In this document: piece after piece, positions 1-64,000 of the stretch
Numbering within the stretch: position 1 is the first letter of the stretch
Layout: every line of letters begins with the position of its first letter
Source of the DNA: Eukaryota sp. TZLM1-RC
Taxonomy: Eukaryota; Protista; Metamonada: BaSk clade
Direction: 5' to 3'
Assembly: GCA_040285825.1 (NCBI GenBank)
Contig: JAUPSS010000004.1
Coordinates: 1 to 64,000, forward strand
DNA: 64,000 nucleotides
The notes under the pieces: model-generated
Seen by the model: only the letters and a program-made list of their open reading frames with translations
What the model was told of the DNA's origin: nothing
Databases searched by the model: none
Made by a program: the position numbers and the translations under genes

Positions 1-3000
1 ATTCAACCAATCATACCAATGACTAATCAAATGACCATAGCAGGACTTTAACACCACAATTGTTATATTAATTGTCCCAAAATGGACTTTAAAGATTTGA
101 CCAATGATTGTAATAAACAACCATTGGTCAATATACGAAATAGGAACTTCATATGAGCCTCAGTAAATCGTATCAAAAACGATACTCTTACACTTACAGC
201 AATGGTTATATTAGTTTGCAACATTCAATTGTATACTTTTGATTTTTACTTTTTACAATTTAATGTTTAAAAATTAATACACTCAATTAATTCAAATATA
301 TACAAAATCAATTGAAAATGTAATCATGAGTTTGTACTGATCAAGTAACACATAGCCAACATTACTCACACAATTTCACACAAAGTTTGATCACAAGTTG
401 ATCATCTAGTACATAAAGACTACATGCAACTCATCTAATCATACCAATGACCATTCAACCAATCAAACCAATGACTACTCAAATGACCATAGCACGGACT
501 TTAACACCACAATTGTTATAATAATTGTCCCAAAATGGACTTTAAAGATTTGACCAATGATTGTAATAAACAACCATTGGTCAATATACGAAACTAGGAA
601 CTTCATATGAGCCTCAGTAAATCGTATCAAAAACGATACTCTTACACTTACAGCAATGGTTATATTAGTTTGCAACATTCAATTGTATACTTTTGATTTT
701 TACTATTTTACAATTTAATGTTTAAAAATTAATAACTCAATTAATTCAAATATATACAAAATCAATTGAAAATGTAATCATGAGTTTGTACTGATCAAGT
801 AACACATAGCCAACATTACTCACACACAATTTCACACAAAGTTTGATCACAAGTTGATCACATCTAGTACATAAAGACTACATGCAACTCATCTAATCAT
901 ACCAATGACCATTCAACCAATCAAACCAATGACTACTCAAATGACCATAGCACGGACTTTAACACCACAATTGTTATATTAATTGTCCCAAAATGGACTT
1001 TAAAGATTTGACCAATGATTGAAATAAACAACCATTGGTCAATATACGAAACTAGGAACTTCATATGAGCCTCAGTAAATCGTATCAAAAACGATACTCT
1101 TACACTTACAGCAATGGTTATATTAGTTTGCAACATTCAATTGTATACTTTTGATTTTTACTATTTTTACAATTTAATGTTTAAAAATTAATAACTCAAT
1201 TAATTCAAATATATACAAAATCAATTGAAAATGTAATCATGAGTTTGTACTGATCAAGTAACACATAGCCAACATTACTCACACAATTTCACACAAAGTT
1301 TGATCACAAGTTGATCACATCTAGTACATAAAGACTACATGCAACTCATCTAATCACACCAATGACCATTCAACCAATCAAACCAATGACTACTCAAATG
1401 ACCATAGCACGGACTTTAACACCACAATTGTTATAATAATTGTCCCAAAATGGACTTTAAAGATTTGACCAATGATTGAAATAAACAACCATTGGTCAAT
1501 ATACGAAATAGGAACTTCATATGAGCCTCAGTAAATCGTATCAAAAACGATACTCTTACACTTACAGCAATGGTTATATTAGTTTGCAACATTCAATTGT
1601 ATACTTTTTGATTTTTTACTATTTTTACAATTTAATGTTTAAAAATTAATAACTCAATTAATTCAAATATATACAAAATCAATTGAAAATGTAATCATGA
1701 GTTTGTACTGATCAAGTAACACATAGCCAACATTACTCACACACAATTTCACACAAAGTTTGATCACAAGTTGATCACATCTAGTACATAAAGACTACAT
1801 GCAACTCATCTAATCACAATGACCATTCAACCAATCAAACCAATGACTACTCAAATGACCATAGCACGGACTTTAACACCACAATTGTTATAATAATTGT
1901 CCCAAAATGGACTTTAAAGATTTGACCAATGATTGAAATAAACAACCATTGGTCAATATACGAAAACTAGGAACTTCATATGAGCCTCAGTAAATCGTAT
2001 CAAAACGATACTCTTACACTTACAGCAATGGTTATATTAGTTTGCAACATTCAATTGTATACTTTTGATTTTTACTATTTTTACAATTTAATGTTTAAAA
2101 ATTAATAAACTCAATTAATTCAAATATATACAAAATCAATTGAAAATGTAATCATGAGTTTGTACTGATCAAGTAACACATAGCCAACATTACTCACACA
2201 CAATTTCACACAAAGTTTGATCACAAGTTGATCACATCTAGTACATAAAGACTACATGCAACTCATCTAATCACCAATGACCATTCAACCAATCAAACCA
2301 ATGACTACTCAAATGACCATAGCACGGACTTTAACACCACAATTGTTATATTAATTGTCCCAAAATGGACTTTAAAGATTTGACCAATGATTGTAATAAA
2401 CAACCATTGGTCAATATACGAAACTAGGAACTTCATATGAGCCTCAGTAAATCGTATCAAAAACGATACTCTTACACTTACAGCAATTGTTTTATTAGTT
2501 TGCAACATTCAATTGTATACTTTTGATTTTTACTTTTTACAATTTAATGTTTAAAATTAATACACTCAATTAATTCAAATATATACAAAATCATTTGAAA
2601 ATGTAATCATGAGTTTGTACTGATCAAGTAACACATAGCCAACATTACTCACACACAATTTCACACAAAGTTTGATCACAAGTTGATCACATCTAGTACA
2701 TAAAGACTACATGCAACTCATAATCACACCAATGACCATTCAACCAATCAAACCAATGACTACTCAAATGACCATAGCACGGACTTTAACACCACAATTG
2801 TTATATTAATTGTCCCAAAATGGACTTTAAAGATTTGACCAATGATTGTAATAAACAACCATTGGTCAATATACGAAACTAGGAACTTCATATGAGCCTC
2901 AGTAAATCGTATCAAAACGATACTCTTACACTTACAGCAATTGTTTTATTAGTTTACAACATTCAATTGTATACTTTTGATTTTTACTATTTTTACAATT

Positions 3001-6000
3001 TAATGTTTAAAAATTAATACACTCAATTAATTCAAATATATACAAAATCAATTTGAAAATGTAATCATGAGTTTGTACTGATCAAGTAACACATAGCCAA
3101 CATTACTCACACACAATTTCACACAAAGTTTGATCACAAGTTGATCACATCTAGTACATAAGGACTACATGCAACTCATCTAATCACACCAATGACCATT
3201 CAACCAATCAAACCAATGACTACTCAAATGACCATAGCACGGACTTTAACACCACAATTGTTATATTAATTGTCCCAAAATGGACTTTAAAGATTTGACC
3301 AATGATTGTAATAAACAACCATTGGTCAATATACGAAACTAGGAACTTCATATGAGCCTCAGTAAATCGTATCAAAACGATACTCTTACACTTACAGCAA
3401 TTGTTTTATTAGTTTGCAACATTCAATTGTATACTTTTGATTTTTACTTTTTACAATTTAATGTTTAAAAATTAATACACTCAATTAATTCAAATATATA
3501 CAAAATCATTTGAAAATGTAATCATGAGTTTGTACTGATCAAGTAACACATAGCCAACATTACTCACACACAATTTCACACAAAGTTTGATCACAAGTTG
3601 ATCACATCTAGTACATAAAGACTACATGCAACTCATCTAATCACACCAATGACCATTCAACCAATCAAACCAATGACTACTCAAATGACCATAGCACGGA
3701 CTTTAACACCACAATTGTTATATTAATTGTCCCAAAATGGACTTTAAAGATTTGACCAATGATTGTAATAAACAACCATTGGTCAATATACGAAACTAGG
3801 AACTTCATATGAGCCTCAGTAAATCGTATCAAAACGATACTCTTACACTTACAGCAATTGTTTTATTAGTTTACAACATTCAATTGTATACTTTTGATTT
3901 TTACTTTTTTACAATTTAATGTTTAAAAATTAATACACTCAATTAATTCAAATATATACAAAATCAATTGAAAATGTAATCATGAGTTTGTACTGATCAA
4001 GTAACACATAGCCAACATTACTCACACACAATTTCACACAAAGTTTGATCACAAGTTGATCACATCTAGTACATAAAGACTACATGCAACTCATCTAATC
4101 ACACCAATGACCATTCAACCAATCAAACCAATGACTACTCAAATGACCATAGCACGGACTTTAACACCACAATTGTTATATTAATTGTCCCAAAATGGAC
4201 TTTAAAGATTTGACCAATGATTGTAATAAACAACCATTGGTCAATATACGAAACTAGGAACTTCATATGAGCCTCAGTAAATCGTATCAAAAACGATACT
4301 CTTACACTTACAGCAATTGTTTTATTAGTTTGCAACATTCAATTGTATACTTTTTGATTTTTTACTATTTTTTACAATTTAATGTTTAAAAATTAATAAA
4401 CTCAATTAATTCAAATATATACAAAATCAATTGAAAATGTAATCATGAGTTTGTACTGATCAAGTAACACATAGCCAACATTACTCACACACAATTTCAC
4501 ACAAAGTTTGATCACAAGTTGATCACATCTAGTACATAAAGACTACATGCAACTCATCTAATCACACCAATGACCATTCAACCAATCAAACCAATGACTA
4601 CTCAAATGACCATAGCACGGACTTTAACACCACAATTGTTATATTAATTGTCCCAAAATGGACTTTAAAGATTTGACCAATGATTGTAATAAACAACCAT
4701 TGGTCAATATACGAAACTAGGAACTTCATATGAGCCTCAGTAAATCGTATCAAAAACGATACTCTTACACTTACAGCAATTGTTTTATTAGTTTACAACA
4801 TTCAATTGTATACTTTTGATTTTTTACTTTTTACAATTTAATGTTTAAAAATTAATACACTCAATTAATTCAAATATATACAAAATCAATTTGAAAATGT
4901 AATCATGAGTTTGTACTGATCAAGTAACACATAGCCAACATTACTCACACACAATTTCACACAAAGTTTGATCACAAGTTGATCACATCTAGTACATAAA
5001 GACTACATGCAACTCATCTAATCATACCAATGACCATTCAACCAATCATACCAATGACTACTCAAATGACCATAGCAAGGACTTTAACACCACAATTGTT
5101 ATATTAATTGTCCCAAAATGGACTTTAAAGATTTGACCAATGATTGTAATAAACAACCATTGGTCAATATACGAAACTAGGAACTTCATATGAGCCTCAG
5201 TAAATCGTATCAAAACGATACTCTTACACTTACAGCAATTGTTTTATTAGTTTACAACATTCAATTGTATACTTTTGATTTTTTACTTTTTACAATTTAA
5301 TGTTTAAAAATTAATACACTCAATTAATTCAAATATATACAAAATCAATTGAAAATGTAATCATGAGTTTGTACTGATCAAGTAACACATAGCCAACATT
5401 ACTCACACACAATTTCACACAAAGTTTGATCACAAGTTGATCACATCTAGTACATAAGGACTACATGCAACTCATCTAATCATACCAATGACCATTCAAC
5501 CAATCATACCAATGACTACTCAAATGACCATAGCACGGACTTTAACACCACAATTGTTATATTAATTGTCCCAAAATGGACTTTAAAGATTTGACCAATG
5601 ATTGTAATAAACAACCATTGGTCAATATACGAAACTAGGAACTTCATATGAGCCTCAGTAAATCGTATCAAAAACGATACTCTTACACTTACAGCAATTG
5701 TTTTATTAGTTTACAACATTCAATTGTATACTTTTGATTTTTTACTTTTTACAATTTAATGTTTAAAAATTAATACACTCAATTAATTCAAATATATACA
5801 AAATCATTTGAAAATGTAATCATGAGTTTGTACTGATCAAGTAACACATAGCCAACATTACTCACACACAATTTCACACAAAGTTTGATCACAAGTTGAT
5901 CACATCTAGTACATAAGGACTACATGCAACTCATCTAATCATACCAATGACCATTCAACCAATCATACCAATGACTACTCAAATGACCATAGCACGGACT

Positions 6001-6620
6001 TTAACACCACAATTGTTATATTAATTGTCCCAAAATGGACTTTAAAGATTTGACCAATGATTGTAATAAACAACCATTGGTCAATATACGAAACTAGGAA
6101 CTTCATATGAGCCTCAGTAAATCGTATCAAAAACGATACTCTTACACTTACAGCAATGGTTTTATTAGTTTGCAACATTCAATTGTATACTTTTTGATTT
6201 TTTACTATTTTTACAATTTAATGTTTAAAAATTAATACACTCAATTAATTCAAATATATACAAAATCAATTGAAAATGTAATCATGAGTTTGTACTGATC
6301 AAGTAACACATAGCCAACACTACTGACACACAATTTCACACAAAGTTTGATCACAAGTTGATCACATCTAGTACATAAGGACTACATGCAACTCATCTAA
6401 TCATACCAATGACCATTCAACCAATCATACCAATGACTACTCAAATGACCATAGCACGGACTTTAACACCACAATTGTTATATTAATTGTCCCAAAATGG
6501 ACTTTAAAGATTTGACCAATGATTGTAATAAACAACCATTGGTCAATATACGAAACTAGGAACTTCATATGAGCCTCAGTAAATCGTATCAAAAACGATA
6601 CTCTTACACTTACAGCAATG
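1..6620 (-). repeat. Tandem array of ~460-bp units (~14 copies); each unit = 28S 3'-terminal ~70 nt + 3'-ETS/spacer
   Basis: Same sequence recurs every ~457-462 bp (e.g. track ORFs at 475, 933 and 5975, 6437). The last unit is continuous with the 28S gene at ~6620. Confidence 0.97.
6512..6546 (-). terminator. 3'-ETS hairpin just downstream of the 28S 3' end (candidate processing/termination signal), repeated in nearly every 460-bp unit
   Basis: Perfect 10-bp inverted repeat TTGACCAATG...CATTGGTCAA with an inner TTGT/ACAA extension, a few nt past the inferred 28S end. Function is inferred by analogy to the yeast Rnt1-cleaved 3'-ETS stem. Confidence 0.5.
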
Positions 6621-6975
6621 AGTTCCGTATCTTGGTCGTCTGCCAAGGTTTCATGATCCTGCGAATCTTCATAGTTTCAATGATCAATGAATAGTACTTA
6701 GACTAAACATCAATCCCACTGATGAGATATTGGGACTGTGTAAACACAATCCTAATCTTTATCGATTAAATTTGCAGGTCAATATATCATCCTTTCTAGG
6801 TTGGATACTAGCTTAGAGGCGTTCAGCTATAATCCAACGCATGTTAGCTTCACACCAATATCTTTTCAGATAAGCGTAAATACCAATTATGCGAAACAAC
6901 GGTTCCTCTCGTACTGGGTTGCTTTACTATTAGGATGACAATTATTCAGTAGGGTAAAACTAACCTGTCTCACGA

Positions 6976-7851
6976 TTGCATATCGCTTATTCTGTATCTT
7001 GCTATAGCGTTAGTACTAACCTCTCTGAAGACTGTTTTCCTGTTCCTGCTGCTCGTGATCGTGCTCTTCTGATTCTGGGTAAAGATGACACTAATGAATA
7101 TTTTGCAAATGCTTTAAAACCAAAAACTCAATGGGCATTGTGTAATACTATTCATGTAGAATCTGTTTCCAAATTGAAGTCAACATTGTCACCAACTGAG
7201 CATAACTTTTTCAAGTACAACACATTGCCTTTTTCTGGTTCCTTTTTGACAGTTTGTCCTGCTAACACATTTTCTAGCTTCAACGATTCTGAATTCCGCT
7301 TTTTAAGTCATCTCCGGTTATTGAAACTTGTAGACTTGCCGATCTGCTCGAATTGTGGCTTTAAGAATATTGCTTCTGCCCATTCGATGAATTGCAATCG
7401 TACCTCCAAAGCCGTGATTGGAAGACACGATCGATGCAAAATGTTTTTGGCTAAATTGCTAGACATTCCAAATTCTGATATTGAAATTTCCTTACGTAGC
7501 GACTCAATTATTGGAAAAGCTGATTTTTTGCTAAGAAATCCAACAAGGTTTGTTGATGTGACTGTTATTGGGGGACATGGTCATGAACTCGACCTTGCTC
7601 TTCAAGCAGCTGTAGTGCGGAAGAAAACCAAATATGCCAGCCTTGTTAAAGATGGCATTGTTAAGGAAGTGTGTCCCATTGTATTTTCTATTTTGGGAGG
7701 GATTGAGAAGGCAACACTGAAAGAGCTGAAATCATGGAAGTTGAACTCATATGATATGAGCATTTTGTCCTGTATCATTGCCAAGGGTTCATATCGTTGT
7801 CACTTGGCATATGAGTCCTATAGTAGGAAAATGGTGCCTGTGCGGAATTAG
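6976..7851 (+). CDS. C-terminal fragment of retrotransposon ORF (CCHC zinc knuckle + restriction-like endonuclease); no true start codon
   Basis: CSNC..H..NC..RHD, KAD..FVDVTVIGG..KKTKY..PIVFS..GG motifs. The open frame begins exactly at the 5' junction. Confidence 0.88.
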   Translation: MHIAYSVSCYSVSTNLSEDCFPVPAARDRALLILGKDDTNEYFANALKPKTQWALCNTIHVESVSKLKSTLSPTEHNFFKYNTLPFSGSFLTVCPANTFSSFNDSEFRFLSHLRLLKLVDLPICSNCGFKNIASAHSMNCNRTSKAVIGRHDRCKMFLAKLLDIPNSDIEISLRSDSIIGKADFLLRNPTRFVDVTVIGGHGHELDLALQAAVVRKKTKYASLVKDGIVKEVCPIVFSILGGIEKATLKELKSWKLNSYDMSILSCIIAKGSYRCHLAYESYSRKMVPVRN

Positions 7852-7904
7852 GTTGTGTAGTTTTGATTTCTTAATTTTCTAGTTTTTCTATATTTCCAAA
7901 TAAA
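6976..7904 (+). mobile_element. Family A: 5'-truncated RLE non-LTR retrotransposon (CRE-like) in 28S, antisense to rRNA
   Basis: 14-bp TSD AACCTGTCTCACGA (6962-6975 / 7905-7918). Ends in AATAAA. Encodes the C-terminal CCHC knuckle and RLE domain. Confidence 0.93.
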
Positions 7905-7945
<41 letters not shown>

Positions 7946-8047
7946 TTAATGGGTGAACAATCCAACGCTTTGAGAATTCTGCTTCTCAATGATAGGAAGA
8001 GCCGACATCGAAGAATCAAAAAGCAACGTCGCTATGAACGCTTGGCT

Positions 8048-8090
<43 letters not shown>

Positions 8091-8449
8091 AGCTAAAAGT
8101 TTCTTATAGTTAAAGGATCGTTAGGCCACAATTTCTTGGTTTGTATTCATACTGAAAATCAAAATCAAGTGAGCTTTTACCCTTATGTTCTACATGAGAT
8201 TTCTGTTCTCATTGAGCTCACCTTAGGACACCTCCGTTATTATTTTGGAGATGTGCCGCCCCAGCCAAACTCCCCATCTGACAATGTCCTTAAATCCGAT
8301 CGTATCCGAAGACACTTAAATCTTGAAACAGGAAACCTGTTTCGGATTAATTAAGTTAGCAAACCAATGTCAAGAGTCAGGGTGTTTCATTGGCGTAGAT
8401 AAATCTACTCCCCTGTACGCTACACCTCCTGAATCGGTTCACAATATCA

Positions 8450-8487
<38 letters not shown>

Positions 8488-8493
8488 GAATTA

Positions 8494-8529
<36 letters not shown>

Positions 8530-8551
8530 GGTAGGTAGGGACAGTGGGAAC

Positions 8552-8584
<33 letters not shown>

Positions 8585-8585
8585 G

Positions 8586-8630
<45 letters not shown>

Positions 8631-9540
8631 TGTTTACCCGTGCTTGATTGAATCTCTTCACAATGACATTCAGAGCACTGAGCAGAAATCACTTTCTGTC
8701 AACACCGTTTCCGGCCATCAGAAAGCTTTGTTTCGATTAAACAGTCGGGTTCCCTTTGTCCGTTACAGTTCTAGGTTGACCTTTAATTGCATAAAAGTAA
8801 TCCCAATGGATCAACACCTCGCATCAACGCAATTGTTGCCAATCACATCAACGCTCAGTGCGTCACCACTAGGGCTCTTACACAAGGCCCCTAGAGCCAA
8901 TCCTTATCCCGAAGTTACGGATCTATTTTGCCGACTTCCCTTACCTACGTTCTTCTATAGACCAGAGGCTACACACCTTGGAGACCTGATGCGGTTATCG
9001 GTACGGACAACAATGAAGTGATTACTCCTCTAGATTTTCAAGGGCCGTTGAGAATACACCGGACATTACAAAAACGTAATGCTCTTCCTATCTTATATCC
9101 ACTTCTCCTGTTAAACAGATTCCATGGACAATAGACAGTTAATAAGAAAAGATAACTCTTCCCAGGATCCTCCCCGACATCTCTAGATTCGATTGTGTTA
9201 CCACGAACACCCACTGTTGGTGCAGGAATATTAACCTGCTTCCCTTTCGACAGGACGGAGCTATAAAAGCCCCCTCTCAAAGAGTTAACCTGTGCCTTAG
9301 GACCGACTAACCCATGGCAGAATACCTTTACCATGGAACCCTACTCCACTTCGGTCAACAAGATTCCAACTTGTTTATTTGCTACTACCACCAAGATCTG
9401 CACTAGAGGCTGCTCCAGTCCATTTCACAATGAACCTTCTACGCAACCCCCACGACGTTCTACACATTAACTCATAAAATGATTTAATGGACATGTATAG
9501 GTGGCACACTTTAGCGCAATCAATTTTCAGGGCTAGTTGA

Positions 9541-9574
<34 letters not shown>

Positions 9575-10416
9575 ATTCCGACTTCCATGGCCACCGTCCT
9601 GCTGTCAATATCAACCAACACCTTTTCTGGGGTCTAAATGAGTGCACACTTAGGCACCTTAACATGTCTTTTGGAGCATCCCACATCGCCAGTTCTGCTT
9701 ACCAAAAATGGCCCACTTAGAGCTATTATTCAATTGCAACGATCACTTAAGTATCATCACAAATCTTGCCCATTTAAAGTTTGAGAATAGGCTAAGGACA
9801 TTGCGTCCCTAGTACCTCCAATCATTAGCTTTACCGGACAAAACTAAAACAAGCTCCAGCTATCCTGGGGGAAACTTCGAACGTAACCAGCTACTAGCCG
9901 CTTCGATGAGTCTTTCGCCCCTATACCCAAATTTGACGAGTGATTTGCACGTCAACATCGCTACGGACTTCCACCAGAGTTTCCCCTGGCTTCATCCTAT
10001 TCAGGCATAGTTCAGCGGCTTTCGGGTCGTATCCATTCTGCTCATACTCAGATCCCTTTGCAAGGACTGGTTGAGGGTGCAGTTGTAACTTCCCCTCATA
10101 AAATTACTTTCATTTCGCCTTCAGGTTTTTACACCCTACGACTTGCAGAAGAGATACACTCCTTGGTCCGTGTTTCAAGACGGGACAATTGAACCTTTTA
10201 TGTTGGAGTCTCGGTAAAACCGTATTCCTGATTCTTAAAAAAGAACAATTTATGAGGCTATAACACTACAATAAACCGAAGTTCATTATAGCTACCTTCC
10301 CCACAATCACTCAATTTTCAAAATCACACCAACGCAAGACAGCCGAAGCTATCAATATCAAGTTCCAATCGCTTATCCTTTCAGTGATTTCAGGTACTTT
10401 TAACTCTCTCTTCAGA

Positions 10417-10447
<31 letters not shown>

Positions 10448-10954
10448 GAACTATCGGTCTCCTTTTATATTTAGCTTTATGGGAAACTTACCCCACATTT
10501 AACGCTGCATTCCCAAACAGCGCGACTCTCGGAAAATCAGTAGTGAATCAATTACTTCGATGTCATTTACAGGATTTTCACCTTCCATGATACCCTTTTC
10601 CAAAGGACTTATACATCGAGAACCGAATACTGGTTTCCATAGACAACAACTCTTCACAATCAATAGATCATAAAGATTCAGTCTTGAGCTTTTTCCTGTT
10701 CGCTCGCCGCTACTAAGGAAATCATAGTTATTTTCTTTTCCTCCCCTTATTGATATGCTTAAGTCCAGGGGGTGATCTTACTTGAAATCAGGTCGAAATG
10801 ATGTCTAAAAGACAATATATGAAAGAGATGAGTCGTCAATTAATGTAAAAGTTGCCTTCAACAATAAATGTTGACAAAAGTCAATCATATATTTGATTAT
10901 TTAAGAAAAGAAGTAACCTTCAATTCCAATTATCCGAAATGGAAAAATAAAAGA

Positions 10955-11116
10955 CGACGCTGATTCAAGTATAGTTCAATAAAGCCGAAGCTCTAAAGAA
11001 CTACCATTTGCGTTCAAAGTTTCGATGATTCACAGATTCTGCAATTCACATTACGTATCGCAATTCGCTGCGTTCTTCATCGATAAAGGAGCCGAGACAT
11101 CCATCACTGAAAGTTG
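10955..11116 (-). rRNA. 5.8S rRNA
   Basis: Reverse complement has ATCGATGAAGAACGCAGCGAA, GAATTGCAGAATCTGTGAATCATCGAA and TTTGAACGCAA. Ends are approximate. Confidence 0.95.
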
Positions 11117-11214
11117 GATGTTTCATAGAAACTATTAGTTTTTATAATAAAAAGGGTTGGTTCGGTATTAGGTTTCAGTTAAAGTGAAACTTGGCACGCC
11201 AAGCTCACAAACGA

Positions 11215-11354
11215 CAATGATCCATCCGCAGGTTCACCTACGGATACCTTGTTACGACTTCTCCTTCCTCTAGATGCAAAGATTCACTGAATTTTCCCAA
11301 CAAGTCTTGCTTTGCAGCTTAACCCATTGAGTCCAAACATTTCACCTCAACATC

Positions 11355-11400
<46 letters not shown>

Positions 11401-11793
11401 TTCAGCGCATGCTGATGACATGCACTTACAAGTTATTCCTCGTTCAAGACCCATAATTGCAAGGATCTATCCCAGTCAAGATAGGTATTCACAAGATTAC
11501 CCAAACCTTTCGGTTAAGGACAAACTCGTTGTACCTACCATTGTAGCGCGCGTGCGGCCCAGAACATCTAAGGGCATCACAGACCTGTTATTGCCTAAAC
11601 CTTCCTCTGTGTAAAACCACAGCAGTCTCGCTAAGAAGTTCAAACTATCCGAAAATAGAATAAAACTAGTTAGCAATTTAGATCTCGTTCGTTATCGGAA
11701 TTAACCAGACAAATCACTCCACCAACTAAGAACGGCCATGCGCCACTAACCGTAAGATCATGAAAGAGCTATCAATCTGTCAATCCTTATCAC
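11215..11793 (-). rRNA. 18S rRNA 3' fragment (downstream of the element D junction)
   Basis: GTAGGTGAACCTGCGGATGGATCATTG and GTACACACCGCCCGTC present. Breaks at CCTTATCAC (11793) relative to the intact copy at 18991-19010. Confidence 0.95.
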
Positions 11794-14700
11794 ATTAATT
11801 TATTTCACTACAAAAGTACAAAAGCTATGAGCTACAAAACTATAATTTATCTCTACTTACTACTTAGACGAAAAATGAGCAGTTATCAACATAAGGTGAA
11901 TGGACTATAAATGGCAATTTCTACCCTCAATCTTGCACCCCTGGTGGAGGCACAACCTGAGACAGGACGTCGACATTGTTTTCTGCCGATCCTTTGAAAT
12001 TGGAGAGTTTGCTAAGTTCAGAAAAATAACGTTTTTCCGCCCTTGCAGAACCTCTGATAATGGCCACCGATAATTTGGGAACAATATGAGATATCTCTAA
12101 AGTTCTCAGTCTATCGAGGTATTTCCCATGGATCCCACCAGAAACATAGGATATCAGGATCTCCATTAAATCCACTTCACCCTCTTCAATGAGTTTTTTA
12201 TGTTGAAACTTCTTACGCTTCACTGTCGATGCGACATGAGACGCAAGGGTTCCTTCACCACCACCAACGACTGTAAGGTCGTAGGCAGTTCTAGATGATT
12301 CATCAATTAAGTCAGGCCTACTGGCTTGAGACCATCTATTGAACTCACTCTTTGGCTCGATCCTAAATCCACTTGCCCTCCCAGTTATTTGTACAAGTGA
12401 ATCGTGGCGCGCTATTACTTCTCTAGAAGTTTTGCAATTGACAAAATGGCTAGCCGTTATGTCTTTCGCTCCACAGCTAGGGTAACCACACTTGGATCGA
12501 GGCTTGCTATGCATGAGTCTTCTTCTTACTCCGCTCATCATAGCATGATCGTCTAGTGTCAAATCTCTTTCAGTTGGAACAACTGTTAACCACCTGTGAC
12601 ACTCAGGCGTTAATTGCAGCTCAACCTCATGTCTGAGAGTTCTAGGTATCGCTGAAACATTGCTGGCTTTGCACTCTTCTGGAAAAAGAACCATTTCTGA
12701 AGACATTGCTGGCTTTTTGAAATAGTCCGTACATTCTTCGAAGAGTTGCTTCGCGAAATCTAAGTGGTAGAGACGTGTCTCTAGTTTTTGCATTCCTCTT
12801 AGATCAGCAATGCTAAGTTCTAGGAATGAACTCACATGTTTGGGGTCAACGAAACTACCTAACAAATAATCTAAACGAGATATTGTTGATTCTGTATACA
12901 GGTCCATAATTTTATTTTTATACCCCTATTTACCACAACAATACTACTTGCTAGACTACTTGCATTGGCAAGAACGCTAACCTTACTCCAATCGGTCATT
13001 CCGAGGCCGCCCCAGTTCATTGGCAAGGAGACCAACCCATCAAAGAGAACTTCCGTCTTGAACCAATTTCTTATGCAATTACAGACCAATTCATGAAACT
13101 TTTCCAAAAGTGAATTCGCCAGGTCAGGGGTCCAAGCGCGAGCAAGGAATCCTAGTTTGGGTTGAATACACATTCTTAAAAGTAACAAGCGATATTGCAA
13201 AGGAAGTATCTCTAAGCTTACTAGACTCTTTTCTAGCTCTTTGACTTTTAAGTCACTTTGTTTTTGGGGATAGGGAACCGATAGGACATCCTAAGACGTC
13301 AAAGGTTGGGTTGTTCGATAGTTGAACTATCTCGCATTTTTCGCGGTTGACTTTGCATCCAACAGGGGCACTTAGTTCCGAGAACAAGTCAAGGAACATA
13401 TTACATTGTTCTTCGCTAGTGCAGAGAACTGCAATATCATCCAGATAACCTAGAGACACGGCATCTGGGAATTCAGAACCCATTTTGGACATGATATCAT
13501 CTATGCCTACGGCAAAGAGATACGGACCTAGTGGGTCTCCCTGTTTCACACCACACGTTGATTCAATGCTTCCTTCCGAATGGAAAAGCTTAGAGCTTCT
13601 TCCGTAAATTCTTAGGAACGAAGGTACCATTTCTGGTGCTAAGTTCTTCAAATTTTTCAGAATTTCACATCGATGAATACTATTGAAAGCATTCGCTATA
13701 TCAATTTTCAACAAATGAGAAAATCGATCTGTGGTGGTAGATTGTCTTACAGAATGAATAATGGCTTCAGCTCCACAAGGGATCTTAACACCAAATTGTC
13801 CATTCATCGCCAATCTTTCCGGGTCAACCTTACGGAGTATAGCCTTGGCGTATATCCGGTAGAACAGTTCTCCGACGGCAATTGGTCTTACACTATGACC
13901 GTCGTTTTTGGGGATGGGTACTAGACGAGAATTTAAAAGGACTTCAACAAGAACCTCTTGACTTTCGTCTTGAGGACCATTATGAAGCACCTTCGAGATA
14001 TACCAAAGCATATCATCGAAGTAGGCTCCCGAAGGAACCAACTTCTTCGTCCACATTGTGGGACCACCGGAAGAAGAAGTGCACATTGTTCTAAGAACGC
14101 CGGTTACATCTTCAATAGATAAATCGATCTTAGGCGAACCTGGATCGATATCAGCAACTTCTCCAGATGGATGCAATTTTTGAAGTTGCGCGGTGATCTG
14201 CTCTTTGGTTAATTGAAATGGCGTAACATCGCGTTCGAGTAAAGCCATCGCCTTACTACATGAACCATCTCTAACCAACTCCATCGCCCTCCTTGACTGC
14301 TCTTTCGCGATTCCCTCTTCAGTTCTATTTTTTCTTTTAAGATTATCAGGCCTTAAAAGATTAACCACCTCGTTGCATGTTATTTCGTCCTGATTATTAC
14401 GATTGATAAGATCAATAAGACGATTAAGCTGGGTGAAACAATTTCCCTTTCTACCATATAGAAAAACATAAGGGGAAATCAATAAATACATCCATTTTTG
14501 AGTCATCGTGGCATCACTATTAGCAATGCTTCCAATAACTCCTCTCCAAGTACCCTTGGACCGAAGTCTAGCGTACCTGGTGGATGCAATTTCATGGTAG
14601 AGTACTCTAAACAATTCCGCACTAAGTACAGGCAGTTCTTTGTACTCTAGACCAGCTTCAGGCATGCATACCTTCTTATGATTTGTTAGCCCAGTCGAAG

Positions 14701-17339
14701 TGAAAACACCTCTACAGGAAGGGCACACACCGTATCCCTTTGCTGCTAACTCATCATCCGTGACCCCCGGATGAAACCTCGCCAAATGCTCTAAGAGCTT
14801 ATTGTTATTAGGAAAAGTCCAGTCACAACTGGTAACTGGACAAACTTTTTTAACTTTTCCCTTACAATACTTTTTATGGATGTTAATTGATTTGGGTTGA
14901 TCTTTCACCACTGTTCTGCATTTACCGCAGCGGTGGAATCCATTCGCTTTATATTGAGAATCAGGGATGTCCCCGTGCTCTACACTCAGGTGATTGTGTA
15001 GGCTTTTAATTGTATTGAATGTGAACTCACATTCTTCGACGAAACACGTGGTCAGCTTAATAGTTCCTTGTGATCGTCTTCCTATTGGTTTCTCTAGGCT
15101 TGGACTTGGAGAGTGATCTCTAGTTTCGGCCGCCAATAGGTCCCTGATATCTCGCGGGGGTCTTGAGGGGTTAGAACTGGTTTGACTGGTTTGTTTTTCT
15201 TTGCCTGGAAAGACAAACTTTAAACCTTCTTTTAATTTTGATTGTGGTTGTTGAGTGCAATCCTCGACACTCATTGCTCTAATTGGAACATATGTAAAAT
15301 TAGGTGACTTATCACCTACAATGCTGTTTTTTGCAAAACGCAGAGCCATTTTCATTCGTTCCTTTGTTAATTTATTCGCAGCACTGGAGACACCTTTTAC
15401 TTTCTCCAATGTTAATACATAGGGTAACCCTTCCCTTTTAGAGCATATTTTATTAATAACAGGTCTTAGCTGTGTTACATTCACTGTTGACCTACCCATA
15501 ATTCTCTCGAAGGCCCAGTCGCAATCGGTGATAATCACTGCAGATTGCATATCCCGAGGACGTACCTCAGGTTTTTCAATTAGGAGCATTGCTGCCAGCA
15601 AAGCATGGCTTTCTGCACCTAGACCGGTTGTAACGCCTTCACAAGGTCCGTAGTAATCTAAATAATGGTCCCCGTTATAATACATAACGATTCCCATTCC
15701 CGTCCTTGTATTTGACTTGGGTATGCTTCTAAATGCACCACTTGCGTAGATCATTAGAGCATTTTGAGGATTGGGGATTCTATGTTTAGGCCCTGTACTC
15801 TCCGAATCCTTAAAAGAGACAGTGCCACTGTGTGCTGGTTTTAAACCTGATTTTAGGTGTTTCTTTGCTGTTGATACACCTCGCTGATGAGTGTTTCTTG
15901 CTGTTGATACAGCTAGCTGGTGGGTGTTTTTTGCTGTTGATACACCTAACTTAGGTGTTTTACTCGTTGATGTGACACCTTGTCTAGGTTTTCCCGCTGT
16001 TGAATGTCTTTTTGACCTTTTCTTAATGCAATCAATTTCAATGTGAGAGCCAGAGTTTAAATTTTCGTTACCAATAAAGGTAGGCTTGTGCCCCTCCCTA
16101 TCCTCCGAAGAGGAATCGGGAGAGCGAGAACGTAAACTGCTAGAAGGACCTGACATATCATGAATTTTTTGAAAGAAGAAAAAGAAAAATATATTTATAA
16201 CCACTCGGTATTCAGTGATTGTTGTATTTTTTTTTGTTTGTATTTATTTCTCACCTAAGGTTAGTTTTTTTTTGTTCGGTCCCCTTCCCAATTAGCTTAC
16301 GAAGGTTTCCTCATGAGAAGTCGACAGTGTCATACTCATAATACCTGCTCTAAGTAAAACACTGTTGATCCTAGTTTGCCTTATATGAATATAAGTCATT
16401 CTTGAATCACTTACCCTCCTCGAAGACTAAATAAAGGAATTCTTTGTCCCAGGAAAATTTTCAAAGAAAAAACCCCCAACAATGGAATCCATTGATGAGG
16501 GTTGTGACAAATCTAATGTTGAAAAATGTTTGTTAAGTCCTATGTCCCAAATGCTACACGGGAATACCCTACGCCCACTAATAGTATATGAACCCCCTCC
16601 GACAAGGTAATATACTAAAGTGTTGAAATGGAATAGGTAAACAAGACTATGTCTGAACACCGAATTTGTAAATCTTCCCCGGAAACGGAGGGGTTCAACA
16701 GTCCGAAGACCATCAAACTCCGGTTGGAATCTACGCCGACTTAGTTCGAACAATGTCTTAGTTTAAGTGTTGACCTTCAAGTCATCTAAACATCCTGAAA
16801 CAAATTAATGTAACAGAGATTAAGCGAAAGGACAAGGCAAGAACTTCAAAAGCTCTCGATATCTGCTCAGTTTCAACTGAGCTTCGTCAACTACTGTATA
16901 TCATAGGATGCCACCTAAGATTATTAAAATCCACTCGCTATGTGTTAGGTCTTCGCGAGCTTAACTGAAACAAATTTCATATAAGAATTTTTACAAATTC
17001 CTCTTGGGATTCTGAGTAGTTGTTCTAAAGAACAACTACAGTTCACGACGGTCTTAATTAATTATAACTACTGTTGCTCAAAAGAACAACCAACCACCAA
17101 GCCTAATGGTTTTCGTGTTTGTTAGTCAGACACTCCGAAGAGCACCAAACTAACGGTTTCACTGAATGTTTCTCCAAGGAGCAACAAACTTTCAAGAATT
17201 CCCTTTTGGGGGTGTCAAACTGCCGTTCAAAAGAGCAGCAGTCTAACTCTTGGACCAATTATCCTTATACCTGACATTTTAAAGATACACCCGATTGCTC
17301 GGTTACTCTTGCTCAGGCATAAACGGATACCAAGCAATA
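11794..17339 (-). mobile_element. Family D: near full-length (5.5 kb) CRE-like RLE non-LTR retrotransposon, same sense as rRNA; 3' end in 18S, 5' end in 28S
   Basis: Non-rDNA sequence bounded by sharp rDNA junctions. ~1.2-kb 5' leader, ~4.2-kb ORF, 133-bp 3' UTR ending AATAAATTAAT. Confidence 0.93.
11927..16156 (-). CDS. Retrotransposon polyprotein (~1400 aa): RNase H-like domain, 4 zinc fingers, reverse transcriptase, CCHC, RLE; split by two frameshifts (~13250, ~12900)
   Basis: Joins track ORFs 13253-16204, 12871-13200 and 11927-12907. CRE-type RT motifs LVPIPK..VRPIAVGE, QFGV..G.E, DIANAFNS, GVKQGDPLGP, YLDD, LGCPIG, GGLG. RLE motifs C..C..H..C..RHD, EP..RPD..YDLTVVGG..K. ATG at 16156 is the likely start. 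Confidence 0.9.
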
Positions 17340-18001
17340 CCTACGACTTGCAGAAGAGATACACTCCTTGGTCCGTGTTTCAAGACGGGACAATTGAACC
17401 TTTTATGTTGGAGTCTCGGTAAAACCGTATTCCTGATTCTTAAAAAAGAACAATTTATGAGGCTATAACACTACAATAAACCGAAGTTCATTATAGCTAC
17501 CTTCCCCACAATCACTCAATTTTCAAAATCACACCAACGCAAGACAGCCGAAGCTATCAATATCAAGTTCCAATCGCTTATCCTTTCAGTGATTTCAGGT
17601 ACTTTTAACTCTCTCTTCAGAGTTCTTTTCACCATTCCCTCACGGTACTTGTGAACTATCGGTCTCCTTTTATATTTAGCTTTATGGGAAACTTACCCCA
17701 CATTTAACGCTGCATTCCCAAACAGCGCGACTCTCGGAAAATCAGTAGTGAATCAATTACTTCGATGTCATTTACAGGATTTTCACCTTCCATGATACCC
17801 TTTTCCAAAGGACTTATACATCGAGAACCGAATACTGGTTTCCATAGACAACAACTCTTCACAATCAATAGATCATAAAGATTCAGTCTTGAGCTTTTTC
17901 CTGTTCGCTCGCCGCTACTAAGGAAATCATAGTTATTTTTCTTTTCCTCCCCTTATTGATATGCTTAAGTCCAGGGGTGATCTTACTTGAAATCAGGTCG
18001 A
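17340..18001 (-). rRNA. 28S rRNA 5' fragment (~660 nt), truncated at the 5' junction of element D
   Basis: Matches 10135-10796. Confidence 0.95.
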
Positions 18002-18160
18002 AATGATGTCTAAAAAGACAATATATGAAAGAGATGAGTCGTCAATTAATGTAAAAGTTGCCTTCAACAATAAATGTTGACAAAAGTCAATCATATATTT
18101 GATTATTTAAGAAAAGAAGTAACCTTCAATTCCAATTATCCGAAATGGAAAAATAAAAGA

Positions 18161-18322
18161 CGACGCTGATTCAAGTATAGTTCAATAAAGCCGAAGCTCT
18201 AAAGAACTACCATTTGCGTTCAAAGTTTCGATGATTCACAGATTCTGCAATTCACATTACGTATCGCAATTCGCTGCGTTCTTCATCGATAAAGGAGCCG
18301 AGACATCCATCACTGAAAGTTG
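18161..18322 (-). rRNA. 5.8S rRNA (second copy)
   Basis: Same sequence as 10955-11116. Confidence 0.95.
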
Positions 18323-18420
18323 GATGTTTCATAGAAACTATTAGTTTTTATAATAAAAAGGGTTGGTTCGGTATTAGGTTTCAGTTAAAGTGAAACTTGG
18401 CACGCCAAGCTCACAAACGA

Positions 18421-18560
18421 CAATGATCCATCCGCAGGTTCACCTACGGATACCTTGTTACGACTTCTCCTTCCTCTAGATGCAAAGATTCACTGAATTT
18501 TCCCAACAAGTCTTGCTTTGCAGCTTAACCCATTGAGTCCAAACATTTCACCTCAACATC

Positions 18561-18606
<46 letters not shown>

Positions 18607-19055
18607 TTCAGCGCATGCTGATGACATGCACTTACAAGTTATTCCTCGTTCAAGACCCATAATTGCAAGGATCTATCCCAGTCAAGATAGGTATTCACAA
18701 GATTACCCAAACCTTTCGGTTAAGGACAAACTCGTTGTACCTACCATTGTAGCGCGCGTGCGGCCCAGAACATCTAAGGGCATCACAGACCTGTTATTGC
18801 CTAAACCTTCCTCTGTGTAAAACCACAGCAGTCTCGCTAAGAAGTTCAAACTATCCGAAAATAGAATAAAACTAGTTAGCAATTTAGATCTCGTTCGTTA
18901 TCGGAATTAACCAGACAAATCACTCCACCAACTAAGAACGGCCATGCGCCACTAACCGTAAGATCATGAAAGAGCTATCAATCTGTCAATCCTTATCACG
19001 TCTGGACCTGGTAAGTTTCTCCGTGTTGAGTCAGATTAAGCCGCAGGCTCCACAA

Positions 19056-19114
<59 letters not shown>

Positions 19115-20202
19115 TTACCCAAGAACTTATGGTTTCCCATAAGGTGCTAATAGGGTCGTATTTAACGCCTACTAATCCCTAGTCGGCATAGTTTATGGTT
19201 GAGACTACGACGGTGTCTAATCGTCTTCGATCCCCCAACTTTCGACCTTGATTAATGAGAACATCTTTGGCAAATGCTTTCGCAGTAGTTAGTCATCCGG
19301 CAATCCAAGAATTTCACCTCTGACACCGGAGTACTAATGCCCCCAACTGTCCCTTTTAATCATTACTCTAGTTCTCAAAACCAATAAAACAGAACCAAAG
19401 TCCTATTCTATTATTCCATGCTAAGTTATTCAATTGCATAAAGCCTGCTTTGAACACTCTAATTTTTTCAAAGTAAACGGTCTGAATTCAATAGCCACCG
19501 CCGAAGCAAATGACTAGTGTCCTCAGACAGAAAAAACTGTTTACCAACAGGAAAACCTGAAGATACGCAAATTCTGAGATTCAACTACGGACGATTTAAA
19601 CGCAGCAATTTTAAGATACACTACTAGAGCTGGAATTACCGCGGCTGCTGGCAGCAGACTTGCCCTCTAGTAGCTCCTCGTTAAAGGTTTTAAGTTGTAC
19701 TCATTCCAATTACGAACTCAAAAGAGCCCAGTATTGTTATTTTTTGTCACTACCTCCTCGTAATGAGATTGGGTAATTTTCGCGCCTGCTGCCTTCCTTG
19801 GATGTGGTAGCCATTTCTCAGGCTCCCTCTCCGGAATCAAACCCTAATTCCCCGTTACCCGTCATCACCATCGTAAGCCACTACCTTACGATTTAGTTGA
19901 TAGGGCAGTGATTTAAATGATATGTCGCCGTCCGAAGACATGCGATCAGCATAGTTATTATGATTCACCAAAGACCTGTTGCCAGGATTGGTTTTGTATC
20001 TAATAAATGCATACTTCAAAAGAAGTATTTGCTGCATGTATTAGCTCTAGAATTACAACGGTTATCCAAGTAGTAAGTACTATCAAATAAATTATCACTG
20101 ATTTAATGAGCCATTCGCTGTTTCGGAGAAAACTCCTGAAATAGACATGCATGGCTTAATCTTTGAGACAAGCATATGCCTACTGGCAGGATCAACCAGG
20201 TA
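18421..20202 (-). rRNA. 18S (SSU) rRNA, complete
   Basis: 5' TACCTGGTTGATCCTGCCAGTAG, TGCCAGCAGCCGCGGTAA, AAACTTAAAGGAATTGACGG, 3' GGATCATTG; ~1.78 kb. Confidence 0.98.
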
Positions 20203-20877
20203 TCAACAATAAAACATTCCGATTAAAAAACCAGAAAATTTCATAACTGTTACCTTTTGTAAAATCAATCAAAAAATGATTGTAACAATGTTGATCATTT
20301 GTGCTTTCCATAAAGATCCATTACATCCTGATAAATGTAATCAAATCTTATTGATGTGTCAATTTAAATATTCAATCAAAAATGATTTCCATAAAATTCG
20401 ACACGTGTAGTAAAATTTAATGTTTCCATTAAGGCTTACATACAACACCAAAATTTTGTTCAACATGAACAATTGAGCTGTTTTCACATTTTCATAAATT
20501 ATTTAAAAACAATCAATTGAAAATGATCAAATAGCAAGTACTTTCCGAAATGGGATAAAAAAATGAAAATTTCTTTCATTTCCTGACCCCCATTTCACGT
20601 TTCGCCATTTTTTGTGGTCTGATCTCATTTGGATGATTTTGAATCAATTTGTATAAAACAAAGAACCTTTTTGTAAAATCCACAATTTTAGACCATAATG
20701 GTCATCACTGTAAAACAACACCAGCAAATGCTATAACTAGAAATCTGTGATTCGTGTTTATACAAAAAACAGGACAACAGAACCAAAATCTATTGGATAA
20801 TGGGTTGGTAAAATTCCAATGTCAAAATTGGAAAACCTGAAGTTTGAAACCAGACCCAAAATCTGATCTTCCAACCT
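20203..20877 (-). promoter_or_regulatory. 5'-ETS / presumptive Pol I promoter region
   Basis: AT-rich region directly upstream of 18S. The block TGGGTTGGTAAAATTCCAATGTCAAAATTGGAAAA.CTGAAGTTTGAAAC (20801-20850) is repeated in the 1.15-kb IGS units. Start site not identifiable. Confidence 0.5.
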
Positions 20878-23739
20878 TGTAGCTTAGAGAGATAAACGAA
20901 TGTTTTATTATAACTAACACGAGTACTAAACGAGTGATGACGTGGCAATAACTAACTATTACGATTACACTACCCTTCATTTGAGAGTGAGGTCACCTAT
21001 CTACCTTCTTTCTGTGGCGAGTAGGGAGTTTGATTCCATTTTTGTTGGCATAGTCGAGTAAGACGCTGTTGATTCTAAAACCATCACGAAGGTTCTCTAA
21101 TGGTTGCCACAAAGTAGGCCCGTTGAGAAATTTCACTAAGAAACTGATTATCCTCAATACGATGATCAGTGATATTTTCTACGATGAATTCGGAAGAGTC
21201 TAAGGCAGCAACTGTTCTAGCATTATCGTTGAGTTCGTTTGGTAGAAAAGGTAGAAGTTGATATTGAGAAACGTTGTAAGAGCTGTCGTTAACAATACTT
21301 CCAATCTTGTACCCGTTAGATCCAAGTATCTCAAGTACGACGAAGGGTCCAGTGTGCTTAATAAATTTGTTTTTGTTGTCAGATTTCCTAAGAACCAGGT
21401 CTCCAATCTTAAATAGTGGTTCATGTTTAAGATGAGGTTTGGTGAAACTGTCTTGCTGATTCTCGGCAGATAGCCATAAGCTAGTGAGTGTATTTTCAAG
21501 ATCAAGCAGGAACGTTTTTGCCTTTGTGCGTGAATCTAGTTTGAAATTGGAAATGGGTGAAGATAAGATGTGATCGATGATATTTCGTCGTGGTGATGTA
21601 TTAGCCCCAAACAAAAGTGTAAAGGGAGCAAATCCTGTGGATGAGCACGGAAAAGAGTTGATAATTAGTTGAGTGAAGGGAATTAATTTTGACCAATTTG
21701 CCCTATTGTTGTATTCGGCTGCGAATCTGTTTAAAGTAGATCGGATATCTCTGTTTCGTCTCTCTGCGAGTCCATTAGATTCGTGATGGTGTGGGTAACT
21801 GAAAGTATGTTTTATGTGAAGACTTTTGAGTAGAGCAGCGAAAAGGCGATTGTCAAATTCAGGGCCGTTATCTGTTCTTATCGATTCAGGAAGACCAAAC
21901 ATGCAAAAAACAGATGAAATCAAAGCGTTTGCTATAGTCTCTGCCGTAATATTGGGAATGGCTTTCAATATAGAAAATCGTGTGAATGCGTCGGTCATTA
22001 CTAAGATGTATTTGTTCCCATCAGAGTCATCCTGAAGAGGGCCAATGGAATCGAGATGAAGAGATTGGAAGGGTAAGTGTGAGAACAGTTTGCCTGTTAG
22101 AGGCGGAGAAGAAAAAGACGAACTCGAGAATTTTTGGCAGATACCACAGTTATCGATTATGGAATCAACATTTTCTTTGAAGTGAGATGTGTCGAGCTTC
22201 AGGGATTTGAGTTTTTGCAACATACGGGTTTTGCTGAGATGTGCGTTTTCCTTATGGATTGTACTAAGAAATTCCGTACGGAGGTCAGTGTCGTTGAGTA
22301 AAGTTTGTGTGTCCAGGTGTGGTAAGAGTTCATCAAGTTCAGCATAAAGACACAAGTCGTTGTCCGTAGCCATCGAGGATTTCAATTGATGAGTGTAAGA
22401 GCGAGACAAAAGGTCGGCCCATAAGTTTGAAGGTCCGTCAACATGGTGCATGGTGAAGTCATAGTCAAATAAGATTGGTTTCCAGCGTTCTATAAGGGGA
22501 TTTGAAGTTGAACTGTTCAATAGAAAAAGTAAATTCCGGTGATCCGTATGAAGTTCGAAGCAACGTCCAAACAGAAATTCGTGATGAGGTTCGTAGCGTA
22601 GTGATTCGATAATGGCAAAGAGTTCTTGCTTGATGGTTGGCCAGTTTTGCTGAGTTTTTGTTAATTTGCGGGAAAAGAAAGAAACAGGTTTCAGAGAACG
22701 ATCCTTCAGGGGTTTGTTAGGTGCATAAGGAGGAAGTTCTACGAATAAAGCAGCACCAATACCTGTAGAGGATGCGTCGGTAGTCATGATCAAGGGGTGA
22801 TGGTCATCAGGTATAGTAAGAGGGATGATCTTTTTTACGTGATTGATAAGTTGATCGAATGCCTCACGATGGGTTTTGCAAGGAGAGTACTTGGAGTTTT
22901 TTCTCAGTAATTCGTCAAGAGGGGCTCGAAGTGAAGCTAAGTTGGGGATAAAATCTCGTAAAAAGTTGATTGAGCCGAGAAAGGAACGTAATTCGGTTAT
23001 ATTTGATGGGAAATTCAATTGTGTAATGGCTTCTGTTTTGGTGGGGTCTGGGAGTCGTTGGCCGTTGTGGAAGATTGTTCCGACAATTCGTATTGGGTAA
23101 GCCTTAGTTGTGATGATGCTTTTCTTGGCTGATAAGCGGATGTTGTGAGCTCGGCATTGTTTTAGAATCCATGCTATATGATTGATAAAGTCTTCGAAAG
23201 TAGCGGCAGTATCGATGAGGTCATCTATGTAGATCCAAGTGTGATCACTACCAAGGATGTTGTTCAATTGTTTTTGGAAGTGGGCTGGTACTGTGGAGAA
23301 ACCGAAGGGAGCTCGGAGAAACTCAATCTTGCGACCCGGTATTACGATAGCAGTCTTAGGAATATCTTCTTCGTGCATCAATATTTGATAAAAAGCGCGT
23401 GGCAGGTCGAAGCATGCGATGTATTTTGCGTTGGCGAGTTGTTTATGAACTTCGCTTAGACGTGGAATATCGGGGATGATAGGAATAAGGATCTCGTTGA
23501 GTCGCCCATAATCGCCAGTTAAACTAACTGGGCGGTACTCTCGGAGCTTTCGGAACTTGACGAGGTATCGGCTACGCGTTGTTCGGATTCAGACGGGGGT
23601 GGCGATTCGGTATCGGACATAAATCTCGCGGTCTAAAGTAACGTTACTGTAGCTTAGAGAGATAAACGAATGTTTTATTATAACTAACACGAGTACTAAA
23701 CGAGTGATGACGTGGCAATAACTAACTATTACGATTACA
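20878..23739 (-). mobile_element. Internally deleted Ty3/gypsy (chromovirus-like) LTR retrotransposon
   Basis: Identical 92-bp LTRs TGT...ACA (20878-20969, 23648-23739), 4-bp TSD ACCT (20874-20877 / 23740-23743), purine tract TGAAGGGTAG next to the 3' LTR, domain order RT-RH-IN. Confidence 0.95.
21084..23520 (-). CDS. Pol fragment: RT, RNase H, integrase, start of chromodomain
   Basis: GDY.RLN..FDL..AFYQI upstream of the track ORF. Also KTA..APFG..YIDD, TDAS..GIGA..TDH, H..H..C..C, D..D(35)E (TDNGPEF, NGLAER), GPF and EFIVENITDHR. Confidence 0.93.
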
Positions 23740-26700
23740 ACCTGAGCAACCTTCTGCGGTTTTTTTCATTTCCGTACTCCGACTTTGGGATGCGTCTGTA
23801 ACTTCAAACACATTATACTCTTAGTGCCATGATTCTTGGGGGCAGAAGGGTAGACATCACAATTGCCATCAGTGCAGCAGCCTTGCCTAGCGCATTTTGG
23901 ATTTCTATTCCGTAAATCTTGTACCTATCGGTAATTGTAAGTGTTTCGTTTGACTCAATCACTCTTTTGATCTCAATTGTTTATGGATTGGCTTGATGTC
24001 TTCACCGTTGTACTTTCTTCTTGATGAAGACTCTATCGTAATAAAGTTTTCCTGGACAGTATTCTTTTCAGTACATACATCATCTTTTCTGCCAACACTA
24101 TTGTTTTCAAGATTGCCATTGAAACAGAATACATAAATCATTTCTTCATGTATCAAACCTGCCTTGTATCACTTGTGCATAAGCATGTTTCCACAGAAAG
24201 TGTGAAAACACAATAACATTCAACAGCGTTTTAAACACTCATATGGATATTACAATTCAAAGATTTATTGTCAAGTGTGGAGTCTTTTTGTCATATAAGA
24301 AATGGGGATTTCAAATGAAAACTATGCCAAATTGTTTTAGCTTTTTTGGTGCAGTATTTTTGATCAATAGAGCATCTGATTTCGTGTACTGATTTTGCAA
24401 TAAAAGTGTTTGTTGAATTTATGAAATTTTAAATTTATTTTTTATTTATGTTTAATAAAAAAAAGAAAAACTTCTTTATCAATGTAAAAGTTCACGCAAC
24501 AATGTTTTTCTACACCAAAAATGTGATCAAGAACACATGCTGTATCTATAAACTTGAAAACTTCTCTTGTAAAATGCGCCATTCGTTTCGATTTTTTCAA
24601 AGGCAAAATAACCATGTATAAATTGTCGCAAATGTTGTAAAAAGATTATCAACAAAGGAATTTAAATCAGATCAATGACATGAACATTGGTTTTAATGAT
24701 GCATAAAGCTCAAAATTTTGAAAGAAATACTAATCTAATCAAAAAAATGATAATCGTACAGAAATTAGCGTAACCGTTGCCATATACGAACACATGCAGA
24801 AAACAGGAAAGCAAAACCAAAATTAATTGCATTATGGGTTGGTAAAATTCCAATGTCAAAATTGGAAAATCTGAAGTTTGAAACTTCCAACCTGAGCAAC
24901 CTTCTGCGGTTTTTTTCATTTCCGTACTCCGACTTTGGGATGCGTCTGTAACTTCAAACACATTATACTCTTAGTGCCATGATTCTTGGGGGCAGAAGGG
25001 TAGACATCACAATTGCCATCAGTGCAGCAGCCTTGCCTAGCGCATTTTGGATTTCTATTCCGTAAATCTTGTACCTATCGGTAATTGTAAGTGTTTCGTT
25101 TGACTCAATCACTCTTTTGATCTCAATTGTTCATGGATTGGCTTGATGTCTTCACCGTTGCACTTTCTTCTTGATGAAGACTCTTTCGTAATAAAGTTTT
25201 CCTGGACAGTATTCTTTTCAGTACATACATCATCTTTTCTGCCAACACTATTGTTTTCAAGATTGCCATTGAAACAGAATACATAAATCTTTTCTTCATG
25301 TATCAAACCTGCCTTGTATCACTTGTGCATAAGCATGTTTTCACAGAAAGTGTGAAAACACAATAACATTCAACAGCGTTTTAAAACACTCATATGGATA
25401 TTACAATTCAAAGATTTATTGTCAAGTGTGGAGTCTTTTTGTCATATAAGAAATGGGGATTTCAAATGAAAACTATGCCAAATTGTTTTAGCTTTTTTGG
25501 TGCAGTATTTTTGATCAATAGAGCATCTGATTTCGTGTACTGATTTTGCAATAAAAGTGTTTGTTGAATTTATGAAATTTTAAATTTATTTTTTATTTAT
25601 GTTTAATAAAAAAGAAAAACTTCTTTATCAATGTAAAAGTTCACGCAACAATGTTTTTCTACACCAAAAATGTGATCAAGAACACATGCTGTATCTATAA
25701 ACTTGAAAACTTCTCTTGTAAAATGCGCCATTCGTTTCGATTTTTTCAAAGGCAAAATAACCATGTATAAATTGTCGCAAATGTTGTAAAAAGATTATCA
25801 ACAAAGGAATTTAAATCAGATCAATGACATGAACATTGGTTTTAATGATGCATAAAGCTCAAAATTTTGAAAGAAATACTAATCTAATCAAAAAAATGAT
25901 AATCGTACAGAAATTAGCGTAACCGTTGCCATATACGAACACATGCAGAAAACAGGAAAGCAAAACCAAAATTAATTGCATTATGGGTTGGTAAAATTCC
26001 AATGTCAAAATTGGAAAATCTGAAGTTTGAAACTTCCAACCTGAGCAACCTTCTGCGGTTTTTCTCATTTCCGTACTCCGACTTTGGGATGCGTCTGTAA
26101 CTTCAAACACATTATACTCTTAGTGCCATGATTCTTGGGGGCAGAAGGGTAGACATCACAATTGCCATCAGTGCAGCAGCCTTGCCTAGCGCATTTTGGA
26201 TTTCTATTCCGTAAATCTTGTACCTATCGGTAATTGTAAGTGTTTCGTTTGACTCAATCACTCTTTTGATCTCAATTGTTCATGGATTGGCTTGATGTCT
26301 TCACCGTTGCACTTTCTTCTTGATGAAGACTCTTTCGTAATAAAGTTTTCCTGGACAGTATTCTTTTCAGTACATACATCATCTTTTCTGCCAACACTAT
26401 TGTTTTCAAGATTGCCATTGAAACAGAATACATAAATCTTTTCTTCATGTATCAAACCTGCCTTGTATCACTTGTGCATAAGCATGTTTTCACAGAAAGT
26501 GTGAAAACACAATAACATTCAACAGCGTTTTAAAACACTCATATGGATATTACAATTCAAAGATTTAATGTCAAGTGTGGAGTCTTTTTTTCATATAAGA
26601 AATGGGGATTTCAAATGAAAACTATGCCAAATTGTTTTAGCTTTTTTGGTGCAGTATTTTTGATCAATAGAGCATTTAGTTTCGCGTACTGATTTTGCAA

Positions 26701-26985
26701 TTAAAGTGTTTGTTGAATTTATGAAATTTTAAATTTATTTTTTATTTATGTTTAAAAAAATGAACAAAAACTTCTTTATCAATGTAAAAGTTTACGCAAC
26801 AATGTTTTTCCACACCAATAATGTGATCAAGAACACATGTTGTATTTATAAATTTGAAAACTTCTCTTGTAAAATGCGCCATTCGTTTCCATTTTTTCAA
26901 AGGCAAGATAACCATGTATAAATTGTCGCAAATGTTGTAAAAAGATTATCAACAAAGGAATTCAAATCAAATGAATGACATGAAT
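23740..26985. repeat. ~1150-bp IGS tandem repeat, ~2.8 copies
   Basis: CCTGAGCAACCTTCTGCGG recurs at 23741, 24891 and 26040. The third copy merges into the 460-bp array near 26985. Confidence 0.93.
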
Positions 26986-28532
26986 TAATATATACAAAAT
27001 CAATTGAAAATGTAATCATGAGTTTGTACTGATCAAGTAACACATAGCCAACATTACTCACACACAATTTCACACAAAGTTTGATCACAAATTGATCACA
27101 TCTAGTACATAAGGACTACATGCAACTCACCAAATCACACCAATGACCATTCAACCAATCAAACCAATGACTACTCACATGACCATAGCACGGACTTTAA
27201 CACCACAATTGTTATATTAATTGTCCCAAAATGGACTTTAAAGATTTGACCAATGATTGTAATAAACAACCATTGGTCAATATACGAAACTAGGAACTTC
27301 ATATGAGCCTCAGTAAATCGTATCAAAAACGATACTCTTACACTTACAGCAATTGTTTTATTAGTTTACAACATTCAATTGTATACTTTTTGATTTTTTA
27401 CTTTTTTTACAATTTAATGTTTAAAAATTAATACACTCAATTAATTCAAATATATACAAAATCATTTGAAAATGTAATCATGAGTTTGTACTGATCAAGT
27501 AACACATAGCCAACATTACTCACACACAATTTCACACAAAGTTTGATCACAAGTTGATCACATCTAGTACATAAGGACTACATGCAACTCACCAAATCAC
27601 ACCAATGACCATTCAACCAATTAAACCAATGACTACTCAAATGACCATAACAAGGACTTTAACACCACAATTGTTATATTAATTGTCCCAAAATGGACTT
27701 TAAAGATTTGACAATTTTCACTCAATTAATTCAAATATATACAAAATCAATTGAAAATGTAATCATGAGTTTGTACTGATCAAGTAACACATAGCCAACA
27801 TTACTCACACACAATTTCACACAAAGTTTGGTCACAAGTTGATCACATCTAGTACATAAAGACTACATGCAACTCATCTAATCATACCAATGACCATTCA
27901 ACCAATCAAACCAATGACTACTCACATGAACATAGCACGGACTTTGTCACCAAAATTGTTATATTAATTGTCCCAAAATGGACTTTAAAGATTTGACCAA
28001 TGATTGTAATAAACAACCATTGGTCAATATACGAAACTAGGAACTTCATATGAGCCTCAGTAAATCGTATCAAAAACGATACTCTTACACTTACAGCAAT
28101 GGTTTTATTAGTTTGCAACATTCAATTGTATACTTTTTGATTTTTTACTATTTTTACAATTTAATGTTTAAAAATTAATAAACTCCATTAATTCAAATAT
28201 ATACAAAATCAATTGAAAATGTAATCATGAGTTTGTACTGATCAAGTAACACATAGCCAACATTACTAACACACAATTTCACACAAAGTTTGATCACAAG
28301 TTGATCACATCTAGTACATAAGGACTACATGCAACTCACCTCATCACACCAATGACCATTCAACCAATCACACCAATGACTACTCAAATGACCATAGCAC
28401 GGACTTTAACACCACAGTTGTTATATTAATTGTCCCAAAATGGACTTTAAAGATTTGACCAATGATTGTAATAAACAACCATTGGTCAATATACGAAACT
28501 AGGAACTTCATATGAGCCTCAGTAAATCGTAT

Positions 28533-29210
28533 ACAGTAGACAGTCAATCTTCTTGTTTTTTGAAAGTCTTGCCTATTTCTCAAAATTTCACGTTCTCAGA
28601 TGATTGCTTTAAATACCTAATAAATCTGAGATTGCTTCAAGGAGAACAATTTGTGATATGTCCTTTGTGTGGTTATGGAGACCTAGGCTTAGATCACTCT
28701 TTTCAATGTAGAAAAGTCTCGAGAATGGTTACACAAAGACATAACGAAGTAAATAATTTTATTAACGAATTAAATAATTTTGAATCTGAAAAGGAATTTA
28801 AATTTGGTTTAAATAAGCAGTTACGTATTGATGGCTTTCAAACGTCAACCAAAATTGCTTTTGATGTTACCATAGTTGGAGGTTATGGTAATAATTGGAG
28901 TGATGCTTTTTCGAAAGCTTATTCTGATAAAATTGCAAAGTATTCAATTTTAAAAGAATTAAATTTAATTAACCAAATTGTTCCTCTCGTTTTTAGTGTT
29001 CATGGGGGTTTTTACACTAAAACAAAAGTACTGTTTGACCAATTTGGATGGAATGAGGTAGCAAATGAAATTAGTTGTATCATTTTGAAGAATAGCTTTA
29101 AATGCCACAGTGCATTTAATTATATACTTCAAAAGAAAAGAGAAGATCGTCAATGTTGGTAGGTAGTTGTTTTTTAGTATTCAAGTAGTTTCTTCTTAAT
29201 TTTCAATAAA
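28533..29210 (+). mobile_element. Family B 5'-truncated RLE retrotransposon (678 bp)
   Basis: 12-bp TSD AGTAAATCGTAT (28521-28532 / 29211-29222), AATAAA end, CPLC..H..C..RH..FDVTIVGG..K..KY. Confidence 0.93.
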
Positions 29211-29684
29211 AGTAAATCGTATCAAAAACGATACTCTTACACTTACAGCAATTGTTTTATTAGTTTACAACATTCAATTGTATACTTTTTGATTTTTTAC
29301 TTTTTTTACAATTTAATGTTTAAAAATTAATACACTCAATTGATTCAAATATATACAAAATCAATTGAAAATGTAATCATGAGTTTGTACTGATCAAGTA
29401 ACACATAGCCAACATTACTCACACACAATTTCACACAAAGTTTGATCACAAGTTGATCACATCTAGCACATAAGGACTACATGCAACTCACCTCATCACA
29501 CCAATGACCATTCAACCAATCACACCAATGACTACTCAAATGACCATAGCACGGACTTTAACACCACAGTTGTTATATTAATTGTCCCAAAATGGACTTT
29601 AAAGATTTGACCAATGATTGTAATAAACAACCATTGGTCAATATACGAAACTAGGAACTTCATATGAGCCTCAGTAAATCGTAT

Positions 29685-30362
29685 ACAGTAGACAGTCAAT
29701 CTTCTTGTTTTTTGAAAGTCTTGCCTATTTCTCAAAATTTCACGTTCTCAGATGATTGCTTTAAATACCTAATAAATCTGAGATTGCTTCAAGGAGAACA
29801 ATTTGTGATATGTCCTTTGTGTGGTTATGGAGACCTAGGCTTAGATCACTCTTTTCAATGTAGAAAAGTCTCGAGAATGGTTACACAAAGACATGACGAA
29901 GTAAATAATTTTATTAACGAATTAAATAATTTTGAATCTGAAAAGGAATTTAAATTTGGTTTAAATAAGCAGTTACGTATTGATGGCTTTCAAACGTCAA
30001 CCAAAATTGCTTTTGATGTTACCATAGTTGGAGGTTATGGTAATAATTGGAGTGATGCTTTTTCGAAAGCTTATTCTGATAAAATTGCAAAGTATTCAAT
30101 TTTAAAAGAATTAAATTTAATTAACCAAATTGTTCCTCTCGTTTTTAGTGTTCATGGGGGTTTTTACACTAAAACAAAAGTACTGTTTGACCAATTTGGA
30201 TGGAATGAGGTAGCAAATGAAATTAGTTGTATCATTTTGAAGAATAGCTTTAAATGCCACAGTGCATTTAATTATATACTTCAAAAGAAAAGAGAAGATC
30301 GTCAATGTTGGTAGGTAGTTGTTTTTTAGTATTCAAGTAGTTTCTTCTTAATTTTCAATAAA
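29685..30362 (+). mobile_element. Family B copy (678 bp), tandem duplicate of the previous one
   Basis: Same TSD (29673-29684 / 30363-30374) and same 5' junction; 1152-bp period. Confidence 0.93.
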
Positions 30363-32825
30363 AGTAAATCGTATCAAAAACGATACTCTTACACTTACAG
30401 CAATTGTTTTATTAGTTTACAACATTCAATTGTATACTTTTTGATTTTTTACTTTTTTTACAATTTAATGTTTAAAAATTAATACACTCAATTGATTCAA
30501 ATATATACAAAATCAATTGAAAATGTAATCATGAGTTTGTACTGATCAAGTAACACATAGCCAACATTACTCACACACAATTTCACACAAAGTTTGATCA
30601 CAAGTTGATCACATCTAGCACATAAGGACTACATGCAACTCACCTCATCACACCAATGACCATTCAACCAATCAAACCAATGACTACTCAAATGACCATA
30701 GCAAGGACTTTAACACCACAATTGTTATATTAATTGTCCCAAAATGGACTTTAAAGATTTGACCAATGATTGTAATAAACAACCATTGGCCAATATACGA
30801 AACTAGGAACTTCATATGAGCCTCAGTAAATCGTATCAAAAACGATACTCTTACACTTACAGCAATTGTTTTATTAGTTTACAACATTCAATTGTATACT
30901 TTTTGATTTTTTACTTTTTTTACATTTTAATGTTTAAAAATTAATACACTCAATTGATTCAAATATATACAAAATCAATTGAAAATGTAATCATGAGTTT
31001 GTACTGATCAAGTAACACATAGCCAACATTACTCACACACAATTTCACACAAAGTTTGATCACACGTTGATCACATCTAGTACATAAAGACTACATGCAA
31101 CTCACCTCATCACACCAATGACCATTCAACCAATCATACCAATGACTAATCAAATGACCATAGCACGGACTTTAACACCACAGTTGTTATATTAATTGTC
31201 CCAAAATGGACTTTAAAGATTTGACCAATGATTGTAATAAACAACCATTGGTCAATATACGAAACTAGGAACTTCATGTGAGCCTCAGTAAATCGTATCA
31301 AAAACGATACTCTTACACTTACAGCAATTGTTTTATTAGTTTACAACATTCAATTGTATACTTTTTGATTTTTTACTTTTTTTACAATTTAATGTTTAAA
31401 AATTAATACACTCAATTAATTCAAATATATACAAAATCATTTGAAAATGTAATCATGAGTTTGTACTGATCAAGTAACACATAGCCAACATTACTCACAC
31501 ACAATTTCACACAAAGTTTGATCACAAGTTGATCACATCTAGTACATAAGGACTACATGCAACTCACCAAGTCACACCAATGACCATTCAACCAATCAAA
31601 CCAATGACTACTCAAATGACCATAGCAAGGACTTTAACACCACAATTGCTATATTAATTGTCCCAAAATGGACTTTAAAGATTTGACCAATGATTGTAAT
31701 AAACAACCATTGGTCAATATACGAAACTAGGAACTTCATGTGAGCCTCAGTAAATCGTATCAAAAACGATACTCTTACACTTACAGCAATTGTTTTATTA
31801 GTTTACAACATTCAATTGTATACTTTTTGATTTTTTACTTTTTTTACAATTTAATGTTTAAAAATTAATACACTCAATTAATTCAAATATATACAAAATC
31901 ATTTGAAAATGTAATCATGAGTTTGTACTGATCAAGTAACACATAGCCAACATTACTCACACACAATTTCACACAAAGTTTGATCACAAGTTGATCACAT
32001 CTAGTACATAAGGACTACATGCAACTCACCAAATCACACCAATGACCATTCAACCAATCAAACCATTGACTACTCAAATGACCATAGCACGGACTTTAAC
32101 ACCACAGTTGTTATATTAATTGTCCCAAAATGGACTTTAAAGATTTGACCAATGATTGTAATAAACAACCATTGGTCAATATACGAAACTAGGAACTTCA
32201 TATGAGCCTCAGTAAATCGTATCAAAAACGATACTCTTACACTTACAGCAATTGTTTTATTAGTTTACAACATTCAATTGTATACTTTTTGATTTTTTAC
32301 TTTTTTTAAACATTATTCGCAAATTTGGAAATGAAGAAATTCAAAAAAGAATTGACACACTTATGGAATGTAAAGTACCATTCTCAATGAACAATTCCAT
32401 ATTAAATTCTGACATGGCTGATCGGTAATGGCTGTCCGTATTAATTGATCTACCTGCTAGAGTCATTGAATTTACAAGTAATTCTTCCTAGAATATAGTA
32501 ACTACTGCGGAATAACTTTAAGTATGGAAAATTGGTCAGAAACTGTCTGATGGATCGACTTTCAGTTTCACAATGCTTAGAGATTAGATGATTGATTGAT
32601 CGATTATTAAAGATTGCCTTGGGGGAGCATTCAACTGTTGTAATTTATTTGGTTGTTAAGTCACCCAAAATTTGTTATTTTGTCGCTTTCGTTCAAAATA
32701 ATAATTTTTAAAATTGTTGAGTAATTTCATCACCATTTCCATCAGCAAAGCGAATCCCAATTGAAATGGAGATTGAAGAACTTGAAAGATTTTGTCATCA
32801 AATAGCAAAAAGATATATAGATTTA

Positions 32826-33834
32826 TTAATCACCATGTTTAACTTTTTTTGCCTCTACATGGCCCTCAGAAAGCCGTTTTTTCCCAGCAAATTTATAATC
32901 AACTTGACTAAAACAAGTAGAATGATACAAAACTCCATCATCATCTAGGACCACATCATCATACATCCATTCGTCTTCATCTTCGTCATATTCCAGGTTA
33001 AATTCTTCAGCACACACAGGACATGCTTTCATATCTGTAGAGACAGAATCAGCAGAGACCCTGGGCTTTTTTTCGGTTTGTGGTTCAGGTGTTGTGAGCG
33101 ATTCGGCACGTTGTTTAGTACCATATGTGACCCAATTCTAAGGTGAACAAAACAAAGAACAAACGTTTGCATCAAGATATAAAGACCGCTTTTGTAATTT
33201 TGACTTTTTAGATGTTTCGACATGCGAATCCATATGTTTATTACGAGAATCATCATCCTCAAAACGAATCGCACACAATGGACACTGTGAGGGACGGCTA
33301 TACATTTTTTCAACAATGTCCTTTCTAGTAGCTTTAGATAGGGACTGTTGTACTGTAGTAGAAGGTGTTGATGTAGTTCCAATAACATGTGGACGTGTTG
33401 GTACCGGAGGCGATAGTTTCTCTGAGATTGTACGGTATACATAAGGCAAGAGAGGCTTCCAGGTTCCTAATAGTGTTAACAGCTCATGTTTTGTTGCAGG
33501 ATCACACGTGTTGTACACCTCAAAGAACAAACGATCCATGCTTTCCGAGAAAAGCTGGAGATATATTCCTCCCACATTTTTGACAATACAATCGGCAAGA
33601 TACAATGCAGGAAGCTTCTCATGTGGATGGGCCTAGTTTGAGCAAGGAAAAAAGACTTCATACGTTGTGTATTCTATATTCAATGGCATAAACAACATCA
33701 GGAGCATTATTTATATGCATGGCTGCAATCTGTGTCAGTCTCTGGATTTCATGTAGTTGATTATATCGCAAAAGACCCAACATGTTTATATAGTCATCCC
33801 GTAACGACCGCCGGGGAGGATGTGCTGGATACAT
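32826..33834 (-). CDS. PCF11: Pcf11-like cleavage/polyadenylation factor (CID domain + zinc fingers); exons 33834-33664, 33632-33165, 33137-32826 (316 aa)
   Basis: KLPALYLADCIVKNVG..Y..F..LLGTWK (CID), QCPLCAIRF..H...H and CPVC.E.F...YD...EWMY...YH..C. Removing GT-AG introns of 31 nt (33633-33663) and 27 nt (33138-33164) gives one frame. Confidence 0.9.
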
Positions 33835-36331
33835 CTTTTGTTTCTTATGTAATGCTTTTGCAATAGTGGAGAGGAAAAGTGAAACGAAACCCTCTCCGAT
33901 TTTACTAGTGTCACAGAATTGTGCACATAATTGTAAGGTCCTATTTTTTATCAAATCCTCTATACCCAACCCTCTTTTCGCCCCTAGACAGCTATCAGGT
34001 GGCTACTGCTAATGGTGGCTATCTAAAGGATTTTATGGGGATCATGGTTCTCCTCAACAAACGTGGTTCTAAAATATATTTTGTCAATTAATTTTTTTTT
34101 AATTTTAATTTTATTCAAAACCTATAAATCAACATCTAAAAAATCCATCTCTCCCAGAACAAAAACACTAGATGCAACTCTCTCATAGTGAGATCCAAGA
34201 GAAAGCAAAGCATCAGAAACCATCTTCAACATCCCCTTAAAAATAGAAAACACAATTCTATTTTGTCAATTAAGGTTGTTGAGATGTAAAACTTAACACC
34301 AACAGTACACAATTCAATCACACACATTTGTTGTGACTATTCATGCACTTGTTCTCTATGTAATAGAATAAATACTGATTGTTTTATTGACATGACATAT
34401 TCCTATTTGTTTAAAAAGTCCATTTAAGAAAATTTATCACAAAATACAGAATAAAAACAAGAAAAAACACTGCATAGATAATTGAGACAATAAATTGAAT
34501 TGTTTGTTTGATACAAAAAGAGCCACAAAATGAGTGGAAATTCCAAAAATAAGATTAACTGTGCATAAGATCAACTTCAACTGTAGCATGGTAGATGTCG
34601 TAGTTTCTCCAGCATAGAGGTAACTTGAGAAACAAACCTTCTGTAAGTTTCTCAATTGCCATGGACTGGCCTAAAAGAGCTTGTTCTACTTAAACAGGGA
34701 TGGAGGTTGTATCGGAAAGAGACGAACTTCACTAGTGGACGGGCGTTGGGGTAACAGTGGGGAAGCGCTAGATCAAACACAAATGGGATTTTTTTCAAAA
34801 GGAATATCTTCAGATCCTATAATGACAGCAGCAAACAGGGTAATATTTCTGGCTGATTGGAAAATATGGATATTAGTTAGTAGCTCAAACAAAGACCTCA
34901 ACTCCTGAGAAATTCATTTTAACCAAGTTAGAGAGAGACGACGAGGAAGAAACCTGGGATGAGTTTAAAAGAGAGTGTATTGGAAACTCTGAATCACAAG
35001 TCATTAAACTTCTAGCAAACTCGGCGTTTAAAAGTTCGGGATCAAGTGCAGTCTTTGAATCAGTCCCCGTACGAACTGACGTAATAAGAGCAAAAGAGTC
35101 GGAAGCTGAGGTACAGACTACATCATCCACATAGAAGAGCTTCATGCAGGAACCAGAGATGTGCTTGTTTGGAAAATATGATTGGAAGATGAAGTATCTA
35201 TGATGTTCGTTGAAAGATCTAAGTTGATCACATTTTGAAAAAAATACTTTATATAACCTCATTGAAACAACACGTTCCCTTGGTTGAATATGTTACCGTT
35301 ATCACCTAAAACAACTCCTTCAACTGTAACCTTCTCAAGAAGGAGAATAGTTGAGGCAGCTTGAGTATCACGTTTTATTGAGTTTATTTATCATTTTGCT
35401 GATGTTTTATCTTTTTATAGATAAAAGAAGTTGTGAATAAATGAATAAATGAAATTTTATTGTTGACTGTCTGATGTTTTCTCGATGAACATCCCCAAGC
35501 CAATGGCAAATCCAGAGTTGCCACATCGAGGTCGAGTACTGCCTTGGGAGGTTAGACGTCCTGAAAAAAAGACAACCGTTGCTGCTGCAGCTGCCAAATT
35601 CTTCGCCAGTGCTGCAACAGATTCAATGGAGAGACAGCTTCGTTACAAACGAACTGTCAGTGTGCTGGCCTGTCGTCTTGGTCAGTATTTTATACTGATG
35701 CATCCACAGATGGCAAACTGGTTGTACCATTTACAGTTCTGGTATCAATGTCAGGACTTTGTGATGATGGTCAATCCTCCAGTCCGGCGACCCTTTCAGA
35801 ATTACCCGGAGGTCTACGAGGCTCTCTCTTAGGCGTCTGACCCAACCAGGTGGCCCTTTTCCCCTCTGGGTTGTGATGAAAGGACTGACAACTGGTGTCA
35901 TTCGGACATTCGGAGCATTCGTGCACTTCAAAGGGCGAACAGCTTTAGTCAAATTATGACAGATGGAATCCCTTCACACATTTCAACAAAAAAGACTTTT
36001 CCACATACATCATTGCATCGGATAATATATCAATGAAAGTAGCGTTCTCGACTGCCCCAAAAAAACCAAGAATCGCCACACAGCCAAAGAATTGCCAACC
36101 ACCGTAAGCCAGTGGGAAACACGATATGCCTGCCAAGAGTCGAAAGCGAAACTCCAGACTTCAACAACAGGTCCGTCCTAGGCAACGTCGAAGAACTGAT
36201 GACACCTACGAGCGTCTTTCCGTTGATCCAATTGAATACTCATTTTGTGCAATTGATCAGAACCACAAAAATTTGTGTGGTCAATCAATTGGATCAAGAA
36301 TTGATAATAACAATGTTGACTATCAACTTTC

Positions 36332-38032
36332 GGGCATTGTTCTAAATCCAAAAGCAAAAAAAAGAGAAATTGACAAAAAAGGACCTCTTGTCAACATAAA
36401 TTTGCAAAAACAGGACCTTCTCCGATTCAACCTTCCACCAGTAAACTTCTTACCAATGACGTCTACAAACTTGTCCACAAACCTCACGATTTCAACGCCT
36501 ATTCCTCTCGTTTAACTCTACTTTACATAGTATTCGCTTCTGTAGGCCTCTGATCACTCTGGATGGAACACACTTAACTGGTGATTTTGGTGGTGTATTG
36601 CTGGCTGCTTGCACAGTAGATGCGTTAGGTAGAATTTATCCCACTGCCTTTGGTATTTGTGAAATAGAAAACGGTAGAGAATGGCGTTTCTTTTTGAAAC
36701 ATCTGCATGCTTTGTTGAGAACAAATAATTGGACTTTCTTATCTGACCGGCAGAAGGGTCTGATTGATGCTGTGAGCTACATTTTCCCCAATCAGTATCA
36801 TGGTTATTGTGTGAAGCACCTTGCAGATAATGTAGCAAAATGATTTAGAAAGAAAGCTTTATTGATTAAAGTGTGGGAAACAGCTAGGGCTTTGACAGTT
36901 GCAGAATACCAATCCCACTGGGAAGAGATCCGTATTATCTCTCCAAAAGCCAGTGATTATTTGGCAAAAATTGGACCAGATCATTGGGTAAGCGCGTATT
37001 TCCCTGGAGACAGGTATGGTTACTTGACCAGCAATATTTCTGAGTCCCTGAACTCCTGGTTATTAACTGTTCGTGAACTCCCTCTACTTTCGATAATGGA
37101 CGAGCTCAGAAGAAAAATTGGAATTTGGATTCAAGATAGACGAGATGAGTCCAAAAGGAGTGACGGAGGGTCGATGGGTATAGTGAAACCAGTCTATGAA
37201 AAACTGAAGGTCAACGTTGCCAAAGGAAGAAACCTTACGGCCTTGGTTTGTGGAGATGAAGGACAGGAGAGCATTGAAGTTCGAGACTTTGAGAAAGTGT
37301 TCGTTGTAGACTTGAAAGACGGCACCTGTACATGTGGTGAAACGAAACATTGTGGATATGCTTGTTGTCACCTCGTTGCCGCTTGTGTTTTGAAGAAGAA
37401 ATCTCCTTTGGAATATACCAGTTGCTTTTTTAAGATGGAAAGCCTTGTTAACACATATACCATCGGATTAAGACCAATGAGAGGTAGAGACGATTGGGAA
37501 ATTGATGATAAAATGGAAACAGTTCTTCCTCCTGTTTATACAAAGAGAGTTGGTAGAAGACGGAAGAAACGATTTCGTAGACAATCAAGAAAGACTGCGA
37601 AAAGACAACGGTTAGATGAAGAGGAGCTTGATGCAATACTTAAGGGTGAGTTCGATTGTTGTGAAGAAGACGCTGATCTAGATGGAGGAGAGCAAGAGCT
37701 GCATTATCACGAAGAGGAGACGATGGAAGCACTGGACTTTGACATTCATGTATCTGGATTGTCTCCATTGGATGAGCTGTTACAGTATTGAGGTTGAGTT
37801 TTCGATATGTATAAATGTTCATGTTCATAATAAAAGTGTATGTTTAGCATTGATAGAGAATATCAGAATCAGTGACAGAAGTGACAAAGTTTATTAAAAG
37901 AACAATAGGACAGTGATGGAGAAGATAACACCAGTGAGAATGAGAACAAGGGTCCAATTTTGCAAAAGCGTTTATGGATGGACCCAAATCTGCAAAATGA
38001 AAAACTCAGGTGGACCTGTTTTGTCAATGCCC
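36332..38032 (+). mobile_element. Probable extent of a Mutator-like (MULE) element with degenerate termini
   Basis: GGGCATTG (36332) / CAATGCCC (38025-38032) with recurring TTG(A)CAAAA..GG(A/T)CC submotifs at both ends. No TSD found. Confidence 0.45.
36541..37791 (+). pseudogene. MULE (MuDR-type) DDE transposase with SWIM finger; in-frame stop at 36841-36843, N-terminus not seen
   Basis: RPLITLDGTHL..G.LL.A..D...YP.AF...E....W.FFL, SDRQKGL, YC..HL..N, TSNISES.N, CTC....G..C.H. Confidence 0.9.
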
Positions 38033-38656
38033 CCAAAAAAAATCATTCAACCACCAGTCTTGACCCAAGCATCACCAAATTGCTATTTTGTACAGGATTT
38101 CCGCGAATATCTGTGTGAAACAGCAACGCCAATGGCAAGGGTGCCGACACAGGAAGAAATCAGCAATCCCGACTTCCGTCCGAGAACTATACTAGACCAA
38201 CTGCTGATATATGGAGATCGCCGAGTCCTGCACCGCAACAAGTTTGATTTCTTTATAAGAAGGCAAAAAAGAATAATGGGATTTATTGAAAAAATTAAAC
38301 TAATGGCTAACGGAAGAGAAACCATAATTTGGTTTGGTAGTGGAGGTGACGGGCCATCAAGACAATCTTTCAAAACCCCAAGAAAGCGGTTTTTGAAGGA
38401 GATTCAGAAACATTTTACATACGTGAAACCTAATGGAGATGAACTCTACACATCTGCCAAAACGAATTGCTGTAAGGTATTCAATCAAAAGTTGTATCAC
38501 AATGATGGGAGGGTGAACAATGATAAGTTTGTATGCCCTCAATGTCAGACACTCTGGTCGAGGGACATCTCCGCTTCCAGAAACCAACTGGAGATTGCCA
38601 TAAGTGAGCACTACCACAATGAAAGACCTGAGGCGTTCCGGAGACCCCATAGATAA
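38033..38656 (+). pseudogene. Fanzor1/TnpB-like RNA-guided nuclease, C-terminal half (RuvC-II, zinc finger, RuvC-III)
   Basis: F....QK...I.FG...P...DE.YTS....C...CPQC...WSRDISASRN...RPEAF.R. RuvC-I aspartate region absent. The first ~40 codons of track ORF 37913-38656 overlap the putative MULE end. Confidence 0.8.
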
Positions 38657-38875
38657 GTGTCATTCCATGTATTGTGTACCTGTACGCATATTATGATGTT
38701 GCTGCTTTAACTATCATTTGATCATGATATCATATAATGATGGATCTAGAGTATGCTTAACGTCTATCAAGATTGCATAACAAAAGCTAGAAATGCGTTT
38801 TGATAAAATTCACAATACTACTTGCGTTCGACTCATATACGCTACACTTACAACTCTGTGATATACCCAGATGAC

Positions 38876-40123
38876 ATGGCTTCTTCCTCTCTAAGAGTCC
38901 GTCCTGTCGACTATCACAAAAAGCTTGTTGTAATCACAGGTACAGAGGCTGCCAAAATAGCCCCTCTTTCATCATCTGTTCCTCTGTGTGCATCTTCCCT
39001 CTTAGGCATCGAAAAAGACGAACTTACTGAGATTCATTTAGATTCTCTAATCAAAGCTGAAGAACATGGTCAATCATCTTCTCAAGAGCTTGCCATCCCT
39101 ATCCCTAGTCTATCTATAGTCTCTCCCCCTGAACGAACTCTCTCTTTTCACCAACCCCTAACTTACATTCACCATGACTACACTTTTACACACACGATAA
39201 CTTATGACTTGGATGATGAAGATGCGGCCTATCTGTCCAAGTTAGCCACTCTTTCTGACATTGTTATTACTTTTGATGACTTTGAAAAAAGTATGGAAGC
39301 GCTTGAATTTAGCTATCTAGAGAATCCAAATATTTCCCACGCACAGCAAGAAGAAATTATTTCAAATATCTTACCAAAAAGTTTGGGCTTTTATGATTTT
39401 ATTATTGATTATTGGAAGGAAAAACGAATCAGCAGAGATAATTACCTCTTTCCTTGTATGCGACCACCACCTGCCGTCAGTGACACGTCACCACTGATCC
39501 CCTTTAGAAAAATTTCAGAAAACGATAGGAAAAAAAGACGAAAGTATAGTTCAATACACTCCAAGTATCTAAGATTAGTCTCACTTTTAAAACAGCTTTC
39601 TTGGTTGCAGAAGGTGGTTTCCCTGCAAATGGAGAAGTCCTTAGAAGTTCTGAGACTAGAGGAGACTGTATTTGAGAATTTTATCAAGAGAATTGATAGA
39701 GTTTCCCCAAATATTCAAAGTTGCTTTAATTTAGTGGTTTTAATTAAAAAATTGTCTCAGTTGCCTCTGATTAGTGAATCTTGTCATAGTTTGCTGGCTA
39801 GTTGTGAAAATTTCCAATTACCTTTACCATTAACCACTGATAGTATTGGTAAACTCATATTGTCCAAAATTTCCCAACCAAATTTTAAAGCAAAGGAAGA
39901 TCCAATATGGTCAATTTTTCGGAAAAATCGTTTATTTTCCCAAAGTCTCTGTAGTTTTGCCTGTATTACTCAATTATTCAATCCTTCGAAAAAACTATTA
40001 GTTCATTGTACCAATGTCAATGGTTCAGTCGTCCGTAAAGTCTGTTACTTTAACTATATATCTTTGAAGAATCCCACGGAAAGGCTTAATTTATTAAAGT
40101 GCATTAGCAATAAAATTATGTAA
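38876..40123 (+). CDS. EPL1: Enhancer of polycomb-like protein (EPC/Epl1, NuA4 subunit)
   Basis: N-terminal S.R.RP.D.HKKL, G.EK.E..E.HL, IPIP, YDLDDED..YL, FEK.ME.LE, YW.EKR, P..PFR typical of the EPcA domain. Confidence 0.82.
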   Translation: MASSSLRVRPVDYHKKLVVITGTEAAKIAPLSSSVPLCASSLLGIEKDELTEIHLDSLIKAEEHGQSSSQELAIPIPSLSIVSPPERTLSFHQPLTYIHHDYTFTHTITYDLDDEDAAYLSKLATLSDIVITFDDFEKSMEALEFSYLENPNISHAQQEEIISNILPKSLGFYDFIIDYWKEKRISRDNYLFPCMRPPPAVSDTSPLIPFRKISENDRKKRRKYSSIHSKYLRLVSLLKQLSWLQKVVSLQMEKSLEVLRLEETVFENFIKRIDRVSPNIQSCFNLVVLIKKLSQLPLISESCHSLLASCENFQLPLPLTTDSIGKLILSKISQPNFKAKEDPIWSIFRKNRLFSQSLCSFACITQLFNPSKKLLVHCTNVNGSVVRKVCYFNYISLKNPTERLNLLKCISNKIM

Positions 40124-41870
40124 ACTTTTCAATTTCAATGATTCCAAACAAATTGTTTTGTTCATTTTATTCAAAAAATATCATGTATCTACCCCTATCT
40201 TTTTTTGATAGATGATTTCGTATTGTTCTTATTCTGGCCTAATGATTTTTGATGTCTCCTTTGATCAACCACTGTTATAGGGAACATGGTAATTGACAAA
40301 GTACGTGTTTGTATCCATTCTTATTAATACAATACTGATGTAAACATGGATTTCAACAGTCACAATTCTTTGCCAACAAGACACTTCTGGTCTCCAAATG
40401 AATGAAGGATTCTACAAATCATGTACATTTATTAGAACACGATATAATATGGTCGTTGGTAACAATAAGAAGGAGAAAAAAAATACGATTTACTCAGGCT
40501 CATATGAAGTTCCTAGTTTCGTATATTGACCAATGGTTGTTTATTACAATCATTGGTCAAATCTTTAAAGTCCATTTTGGGACAATTATTATAACAATTG
40601 TGGTGTTAAAGGCCGTGCTTTGATCATTTGATTAGTCATTGGTACGATTGTTGATTGGTCATTAGGTGAGTTGCATGTAGTCTTTATGTACTAGATGTGA
40701 TCAAATTGTGATCAAACTTTGTGTGAAATTGTGTGTGAATAATGTTGGCTATGTGTTACTTGGTCAATACATACTCATGATTACATTTTCAATTGATTTT
40801 ATATATATTTGAATCAATTGAGCTTAATTAATTTTTAAACATTAAATTGCAAGAATAATAAAAAAACAAAAAGTATACAATTGAATGTTGCAAACTAATA
40901 AAACCATTGCTGTAAGTGTAAGAGTATCGTTTTTGATACGATTTACTGAGGCTCATATGAAGTTCCTAGTTTCGTATATTGACCAATGGTTGTTTATTAC
41001 AATCATTGGTCAAATCTTTAAAGTCCATTTTGGGACAATTAATATAACAATTGTGGTGTTAAAGTCCGTGCTATGGTCATTTGAGTAGTCATTGGTATGA
41101 TTGGTTGAATGGTCATTGGTATGATTAGATGAGTTGCATGTAGTCCTTATGTACTAGATGTGATCAACTTGTGATCAAACTTTGTGTGAAATTGTGTGTC
41201 AGTAGTGTTGGCTATGTGTTACTTGATCAGTACAAACTCATGATTACATTTTCAATTGATTTTGTATATATTTGAATTAATTGAGTGTATTAATTTTTAA
41301 ACATTAAATTGTAAAAATAGTAAAAAATCAAAAAGTATACAATTGAATGTGGCAAACTAATAAAACCATTGCTGTAAGTGTAAGAGTATCGTTTTTGATA
41401 CGATTTACTGAGGCTCATATGAAGTTCCTAGTTTCGTATATTGACCAATGGTTGTTTATTACAATCATTGGTCAAATCTTTAAAGTCCATTTTGGGACAA
41501 TTAATATAACAATTGTGGTGTTAAAGTCCGTGCTATGGTCATTTGAGTAGTCATTGGTATGATTGGTTGAATGATCAGTGGTTTGATTAGGTGATTTGCA
41601 TGTAGTCTTTATGTACTAGATGTGATCAACTTGTGATCAAACTTTGTGTGAAATTGGGTGTGAATAATGTTGGCTATGTGTTACTTGATCAGTACAAACT
41701 CATGATTACATTTTCAATTGATTATATATATTTGAATTAATTGAGTTTATTAATTTTTAAACAATAAATTGTAAAAATAGTAAAAAAATCAAAAAGTATA
41801 CAGATGAATGTTGCAAACTAATAAAACCATTGCTGTAAGTGTAAGAGTATCGTTTTTGATACGATTTACT

Positions 41871-42411
41871 TTTATTGAAAATTAAGAAGAAACTACTTGA
41901 ACACTAAAAAAAATTACCTACCAACATTGACGATCTTCTCTTTTCTTTTGAAGAATATAATTAAAAGCACTGGACATTTAAAGCTATTCTTCAAAATGAT
42001 ACAACTAATTTCATCTGCTACCTCATTCCATCCAAATTGGACAAACAGTATTTTTGTTTTAGTGTAAAAACCCCCATGAACACTAAAACCAGAGGAACAA
42101 TTTGGTGAATTAAATTTAATTCTTTTAAAATTGAATATTTTGCAAGTTTATCAGAATAAGCTTTCGAAAAAGCATCACTCCAATTATTACCATAACCTCC
42201 CAAAATCAAAAGCAATTTTAGTTGACGTTTGAAAGCCATCAACACGTAACTGCTTATTTAAACCGAATTTAAATTCCTTTTCAGATTCAAAATTATTTAA
42301 TTCGTTAATAAAATTATTTACTTCGTCATGTCTTTGTGTAACCATTCTTGAGACTTTTCTACAATGAAACGAGTGATCTAAGCCAAGGTCTCCATAACCA
42401 CACAAAGGAAT
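41871..42411 (-). mobile_element. Family B copy (~550-bp class, frameshifted)
   Basis: TSD ATACGATTTACT 41859-41870 / 42412-42423. Confidence 0.92.
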
Positions 42412-43813
42412 ATACGATTTACTGAGGCTCATATGAAGTTCCTAGTTTCGTATATTGACCAATGGTTGTTTATTACAATCATTGGTCAAATCTTTAAAGT
42501 CCATTTTGGGACAATTAATATAACAATTGTGGTGTTAAAGTGACGTGCTATGATCATTTGAGTAGTCATTGGTATGATTGGTTGAATGGTCATTGGTATG
42601 ATTTGGTGAGTTGCATGTAGTCTTTATGTACTAGATGTGATCAAATTGTGATCAAACTTTGTGGGAAATTGTGTGTGAGTAATGTTGGCTATGTGTTACT
42701 TGGTTAAAACATACTCATGATTACATTTTCAATTGATTTTGTATATATTTGAATTAATTGAGTTTATTAATTTTTAAACATTAAATTGTAAAAATAGTGA
42801 AAAAATCAAAAAGTATACAGATGAATGTTGCAAACTAATGAAACCATTGTTGTAAGTGTAAGAGTATCGTTTTTGATACGATTTACTGAGGCTCATATGA
42901 AGTTCCTAGTTTCGTATATTGACCAATGGTTGTTTATTACAATCATTGGTCAAATCTTTAAAGTCCATTTTGGGACAATTAATATAACAATTGTGGTGTT
43001 AAAGTGACGTGCTATGATCATTTGAGTAGTCATTGGTATGATTGGTTGAATGGTCATTGGTATGATTTGGTGAGTTGCATGTAGTCTTTATGTACTAGAT
43101 GTGATCAAATTGTGATCAAACTTTGTGGGAAATTGTGTGTGAGTAATGTTGGCTATGTGTTACTTGGTTAAAACATACTCATGATTACATTTTCAATTGA
43201 TTTTGTATATATTTGAATTAATTGAGTTTATTAATTTTTAAACATTAAATTGTAAAAATAGTGAAAAATCAAAAAGTATACAGATGAATGTTGCAAACTA
43301 ATGAAACCATTGTTGTAAGTGTAAGAGTATCGTTTTTGATACGATTTACTGAGGCTCATATGAAGTTCCTAGTTTTCGTATATTGACCAATGGTTGTTTA
43401 TTACAATCATTGGTCAAATCTTTAAAGTCCATTTTGGGACAATTAATATAACAATTGTGGTGTTAAAGTGACGTGCTATGATCATTTGAGTAGTCATTGG
43501 TATGATTGGTTGAATGGTCATTGGTATGATTTGGTGAGTTGCATGTAGTCTTTATGTACTAGATGTGATCAAATTGTGATCAAACTTTGTGTGAAATTGG
43601 GTGTGAATAATGTTGGCTATGTGTTACTTGATCAGTACAAACTCATGATTACATTTTCAATTGATTATATATATTTGAATTAATTGAGTTTATTAATTTT
43701 TAAACAATAAATTGTAAAAATAGTAAAAAAATCAAAAAGTATACAGATGAATGTTGCAAACTAATAAAACCATTGCTGTAAGTGTTAGAGTATCGTTTTT
43801 GATACGATTTACT

Positions 43814-44362
43814 TTTATTGAAAATTAAGAAGAAACTACTTGAACACTAAAAAAATTACCTACCAACATTGACGATCTTCTCTTTTCTTTTGAAGAATAT
43901 AATTAAAAGCACTGTGACATTTAAAGCTATTCTTCAAAATGATACAACTAATTTCATCTGCTACCTCATTCCATCCAAATTGGACAAACAGTATTTTTGT
44001 TTTAGTGTAAAAACCCCCATGAACACTAAAAACCAGAGGAACAATTTGGTGAATTAAATTTAATTCTTTTAAATTGAATACTTTGCAATTTTATCAGAAT
44101 AAGCTTTCGAAAAAGCATCACTCCAATTATTACCATAACCTCCAACTATGGTAACATCAAAAGCAATTTTAGTTGACGTTTGAAAGCCATCAACACGTAA
44201 CTGCTTATTTAAACCGAATTTAAATTCCTTTTCAGATTCAAAATTATCTAATTCGTTAATAAAATTATTTACTTCGTCATGTCTTTGTGTAACCATTCTT
44301 GAGACTTTTCTACAATGAAACGAGTGATCTAAGCCAAGGTCTCCATAACCACACAAAGGAAT
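43814..44362 (-). mobile_element. Family B copy (~550-bp class)
   Basis: TSD 43802-43813 / 44363-44374. Confidence 0.92.
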
Positions 44363-44836
44363 ATACGATTTACTGAGGCTCATATAAAGTTCCTAGTTTC
44401 GTATATTGACCAATGGTTGTTTATTACAATCATTGGTCAAATCTTTAAAGTCCATTTTGGGACAATTAATATAACAATTGTGGTGTTAAAGTCCGTGCTA
44501 TGGTCATTTGAGTAGTCATTGGTATGATTGGTTGAATGGTCATTGGTATGATTAGGTGAGTTGCATGTAGTCTTTATGTACTAGATGTGATCAACTTGTG
44601 ATCAAACTTTGTGTGAAATTGGGTGTGAGTAATGTTGGCTATGTGTTACTTGGTCAATACAAACTCATGATTACATTTTCAATTGATTTTGTATAAATTT
44701 GAATTAATTGAGTTATTAATTTTTAAACATTAAATTGTAAAAATAGTAAAAAAATCAAAAAGTATACAGATGAATGTTGCAAACTAATAAGACCATTGCT
44801 GTAAGTGTAAGAGTATCGTTTTTGATACGATTTACT

Positions 44837-45379
44837 TTTATTGAAAATTAAGAAGAAACTACTTGAACACTAAAAAAAACTACCTACCAACATTGACGAT
44901 CTTCTCTTTTCTTTTGAAGAATATAATTAAAAGCACTGTGACATTTAAAGCTATTCTTCAAAATGATACAACTAATTTCATCTGCTACCTCATTCCATCC
45001 AAATTGGTCAAACAGTATTTTTGTTTTAGTGTAAAAACCCCCATGAACACTAAAAACGAGTAGAACAATTTGGTTAATTAAATTTAAAACTTTTAAAATT
45101 GAATATTTTGCAATTTTATCAGAATAAGCTTTCGAAAAAGCATCACACCAATTATTACCATAACCTCCCAAAATCAAAAGCAATTTTAGTTGACGTTTGA
45201 AAGCCATCAACACGTAACTGCTTATTTAAACCGAATTTAACTTCCTTTTCAGATTCAAAATTATTTAATTCGTTAATAAAATTATTTACTTCGTCATGTC
45301 TTTGTGTAACCATTCTTGAGACTTTTCTACAATGAAACGAGTGATCTAAGCCAAGGTCTCCATAACCACACAAAGGAAT
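44837..45379 (-). mobile_element. Family B copy (~550-bp class)
   Basis: TSD 44825-44836 / 45380-45391. Confidence 0.92.
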
Positions 45380-45855
45380 ATACGATTTACTGAGGCTCAT
45401 ATGAAGTTCCTAGTTTCGTATATTGACCAATGGTTGTTTATTACAATCATTGGTCAAATCTTTAAAGTCCATTTTGGGACAATTAATATAACAATTGTGG
45501 TGTTAAAGTGACGTGCTATGATCATTTGAGTAGTCATTGGTATGATTGGTTGAATGGTCATTGGTATGATTTGGTGAGTTGCATGTAGTCTTTATGTACT
45601 AGATGTGATCAAATTGTGATCAAACTTTGTGGGAAATTGTGTGTGAGTAATGTTGGCTATGTGTTACTTGATCAGTACAAACTCATAATTACATTTTCAA
45701 TTGATTTTGTATATATTTGAATTAATTGAGTTTATTAATTTTTAAACATTAAATTGTAAAAATAGTAAAAAAATCAAAAAGTATACAGATGAATGTTGCA
45801 AACTAATAAAACCATTGCTGTAAGTGTAAGAGTATCGTTTCTGATACGATTTACT

Positions 45856-46405
45856 TTTATTGAAAATTAAGAAGAAACTACTTGAACACTAAAAAAACTA
45901 CCTACCAACATTGACGATCTTCTCTTTTCTTTTGAAGAATATAATTAAAAGCACTGTGACATTTAAAGCTATTCTTCAAAATGAAACAACTAATTTCATC
46001 TGCTACCTCATTCCATCCAAATTGGTCAAACAGTATTTTTGTTTTAGTGTAAAAACCCCCATGAACACTAAAAACGAGTAGAACAATTTGGTTAATTAAA
46101 TTTAAATCTTTTAAAATTGAATATTTTGCAATTTTATCAGAATAAGCTTTCGAAAAAGCATCACTCCAATTATTACCATAACCTCCAACTATGGTAACAT
46201 CAAAAGCAATTTTAGTTGACGTTTGAAAGCCATCAACACGTAACTGCTTATTTAAACCGAATTTAAATTCCTTTTCAGATTCAAAATTATTTAATTCGTT
46301 AATAAAATTATTTACTTCGTCATGTCTTTGTGTAACCATTCTTGAGACTTTTCTACATTGAAAAGAGTGGTCTAAGCCAAGGTCTCCATGACCACACAAA
46401 GGAAT
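45856..46405 (-). mobile_element. Family B copy (550 bp)
   Basis: TSD 45844-45855 / 46406-46417; open frame 45902-46426. Confidence 0.92.
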
Positions 46406-49400
46406 ATACGATTTACTGAGGCTCATATGAAGTTCCTAGTTTCGTATATTGACCAATGGTTGTTTAATAACAATCATTGGTCAAATCTTTAAAGTCCATT
46501 TTGGGACACTTATTATAACAATTGTGGTGTTAAAGTCCGTGCTATGGTCATTTGAGTAGTCATTGGTATGATTAGTTCAATGGTCATTGGTATGATTAGA
46601 TGAGTTGCATGTAGTCTTTATGTACTAGATGTGATCAACTTGTGATCAAACTTTGTGTGAAATTGTGTGTGAGTAATGTTGGCTATGTGTTACTTGGTCA
46701 ATACATACTCATGATTGCTTTTTCAATTGATTTTGTATATATTTGAATTAATTGAGTTTATTAATTTTTAAATATTAAATTGTAAAAAAAGTAAAAAATC
46801 AAAAAGTATACAATTGAATGTTGTAAACTAATAGAACTATTGCTGTAAGTGTAAGAGTATCGTTTTTGATACGATTTACTGGGGCTCATATGAAGTTCCT
46901 AGTTTCGTTTATTGACCAATGGTTGTTTAATAACAATCATTGGTCAAATCTTTAAAGTCCATTTTGGGACACTTAATATAACAATTGTGGTGTTAAAGAC
47001 CGTGCTATGGTCATTTGAGTAGTCATTGGTATGATTAGTTCAATGGTCATTGGTATGATTAGATGAGTTGCATGTAGTCATTATGTACTAGATGTGATCA
47101 ACTTGTGATCAAACTTTGTGTGAAATTGTGTGTGAGTAATGTTGGCTATGTGTTACTTGGTCAATACATACTCATGATTACATTTTCAATTGATTTTGTA
47201 TATATTTGAATTAATTGAGTTTATTAATTTTTAAATATTAAATTGTAAAAAAAGTAAAAAATCAAAAAGTATACAATTGAATGTTGTAAACTAATAAGAC
47301 CATTGCTGTAAGTGTAAGAGTATCATTTTTGATACGATTTACTGGGGCTCATATGAAGTTCCTAGTTTCGTTTATTGACCAATGGGTTGTTTATTACAAT
47401 CATTTATCAAATGTTCAAAGTCCATTTTGGGACAATTAAATATAACAATTGTGGTGTTAAAGTCCGTGCTATGGTCATTTGAGTAGTCATTGGTGTGATT
47501 AGTTCAATGGTCATTGGTATGATTAGATGAGTTGCATGTAGTCTTTATGTACTAGATGTGATCAACTTGTGATCAAACTTTGTGTGAAATTGTGTGTGAG
47601 TAATGTTGGCTATGTGTTACTTGGTCAATACATACTCATGATTGCTTTTTCAATTGATTTTGTATATATTTGAATTAATTGAGTTTATTAATTTTTAAAT
47701 ATTAAATTGTAAAAAAAGTAAAAATCAAAAAGTATACAATTGAATGTTGTAAACTAATAGAACTATTGCTGTAAGTGTAAGAGTATCGTTTTTGATACGA
47801 TTTACTGGGGCTCATATGAAGTTCCTAGTTTCGTTTATTGACCAATGGTTGTTTAATAACAATCATTGGTCAAATCTTTAAAGTCCATTTTGGGACACTT
47901 AATATAACAATTGTGGTGTTAAAGACCGTGCTATGGTCATTTGAGTAGTCATTGGTATGATTAGTTCAATGGTCATTGGTATGATTAGATGAGTTGCATG
48001 TAGTCTTTATGTACTAGATGTGATCAACTTGTGATCAAACTTTGTGTGAAATTGTGTGTGAGTAATGTTGGCTATGTGTTACTTGGTCAATACATACTCA
48101 TGATTACATTTTCAATTGATTTTGTATATATTTGAATTAATTGAGTTTATTAATTTTTAAATATTAAATTGTAAAAAAAGTAAAAAATCAAAAAGTATAC
48201 AATTGAATGTTGTAAACTAATAAAACTATTGCTGTAAGTGTAAGAGTATCGTTTTTGATACGATTTACTGGGGCTCATATGAAGTTCCTAGTTTCGTTTA
48301 TTGACCAATGGGTTGTTTATTACAATCATTTATCAAATGTTCAAAGTCCATTTTGGGACAATTAAATATAACAATTGTGGTGTTAAAGACCGTGCTATGG
48401 TCATTTGAGTAGTCATTGGTATGATTAGTTCAATGGTCATTGGTATGATTAGATGAGTTGCATGTAGTCCTTATGTACTAGATGTGATCAACTTGTGATC
48501 GAACTTTGTGTGAAATTGTCTGTGAATAATGTTGGCTATGTGTTACTTGATCAGTACAAACTCATGATTACATTTTCAATTGAATTTGTATATATTTGAA
48601 TTAATTGAGTTTATTAATTTTTAAATATTAAATTGTAAAAAAAGTAAAAAATCAAAAAGTATACAATTGAATGTTGTAAACTAATAAAACTATTGCTGTA
48701 AGTGTAAGAGTATCGTTTTTGATACGATTTACTGGGGCTCATATGAAGTTCCTAGTTTCGTTTATTGACCAATGGTTGTTTAATAACAATCATTGGTCAA
48801 ATCTTTAAAGTCCATTTTGGGACACTTAATATAACAATTGTGGTGTTAAAGACCGTGCTATGGTCATTTGAGTAGTCATTGGTATGATTAGTTCAATGGT
48901 CATTGGTATGATTAGATGAGTTGCATGTAGTCTTTATGTACTAGATGTGATCAACTTGTGATCAAACTTTGTGTGAAATTGTGTGTGAGTAATGTTGGCT
49001 ATGTGTTACTTGGTCAATACATACTCATGATTACATTTTCAATTGATTTTGTATATATTTGAATTAATTGAGTTTATTAATTTTTAAATATTAAATTGTA
49101 AAAAGTAAAAAAATCAAAAAGTATACAATTGAATGTTGTAAACTAATAAAACTATTGCTGTAAGTGTAAGAGTATCGTTTTTGATACGATTTACTGGGGC
49201 TCATATGAAGTTCCTAGTTTCGTTTATTGACCAATGGGTTGTTTATTACAATCATTTATCAAATGTTCAAAGTCCATTTTGGGACAATTAAATATAACAA
49301 TTGTGGTGTTAAAGACCGTGCTATGGTCATTTGAGTAGTCATTGGTATGATTAGTTCAATGGTCATTGGTATGATTAGATGAGTTGCATGTAGTCTTTAT

Positions 49401-51050
49401 GTACTAGATGTGATCAACTTGTGATCAAACTTTGTGTGAAATTGTGTGTGAGTAATGTTGGCTATGTGTTACTTGGTCAATACATACTCTTGATTACATT
49501 TTCAATTGATTTTGTATATATTTGAATTAATTGAGTGTATTAATTTTTAAACATTAAATTGTAAAAAAAGTAAAAAATCAAAAAGTATACAATTGAATGT
49601 TGTAAACTAATAAAACCATTGCTGTAAGTGTAAGAGTATCGTTTTTGATACGATTTACTGAGGCTCATATGAAGTTCCTAGTTTCGTATATTGACCAATG
49701 GTTGTTTATTAACAATCATTGGTCAAATCTTTAAAGTCCATTTTGGGACACTTATTATAACAATTGTGGTGTTAAAGACCGTGCTATGGTCATTTGAGTA
49801 GTCATTGGTATGATTAGTTCAATGGTCATTGGTATGATTAGATGAGTTGCATGTAGTCCTTATGTACTAGATGTGATCAACTTGTGATCAAACTTTGTGT
49901 GAAATTGGGTGTGAGTAATGTTGACTATGTGTTACTTGGTCAATACAAACTCTTGATTACATTTTCAATTGATTTTGTATATATTTGAATTAATTGAGTG
50001 TATTAATTTTTAAACATTAAATTGTAAAAAAAGTAAAAAATCAAAAAGTATACAATTGAATGTTGTAAACTAATAAAACCATTGCTGTAAGTGTAAGAGT
50101 ATCGTTTTTGATACGATTTACTGAGGCTCATATGAAGTTCCTAGTTTCGTATATTGACCAATGGTTGTTTATTAACAATCATTGGTCAAATCTTTAAAGT
50201 CCATTTTGGGACACTTATTATAACAATTGTGGTGTTAAAGACCGTGCTATGGTCATTTGAGTAGTCATTGGTATGATTAGTTCAATGGTCATTGGTATGA
50301 TTAGATGAGTTGCATGTAGTCTTTATGTACTAGATGTGATCAACTTGTGATCAAACTTTGTGTGAAATTGTGTGTGAGTAATGTTTGCTATGTGTTACTT
50401 GGTCAATACATACTCATGATTGCATTTTCAATTGATTTTGTATATATTTGAATTAATTGAGTTTATTAATTTTTAAACATTAAATTGTAAAAATAGTAAA
50501 AAAATCAAAAAGTATACAGATGAATGTTGCAAACTAATAAAACCATTGCTGTAAGTGTAAGAGTATCGTTTTTGATACGATTTACTGAGGCTCATATGAA
50601 GTTCCTAGTTTCGTATATTGACCAATGGTTGTTTATTAACAATCATTGGTCAAATCTTTAAAGTCCATTTTGGGACATTTATTATAACAATTGTGGTGTT
50701 AAAGACCGTGCTATGGTCATTTGAGTAGTCATTGGTATGATTAGTTCAATGGTCATTGGTATGATTAGATGAGTTGCATGTAGTCTTTATGTACTAGATG
50801 TGATCAACTTGTGATCAAGCTTTGTGTGAAATTGTGTGTGAGTAATGTTTGCTATGTGTTACTTGGTCAATACATACTCATGATTGCATTTTCAATTGAT
50901 TTTGTATATATTTGAATTAATTGAGTTTATTAATTTTTAAACATTAAATTGTAAAAATAGTAAAAAAATCAAAAAGTATACAGATGAATGTTGCAAACTA
51001 ATAAGACCATTGCTGTAAGTGTAAGAGTATCGTTTTTGATACGATTTACT

Positions 51051-52113
51051 TTTATTGAAAATTAAAAAAAACTACTTGAACACTAAAAAAAATTACCTAC
51101 CAACATTGACGATCTTCTCTTTTCTTTTGAAGAATATAATTAAAAGCACTGTGACATTTAAAGCTATTCTTCAAAATGATACAACTAATTTCATCTGCTA
51201 CCTCATTCCATCCAAATTGGACAAACAGTATTTTTGTTTTAGTGTAAAAACCCTCATGAACACTAAAAACGAGAGGAACAATTTGGTGAATTAAATTTAA
51301 TTCTTTTAAAATTGAATATTTTGCAATTTTATCAGAATAAGCTTTCGAAAAAGCATCACTCCAATTATTACCATAACCTCCAACTATGGTAAAATCAAAA
51401 GCAATTTTAGTTGACGTTTGAAAGCCATCAACACGTAACTGCCTATTTAAACCAAATTTAAATTCCTTTTCAGATTCAAAATTATTTAATTCGTTAATAA
51501 AATTATTTACTTCGTCATGTCTTTGTGTAACCATTCTTGAGACTTTTCTACATTGAAACAAGTGATCTAAGCCTAGGTCTCCATGACCACACAAAGGACA
51601 TATCACAAATTGTTCTCCTTGAAGCAATCTCAGATTTATTAGGTATTTAAAGCAATCATCTGAGAACGTGAAATTTTGAGAAATAGGCAAAACTTTCAAA
51701 CAACAAGATGATTGAGTGCCACAATTTGAAATAAATTGTAGTCGTTCACATTCTGATAGTTTTTCTTTCAAACGACTCAATTTTTCCTTATAAAATAAAT
51801 GAGTGATTTGACGTTGGCAAATTTTAATTCGTTTGTCCCAGATTGAGTCAAAACCAGCAAAAGAAGGTGATAAAGCTGATAGTAAAACCCTATACTGATC
51901 ACTTGGAATTAAATTTGTTAAATCAAGATCACGTACAGCCAAGTATACAGAAACTGAATAGCAAATATGTGCAACTTGGCCCAGATGGAGAAACCCTAAT
52001 CCACCCAAAGAATGAGGCAAATAAATTAAATCTAAATTATTTGATTCTTCCAATCCTATTAAGTTGAAATAAGCAACAAATTCTGAAACCCAAAGATGAA
52101 AACCCATTCTGGT
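51051..52113 (-). mobile_element. Family B longest copy (1063 bp)
   Basis: TSD 51039-51050 / 52114-52125. Uninterrupted frame from LP...GGLG (post-RT) through CCHC and RLE. Confidence 0.93.
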
Positions 52114-55100
52114 ATACGATTTACTGAGGCTCATATAAAGTTCCTAGTTTCGTATATTGACCAATGGTTGTTTATTACAATCATTGGTCAAATCTTTAAA
52201 GTCCATTTTGGGACAATTAATATAACAATTGTGGTGTTAAAGTCCGTGCTATGGTCATTTGATTAGTCATTGGCATGATTGGTTGAATGGTCATTGGTAT
52301 GATTAGATGAGTTGCATGTAGTCTTTATGTACTAGATGTGATCAACTTGTGATCAAACTTTGTGTGAAATTGTGTGTGAGTAATGTTGGCTATGTGTTAC
52401 TTGGTCAATACATACTCATGATTGCTTTTTCAATTGATTTTGTATATATTTGAATTAATTGAGTTTATTAATTTTTAAATATTAAATTGTAAAAAAAGTA
52501 AAAAATCAAAAAGTATACAATTGAATGTTGTAAACTAAAAGAACTATTGCTGTAAGTGTAAGAGTATCGTTTTTGATACGATTTACTGGGGCTCATATGA
52601 AGTTCCTAGTTTCGTTTATTGACCAATGGTTGTTTAATAACAATCATTGGTCAAATCTTTAAAGTCCATTTTGGGACAATTAATATAACAATTGTGGTGT
52701 TAAAGTCCGTGCTATGGTCATTTGAGTAGTCATTGGTATGATTAGTTCAATGGTCATTGGTATGATTGGGTGAGTTGCATGTAGTCTTTATGTACTAGAT
52801 GTGATCAACTTGTGATCAAATTTTGTGTGAAATTGTGTGTGAATAATGTTGGCTATGTGTTACTTGATCAGTACAAACTCATGATTACATTTTCAATTGA
52901 TTTTGTATATATTTGAATTAATTGAGTTTATTAATTTTTAAACAATAAATTGTAAAAATAGTAAAAAATCAAAAAGTATACAATTGAATGTTGTAAACTA
53001 ATAAAACCATTGCTGTAAGTGTAAGAGTATCGTTTTTGATACGGTTTACTGAGGCTCATATGAAGTTCCTAGTTTCGTTTATTGACCAATGGGTTGTTTA
53101 TTACAATCATTTATCAAATGTTTAAAGTCCATTTTGGGACAATTAAATATAACAATTGTGGTGTTAAAGACCGTGCTATGGTCATTTGAGTAGTCATTGG
53201 TATGATTAGTTCAATGGTCATTGGTATGATTAGATGAGTTGCATGTAGTCTTTATGTACTAGATGTGATCAACTTGTGATCAAACTTTGTGTGAAATTGT
53301 GTGTGAGTAATGTTGGCTATGTGTTACTTGGTCAATACATACTCATGATTGCTTTTTCAATTGATTTTGTATATATTTGAATTAATTGAGTTTATTAATT
53401 TTTAAATATTAAATTGTAAAAAAAGTAAAAAATCAAAAAGTATACAATTGAATGTTGTAAACTAATAAAACAATTGCTGTAAGTGTAAGAGTATCGTTTT
53501 TGATACGATTTACTGGGGCTCATATGAAGTTCCTAGTTTCGTTTATTGACCAATGGTAGTTTAATAACAATCATTGGTCAAATCTTTAAAGTCCATTTTG
53601 GGACACTTATTATAACAATTGTGGTGTTAAAGTCCGTGCTATGGTCATTTGAGTAGTCATTGGTATGATTAGTTCAATGGTCATTGGTATGATTGGGTGA
53701 GTTGCATGTAGTCTTTATGTACTAGATGTGATCAACTTGTGATCAAATTTTGTGTGAAATTGTGTGTGAATAATGTTGGCTATGTGTTACTTGATCAGTA
53801 CAAACTCATGATTACATTTTCAATTGATTTTGTATAAATTTGAATTAATTGAGTTTATTAATTTTTAAACAATAAATTGTAAAAATAGTAAAAAATCAAA
53901 AAGTATACAATTGAATGTTGTAAACTAATAAAACCATTGCTGTAAGTGTAAGAGTATCGTTTTTGATACGGTTTACTGAGGCTCATATGAAATTCCTAGT
54001 TTCGTATATTGACCAATGGTTGTTAATAACAATCATTGGTCAAATCTTTAAAGTCCATTTTGGGACACTTATTATAACAATTGTGGTGTTAAAGACCGTG
54101 CTATGGTCATTTGAGTAGTCATTGGTATGATTAGTTCAATGGTCATTGGTATGATTAGATGAGTTGCATGTAGTCTTTATGTACTAGATGTGATCAACTT
54201 GTGATCAAACTTTGTGTGAAATTGTGTGTGAGTAATGTTGGCTATGTGTTACTTGGTCAATACATACTCATGATTGCTTTTTCAATTGATTTTGTATATA
54301 TTTGAATTAATTGAGTTTATTAATTTTTAAATATTAAATTGTAAAAAGTAAAAAATCAAAAAGTATACAATTGAATGTTGTAAACTAATAAAACAATTGC
54401 TGTAAGTGTAAGAGTATCGTTTTTGATACGATTTACTGGGGCTCATATGAAGTTCCTAGTTTCGTATATTGACCAATGGTTGTTTATTACAATCATTGGT
54501 CAAATCTTTAAAGTCCATTTTGGGACAATTAATATAACAATTGTGGTGTTAAAGTCCGTGCTATGGTCATTTGAGTAGTCATTGGTATGATTGGTTGAAT
54601 GGTCATTGGTGTGATTAGATGAGTTGCATGTAGTCTTTATGTACTAGATGTGATCAACTTGTGATCAAACTTTGTGTGAAATTGTGTGTGAGTAATGTTG
54701 GCTATGTGTTACTTGATCAGTACAAACTCGTGATTACATTTTCAATTGATTTTGTATATATTTGAATTAATTGAGTTATTAATTTTTAAACATTAAATTG
54801 TAAAAATAGTAAAAAATCAAAAAGTATACAATTGAATGTTGCAAACTAATATAACCATTGCTGTAAGTGTAAGAGTATCGTTTTTGATACGATTTACTGA
54901 GGCTCATATGAAGTTCCTAGTTTCGTATATTGACCAATGGTTGTTTATTACAATCATTGGTCAAATCTTTAAAGTCCATTTTGGGACAATTAATATAACA
55001 ATTGTGGTGTTAAAGTCCGTGCTATGGTCATTTGAGTAGTCATTGGTTTGATTGGTTGAATGGTCATTGGTATGATTAGATGAGTTGCATGTAGTCTTTA

Positions 55101-58100
55101 TGTACTAGATGTGATCAACTTGTGATCAAACTTTGTGTGAAATTGTGTGTGAGTAATGTTGGCTATGTGTTACTTGGTCAATACATACTCATGATTGCTT
55201 TTTCAATTGATTTTGTATATATTTGAATTAATTGAGTTTATTAATTTTTAAATATTAAATTGTAAAAAAAGTAAAAAATCAAAAAGTATACAATTGAATG
55301 TTGTAAACTAATAAAACAATTGCTGTAAGTGTAAGAGTATCGTTTTTGATACGATTTACTGGGGCTCATATGAAGTTCCTAGTTTCGTATATTGACCAAT
55401 GGTAGTTTAATAACAATCATTGGTCAAATCTTTAAAGTCCATTTTGGGACACTTATTATAACAATTGTGGTGTTAAAGTCCGTGCTATGGTCATTTGAGT
55501 AGTCATTGGTATGATTAGTTCAATGGTCATTGGTATGATTGGGTGAGTTGCATTAGTCTTTATGTACTAGATGTGATCAACTTGTGATCAAATTTTGTGT
55601 GAAATTGTGTGTGAATAATGTTGGCTATGTGTTACTTGATCAGTACAAACTCATGATTACATTTTCAATTGATTTTGTATAAATTTGAATTAATTGAGTT
55701 TATTAATTTTTAAACAATAAATTGTAAAAATAGTAAAAAATCAAAAAGTATACAATTGAATGTTGTAAACTAATAAAACCATTGCTGTAAGTGTAAGAGT
55801 TTCGTTTTTGATACGGTTTACTGAGGCTCATATGAAGTTCCTAGTTTCGTATATTGACCAATGGTTGTTAATAACAATCATTGGTCAAATCTTTAAAGTC
55901 CATTTTGGGACACTTATTATAACAATTGTGGTGTTAAAGACCGTGCTATGGTCATTTGAGTAGTCATTGGTATGATTAGTTCAATGGTCATTGGTATGAT
56001 TAGATGAGTTGCATGTAGTCTTTATGTACTAGATGTGATCAACTTGTGATCAAACTTTGTGTGAAATTGTGTGTGAGTAATGTTGGCTATGTGTTACTTG
56101 GTCAATACATACTCATGATTGCTTTTTCAATTGATTTTGTATATATTTGAATTAATTGAGTTTATTAATTTTTAAACAATAAATTGTAAAAATAGTAAAA
56201 AATCAAAAAGTATACAATTGAATGTTGTAAACTAATAAAACCATTGCTGTAAGTGTAAGAGTATCGTTTTTGATACGATTTACTGGGGCTCATATGAAGT
56301 TCCTAGTTTCGTTTATTGACCAATGGTTGTTTAATAACAATCATTGGTCAAATCTTTAAAGTCCATTCTGGGACACTTATTATAACAGTTGTGGTGTTGA
56401 AGTCCGTGCTATGGTCATTTGAGTAGTCATTGGTATGATTAGTTCAATGGTCATTGGTATGATTAGATGAGTTGCATGTAGTCTTTATGTACTAGATGTG
56501 ATCAACTTGTGATCAAACTTTGTGTGAAATTGTGTGTGAGTAATGTTGGCTATGTGTTACTTGGTCAATACATACTCATGATTGCTTTTTCAATTGATTT
56601 TGTATATATTTGAATTAATTGAGTTTATTAATTTTTAAACAATAAATTGTAAAAATAGTAAAAAATCAAAAAGTATACAATTGAATGTTGTAAACTAATA
56701 AAACCATTGCTGTAAGTGTAAGAGTATCGTTTTTGATACGATTTACTGGGGCTCATATGAAGTTCCTAGTTTCGTTTATTGACCAATGGTTGTTTAATAA
56801 CAATCATTGGTCAAATCTTTAAAGTCCATTCTGGGACACTTATTATAACAGTTGTGGTGTTGAAGTCCGTGCTATGGTCATTTGAGTAGTCATTGGTATG
56901 ATTAGTTCAATGGTCATTGGTATGATTAGATGAGTTGCATGTAGTCTTTATGTACTAGATGTGATCAACTTGTGATCAAACTTTGTGTGAAATTGTGTGT
57001 GAGTAATGTTGGCTATGTGTTACTTGGTCAATACATACTCATGATTACATTTTCAATTGATTTTGTATATATTTGAATTAATTGAGTTTATTAATTTTTA
57101 AACAATAAATTGTAAAAATAGTAAAAAATCAAAAAGTATACAATTGAATGTTGTTAACTAATAAAACCATTGCTGTAAGTGTAAGAGTATCATTTTTGAT
57201 ACGGTTTACTGAGGCTCATATGAAGTTCCTAGTTTCGTATATTGACCAATGGTTGTTTAATAACAATCATTGGTCAAATCTTTAAAGTCCATTTTGGGAC
57301 ACTGATTATAACAATTGTGGTGTTAAAGTCCGTGCTATGGTCATTTGAGTAGTCATTGGTATGATTAGTTCAATGGTCATTGGTATGATTAGATGAGTTG
57401 CATGTAGTCTTTATGTACTAGATGTGATCAACTTGTGATCAAACTTTGTGTGAAATTGTGTGTGAGTAATGTTGGCTATGTGTTACTTGGTCAATACATA
57501 CTCATGATTGCTTTTTCAATTGATTTTGTATGTATTTGAATTAATTGAGTTTATTAATTTTTAAATATTAAATTGTAAAAAAAGTAAAAAATCAAAAAGT
57601 ATACAATTGAATGTTGTAAACTAATAGAACTATTGCTGTAAGTGTAAGAGTATCGTTTTTGATACGGTTTATTGAGGCTCATATGAAGTTCCTAGTTTCG
57701 TATATTGACCAATGGTTGTTTAATAACAATCATTGGTCAAATCTTTAAAGTCCATTTTGGGACACTTATTATAACAATTGTGGTGTTAAAGTCCGTGCTA
57801 TGGTCATTTGAGTAGTCATTGGTATGATTAGTTCAATGGTCATTGGTATGATTAGATGAGTTGCATGTAGTCTTTATGTACTAGATGTGATCAACTTGTG
57901 ATCAAACTTTGTGTGAAATTGTGTGTGAGTAATGTTGGCTATGTGTTACTTGGTCAATACATACTCATGATTGCTTTTTCAATTGATTTTGTATATATTT
58001 GAATTAATTGAGTTTATTAATTTTTAAACATTAAATTGTAAAAAAGTAAAAATCAAAAGTATACAATTGAATGTTGTAAACTAATAGAACTATTGCTGTA

Positions 58101-60625
58101 AGTGTAAGAGTATCGTTTTTGATACGGTTTACTGAGGCTCATATGAAGTTCCTAGTTTCGTATATTGACCAATGGTTGTTTAATAACAATCATTGGTCAA
58201 ATCTTTAAAGTCCATTTTGGGACACTTATTATAACAATTGTGGTGTTAAAGTCCGTGCTATGGTCATTTGAGTAGTCATTGGTATGATTAGTTCAATGGT
58301 CATTGGTATGATTAGATGAGTTGCATGTAGTCTTTATGTACTAGATGTGATCAACTTGTGATCAAACTTTGTGTGAAATTGTGTGTGAGTAATGTTGGCT
58401 ATGTGTTACTTGGTCAATACATACTCATGATTGCTTTTTCAATTGATTTTGTATATATTTGAATTAATTGAGTTTATTAATTTTTAAATATTAAATTGTA
58501 AAAAAAGTAAAAAATCAAAAAGTATACAATTGAATGTTGTAAACTAATAGAACTATTGCTGTAAGTGTAAGAGTATCGTTTTTGATACGGTTTACTGAGG
58601 CTCATATGAAGTTCCTAGTTTCGTATATTGACCAATGGTTGTTATAACAATCATTGGTCAAATCTTTAAAGTCCATTTTGGGACACTTATTATAACAATT
58701 GTGGTGTTAAAGTCCGTGCTATGGTCATTTGAGTAGTCATTGGTATGATTAGTTCAATGGTCATTGGTATGATTAGATGAGTTGCATGTAGTCTTTATGT
58801 ACTAGATGTGATCAACTTGTGATCAAACTTTGTGTGAAATTGTGTGTGAGTAATGTTGGCTATGTGTTACTTGGTCAATACATACTCATGATTGCTTTCA
58901 ATTGATTTTGTATATATTTGAATTAATTGAGTTTATTAATTTTTAAATATTAAATTGTAAAAAAGTAAAAATCAAAAGTATACAATTGAATGTTGTAAAC
59001 TAATAGAACTATTGCTGTAAGTGTAAGAGTATCGTTTTTGATACGATTTACTGGGGCTCATATGAAGTTCCTAGTTTCGTTTATTGACCAATGGTTGTTT
59101 AATAACAATCATTGGTCAAATCTTTAAAGTCCATTTTGGGACAATTAATATAACAATTGTGGTGTTAAAGTGACGTGCTATGGTCATTTGAGTAGTCATT
59201 GGTATGATTAGTTCAATGGTCATTTGTATGATTGGGTGAGTTGCATGTAGTCTTTATGTACTAGATGTGATCAACTTGTGATCAAATTTTGTGTGAAATT
59301 GTGTGTGAGTAATGTTGGCTATGTGTTACTTGGTCAATACATACTCATGATTGCATTTTCAATTGATTTTGTATATATTTGAATTAATTGAGTTTATTAA
59401 TTTTTAAATATTAAATTGTAAAAAAAGTAAAAAATCAAAAAGTATACAATTGAATGTTGTAAACTAATAAAACTATTGCTGTCAGTGTAAGAGTATCGTT
59501 TTTGATACGATTTACTGGGGCTCATATGAAGTTCCTAGTTTCGTTTATTGACCAATGGTTGTTTATTACAATCATTGGTCAAATCTTTAAAGTCCATTTT
59601 GGGACAATTATTATAACAATTGTGGTGTTAAAGTCCGTGCTATGATCATTTGAGTAGTCATTGGTATGATTAGTTCAATGGTCATTGGTATGATTAGATG
59701 AGTTGCATGTAGTCTTTATGTACTAGATGTGATCAACTTGTGATCAAACTTTGTGTGAAATTGTGTGTGAGTAATGTTGGCTATGTGTTACTTGGTCAAT
59801 ACATACTCATGATTGCTTTTTCAATTGATTTTGTATATATTTGAATTAATTGAGTTTATTAATTTTTAAATATTAAATTGTAAAAAAAGTAAAAAATCAA
59901 AAAGTATACAATTGAATGTTGTAAACTAATAGAACTATTGCTGTAAGTGTAAGAGTATCGTTTTTGATACGATTTACTGGGGCTCATATGAAGTTCCTAG
60001 TTTCGTTTATTGACCAATGGTTGTTTAATAACAATCATTGGTCAAATCTTTAAAGTCCATTTTGGGACAATTAATATAACAATTGTGGTGTTAAAGTGAC
60101 GTGCTATGGTCATTTGAGTAGTCATTGGTATGATTAGTTCAATGGTCATTTGTATGATTGGGTGAGTTGCATGTAGTCTTTATGTACTAGATGTGATCAA
60201 CTTGTGATCAAATTTTGTGTGAAATTGTGTGTGAGTAATGTTGGCTATGTGTTACTTGGTCAATACATACTCATGATTGCATTTTCAATTGATTTTGTAT
60301 ATATTTGAATTAATTGAGTTTATTAATTTTTAAATATTAAATTGTAAAAAAAGTAAAAAATCAAAAAGTATACAATTGAATGTTGTAAACTAATAAAACT
60401 ATTGCTGTCAGTGTAAGAGTATCGTTTTTGATACGATTTACTGGGGCTCATATGAAGTTCCTAGTTTCGTTTATTGACCAATGGTTGTTTATTACAATCA
60501 TTGGTCAAATCTTTAAAGTCCATTTTGGGACAATTATTATAACAATTGTGGTGTTAAAGTCCGTGCTATGATCATTTGAGTAGTCATTGGTATGATTGGT
60601 TGAATGGTCATTGGTAAGATTAGGT

Positions 60626-61492
60626 CTTTATTGAATTTCTAAAAGAAAAAGAACGGAAAAACTATAAAAGTAAATAAAAAAAACATAAACTACCAAAACC
60701 TACGAGCTTCATGAATTCTTTGAAGAATAGAATTAAATGCTTGATTACATCTAAAACTATTTTTCTGAATTATACAACTAATTTCACTGCAAAGCTCAAT
60801 CCAACCAAAACGTTTAAATGTTTCTTTTTGTTTCTTTAGTTTTCTTGTACCAATCCCCATGGACATTAAAAACTAAAGGAACAATTTCTGAAATTAAATT
60901 GTATTCTTTTAGAATACTGTATTTCCTTATTTTAGTAGCAAATGCTTGAGAGTAAGCATCTTGCCATTTATTTCCAAAACCACCAACTATTGTAATATCA
61001 AACGCAATTTTGGTTTTGGGATCAAATAAATCTAAATAAAATTTTTTTAAACCAATTTCAAATTCCTTTTCCTTTTCATATTTGGAGATATTTAATAAAT
61101 AATCTCTAACTTCATCATGTCTGTTTTTAATGCATCGTGAAACACCTTTACATTGAAAACTATGGTCTAAACCGAGATTTGTGTAACCACATCTGGGACA
61201 CTGATGATAAAAATTATTAAAAATTAATCGAAGATTCAGAAAATAAGACATGAATTCATCAGAAAAAGTGAAATTTGCATTAAAAGGTAATGCATTCAAA
61301 AAACTACCTGAAAGTTCAGAACAATTAGCTTCTAATTGTAATTTTTCCATATCAGACATTGTTTTTTGAAGAGAATTCATTTCATTTTTATAAAATTCCT
61401 TTGTTAATTTTGATTGAGAAATTATTATGTCTTTATCCCAAATAGACTCATATCCTACAAATTGTGGATTTAAAGTAGAATAGATGATTATA
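60626..61492 (-). mobile_element. Family C 5'-truncated RLE retrotransposon (867 bp) at a second site in the repeat
   Basis: 13-bp TSD GGTAAGATTAGGT (60613-60625 / 61493-61505), AATAAAG end, CPRC..H..C..RHD..FDITIVGG; protein paralogous to family B. Confidence 0.9.
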
Positions 61493-61787
61493 GGTAAGAT
61501 TAGGTGAGTTGCATGTAGTCCTTATGCACTAGATGTGATCAACCTGTGATCAAACTTTGTGTGAAATTGTGTGTGAATAATGTTGGCTATGTGTTACTTG
61601 ATCAGTACAAACTCGTGATTACATTTTCAATTGATTTTGTATATATTTGAATTAATTGAGTTTATTAATTTTTAAACAATAAATTGTAAAAATAGTAAAA
61701 AAAAATCAAAAAGTATACAGATGAATGTTGCAAACTAATGAAACCATTGCTGTAAGTGTAAGAGTATCGTTTTTGATACGATTTACT

Positions 61788-62337
61788 TTTATTGAAAATT
61801 AAAAAAAACTACTTGAACACTAAAAAAAATTACCTACCAACATTGACGATCTTCTCTTTTCTTTTGAAGAATATAATTAAAAGCACTGTGACATTTAAAG
61901 CTATTCTTCAAAATGATACAACTAATTTCATCTGCTACCTCATTCCATCCAAATTGGTCAAACAGTATTTTTGTTTTAGTGTAAAAACCTCCATGAACAC
62001 TAAAAACGAGAGGAACAATTTGGTTAATTAAATTTAATTCTTTTAAAATTGAATACTTTGCAATTTTATCAGAATAAGCTTTCGAAAAAGCATCACTCCA
62101 ATTATTACCATAACCTCCAACTATGGTAACATCAAAAGCAATTTTAGTTGACGTTTGAAAGCCATCAACACGTAACTGCTTATTTAAACCGAATTTAAAT
62201 TCCTTTTCAGATTCAAAATTATTTAATTCGTTAATAAAATTATTTACTTCGTCATGTCTTTGTGTAACCATTCTTGAGACTTTTCTACAATGAAACGAGT
62301 GATCTAAGCCAAGGTCTCCATAACCACACAAAGGAAT
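61788..62337 (-). mobile_element. Family B copy (550 bp)
   Basis: TSD 61776-61787 / 62338-62349. Confidence 0.92.
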
Positions 62338-62811
62338 ATACGATTTACTGAGGCTCATATAAAGTTCCTAGTTTCGTATATTGACCAATGGTTGTTTATT
62401 ACAATCATTGGTCAAATCTTTAAAGTCCATTTTGGGACAATTAATATAACAATTGTGGTGTTAAAGTCCGTGCTATGGTCATTTGAGTAGTCATTGGTAT
62501 GATTGGTTGAATGGTCATTGGTATGATTAGGTGAGTTGCATGTAGTCTTTATGTACTAGATGTGATCAACTTGTGATCAAACTTTGTGTGAAATTGGGTG
62601 TGAGTAATGTTGGCTATGTGTTACTTGGTCAATACAAACTCATGATTACATTTTCAATTGATTTTGTATAAATTTGAATTAATTGAGTTATTAATTTTTA
62701 AACATTAAATTGTAAAAATAGTAAAAAAATCAAAAAGTATACAGATGAATGTTGCAAACTAATAAGACCATTGCTGTAAGTGTAAGAGTATTGTTTTTGA
62801 TACGATTTACT

Positions 62812-63360
62812 TTTATTGAAAATTAAAAAAAACTACTTGAACACTAAAAAAAATACCTACCAACATTGACGATCTTCTCTTCTCTTTTGAAGAATATAAT
62901 TAAAAGCACTGTGACATTTAAAGCTATTCTTCAAAATGATACAACTAATTTCATCTGCTACCTCATTCAATCCAAATTGGACAAACAGTATTTTTGTTTT
63001 AGTGTAAAAACCCCCATGAACACTAAAAACGAGAGGAACAATTTGGTGAATTAAATTTAATTCTTTTAAAATTGAATATTTTGCAATTTTATCAGAATAA
63101 GCTTTCGAAAAAGCATCACTCCAATTATTACCATAACCTCCAACTATGGTAAAATCAAAAGCAATTTTAGTTGACGTTTAAAAGCCATCAACACGTAACT
63201 GCCTATTTAAACCAAATTTAAATTCCTTTTCAGATTCAAAATTATTTAATTCGTTAATAAAATTATTTACTTCGTCATGTCTTTGTGTAACCATTCTTGA
63301 GACTTTTCTACATTGAAACAAGTGATCTAAGCCTAGGTCTCCATAACCACACAAAGGAAT
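62812..63360 (-). mobile_element. Family B copy (~550 bp, premature stop)
   Basis: TSD 62800-62811 / 63361-63372. Confidence 0.92.
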
Positions 63361-63835
63361 ATACGATTTACTGAGGCTCATATAAAGTTCCTAGTTTCGT
63401 ATATTGACCAATGGTTGTTTATTACAATCATTGGTCAAATCTTTAAAGTCCATTTTGGGACAATTAATATAACAATTGTGGTGTTAAAGTCCGTGCTATG
63501 GTCATTTGAGTAGTCATTGGTATGATTGGTTGAATGGTCATTGGTATGATTAGGTGAGTTGCATGTAGTCTTTATGTACTAGATGTGATCAACTTGTGAT
63601 CAAACTTTGTGTGAAATTGGGTGTGAGTAATGTTGGCTATGTGTTACTTGGTCAATACAAACTCATGATTACATTTTCAATTGATTTTGTATAAATTTGA
63701 ATTAATTGAGTTTATTAATTTTTAAACATTAAATTGTAAAAATAGTAAAAAAATCAAAAAGTATACAGATGAATGTTGCAAACTAATAAGACCATTGCTG
63801 TAAGTGTAAGAGTATCGTTTTTGATACGATTTACT

Positions 63836-64000
63836 TTTATTGAAAATTAAAAAAAAACTACTTGAACACTAAAAAAAATTACCTACCAACATTGACGATC
63901 TTCTCTTTTCTTTTGAAGAATATAATTAAAAGCACTGTGACATTTAAAGCTATTCTTCAAAATGATACAACTAATTTCATCTGCTACCTCATTCCATCCA
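63836..64000 (-). mobile_element. Family B copy, 3' end only (cut by the window edge)
   Basis: Same 3' junction ATACGATTTACT|TTTATTG and same 3' UTR. Confidence 0.9.

Follow-up and report, generated by a model that had tools for sequence, protein, structure and literature searches.

Related RLE-type retrotransposons at different exact sites in the ribosomal DNA of Skoliomonas

How did several related retrotransposons come to occupy a single ribosomal DNA locus, each at a site of its own, and with which known elements do they belong? The question is raised by a stretch of 64,000 nucleotides, here called the window, from Skoliomonas litria TZLM1-RC, a free-living protist. Skoliomonas is a metamonad related to Giardia, and the host is sister to Fornicata. 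A sequence-only reading of the window had described four related families (A to D), which it called CRE-like. We consider it highly probable that one Skoliomonas-specific lineage of non-LTR retrotransposons of the restriction-like endonuclease (RLE) type, belonging to the R2 group, colonised this rDNA. Site-specific RLE retrotransposons, R2 among them, serve as the model for target-primed reverse transcription (TPRT) and are under development for safe-harbour gene insertion. To our knowledge, the published rDNA specialists come almost all from animals. No non-LTR element of a protist is listed in a 2024 review on rDNA transposable elements. The Skoliomonas elements are a protist case of an element kind that is already known, the R2-like one.

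An Rfam scan places the rRNA genes on the minus strand, and the window appears to be a defective, rearranged stretch of S. litria rDNA with the following parts.

1..6624: spacer array of ~458-460-bp subrepeats
6550..10795, minus strand: 28S rRNA gene of the downstream rDNA unit, split by element A (Rfam LSU_rRNA_eukarya, 2897 bits, model 1-3401)
6578..6589: empty B target AGTAAATCGTAT in the true 28S 3' end, 28-39 nt from the gene end
6950..6951: empty site of the sense lineage E, ACCCT/ACTGAA, 710 nt downstream of the R2-equivalent site
8603/8604: R2-equivalent site, uninterrupted
9896..9907: empty '28S-900' site AGCCGCTTCGAT, 28S nt 889-900
11223..11794, minus strand: 3' part of 18S (from nt ~1204), the 3' flank of D (Rfam)
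17340..17978, minus strand: nt 1-639 of the upstream-unit 28S, the 5' flank of D
18421..20202, minus strand: complete 18S of the upstream unit, with an empty D site at 18999/19000
26987-32308 and 40483-60625 (inverted): further spacer arrays

Each spacer subrepeat unit contains a copy of the final ~75 nt of 28S, so that every unit carries the target of family B. The four families are inserted as follows.

6962..6975 (left) and 7905-7918 (right): 14-bp TSD of A, AACCTGTCTCACGA, in helix 93
6976..7904, plus strand: family A, 5'-truncated, 291 aa of CCHC plus RLE, antisense to 28S
11795..17339, minus strand: family D, near full-length, sense, in 18S
28533..29210, plus strand: family B class 1, 216-aa ORF, 12-bp TSD
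29685-30362: second copy of B class 1
41871..42411, minus strand: B class 2, ~550 bp, one of six class-2 copies
43802-44374, 44825-45391, 45844-46417, 61776-62349 and 62800-63372: the other TSD-bounded intervals of B class 2
51051..52113, minus strand: B class 3, the longest copy, 345-aa ORF, 12-bp TSD
60626..61492, minus strand: family C, 5'-truncated, frameshifted, antisense, in a spacer subrepeat
61493-61505 and 60613-60625: 13-bp TSD of C, ACCTAATCTTACC
~63886: tenth B copy, cut off by the window end

Since the rRNA genes are on the minus strand, A, B and C are antisense to them and D is sense, as the sequence-only reading had stated. The insertions bear the expected hallmarks, namely exact TSDs of 14, 12 and 13 bp, 5' truncation and 3' ends in ...ATAAA, and empty sites carry the duplicated sequence once. 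The positions proposed for the families all held on inspection: the 14-mer in helix 93 of 28S stands on both sides of A, the perfect 12-mer of the 28S 3'-end motif flanks all ten copies of B, the 13-mer in the spacer brackets C, and the 3' end of D joins 18S after nt ~1203.

The TSD of A corresponds to 28S nt 2878-2891 (in the numbering of this gene itself), and the element ends in ...CCAAATAAA. Two other 28S copies (L009 and L011) hold the 14-mer once and therefore show the empty helix-93 site. The same site is filled in three Skoliomonas species, by A, by P0271 (TZLM3-RCL) and by P0276 (GEM-RC1), whose proteins are mutually only ~35% identical despite the common target. Site specificity is strong for this family.

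It is equally strong for family B, whose copies in the window form three 5'-truncation classes, all at the identical nucleotide. The class 3 ORF covers the RT thumb, linker, CCHC and RLE, a small correction to the earlier statement that an RT is visible only in D. In all three truncation classes the reading frame is fused in frame to the ATG of the flanking 28S-like motif, the ORFs of 216, 174 and 345 aa all start with the flank-encoded MSLSKSY, and the RLE catalytic residues are intact. Truncated B copies might on these grounds be taken for domesticated endonuclease genes rather than dead stubs, but three in-frame fusions would arise by chance in ~1 of 27 cases (~1 in 9 given the first), and several copies carry frameshifts or deletions; we give this idea almost no credence.

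Family C, frameshifted near its 3' end, represents one insertion event. Its second copy (L003) has the identical truncation point and flanks; it was accordingly rejected as an independent insertion, and the two were counted as one. The closest relative of C (~80% DNA identity) sits elsewhere, at 28S nt 889-900, and the site specificity of C is weak. This 28S-900 site is used in two species, by F and C2 of TZLM1-RC, which are stacked at one such site, and by P0122 and P0123 of TZLM3-RCL.

Family D has a 5' UTR of ~1.18 kb and an ORF from 16158 to 11930 that encodes, in order, an RNase H-like domain, C2H2/CCHC fingers, RT (RVT_1, PF00078, 1.6e-24), CCHC and RLE. Compared with an intact 1408-aa D copy elsewhere in the genome (P0299), in which RVT_1 is likewise found, its frame is shifted by two indels in homopolymers (13265 and 12925-12926). 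The RNase H-like domain is degenerate and has lost the first catalytic Asp. An Rfam E-value scan of the D 5' leader for an HDV-like ribozyme returned chance-level matches only; a divergent ribozyme is possible. No TSD accompanies the window copy, its 5' side being joined to nt 639 of the 28S upstream. The layout is probably that of two adjacent units in which everything between 28S nt 640 and 18S nt 1203 is missing, and the gap may be a large 5'-junction deletion like those upstream of E. A reading of the D flanks as a '1.66-kb duplication restoring 18S' was not adopted, adjacent tandem units with a deletion being simpler. The 18S junction of D is identical in the window and in L011 and the 5' ends differ; as the rDNA downstream of the two loci is 99.65% identical, both may descend from one insertion. 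We therefore rate the site specificity of D, based on two loci that are perhaps not independent, as moderate.

The other sense lineage, E (P0126), carries RVT_1 plus RNase_H (PF00075, 67 bits), and its junction is identical in L001 and L011. An RNase H or RNase H-like domain stands upstream of the RT in both sense lineages, and is absent from the full-length A-like element of the antisense group. A full-length search with P0126 recovered only P0126 itself, with no relative sharing its N-terminus.

Altogether, at least six different, exactly defined rDNA sequences are hit by proteins of 25-57% identity, and two of these sites are reused between species (helix 93 in three, 28S nt 889-900 in two). 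The count of four families was an underestimate, to which a minimum of three lineages and two sites has to be added. That sister lineages occupy different sites points to a switching of targets, and both the radiation and the suggested target switching are supported. Taken family by family, site specificity comes out as strong in A and B, as moderate in D and as weak in C. Every informative junction falls within 18S, 28S or rDNA spacer; related fragments also occur outside rDNA, where D-, A- or E-like pieces at L002, L008, L010 and L012 have no usable 3' junctions or rDNA flanks.

Could such a pattern arise with no true specificity, through loose insertion, persistence in silent rDNA or spacer, and repetition of junctions by unequal crossing-over? 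Many B copies do share a truncation point and recur with a period of ~1020 bp, and were therefore amplified with the array, but the three truncation classes of B meet the target at one identical nucleotide. The duplicate nature of the second C copy and the related fragments that lie outside rDNA or nested in each other also fit loose insertion; yet across species helix 93 and the 28S-900 site are hit at the same nucleotide by proteins that share only 30-35% identity, one site has F and C2 stacked in it, and insertion orientation is constant within each clade. We regard this explanation as very unlikely.

A, B, C and D all share CCHC plus the RLE domain, with pairwise tblastn E-values of 1e-12 to 1e-73 between the C-terminal domains and invariant alignment positions C, C, H, C, RH, D, D and K. 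The common C-terminal signature that had been noticed is thus real, except that in C it ends in GD and not GG. The motif D-x-T-x-x-GG is present in 9 of the 12 Skoliomonas domains and in none of 98 external homologues. A profile of the domain matches the CCHC+RLE of R2 proteins in PDB (9nl3, 1.4e-13; 9dou, 1.8e-13; 8gh6, 9e-11), aligning CxxC, H, C, RH, PD, DVTV and K..KY, and the best PDB matches of the D RT are R2 proteins as well. The C-terminal ORF of D alone gave spurious PPR-repeat matches in PDB, the domain profile being needed to reach R2. By Pfam, PF00078 is found in D, P0299, P0126 and P0276, no APE domain is found in D, E (P0126) or P0299, and the A, B and C ORFs have no match. These results support the view that the families are related RLE-type non-LTR retrotransposons.

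In an HMMER profile search, a gap from 121 to 70 bits separates the Skoliomonas proteins from everything else. Trees of the RLE domain and of the RT compared them with their nearest database homologues, which are unnamed. The RLE tree contains a Skoliomonas clade (SH-aLRT 93) and within it the antisense A/B/C subclade (96); a Skoliomonas clade is likewise recovered in the RT trees (98, and UFBoot 99 / SH-aLRT 97 in a second one), the Skoliomonas sequences being flagged in RLE and RT trees for long branches and skewed composition. The RLE and RT trees agree in supporting one clade against the nearest database homologues. Matches in the RT and RLE searches were almost only unnamed metagenome proteins, with clusters naming only Skoliomonas proteins, and the ESM Atlas gave generic RT clusters. 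A literature search found no paper describing the Skoliomonas elements.

Where does this clade belong among RLE elements? It could be an offshoot of the CRE clade (CRE1/2, SLACS, CZAR, MoTeR, Cnl1) that moved into rDNA. TSDs are made by all known CRE and R4 elements, whereas NeSL and most R2 elements make deletions (PMC3636483), and every complete Skoliomonas insertion has a TSD. The order of zinc fingers, RT, CCHC and RLE, together with the REL spacing, fits the published SLACS/CRE pattern, and the D RT is only distantly like R2 proteins (49 bits, against 154 bits to unnamed environmental homologues). However, the REL signature behind the label 'CRE-like' is found in every RLE clade, the elements target rDNA instead of spliced-leader genes or telomeres, and no named CRE sequence appears among the matches of the RT, RLE and full-length E searches. 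Moreover, D and E carry RNase H upstream of the RT, an arrangement which, according to PMC4640811, occurs only in Utopia of oomycetes, a NeSL-clade element. A CRE origin therefore seems unlikely to us.

The lineage could instead be a new subfamily, and no independent lineage, of another named RLE group, be it NeSL/Utopia, to which the RNase H position points, the GilM/GilT/Genie elements of Giardia, a relative of the host, or R4/HERO; NeSL-related R5/LIN elements likewise target 28S. This placement is doubtful, if slightly less so than a CRE origin. The antisense group lacks RNase H, so that the domain may be a local acquisition; the Skoliomonas insertions make TSDs where NeSL elements make deletions; no relative with the N-terminus of E came out of the full-length search; and no oomycete or Giardia protein is among the best 120 RT matches or the named top RLE matches.

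A bolder reading, which we hold only tentatively, is that of a separate, undescribed RLE clade whose endonuclease was re-targeted at least six times within one rDNA unit, and whose antisense subclade must, being antisense to rRNA, be transcribed independently of Pol I. If true, the clade would be a naturally occurring set of R2-like integrases that have been re-aimed, with protein and target matched in three species.

For the R2-group lineage that we favour, we propose the following model. Each element encodes a single protein composed of N-terminal zinc fingers, RT, a CCHC knuckle and a PD-(D/E)xK restriction-like endonuclease; the endonuclease would be site-specific and integration would proceed by TPRT. 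A second nick 12-14 bp away would produce the TSD. A, B and C are examples of the RLE-only stubs left by frequent 5' truncation. The lineage has split in two: an antisense group without RNase H, made up of A and its kin at helix 93, the kin F/C2/P0122/P0123 at 28S nt 889-900, B at the 28S 3'-end motif, which has been multiplied in the spacer, and C, also in the spacer; and a sense group with an N-terminal RNase H(-like) domain, comprising D (18S) and E, the latter in 28S at 710 nt past the R2 site. The antisense elements are presumably transcribed from a promoter of their own and not by Pol I read-through. A set with at least six sites, two of them conserved between species, and with both orientations asks which parts of the protein read the target, and poses the problem of how an element resident in rDNA manages when it is not co-transcribed by Pol I.

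Among known systems, the CRE clade (CRE1/2, SLACS, CZAR, MoTeR, Cnl1, FoTeR) of protists and fungi is alike by description in being RLE-type, in its TSDs and in a compatible REL spacing; it differs, again by description, in its spliced-leader or telomeric targets and in that RNase H is unreported. Oomycete Utopia shares with E, and in a degenerate form with D, an RNase H upstream of the RT; it also shares the RLE and a multicopy RNA gene as target, but it targets U2 snRNA genes instead of rDNA, oomycete proteins are absent from the top RT/RLE matches, the Skoliomonas antisense group has no RNase H, and the RNase H-like domain of D has lost its first catalytic Asp. R4 (nematodes) and R5/LIN (planarians) are RLE elements at non-R2 28S sites, R4 also making TSDs; by description, they are animal lineages at other sites. 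R2, R8 (18S) and R9 (28S) of animals resemble the Skoliomonas elements in their single ORF with N-terminal zinc fingers, RT and CCHC plus RLE, and in site-specific integration into rRNA genes. R2 is matched by the RLE profile and in PDB by the D RT, the RT similarity being just 49 bits. It differs in that its own site is empty in the window, and its Myb domain and HDV-like ribozyme were not detected by Pfam and, in the D leader, by Rfam. Half of the Skoliomonas lineage, in contrast to R2, is antisense to rRNA, the N-terminal part of D and E includes an RNase H or RNase H-like domain, and at least six sites are used, compared with two reported target changes in the whole R2 superclade (PMC5035012).

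The rDNA locus examined here belongs to Skoliomonas litria (Eukaryota sp. TZLM1-RC), a free-living metamonad under whose name NCBI lists the D protein and its paralogue, and carries several families of non-LTR retrotransposons with a restriction-like endonuclease (RLE). The sequence-only reading had described four of them, with A, B and C antisense to the rRNA and D in sense orientation. All four are present where they had been placed and in these orientations, as their junctions show, with target-site duplications (TSDs) of 14, 12 and 13 bp for A, B and C.

Features of the rDNA locus (rRNA genes from Rfam)
1-6624; 26987-32308; 40483-60625 (inverted): spacer subrepeats, unit about 460 bp
6550-10795, minus strand: complete 28S
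6976-7904, plus strand: family A, interrupting the 28S in antisense, TSD AACCTGTCTCACGA on both sides
10955-11115, minus strand: 5.8S
11223-11841, minus strand: 3' part of 18S
11795-17339, minus strand (sense): family D, near full length
17373-17978, minus strand: 5' piece of 28S
18161-18321, minus strand: second 5.8S
18421-20202, minus strand: complete 18S
20700-26990 (about 20.7-26 kb): Ty3/gypsy retrotransposon directly upstream of the 18S, with a 765-aa pol ORF at 21084-23381
33-40 kb: a few host or transposon genes
36862-37791: SWIM/MULE-like ORF between subrepeat arrays
38822-40123: EPL1-like ORF between subrepeat arrays
60626-61492, minus strand: family C, in a spacer subrepeat between 13-mers ACCTAATCTTACC

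Every rRNA gene in the window was assigned to the minus strand by Rfam, and both rDNA units are non-functional, neither being intact. Since the repeat alignment reaches 6624 and the 28S ends at 6550, each spacer subrepeat duplicates the terminal ~75 nt of the 28S. The large right-hand array (40483-60625) runs in the opposite direction to the one that follows the 28S (1-6624), with single-copy-like genes in between, so that the locus cannot be a plain tandem array of rDNA. The Ty3/gypsy region also contains repeated units of about 1.15 kb (23735-26984).

Family A, with the 3' end ...CCAAATAAA, is inserted at 28S nt 2878-2891 (numbering of the window's own 28S), a sequence that we take, from the 23S structure, to be helix 93 of the peptidyl-transferase centre. 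Antisense elements encoding P0271 (TZLM3-RCL; TSD AACCTGTCTCAC) and P0276 (GEM-RC1) occupy the same helix-93 site; their proteins are about 35% identical to A and group with it in the RLE-domain tree. The A-like element of GEM-RC1 is nearly full length, with zinc fingers, a reverse transcriptase (RT), CCHC and RLE, and RNase H is absent from it. With the same nucleotide used in three species, the site specificity of A and its kin is strong.

The site specificity of family B (3' end ...TTTTCAATAAA) is likewise strong. Its ten copies in the window each lie between perfect 12-mers AGTAAATCGTAT and fall into 5'-truncation classes of about 678 bp (n=2), about 550 bp (n=6) and 1063 bp (n=1), the tenth being cut by the window end. 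This amounts to three or more independent insertions at a single nucleotide, and the other copies were probably amplified along with the spacer array. Exact target 12-mers number 65 in the window, and the one in the 28S proper, located 28-39 nt before the gene ends, is empty. The B ORFs (28512-29162, 51097-52134, 61834-62358 and copies) are fused in frame to the ATG of the flanking 28S-like motif, and in all three truncation classes the product begins MSLSKSY. The chance of three such fusions is about 1 in 27; they could be a coincidence, or RLE-only proteins could be expressed.

Family C, which has a frameshift near the element end, shows weak site specificity, because a second copy (locus L003) is truncated at the same point as the window copy and has the same flanks, and because its nearest relative, C2 (L004; about 80% DNA identity), sits elsewhere, at 28S nt 889-900 (the 28S-900 site). 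There, C2 and another lineage, F (P0121), lie antisense in L004, both ending ...ATAAA/AGCCGCTT (slash, junction). In TZLM3-RCL, P0122, which has a 12-bp TSD, AGCCGCTTCGAT, and P0123 are both inserted at exactly nt 889-900. The specificity of this 28S-900 group is strong (four elements in two species), and C may have landed off target or switched target very recently. The 12-bp TSDs of B and of the 28S-900 site (the site being at window 9896-9907) both start with AG and have TCG..AT towards their ends, agreeing in register at 5 of 12 positions. The likeness may go back to one recognition sequence used by the ancestor of these sister groups.

Family D lies on the minus strand, as do the rRNA genes, and is thus in sense orientation. 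Its ORF contains an RT (PF00078, 1.6e-24), alternating C2H2 and CCHC fingers, and a CCHC and RLE tail. Two frame changes in the window copy are homopolymer indels (+1 and +2) relative to the intact protein P0299 (1408 aa; locus L011, on another contig), the two copies being 99.65% identical. The 3' end (...AAATAAATTAA) joins the 18S after nt ~1203 and the 5' end abuts the upstream 28S at nt 639, so D has no TSD. The simplest reading of these flanks is a large deletion at the 5' junction, in which two adjacent units of a tandem array have lost everything between 28S nt 640 and 18S nt 1203. The rDNA on the two sides (10135-11793 and 17340-18999) is 99.8% identical over 1.66 kb, a layout that could be taken for a duplication but is equally accounted for by this deletion. 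The D copy in L011 has the same 18S junction but starts 644 nt further in and adjoins gypsy sequence, whereas the window copy keeps its full 5' leader and adjoins 28S. Because the two loci have downstream rDNA with 99.65% identity, both copies may stem from one ancestral insertion. Site specificity is moderate for D, with two loci identical at the 18S junction and different at the 5' end. Rfam found no HDV-like ribozyme in the D leader.

A further sense lineage, E (P0126), is intact, with 1155 aa comprising RNase H (PF00075, 67 bits), RT and RLE. Two loci (L001 and L011) place its end at ACCCT/ACTGAA of the 28S, 710 nt downstream of the R2-equivalent site and 11-12 nt from the A TSD; as with D, rDNA is missing on the upstream side, where 28S would be expected beside E. 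An RNase H-like domain also precedes the RT in D (window 15305-15814, minus strand). It is 26% identical to its E counterpart (P0126 residues 75-209) and its first catalytic Asp is substituted; the D domain is degenerate, and that of E is a bona fide RNase H. At L002 (6628-9435; the window's contig at 73-88 kb), a chimera outside rDNA and among gypsy fragments combines an N-terminus 82% identical to E with an RT 77-90% identical to D and lacks its 3' end, which suggests recombination between families. In L002, L011 and L012, D- and E-type elements are bordered by gypsy pieces similar to those of the window.

The C-terminal domains of A-D are plainly homologous, and the signature that had been noticed in them is indeed shared: C, C, H, C, RH, D, D and K are invariant, and identity is 23-31% among A, B and D, rising to 50-57% between B and C (E-values 1e-12 to 1e-73). 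No Pfam model matches this domain. A profile built from 29 of these domains matches the CCHC and RLE region of solved R2 proteins with all catalytic motifs aligned (9nl3, 1.4e-13; R2Tg, 9dou, 1.8e-13; R2Bm, 8gh6, 9e-11), and the best PDB matches of the D RT are R2 proteins, at only 49 bits. This places the Skoliomonas elements among the RLE-type non-LTR retrotransposons, in which reverse transcription that stops short usually leaves dead products such as the truncated A, B and C copies.

In an HMMER search of 1.84 billion cluster representatives with the A-D domain profile, 15 proteins or window ORFs scored at least 121 bits on re-scoring, all from the Skoliomonas strains TZLM1-RC, TZLM3-RCL and GEM-RC1; the best match after these reached 70 bits. 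Common descent holds against the nearest, unnamed database homologues, which served as outgroups, with the caveat that the Skoliomonas branches are long and their composition skewed. In the RLE-domain tree (110 rows) all 12 Skoliomonas rows form one clade (SH-aLRT 93); A, B, C and kin make up a subclade (support 96), below which D, E and a further protein, P0135, branch. RT trees unite D, E and A-like elements of two other species (98 with 95 rows; UFBoot 99/SH-aLRT 97 in a careful 50-row tree). The motif D-x-T-x-x-GG, part of the signature first noticed, is found in 9 of the 12 Skoliomonas domains and 0 of 98 external ones. Orientation and architecture track the tree, the A/B/C group being antisense without RNase H, and D and E sense with an N-terminal RNase H. 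The observation of a radiation is thus confirmed and its interpretation partly supported: the radiation is real, but four families was too low a count, given E, F, C2 and more sites. That each family keeps its own site stands strongly for A and B, moderately for D and weakly for C, and related fragments, some nested in one another, occur outside rDNA (L002, L008, L010, L012).

Junctions of the insertions are exact, TSDs measure 12-14 bp, tails are short and A-rich, and 5' truncation occurs; the catalytic motifs are intact, as are the full-length ORFs of D and E. Following the R2 paradigm, the RLE, helped by zinc fingers, would nick the target sequence-specifically, target-primed reverse transcription would proceed at the nick, and a second nick would fall 12-14 bp away. 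The sense elements could be transcribed together with pre-rRNA. Read-through by Pol I is not available to the antisense elements, which therefore need their own promoter or antisense transcription. Their transcription is the most unusual feature of the system, and a non-exhaustive literature search found no report of antisense-inserting rDNA specialists. A 2024 review lists no protist non-LTR rDNA specialist (PMC10946416), and the words "retrotransposon", "rDNA" and "transposable" are all absent from the Skoliomonas genome paper.

Five RLE clades (CRE, R2, R4, NeSL and HERO) are recognized, plus Dualen (PMC4640811). The CRE-like placement proposed in the sequence-only reading seems to us rather unlikely. 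It agrees with the distance from R2 and with TSD formation, TSDs being present in all known CRE and R4 elements whereas target sequence is lost with NeSL and most R2 elements (PMC3636483), but neither the RNase H domain nor the rDNA targets fit it; the REL spacing of SLACS/CRE is compatible with the Skoliomonas domain, but equally with RLE elements in general. An RNase H upstream of the RT is stated to be unique to oomycete Utopia (PMC4640811). Only two target changes (R8 and R9) are reported in the whole R2 superclade (PMC5035012); in Skoliomonas the proposed target switching is genuine, with related lineages at different exact rDNA sites, in a radiation wider than first described.

Follow-up and report, generated by a model that had tools for sequence, protein, structure and literature searches.

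Elements that carry a restriction-like endonuclease (RLE) and insert into tandem arrays or rDNA have been described from several lineages. Genie 1 of Giardia, a metamonad (771-bp repeat), and Dong of Bombyx (rDNA spacer repeats) are both specific for tandem repeats, which to our knowledge are not recognized as rRNA-derived; elements of the CRE clade (CRE1, SLACS, CZAR, and MoTeR) combine N-terminal C2H2 fingers, a reverse transcriptase (RT), a CCHC knuckle, and an RLE with target site duplications (TSDs) and tandem-array targets in protists. Within the rDNA-specific group, R5 and R9 also lie antisense to the rRNA. The closest precedent for the arrangement described below is a gene-derived satellite that hosts a gene-targeting element, namely the YURE elements in U2_sat described in PMC4640811, where the oomycete Utopia also has an RNase H upstream of the RT.

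The element that we call family B resembles each of these systems in part. Utopia and YURE target the U2 snRNA, whereas B targets the 28S, and its satellite is the rDNA spacer itself, which holds most of the copies. With Genie 1 and Dong it shares tandem-repeat specificity, and with the CRE clade its domain set and TSDs, although the CRE elements known so far insert into spliced-leader genes or telomeric repeats; all three likenesses are drawn by description. Like R2 and the other rDNA-specific RLE elements (R2, R4, R5, R8, R9), B has a single ORF with RT, CCHC, and RLE, a 3′ junction that is precise, a 5′ junction that varies, and an rRNA target. It departs from the R2 group in several respects: its site lies 27 nt short of the 28S 3′ end and is hit mostly in spacer copies, its orientation is antisense, an RNase H precedes the RT, about one-quarter of events lie off target, and the host is a metamonad. 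The insertion pattern of the R2 clade (R2 site, sense orientation, no long TSD) is not that of B, which is antisense with 9–14-bp TSDs.

The analyzed stretch of 64 kb (herein the window) comes from strain TZLM1-RC, which we take to be Skoliomonas litria, a free-living metamonad, and is an rDNA region with 18S, 5.8S, and 28S matches, all on the minus strand, and three arrays of a ~462-bp repeat (table 1). The protein encoded by B shares 96% identity with predicted proteins of this strain (assembly GCA_040285825.1). Each unit consists of the final 70 nt of the 28S, a block found in every unit, and then ~390 nt of spacer, with a perfect 15-bp hairpin directly after the 28S end (z −5.6). At other S. 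litria loci, the array follows complete 28S genes and precedes the next 5′ spacer and 18S, and it is because of this position that we regard it as the intergenic spacer. A public run from another organism (X4) contains the unit at low depth, with the variant letters of run X1 and without B, which we read as carry-over and left out. Our literature search returned no relevant paper on 28S-derived spacer repeats or family B, and a term search of the genomes paper (10.1101/2023.05.03.539051) showed it to treat neither rRNA repeats nor elements of this kind in any passage matched.

Table 1. Coordinates of the rDNA features, repeat arrays, and RLE elements in the 64-kb window.
Feature	Position	Strand	Flanking target sites
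Array, 14 unit sites, directly behind 28S end, B-free	1..6549	−	
28S rRNA copy (Rfam LSU match); B target 6578–6589 empty; family D inside	6550..10795	−	
Family D, RLE fragment antisense within the 28S (929 bp; aa identity with B 29%)	6976..7904	+	14-bp TSD 6962–6975, 7905–7918
Middle array, ~462-bp unit, houses both 678-bp B copies	26987..32344	−	
B copy, 678-bp class	28533..29210	+	TSDs 28521–28532, 29211–29222
B copy, 678-bp class, 99.8% identical to the 28533..29210 copy	29685..30362	+	TSDs 29673–29684, 30363–30374
Right-hand array, ~462-bp units, detached from any 28S gene within the window; starts at first base of the 12-bp motif	40483..64000	+	
B copy, ~550 class (541 bp)	41871..42411	−	TSD starts 41859, 42412
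B copy, ~550 class	43814..44362	−	TSD starts 43802, 44363
B copy, ~550 class	44837..45379	−	TSD starts 44825, 45380
B copy, ~550 class	45856..46405	−	TSD starts 45844, 46406
B copy, 1063 bp: end of RT region, CCHC knuckle, RLE, short 3′ UTR with terminal AATAAA	51051..52113	−	TSD starts 51039, 52114
Family C, sister of B (69% nt, 51–58% aa), non-rRNA part of unit	60626..61492	−	13-bp TSD 60613–60625, 61493–61505
B copy, ~550 class	61788..62337	−	TSD starts 61776, 62338
B copy, ~550 class, mosaic with internal alleles of the 1063-bp copy	62812..63360	−	
B copy, cut by window edge	63836..64000	−	Upstream target copy 63824–63835

Ten copies of family B lie in the window, antisense to the rRNA and with one common 3′ junction; the tenth is cut by the window edge, and ATACGATTTACT flanks both sides of all nine complete copies as a 12-bp TSD. 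Their bodies fall into three lengths (678 bp in two copies, 541–550 bp in six, and 1063 bp in one), and the target motif falls within the 70-nt 28S block, 27–39 nt short of where the Rfam LSU match stops. The six ~550-bp copies have a common 5′ junction, the blocks formed by unit and B are 95–99% identical to one another, and the units between B copies share 98.5% identity among themselves versus 95–96% with other units. Because of these shared 5′ junctions and near-identical blocks, the window's copies are counted as three insertions and not ten; on sequence evidence, the three were then amplified and homogenized together with the array, and the count of ten insertions is ruled out. Homogenization within arrays is also visible as similarity between copies with different truncation points (99.3–100% at L005) and in the pairing, with support of 99/97, between the 1063-bp copy of the window and the ~550-class copy at ~62800. 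Across all loci, the 18 in-array copies represent nine junction classes with TSDs of ~9–12 bp. A preliminary description of this DNA, made from the letters alone, had reported ten copies with a single 3′ junction, nine of them complete with a 12-bp TSD, three 5′ truncation classes, a target in the 28S-derived part of the repeat, and at least three independent insertions at one nucleotide; all of this holds at the positions of table 1, the 70-nt block in every unit confirming the origin of the target. We also considered that the unit might supply an in-frame ATG and so create endonuclease-only genes, and rejected the idea: the ATG is in frame in 3/3 window classes and 0/5 elsewhere, and 3/8 is what chance would give.

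The 1063-bp copy of B encodes the CCHC knuckle, an RHD motif, and the restriction-like endonuclease, and a near-full copy at another locus (L003, ~9900–13864) encodes RNase H, C2H2-like fingers, and RT. This near-full copy shows two 1-bp deletions within runs of T that could be errors of sequencing, and its ORF runs on across them into the RLE part; among the copies examined, no intact ORF was seen. In the B protein P0017, the RT matches RVT_1 (E 1.5e-18), and Pfam detects an RNase H and no Myb, the C2H2-like motifs being visible in the sequence. The C-terminal endonuclease part has no Pfam match, and its C, C, H, C, RH-D, D, D, and K columns are invariant in the alignment (CCHC + RHD + D..D..K). 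The best PDB matches of B are R2 proteins (E 5e-8), and a database word search with the RT region found only distant unannotated proteins (24–31% identical). Together with the insertion geometry (a fixed 3′ end, varying 5′ truncation with up to ~6 extra bases, and TSDs of 9–14 bp), these features identify B as an RLE-type non-LTR retrotransposon with a single ORF predicted to encode RNase H, C2H2 fingers, RT, CCHC, and RLE. It belongs to a Skoliomonas clade of antisense rDNA-targeting elements. Since B is antisense, it cannot ride on the Pol I transcript, and no RNA run searched contains it.

Insertion sites beyond the window were taken from loci covering named members of the B-protein cluster listed outside the window's own array; the sample depends on gene calls, with 15 of the 29 members of the cluster listed, and the off-target share of about one-quarter that it yields is approximate. 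The 3′ junction is fixed after ...TACT^ on the rRNA-sense strand. Three copies, at L002, L007, and L008, nevertheless sit among ordinary genes with neither a unit nor rDNA within 10 kb, and are flanked by TSDs of 12 bp, 9–12 bp, and 13–14 bp, respectively; at L007, two B 3′ ends lie in tandem. These copies match in-array copies at 95–97.6% identity, as closely as one array matches another. Read in element sense, each starts with C|AGYA, which corresponds to TRCT^G on the rRNA-like strand, a 5-nt core with a background frequency of 0.0023 per position. They amount to 3/12 independent B events with a 3′ junction (4/13 including B2). The preference of B for the 28S 3′-end motif is therefore strong but imperfect, with a short degenerate core TRCT^G, and a strictly site-specific element is ruled out by the off-target copies and their TSDs. 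The earlier claim that B is specific for this motif survives as a preference, and the further claim that it is found only in the repeat copies falls with L002, L007, and L008. A copy of a diverged subfamily (86–89%) at L006 has no visible TSD.

The emptiness of true 28S ends is best read against the number of sites available. The end in the window, described earlier as genuine and empty, does lack B, but the gene is itself disrupted: it is split by the 929-bp fragment of family D and is preceded solely by the 3′ part of an 18S. It is the single true end among 62 sites, and the probability of its being empty is 0.84 when all ten copies are counted (Fisher p = 1). Our B-unbiased rDNA sample comprises seven loci fetched via a spurious antisense-28S gene call, six of which have a complete uninterrupted 28S, two of these six also with 28S 3′ fragments; here, B occupies 0/8 true ends and 0/87 unit sites. 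All data combined (17 S. litria loci and the window) give 0/9 true ends versus 18/209 unit sites (Fisher p = 1), so that avoidance of true ends has no statistical signal, and the contrast between true ends and repeat units drawn in the preliminary description gives way to dilution, which the empty ends match. Under uniform targeting, the probability of no true-end insertion is 0.47 by copies and ~0.68 by events (range 0.47–0.71), and detecting avoidance at P < 0.05 would take ~71 events, where ~9 are seen. B cannot discriminate true ends from units because the two share their sequence from 43 nt upstream to 27 nt downstream of the nick, and it is seen in units because these make up ~96% of the sampled sites, ~20 per real gene end; because the shared block spans 43 nt, Logan contigs cannot link unique 28S to B. 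Purging of disrupted rRNA genes may add to the bias toward units, at a level not detectable in this sample. The in-array copies of B sit in detached or rearranged array stretches, and none occupies any of the 78 units that come immediately after a 28S end.

A new observation is that an internal 28S site, at nt ~900, is the target of the elements most closely related to B, both within S. litria and in isolate TZLM3-RCL. A protein search recovered family E of S. litria (57% aa) and proteins of TZLM3-RCL (33–40%). Family E and C′, both at L018, end at the nt ~900 site, C′ being a fragment present in one copy and 90% aa identical to C over 115 aa; the closest TZLM3-RCL protein (L017) likewise ends there, antisense in a real 28S gene and with an 8-bp TSD. 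At the one TZLM3-RCL locus, the rDNA unit has a single, empty 28S end, then a 5S gene, and its spacer repeat, of ~247 bp, is unrelated; this isolate, as represented by that locus, has neither the array nor a close relative of B, and its closest element uses another site. In a midpoint-rooted tree of the endonuclease region (213 columns, with a C′ row that crosses a frameshift and includes an out-of-frame stretch), E, B, B2, C, and C′ form one clade (97/98), C groups with C′ (100/100), and a clade of B, B2, and C is rejected (p-AU 1.4e-5). B and C thus look like separate shifts from the nt-900 site into the amplified unit, a polarity that leans on the 213-column tree, one C′ copy, and one TZLM3-RCL locus.

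We consider dilution and passive amplification, with a target shift giving the element a cheap niche, the best reading of these data and a fairly likely one. By analogy with R2 and RLE biology, the endonuclease would nick the rRNA-sense strand after TACT^, the 3′-OH at the nick would prime reverse transcription of B, and a second nick 9–14 nt upstream would give rise to the TSD; unequal crossing-over and conversion would then multiply and homogenize the copies. The tree suggests that the ancestral target was the nt ~900 28S site and that B and C left it separately, B for the 28S tail and C for the spacer portion, so that two positions of the amplified unit would serve B and C as low-cost landing sites. 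Because the divergence between units is reset by concerted evolution, the array may have arisen before or after the target shift. Alternatively, B may have targeted the 28S 3′ end before the array existed, and the array, expanded for reasons of its own (e.g., termination or 3′-end processing), would absorb most insertions by accident. We regard this as unlikely, if worth weighing: the target is wholly 28S-derived and conserved, the TZLM3-RCL 28S end having a core that matches it (TTTGCT^GAGG), and the hairpin behind the 28S end offers another possible reason for amplification. A diverged (~85%) B-like contig from public runs with the same junction points to an old target, yet it continues into unit sequence and not into 28S. 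Also against a prior targeter, the search of sister isolates brought up no B-like protein of more than 40% identity (clustering at 50% can mask close relatives), the one TZLM3-RCL 28S end examined is empty, and family C shifted to the non-rRNA part of the unit.

It is rather improbable that B is only weakly specific, recognizing TRCT^G and a few contacts, so that its apparent specificity would reflect hundreds of perfect sites and passive amplification with no adaptive retargeting. The off-target share fits such an element, as does the L002 site, which shares 4/12 TSD bases, but 9/9 independent in-array events fall on one nucleotide of the 462-bp unit, and an element guided by the core alone should, at the background frequency of that core, be mostly dispersed through the genome. 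Two further readings invoke selection. In one, the S. litria array would be kept as a retrotransposon sink that lures B and C, two lineages of a 28S-disrupting clade, from the essential internal rRNA site to dispensable repeats, a host–parasite truce that we think very improbable; in the other, the least probable reading, the 28S end would have been amplified under selection to soak up B and shield the rRNA genes. A decoy of this kind would accord with the lineage specificity of the array (TZLM3-RCL having one 28S end and its unrelated repeat), with the recovery of the close clade of B from S. litria only, and with the absence of B from true ends. The last is, however, expected by chance; the array lacks the internal 28S sites used by E, C′, D, and others and so gives no protection against those; B is rare where a sink should act, directly behind the 28S ends; and the relatives indicate that B moved to the array, not that the array answered B. 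Of the earlier suggestion that the repeats are either a decoy or a harmless niche, the niche for the element is plausible, whereas the host decoy has no positive evidence; the closest relatives target the internal 28S site, and family C uses the non-rRNA part of the unit. A host-built decoy, if true, would be new; it is unsupported here.

Under dilution and passive amplification, the array illustrates how an amplified gene end can make a harmful rRNA target cheap. The group further includes close RLE proteins (57–90% identical) with three targets (internal 28S, 28S tail, and spacer), which makes target switching testable, and the basis of such switching bears on R2-type genome-writing tools. 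The nick contexts of the nt-900 site (GGCT^AG), B (TACT^GAG), and C (AGRT^GAG) are alike, and small changes could therefore suffice for a switch of target.

At the point where family B, an antisense RLE-type non-LTR retrotransposon, would nick its 12-bp motif in the 28S tail of the ~462-bp spacer repeat unit, 16 of the 51 empty units (window 46838-60431) read TACT^GGGG (^, nick). This variant was found behind none of the B copies in the window and was absent from the other loci examined. TACT^GGGG may be a resistant allele; however, it represents one amplified variant.

The first base of the same 12-bp motif is also where the right-hand array begins (window 40483), preceded by a run of A, and no B sequence was found to the left of this start. 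At one of the off-target B sites among ordinary genes (L007:10560-10800), two B 3' ends lie in tandem with the same target bases after each, an arrangement suggesting that the site was either hit again or duplicated locally. Some of the other recurrent unit breakpoints, which are listed with the remaining features below, adjoin other elements or repeats.

Features of the window and of further loci (L numbers)
Feature	Location	Details
Family D fragment, RLE, antisense	window 6976-7904	within 28S; 14-bp TSD
Family A element	window 11842-17372	RT ORF 13253-16204; RLE ORF 11927-12907
Gypsy-type pol fragment	window 21084-23381	RT, RNase H, integrase
8.1-kb island	window 32345-40482	flanked by arrays of opposite orientation
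Family C, sister of B	window 60626-61492	non-rRNA portion of unit; 13-bp TSD
Family C, long copy	L001:8985-12775	contains RNase H and RT
Other recurrent unit breakpoints, positions ~60, ~87, ~362	L009:7470, 15959; L005:15449; L009:4643; L012:239; L015:7379	

In L018, a further S. litria locus, the internal 28S site holds C', a relative of family C with 90% identity. The family D fragment is inserted in a conserved 28S stretch upstream of the sarcin-ricin loop; elsewhere, family D occurs as stacked copies (L005) and as one diverged copy without rRNA context (L004). The 5' side of the family A element abuts 28S nt ~660 and the element is joined to an 18S 3' part, and a copy 99.8% identical to it lies ahead of an 18S 3' part in L012.

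Dispersed rDNA units are carried by at least seven contigs (L010-L016), in two of which (L010 and L011) the second rDNA copies are inverted and truncated. The rDNA spacer of isolate TZLM3-RCL contains a 5S gene (L017:3962-4081), and the sequence inserted into the nt-900 site of its 28S (L017:8399-10985) includes an 18S fragment flanked by two element pieces. The Gypsy-type pol fragment, upstream of the 18S 5' spacer, adjoins ~1.15-kb repeats that are found again upstream of other 18S genes, and the 8.1-kb island has weak Pfam matches to CID, SWIM, Cas12f1-like TNB and EPL1.
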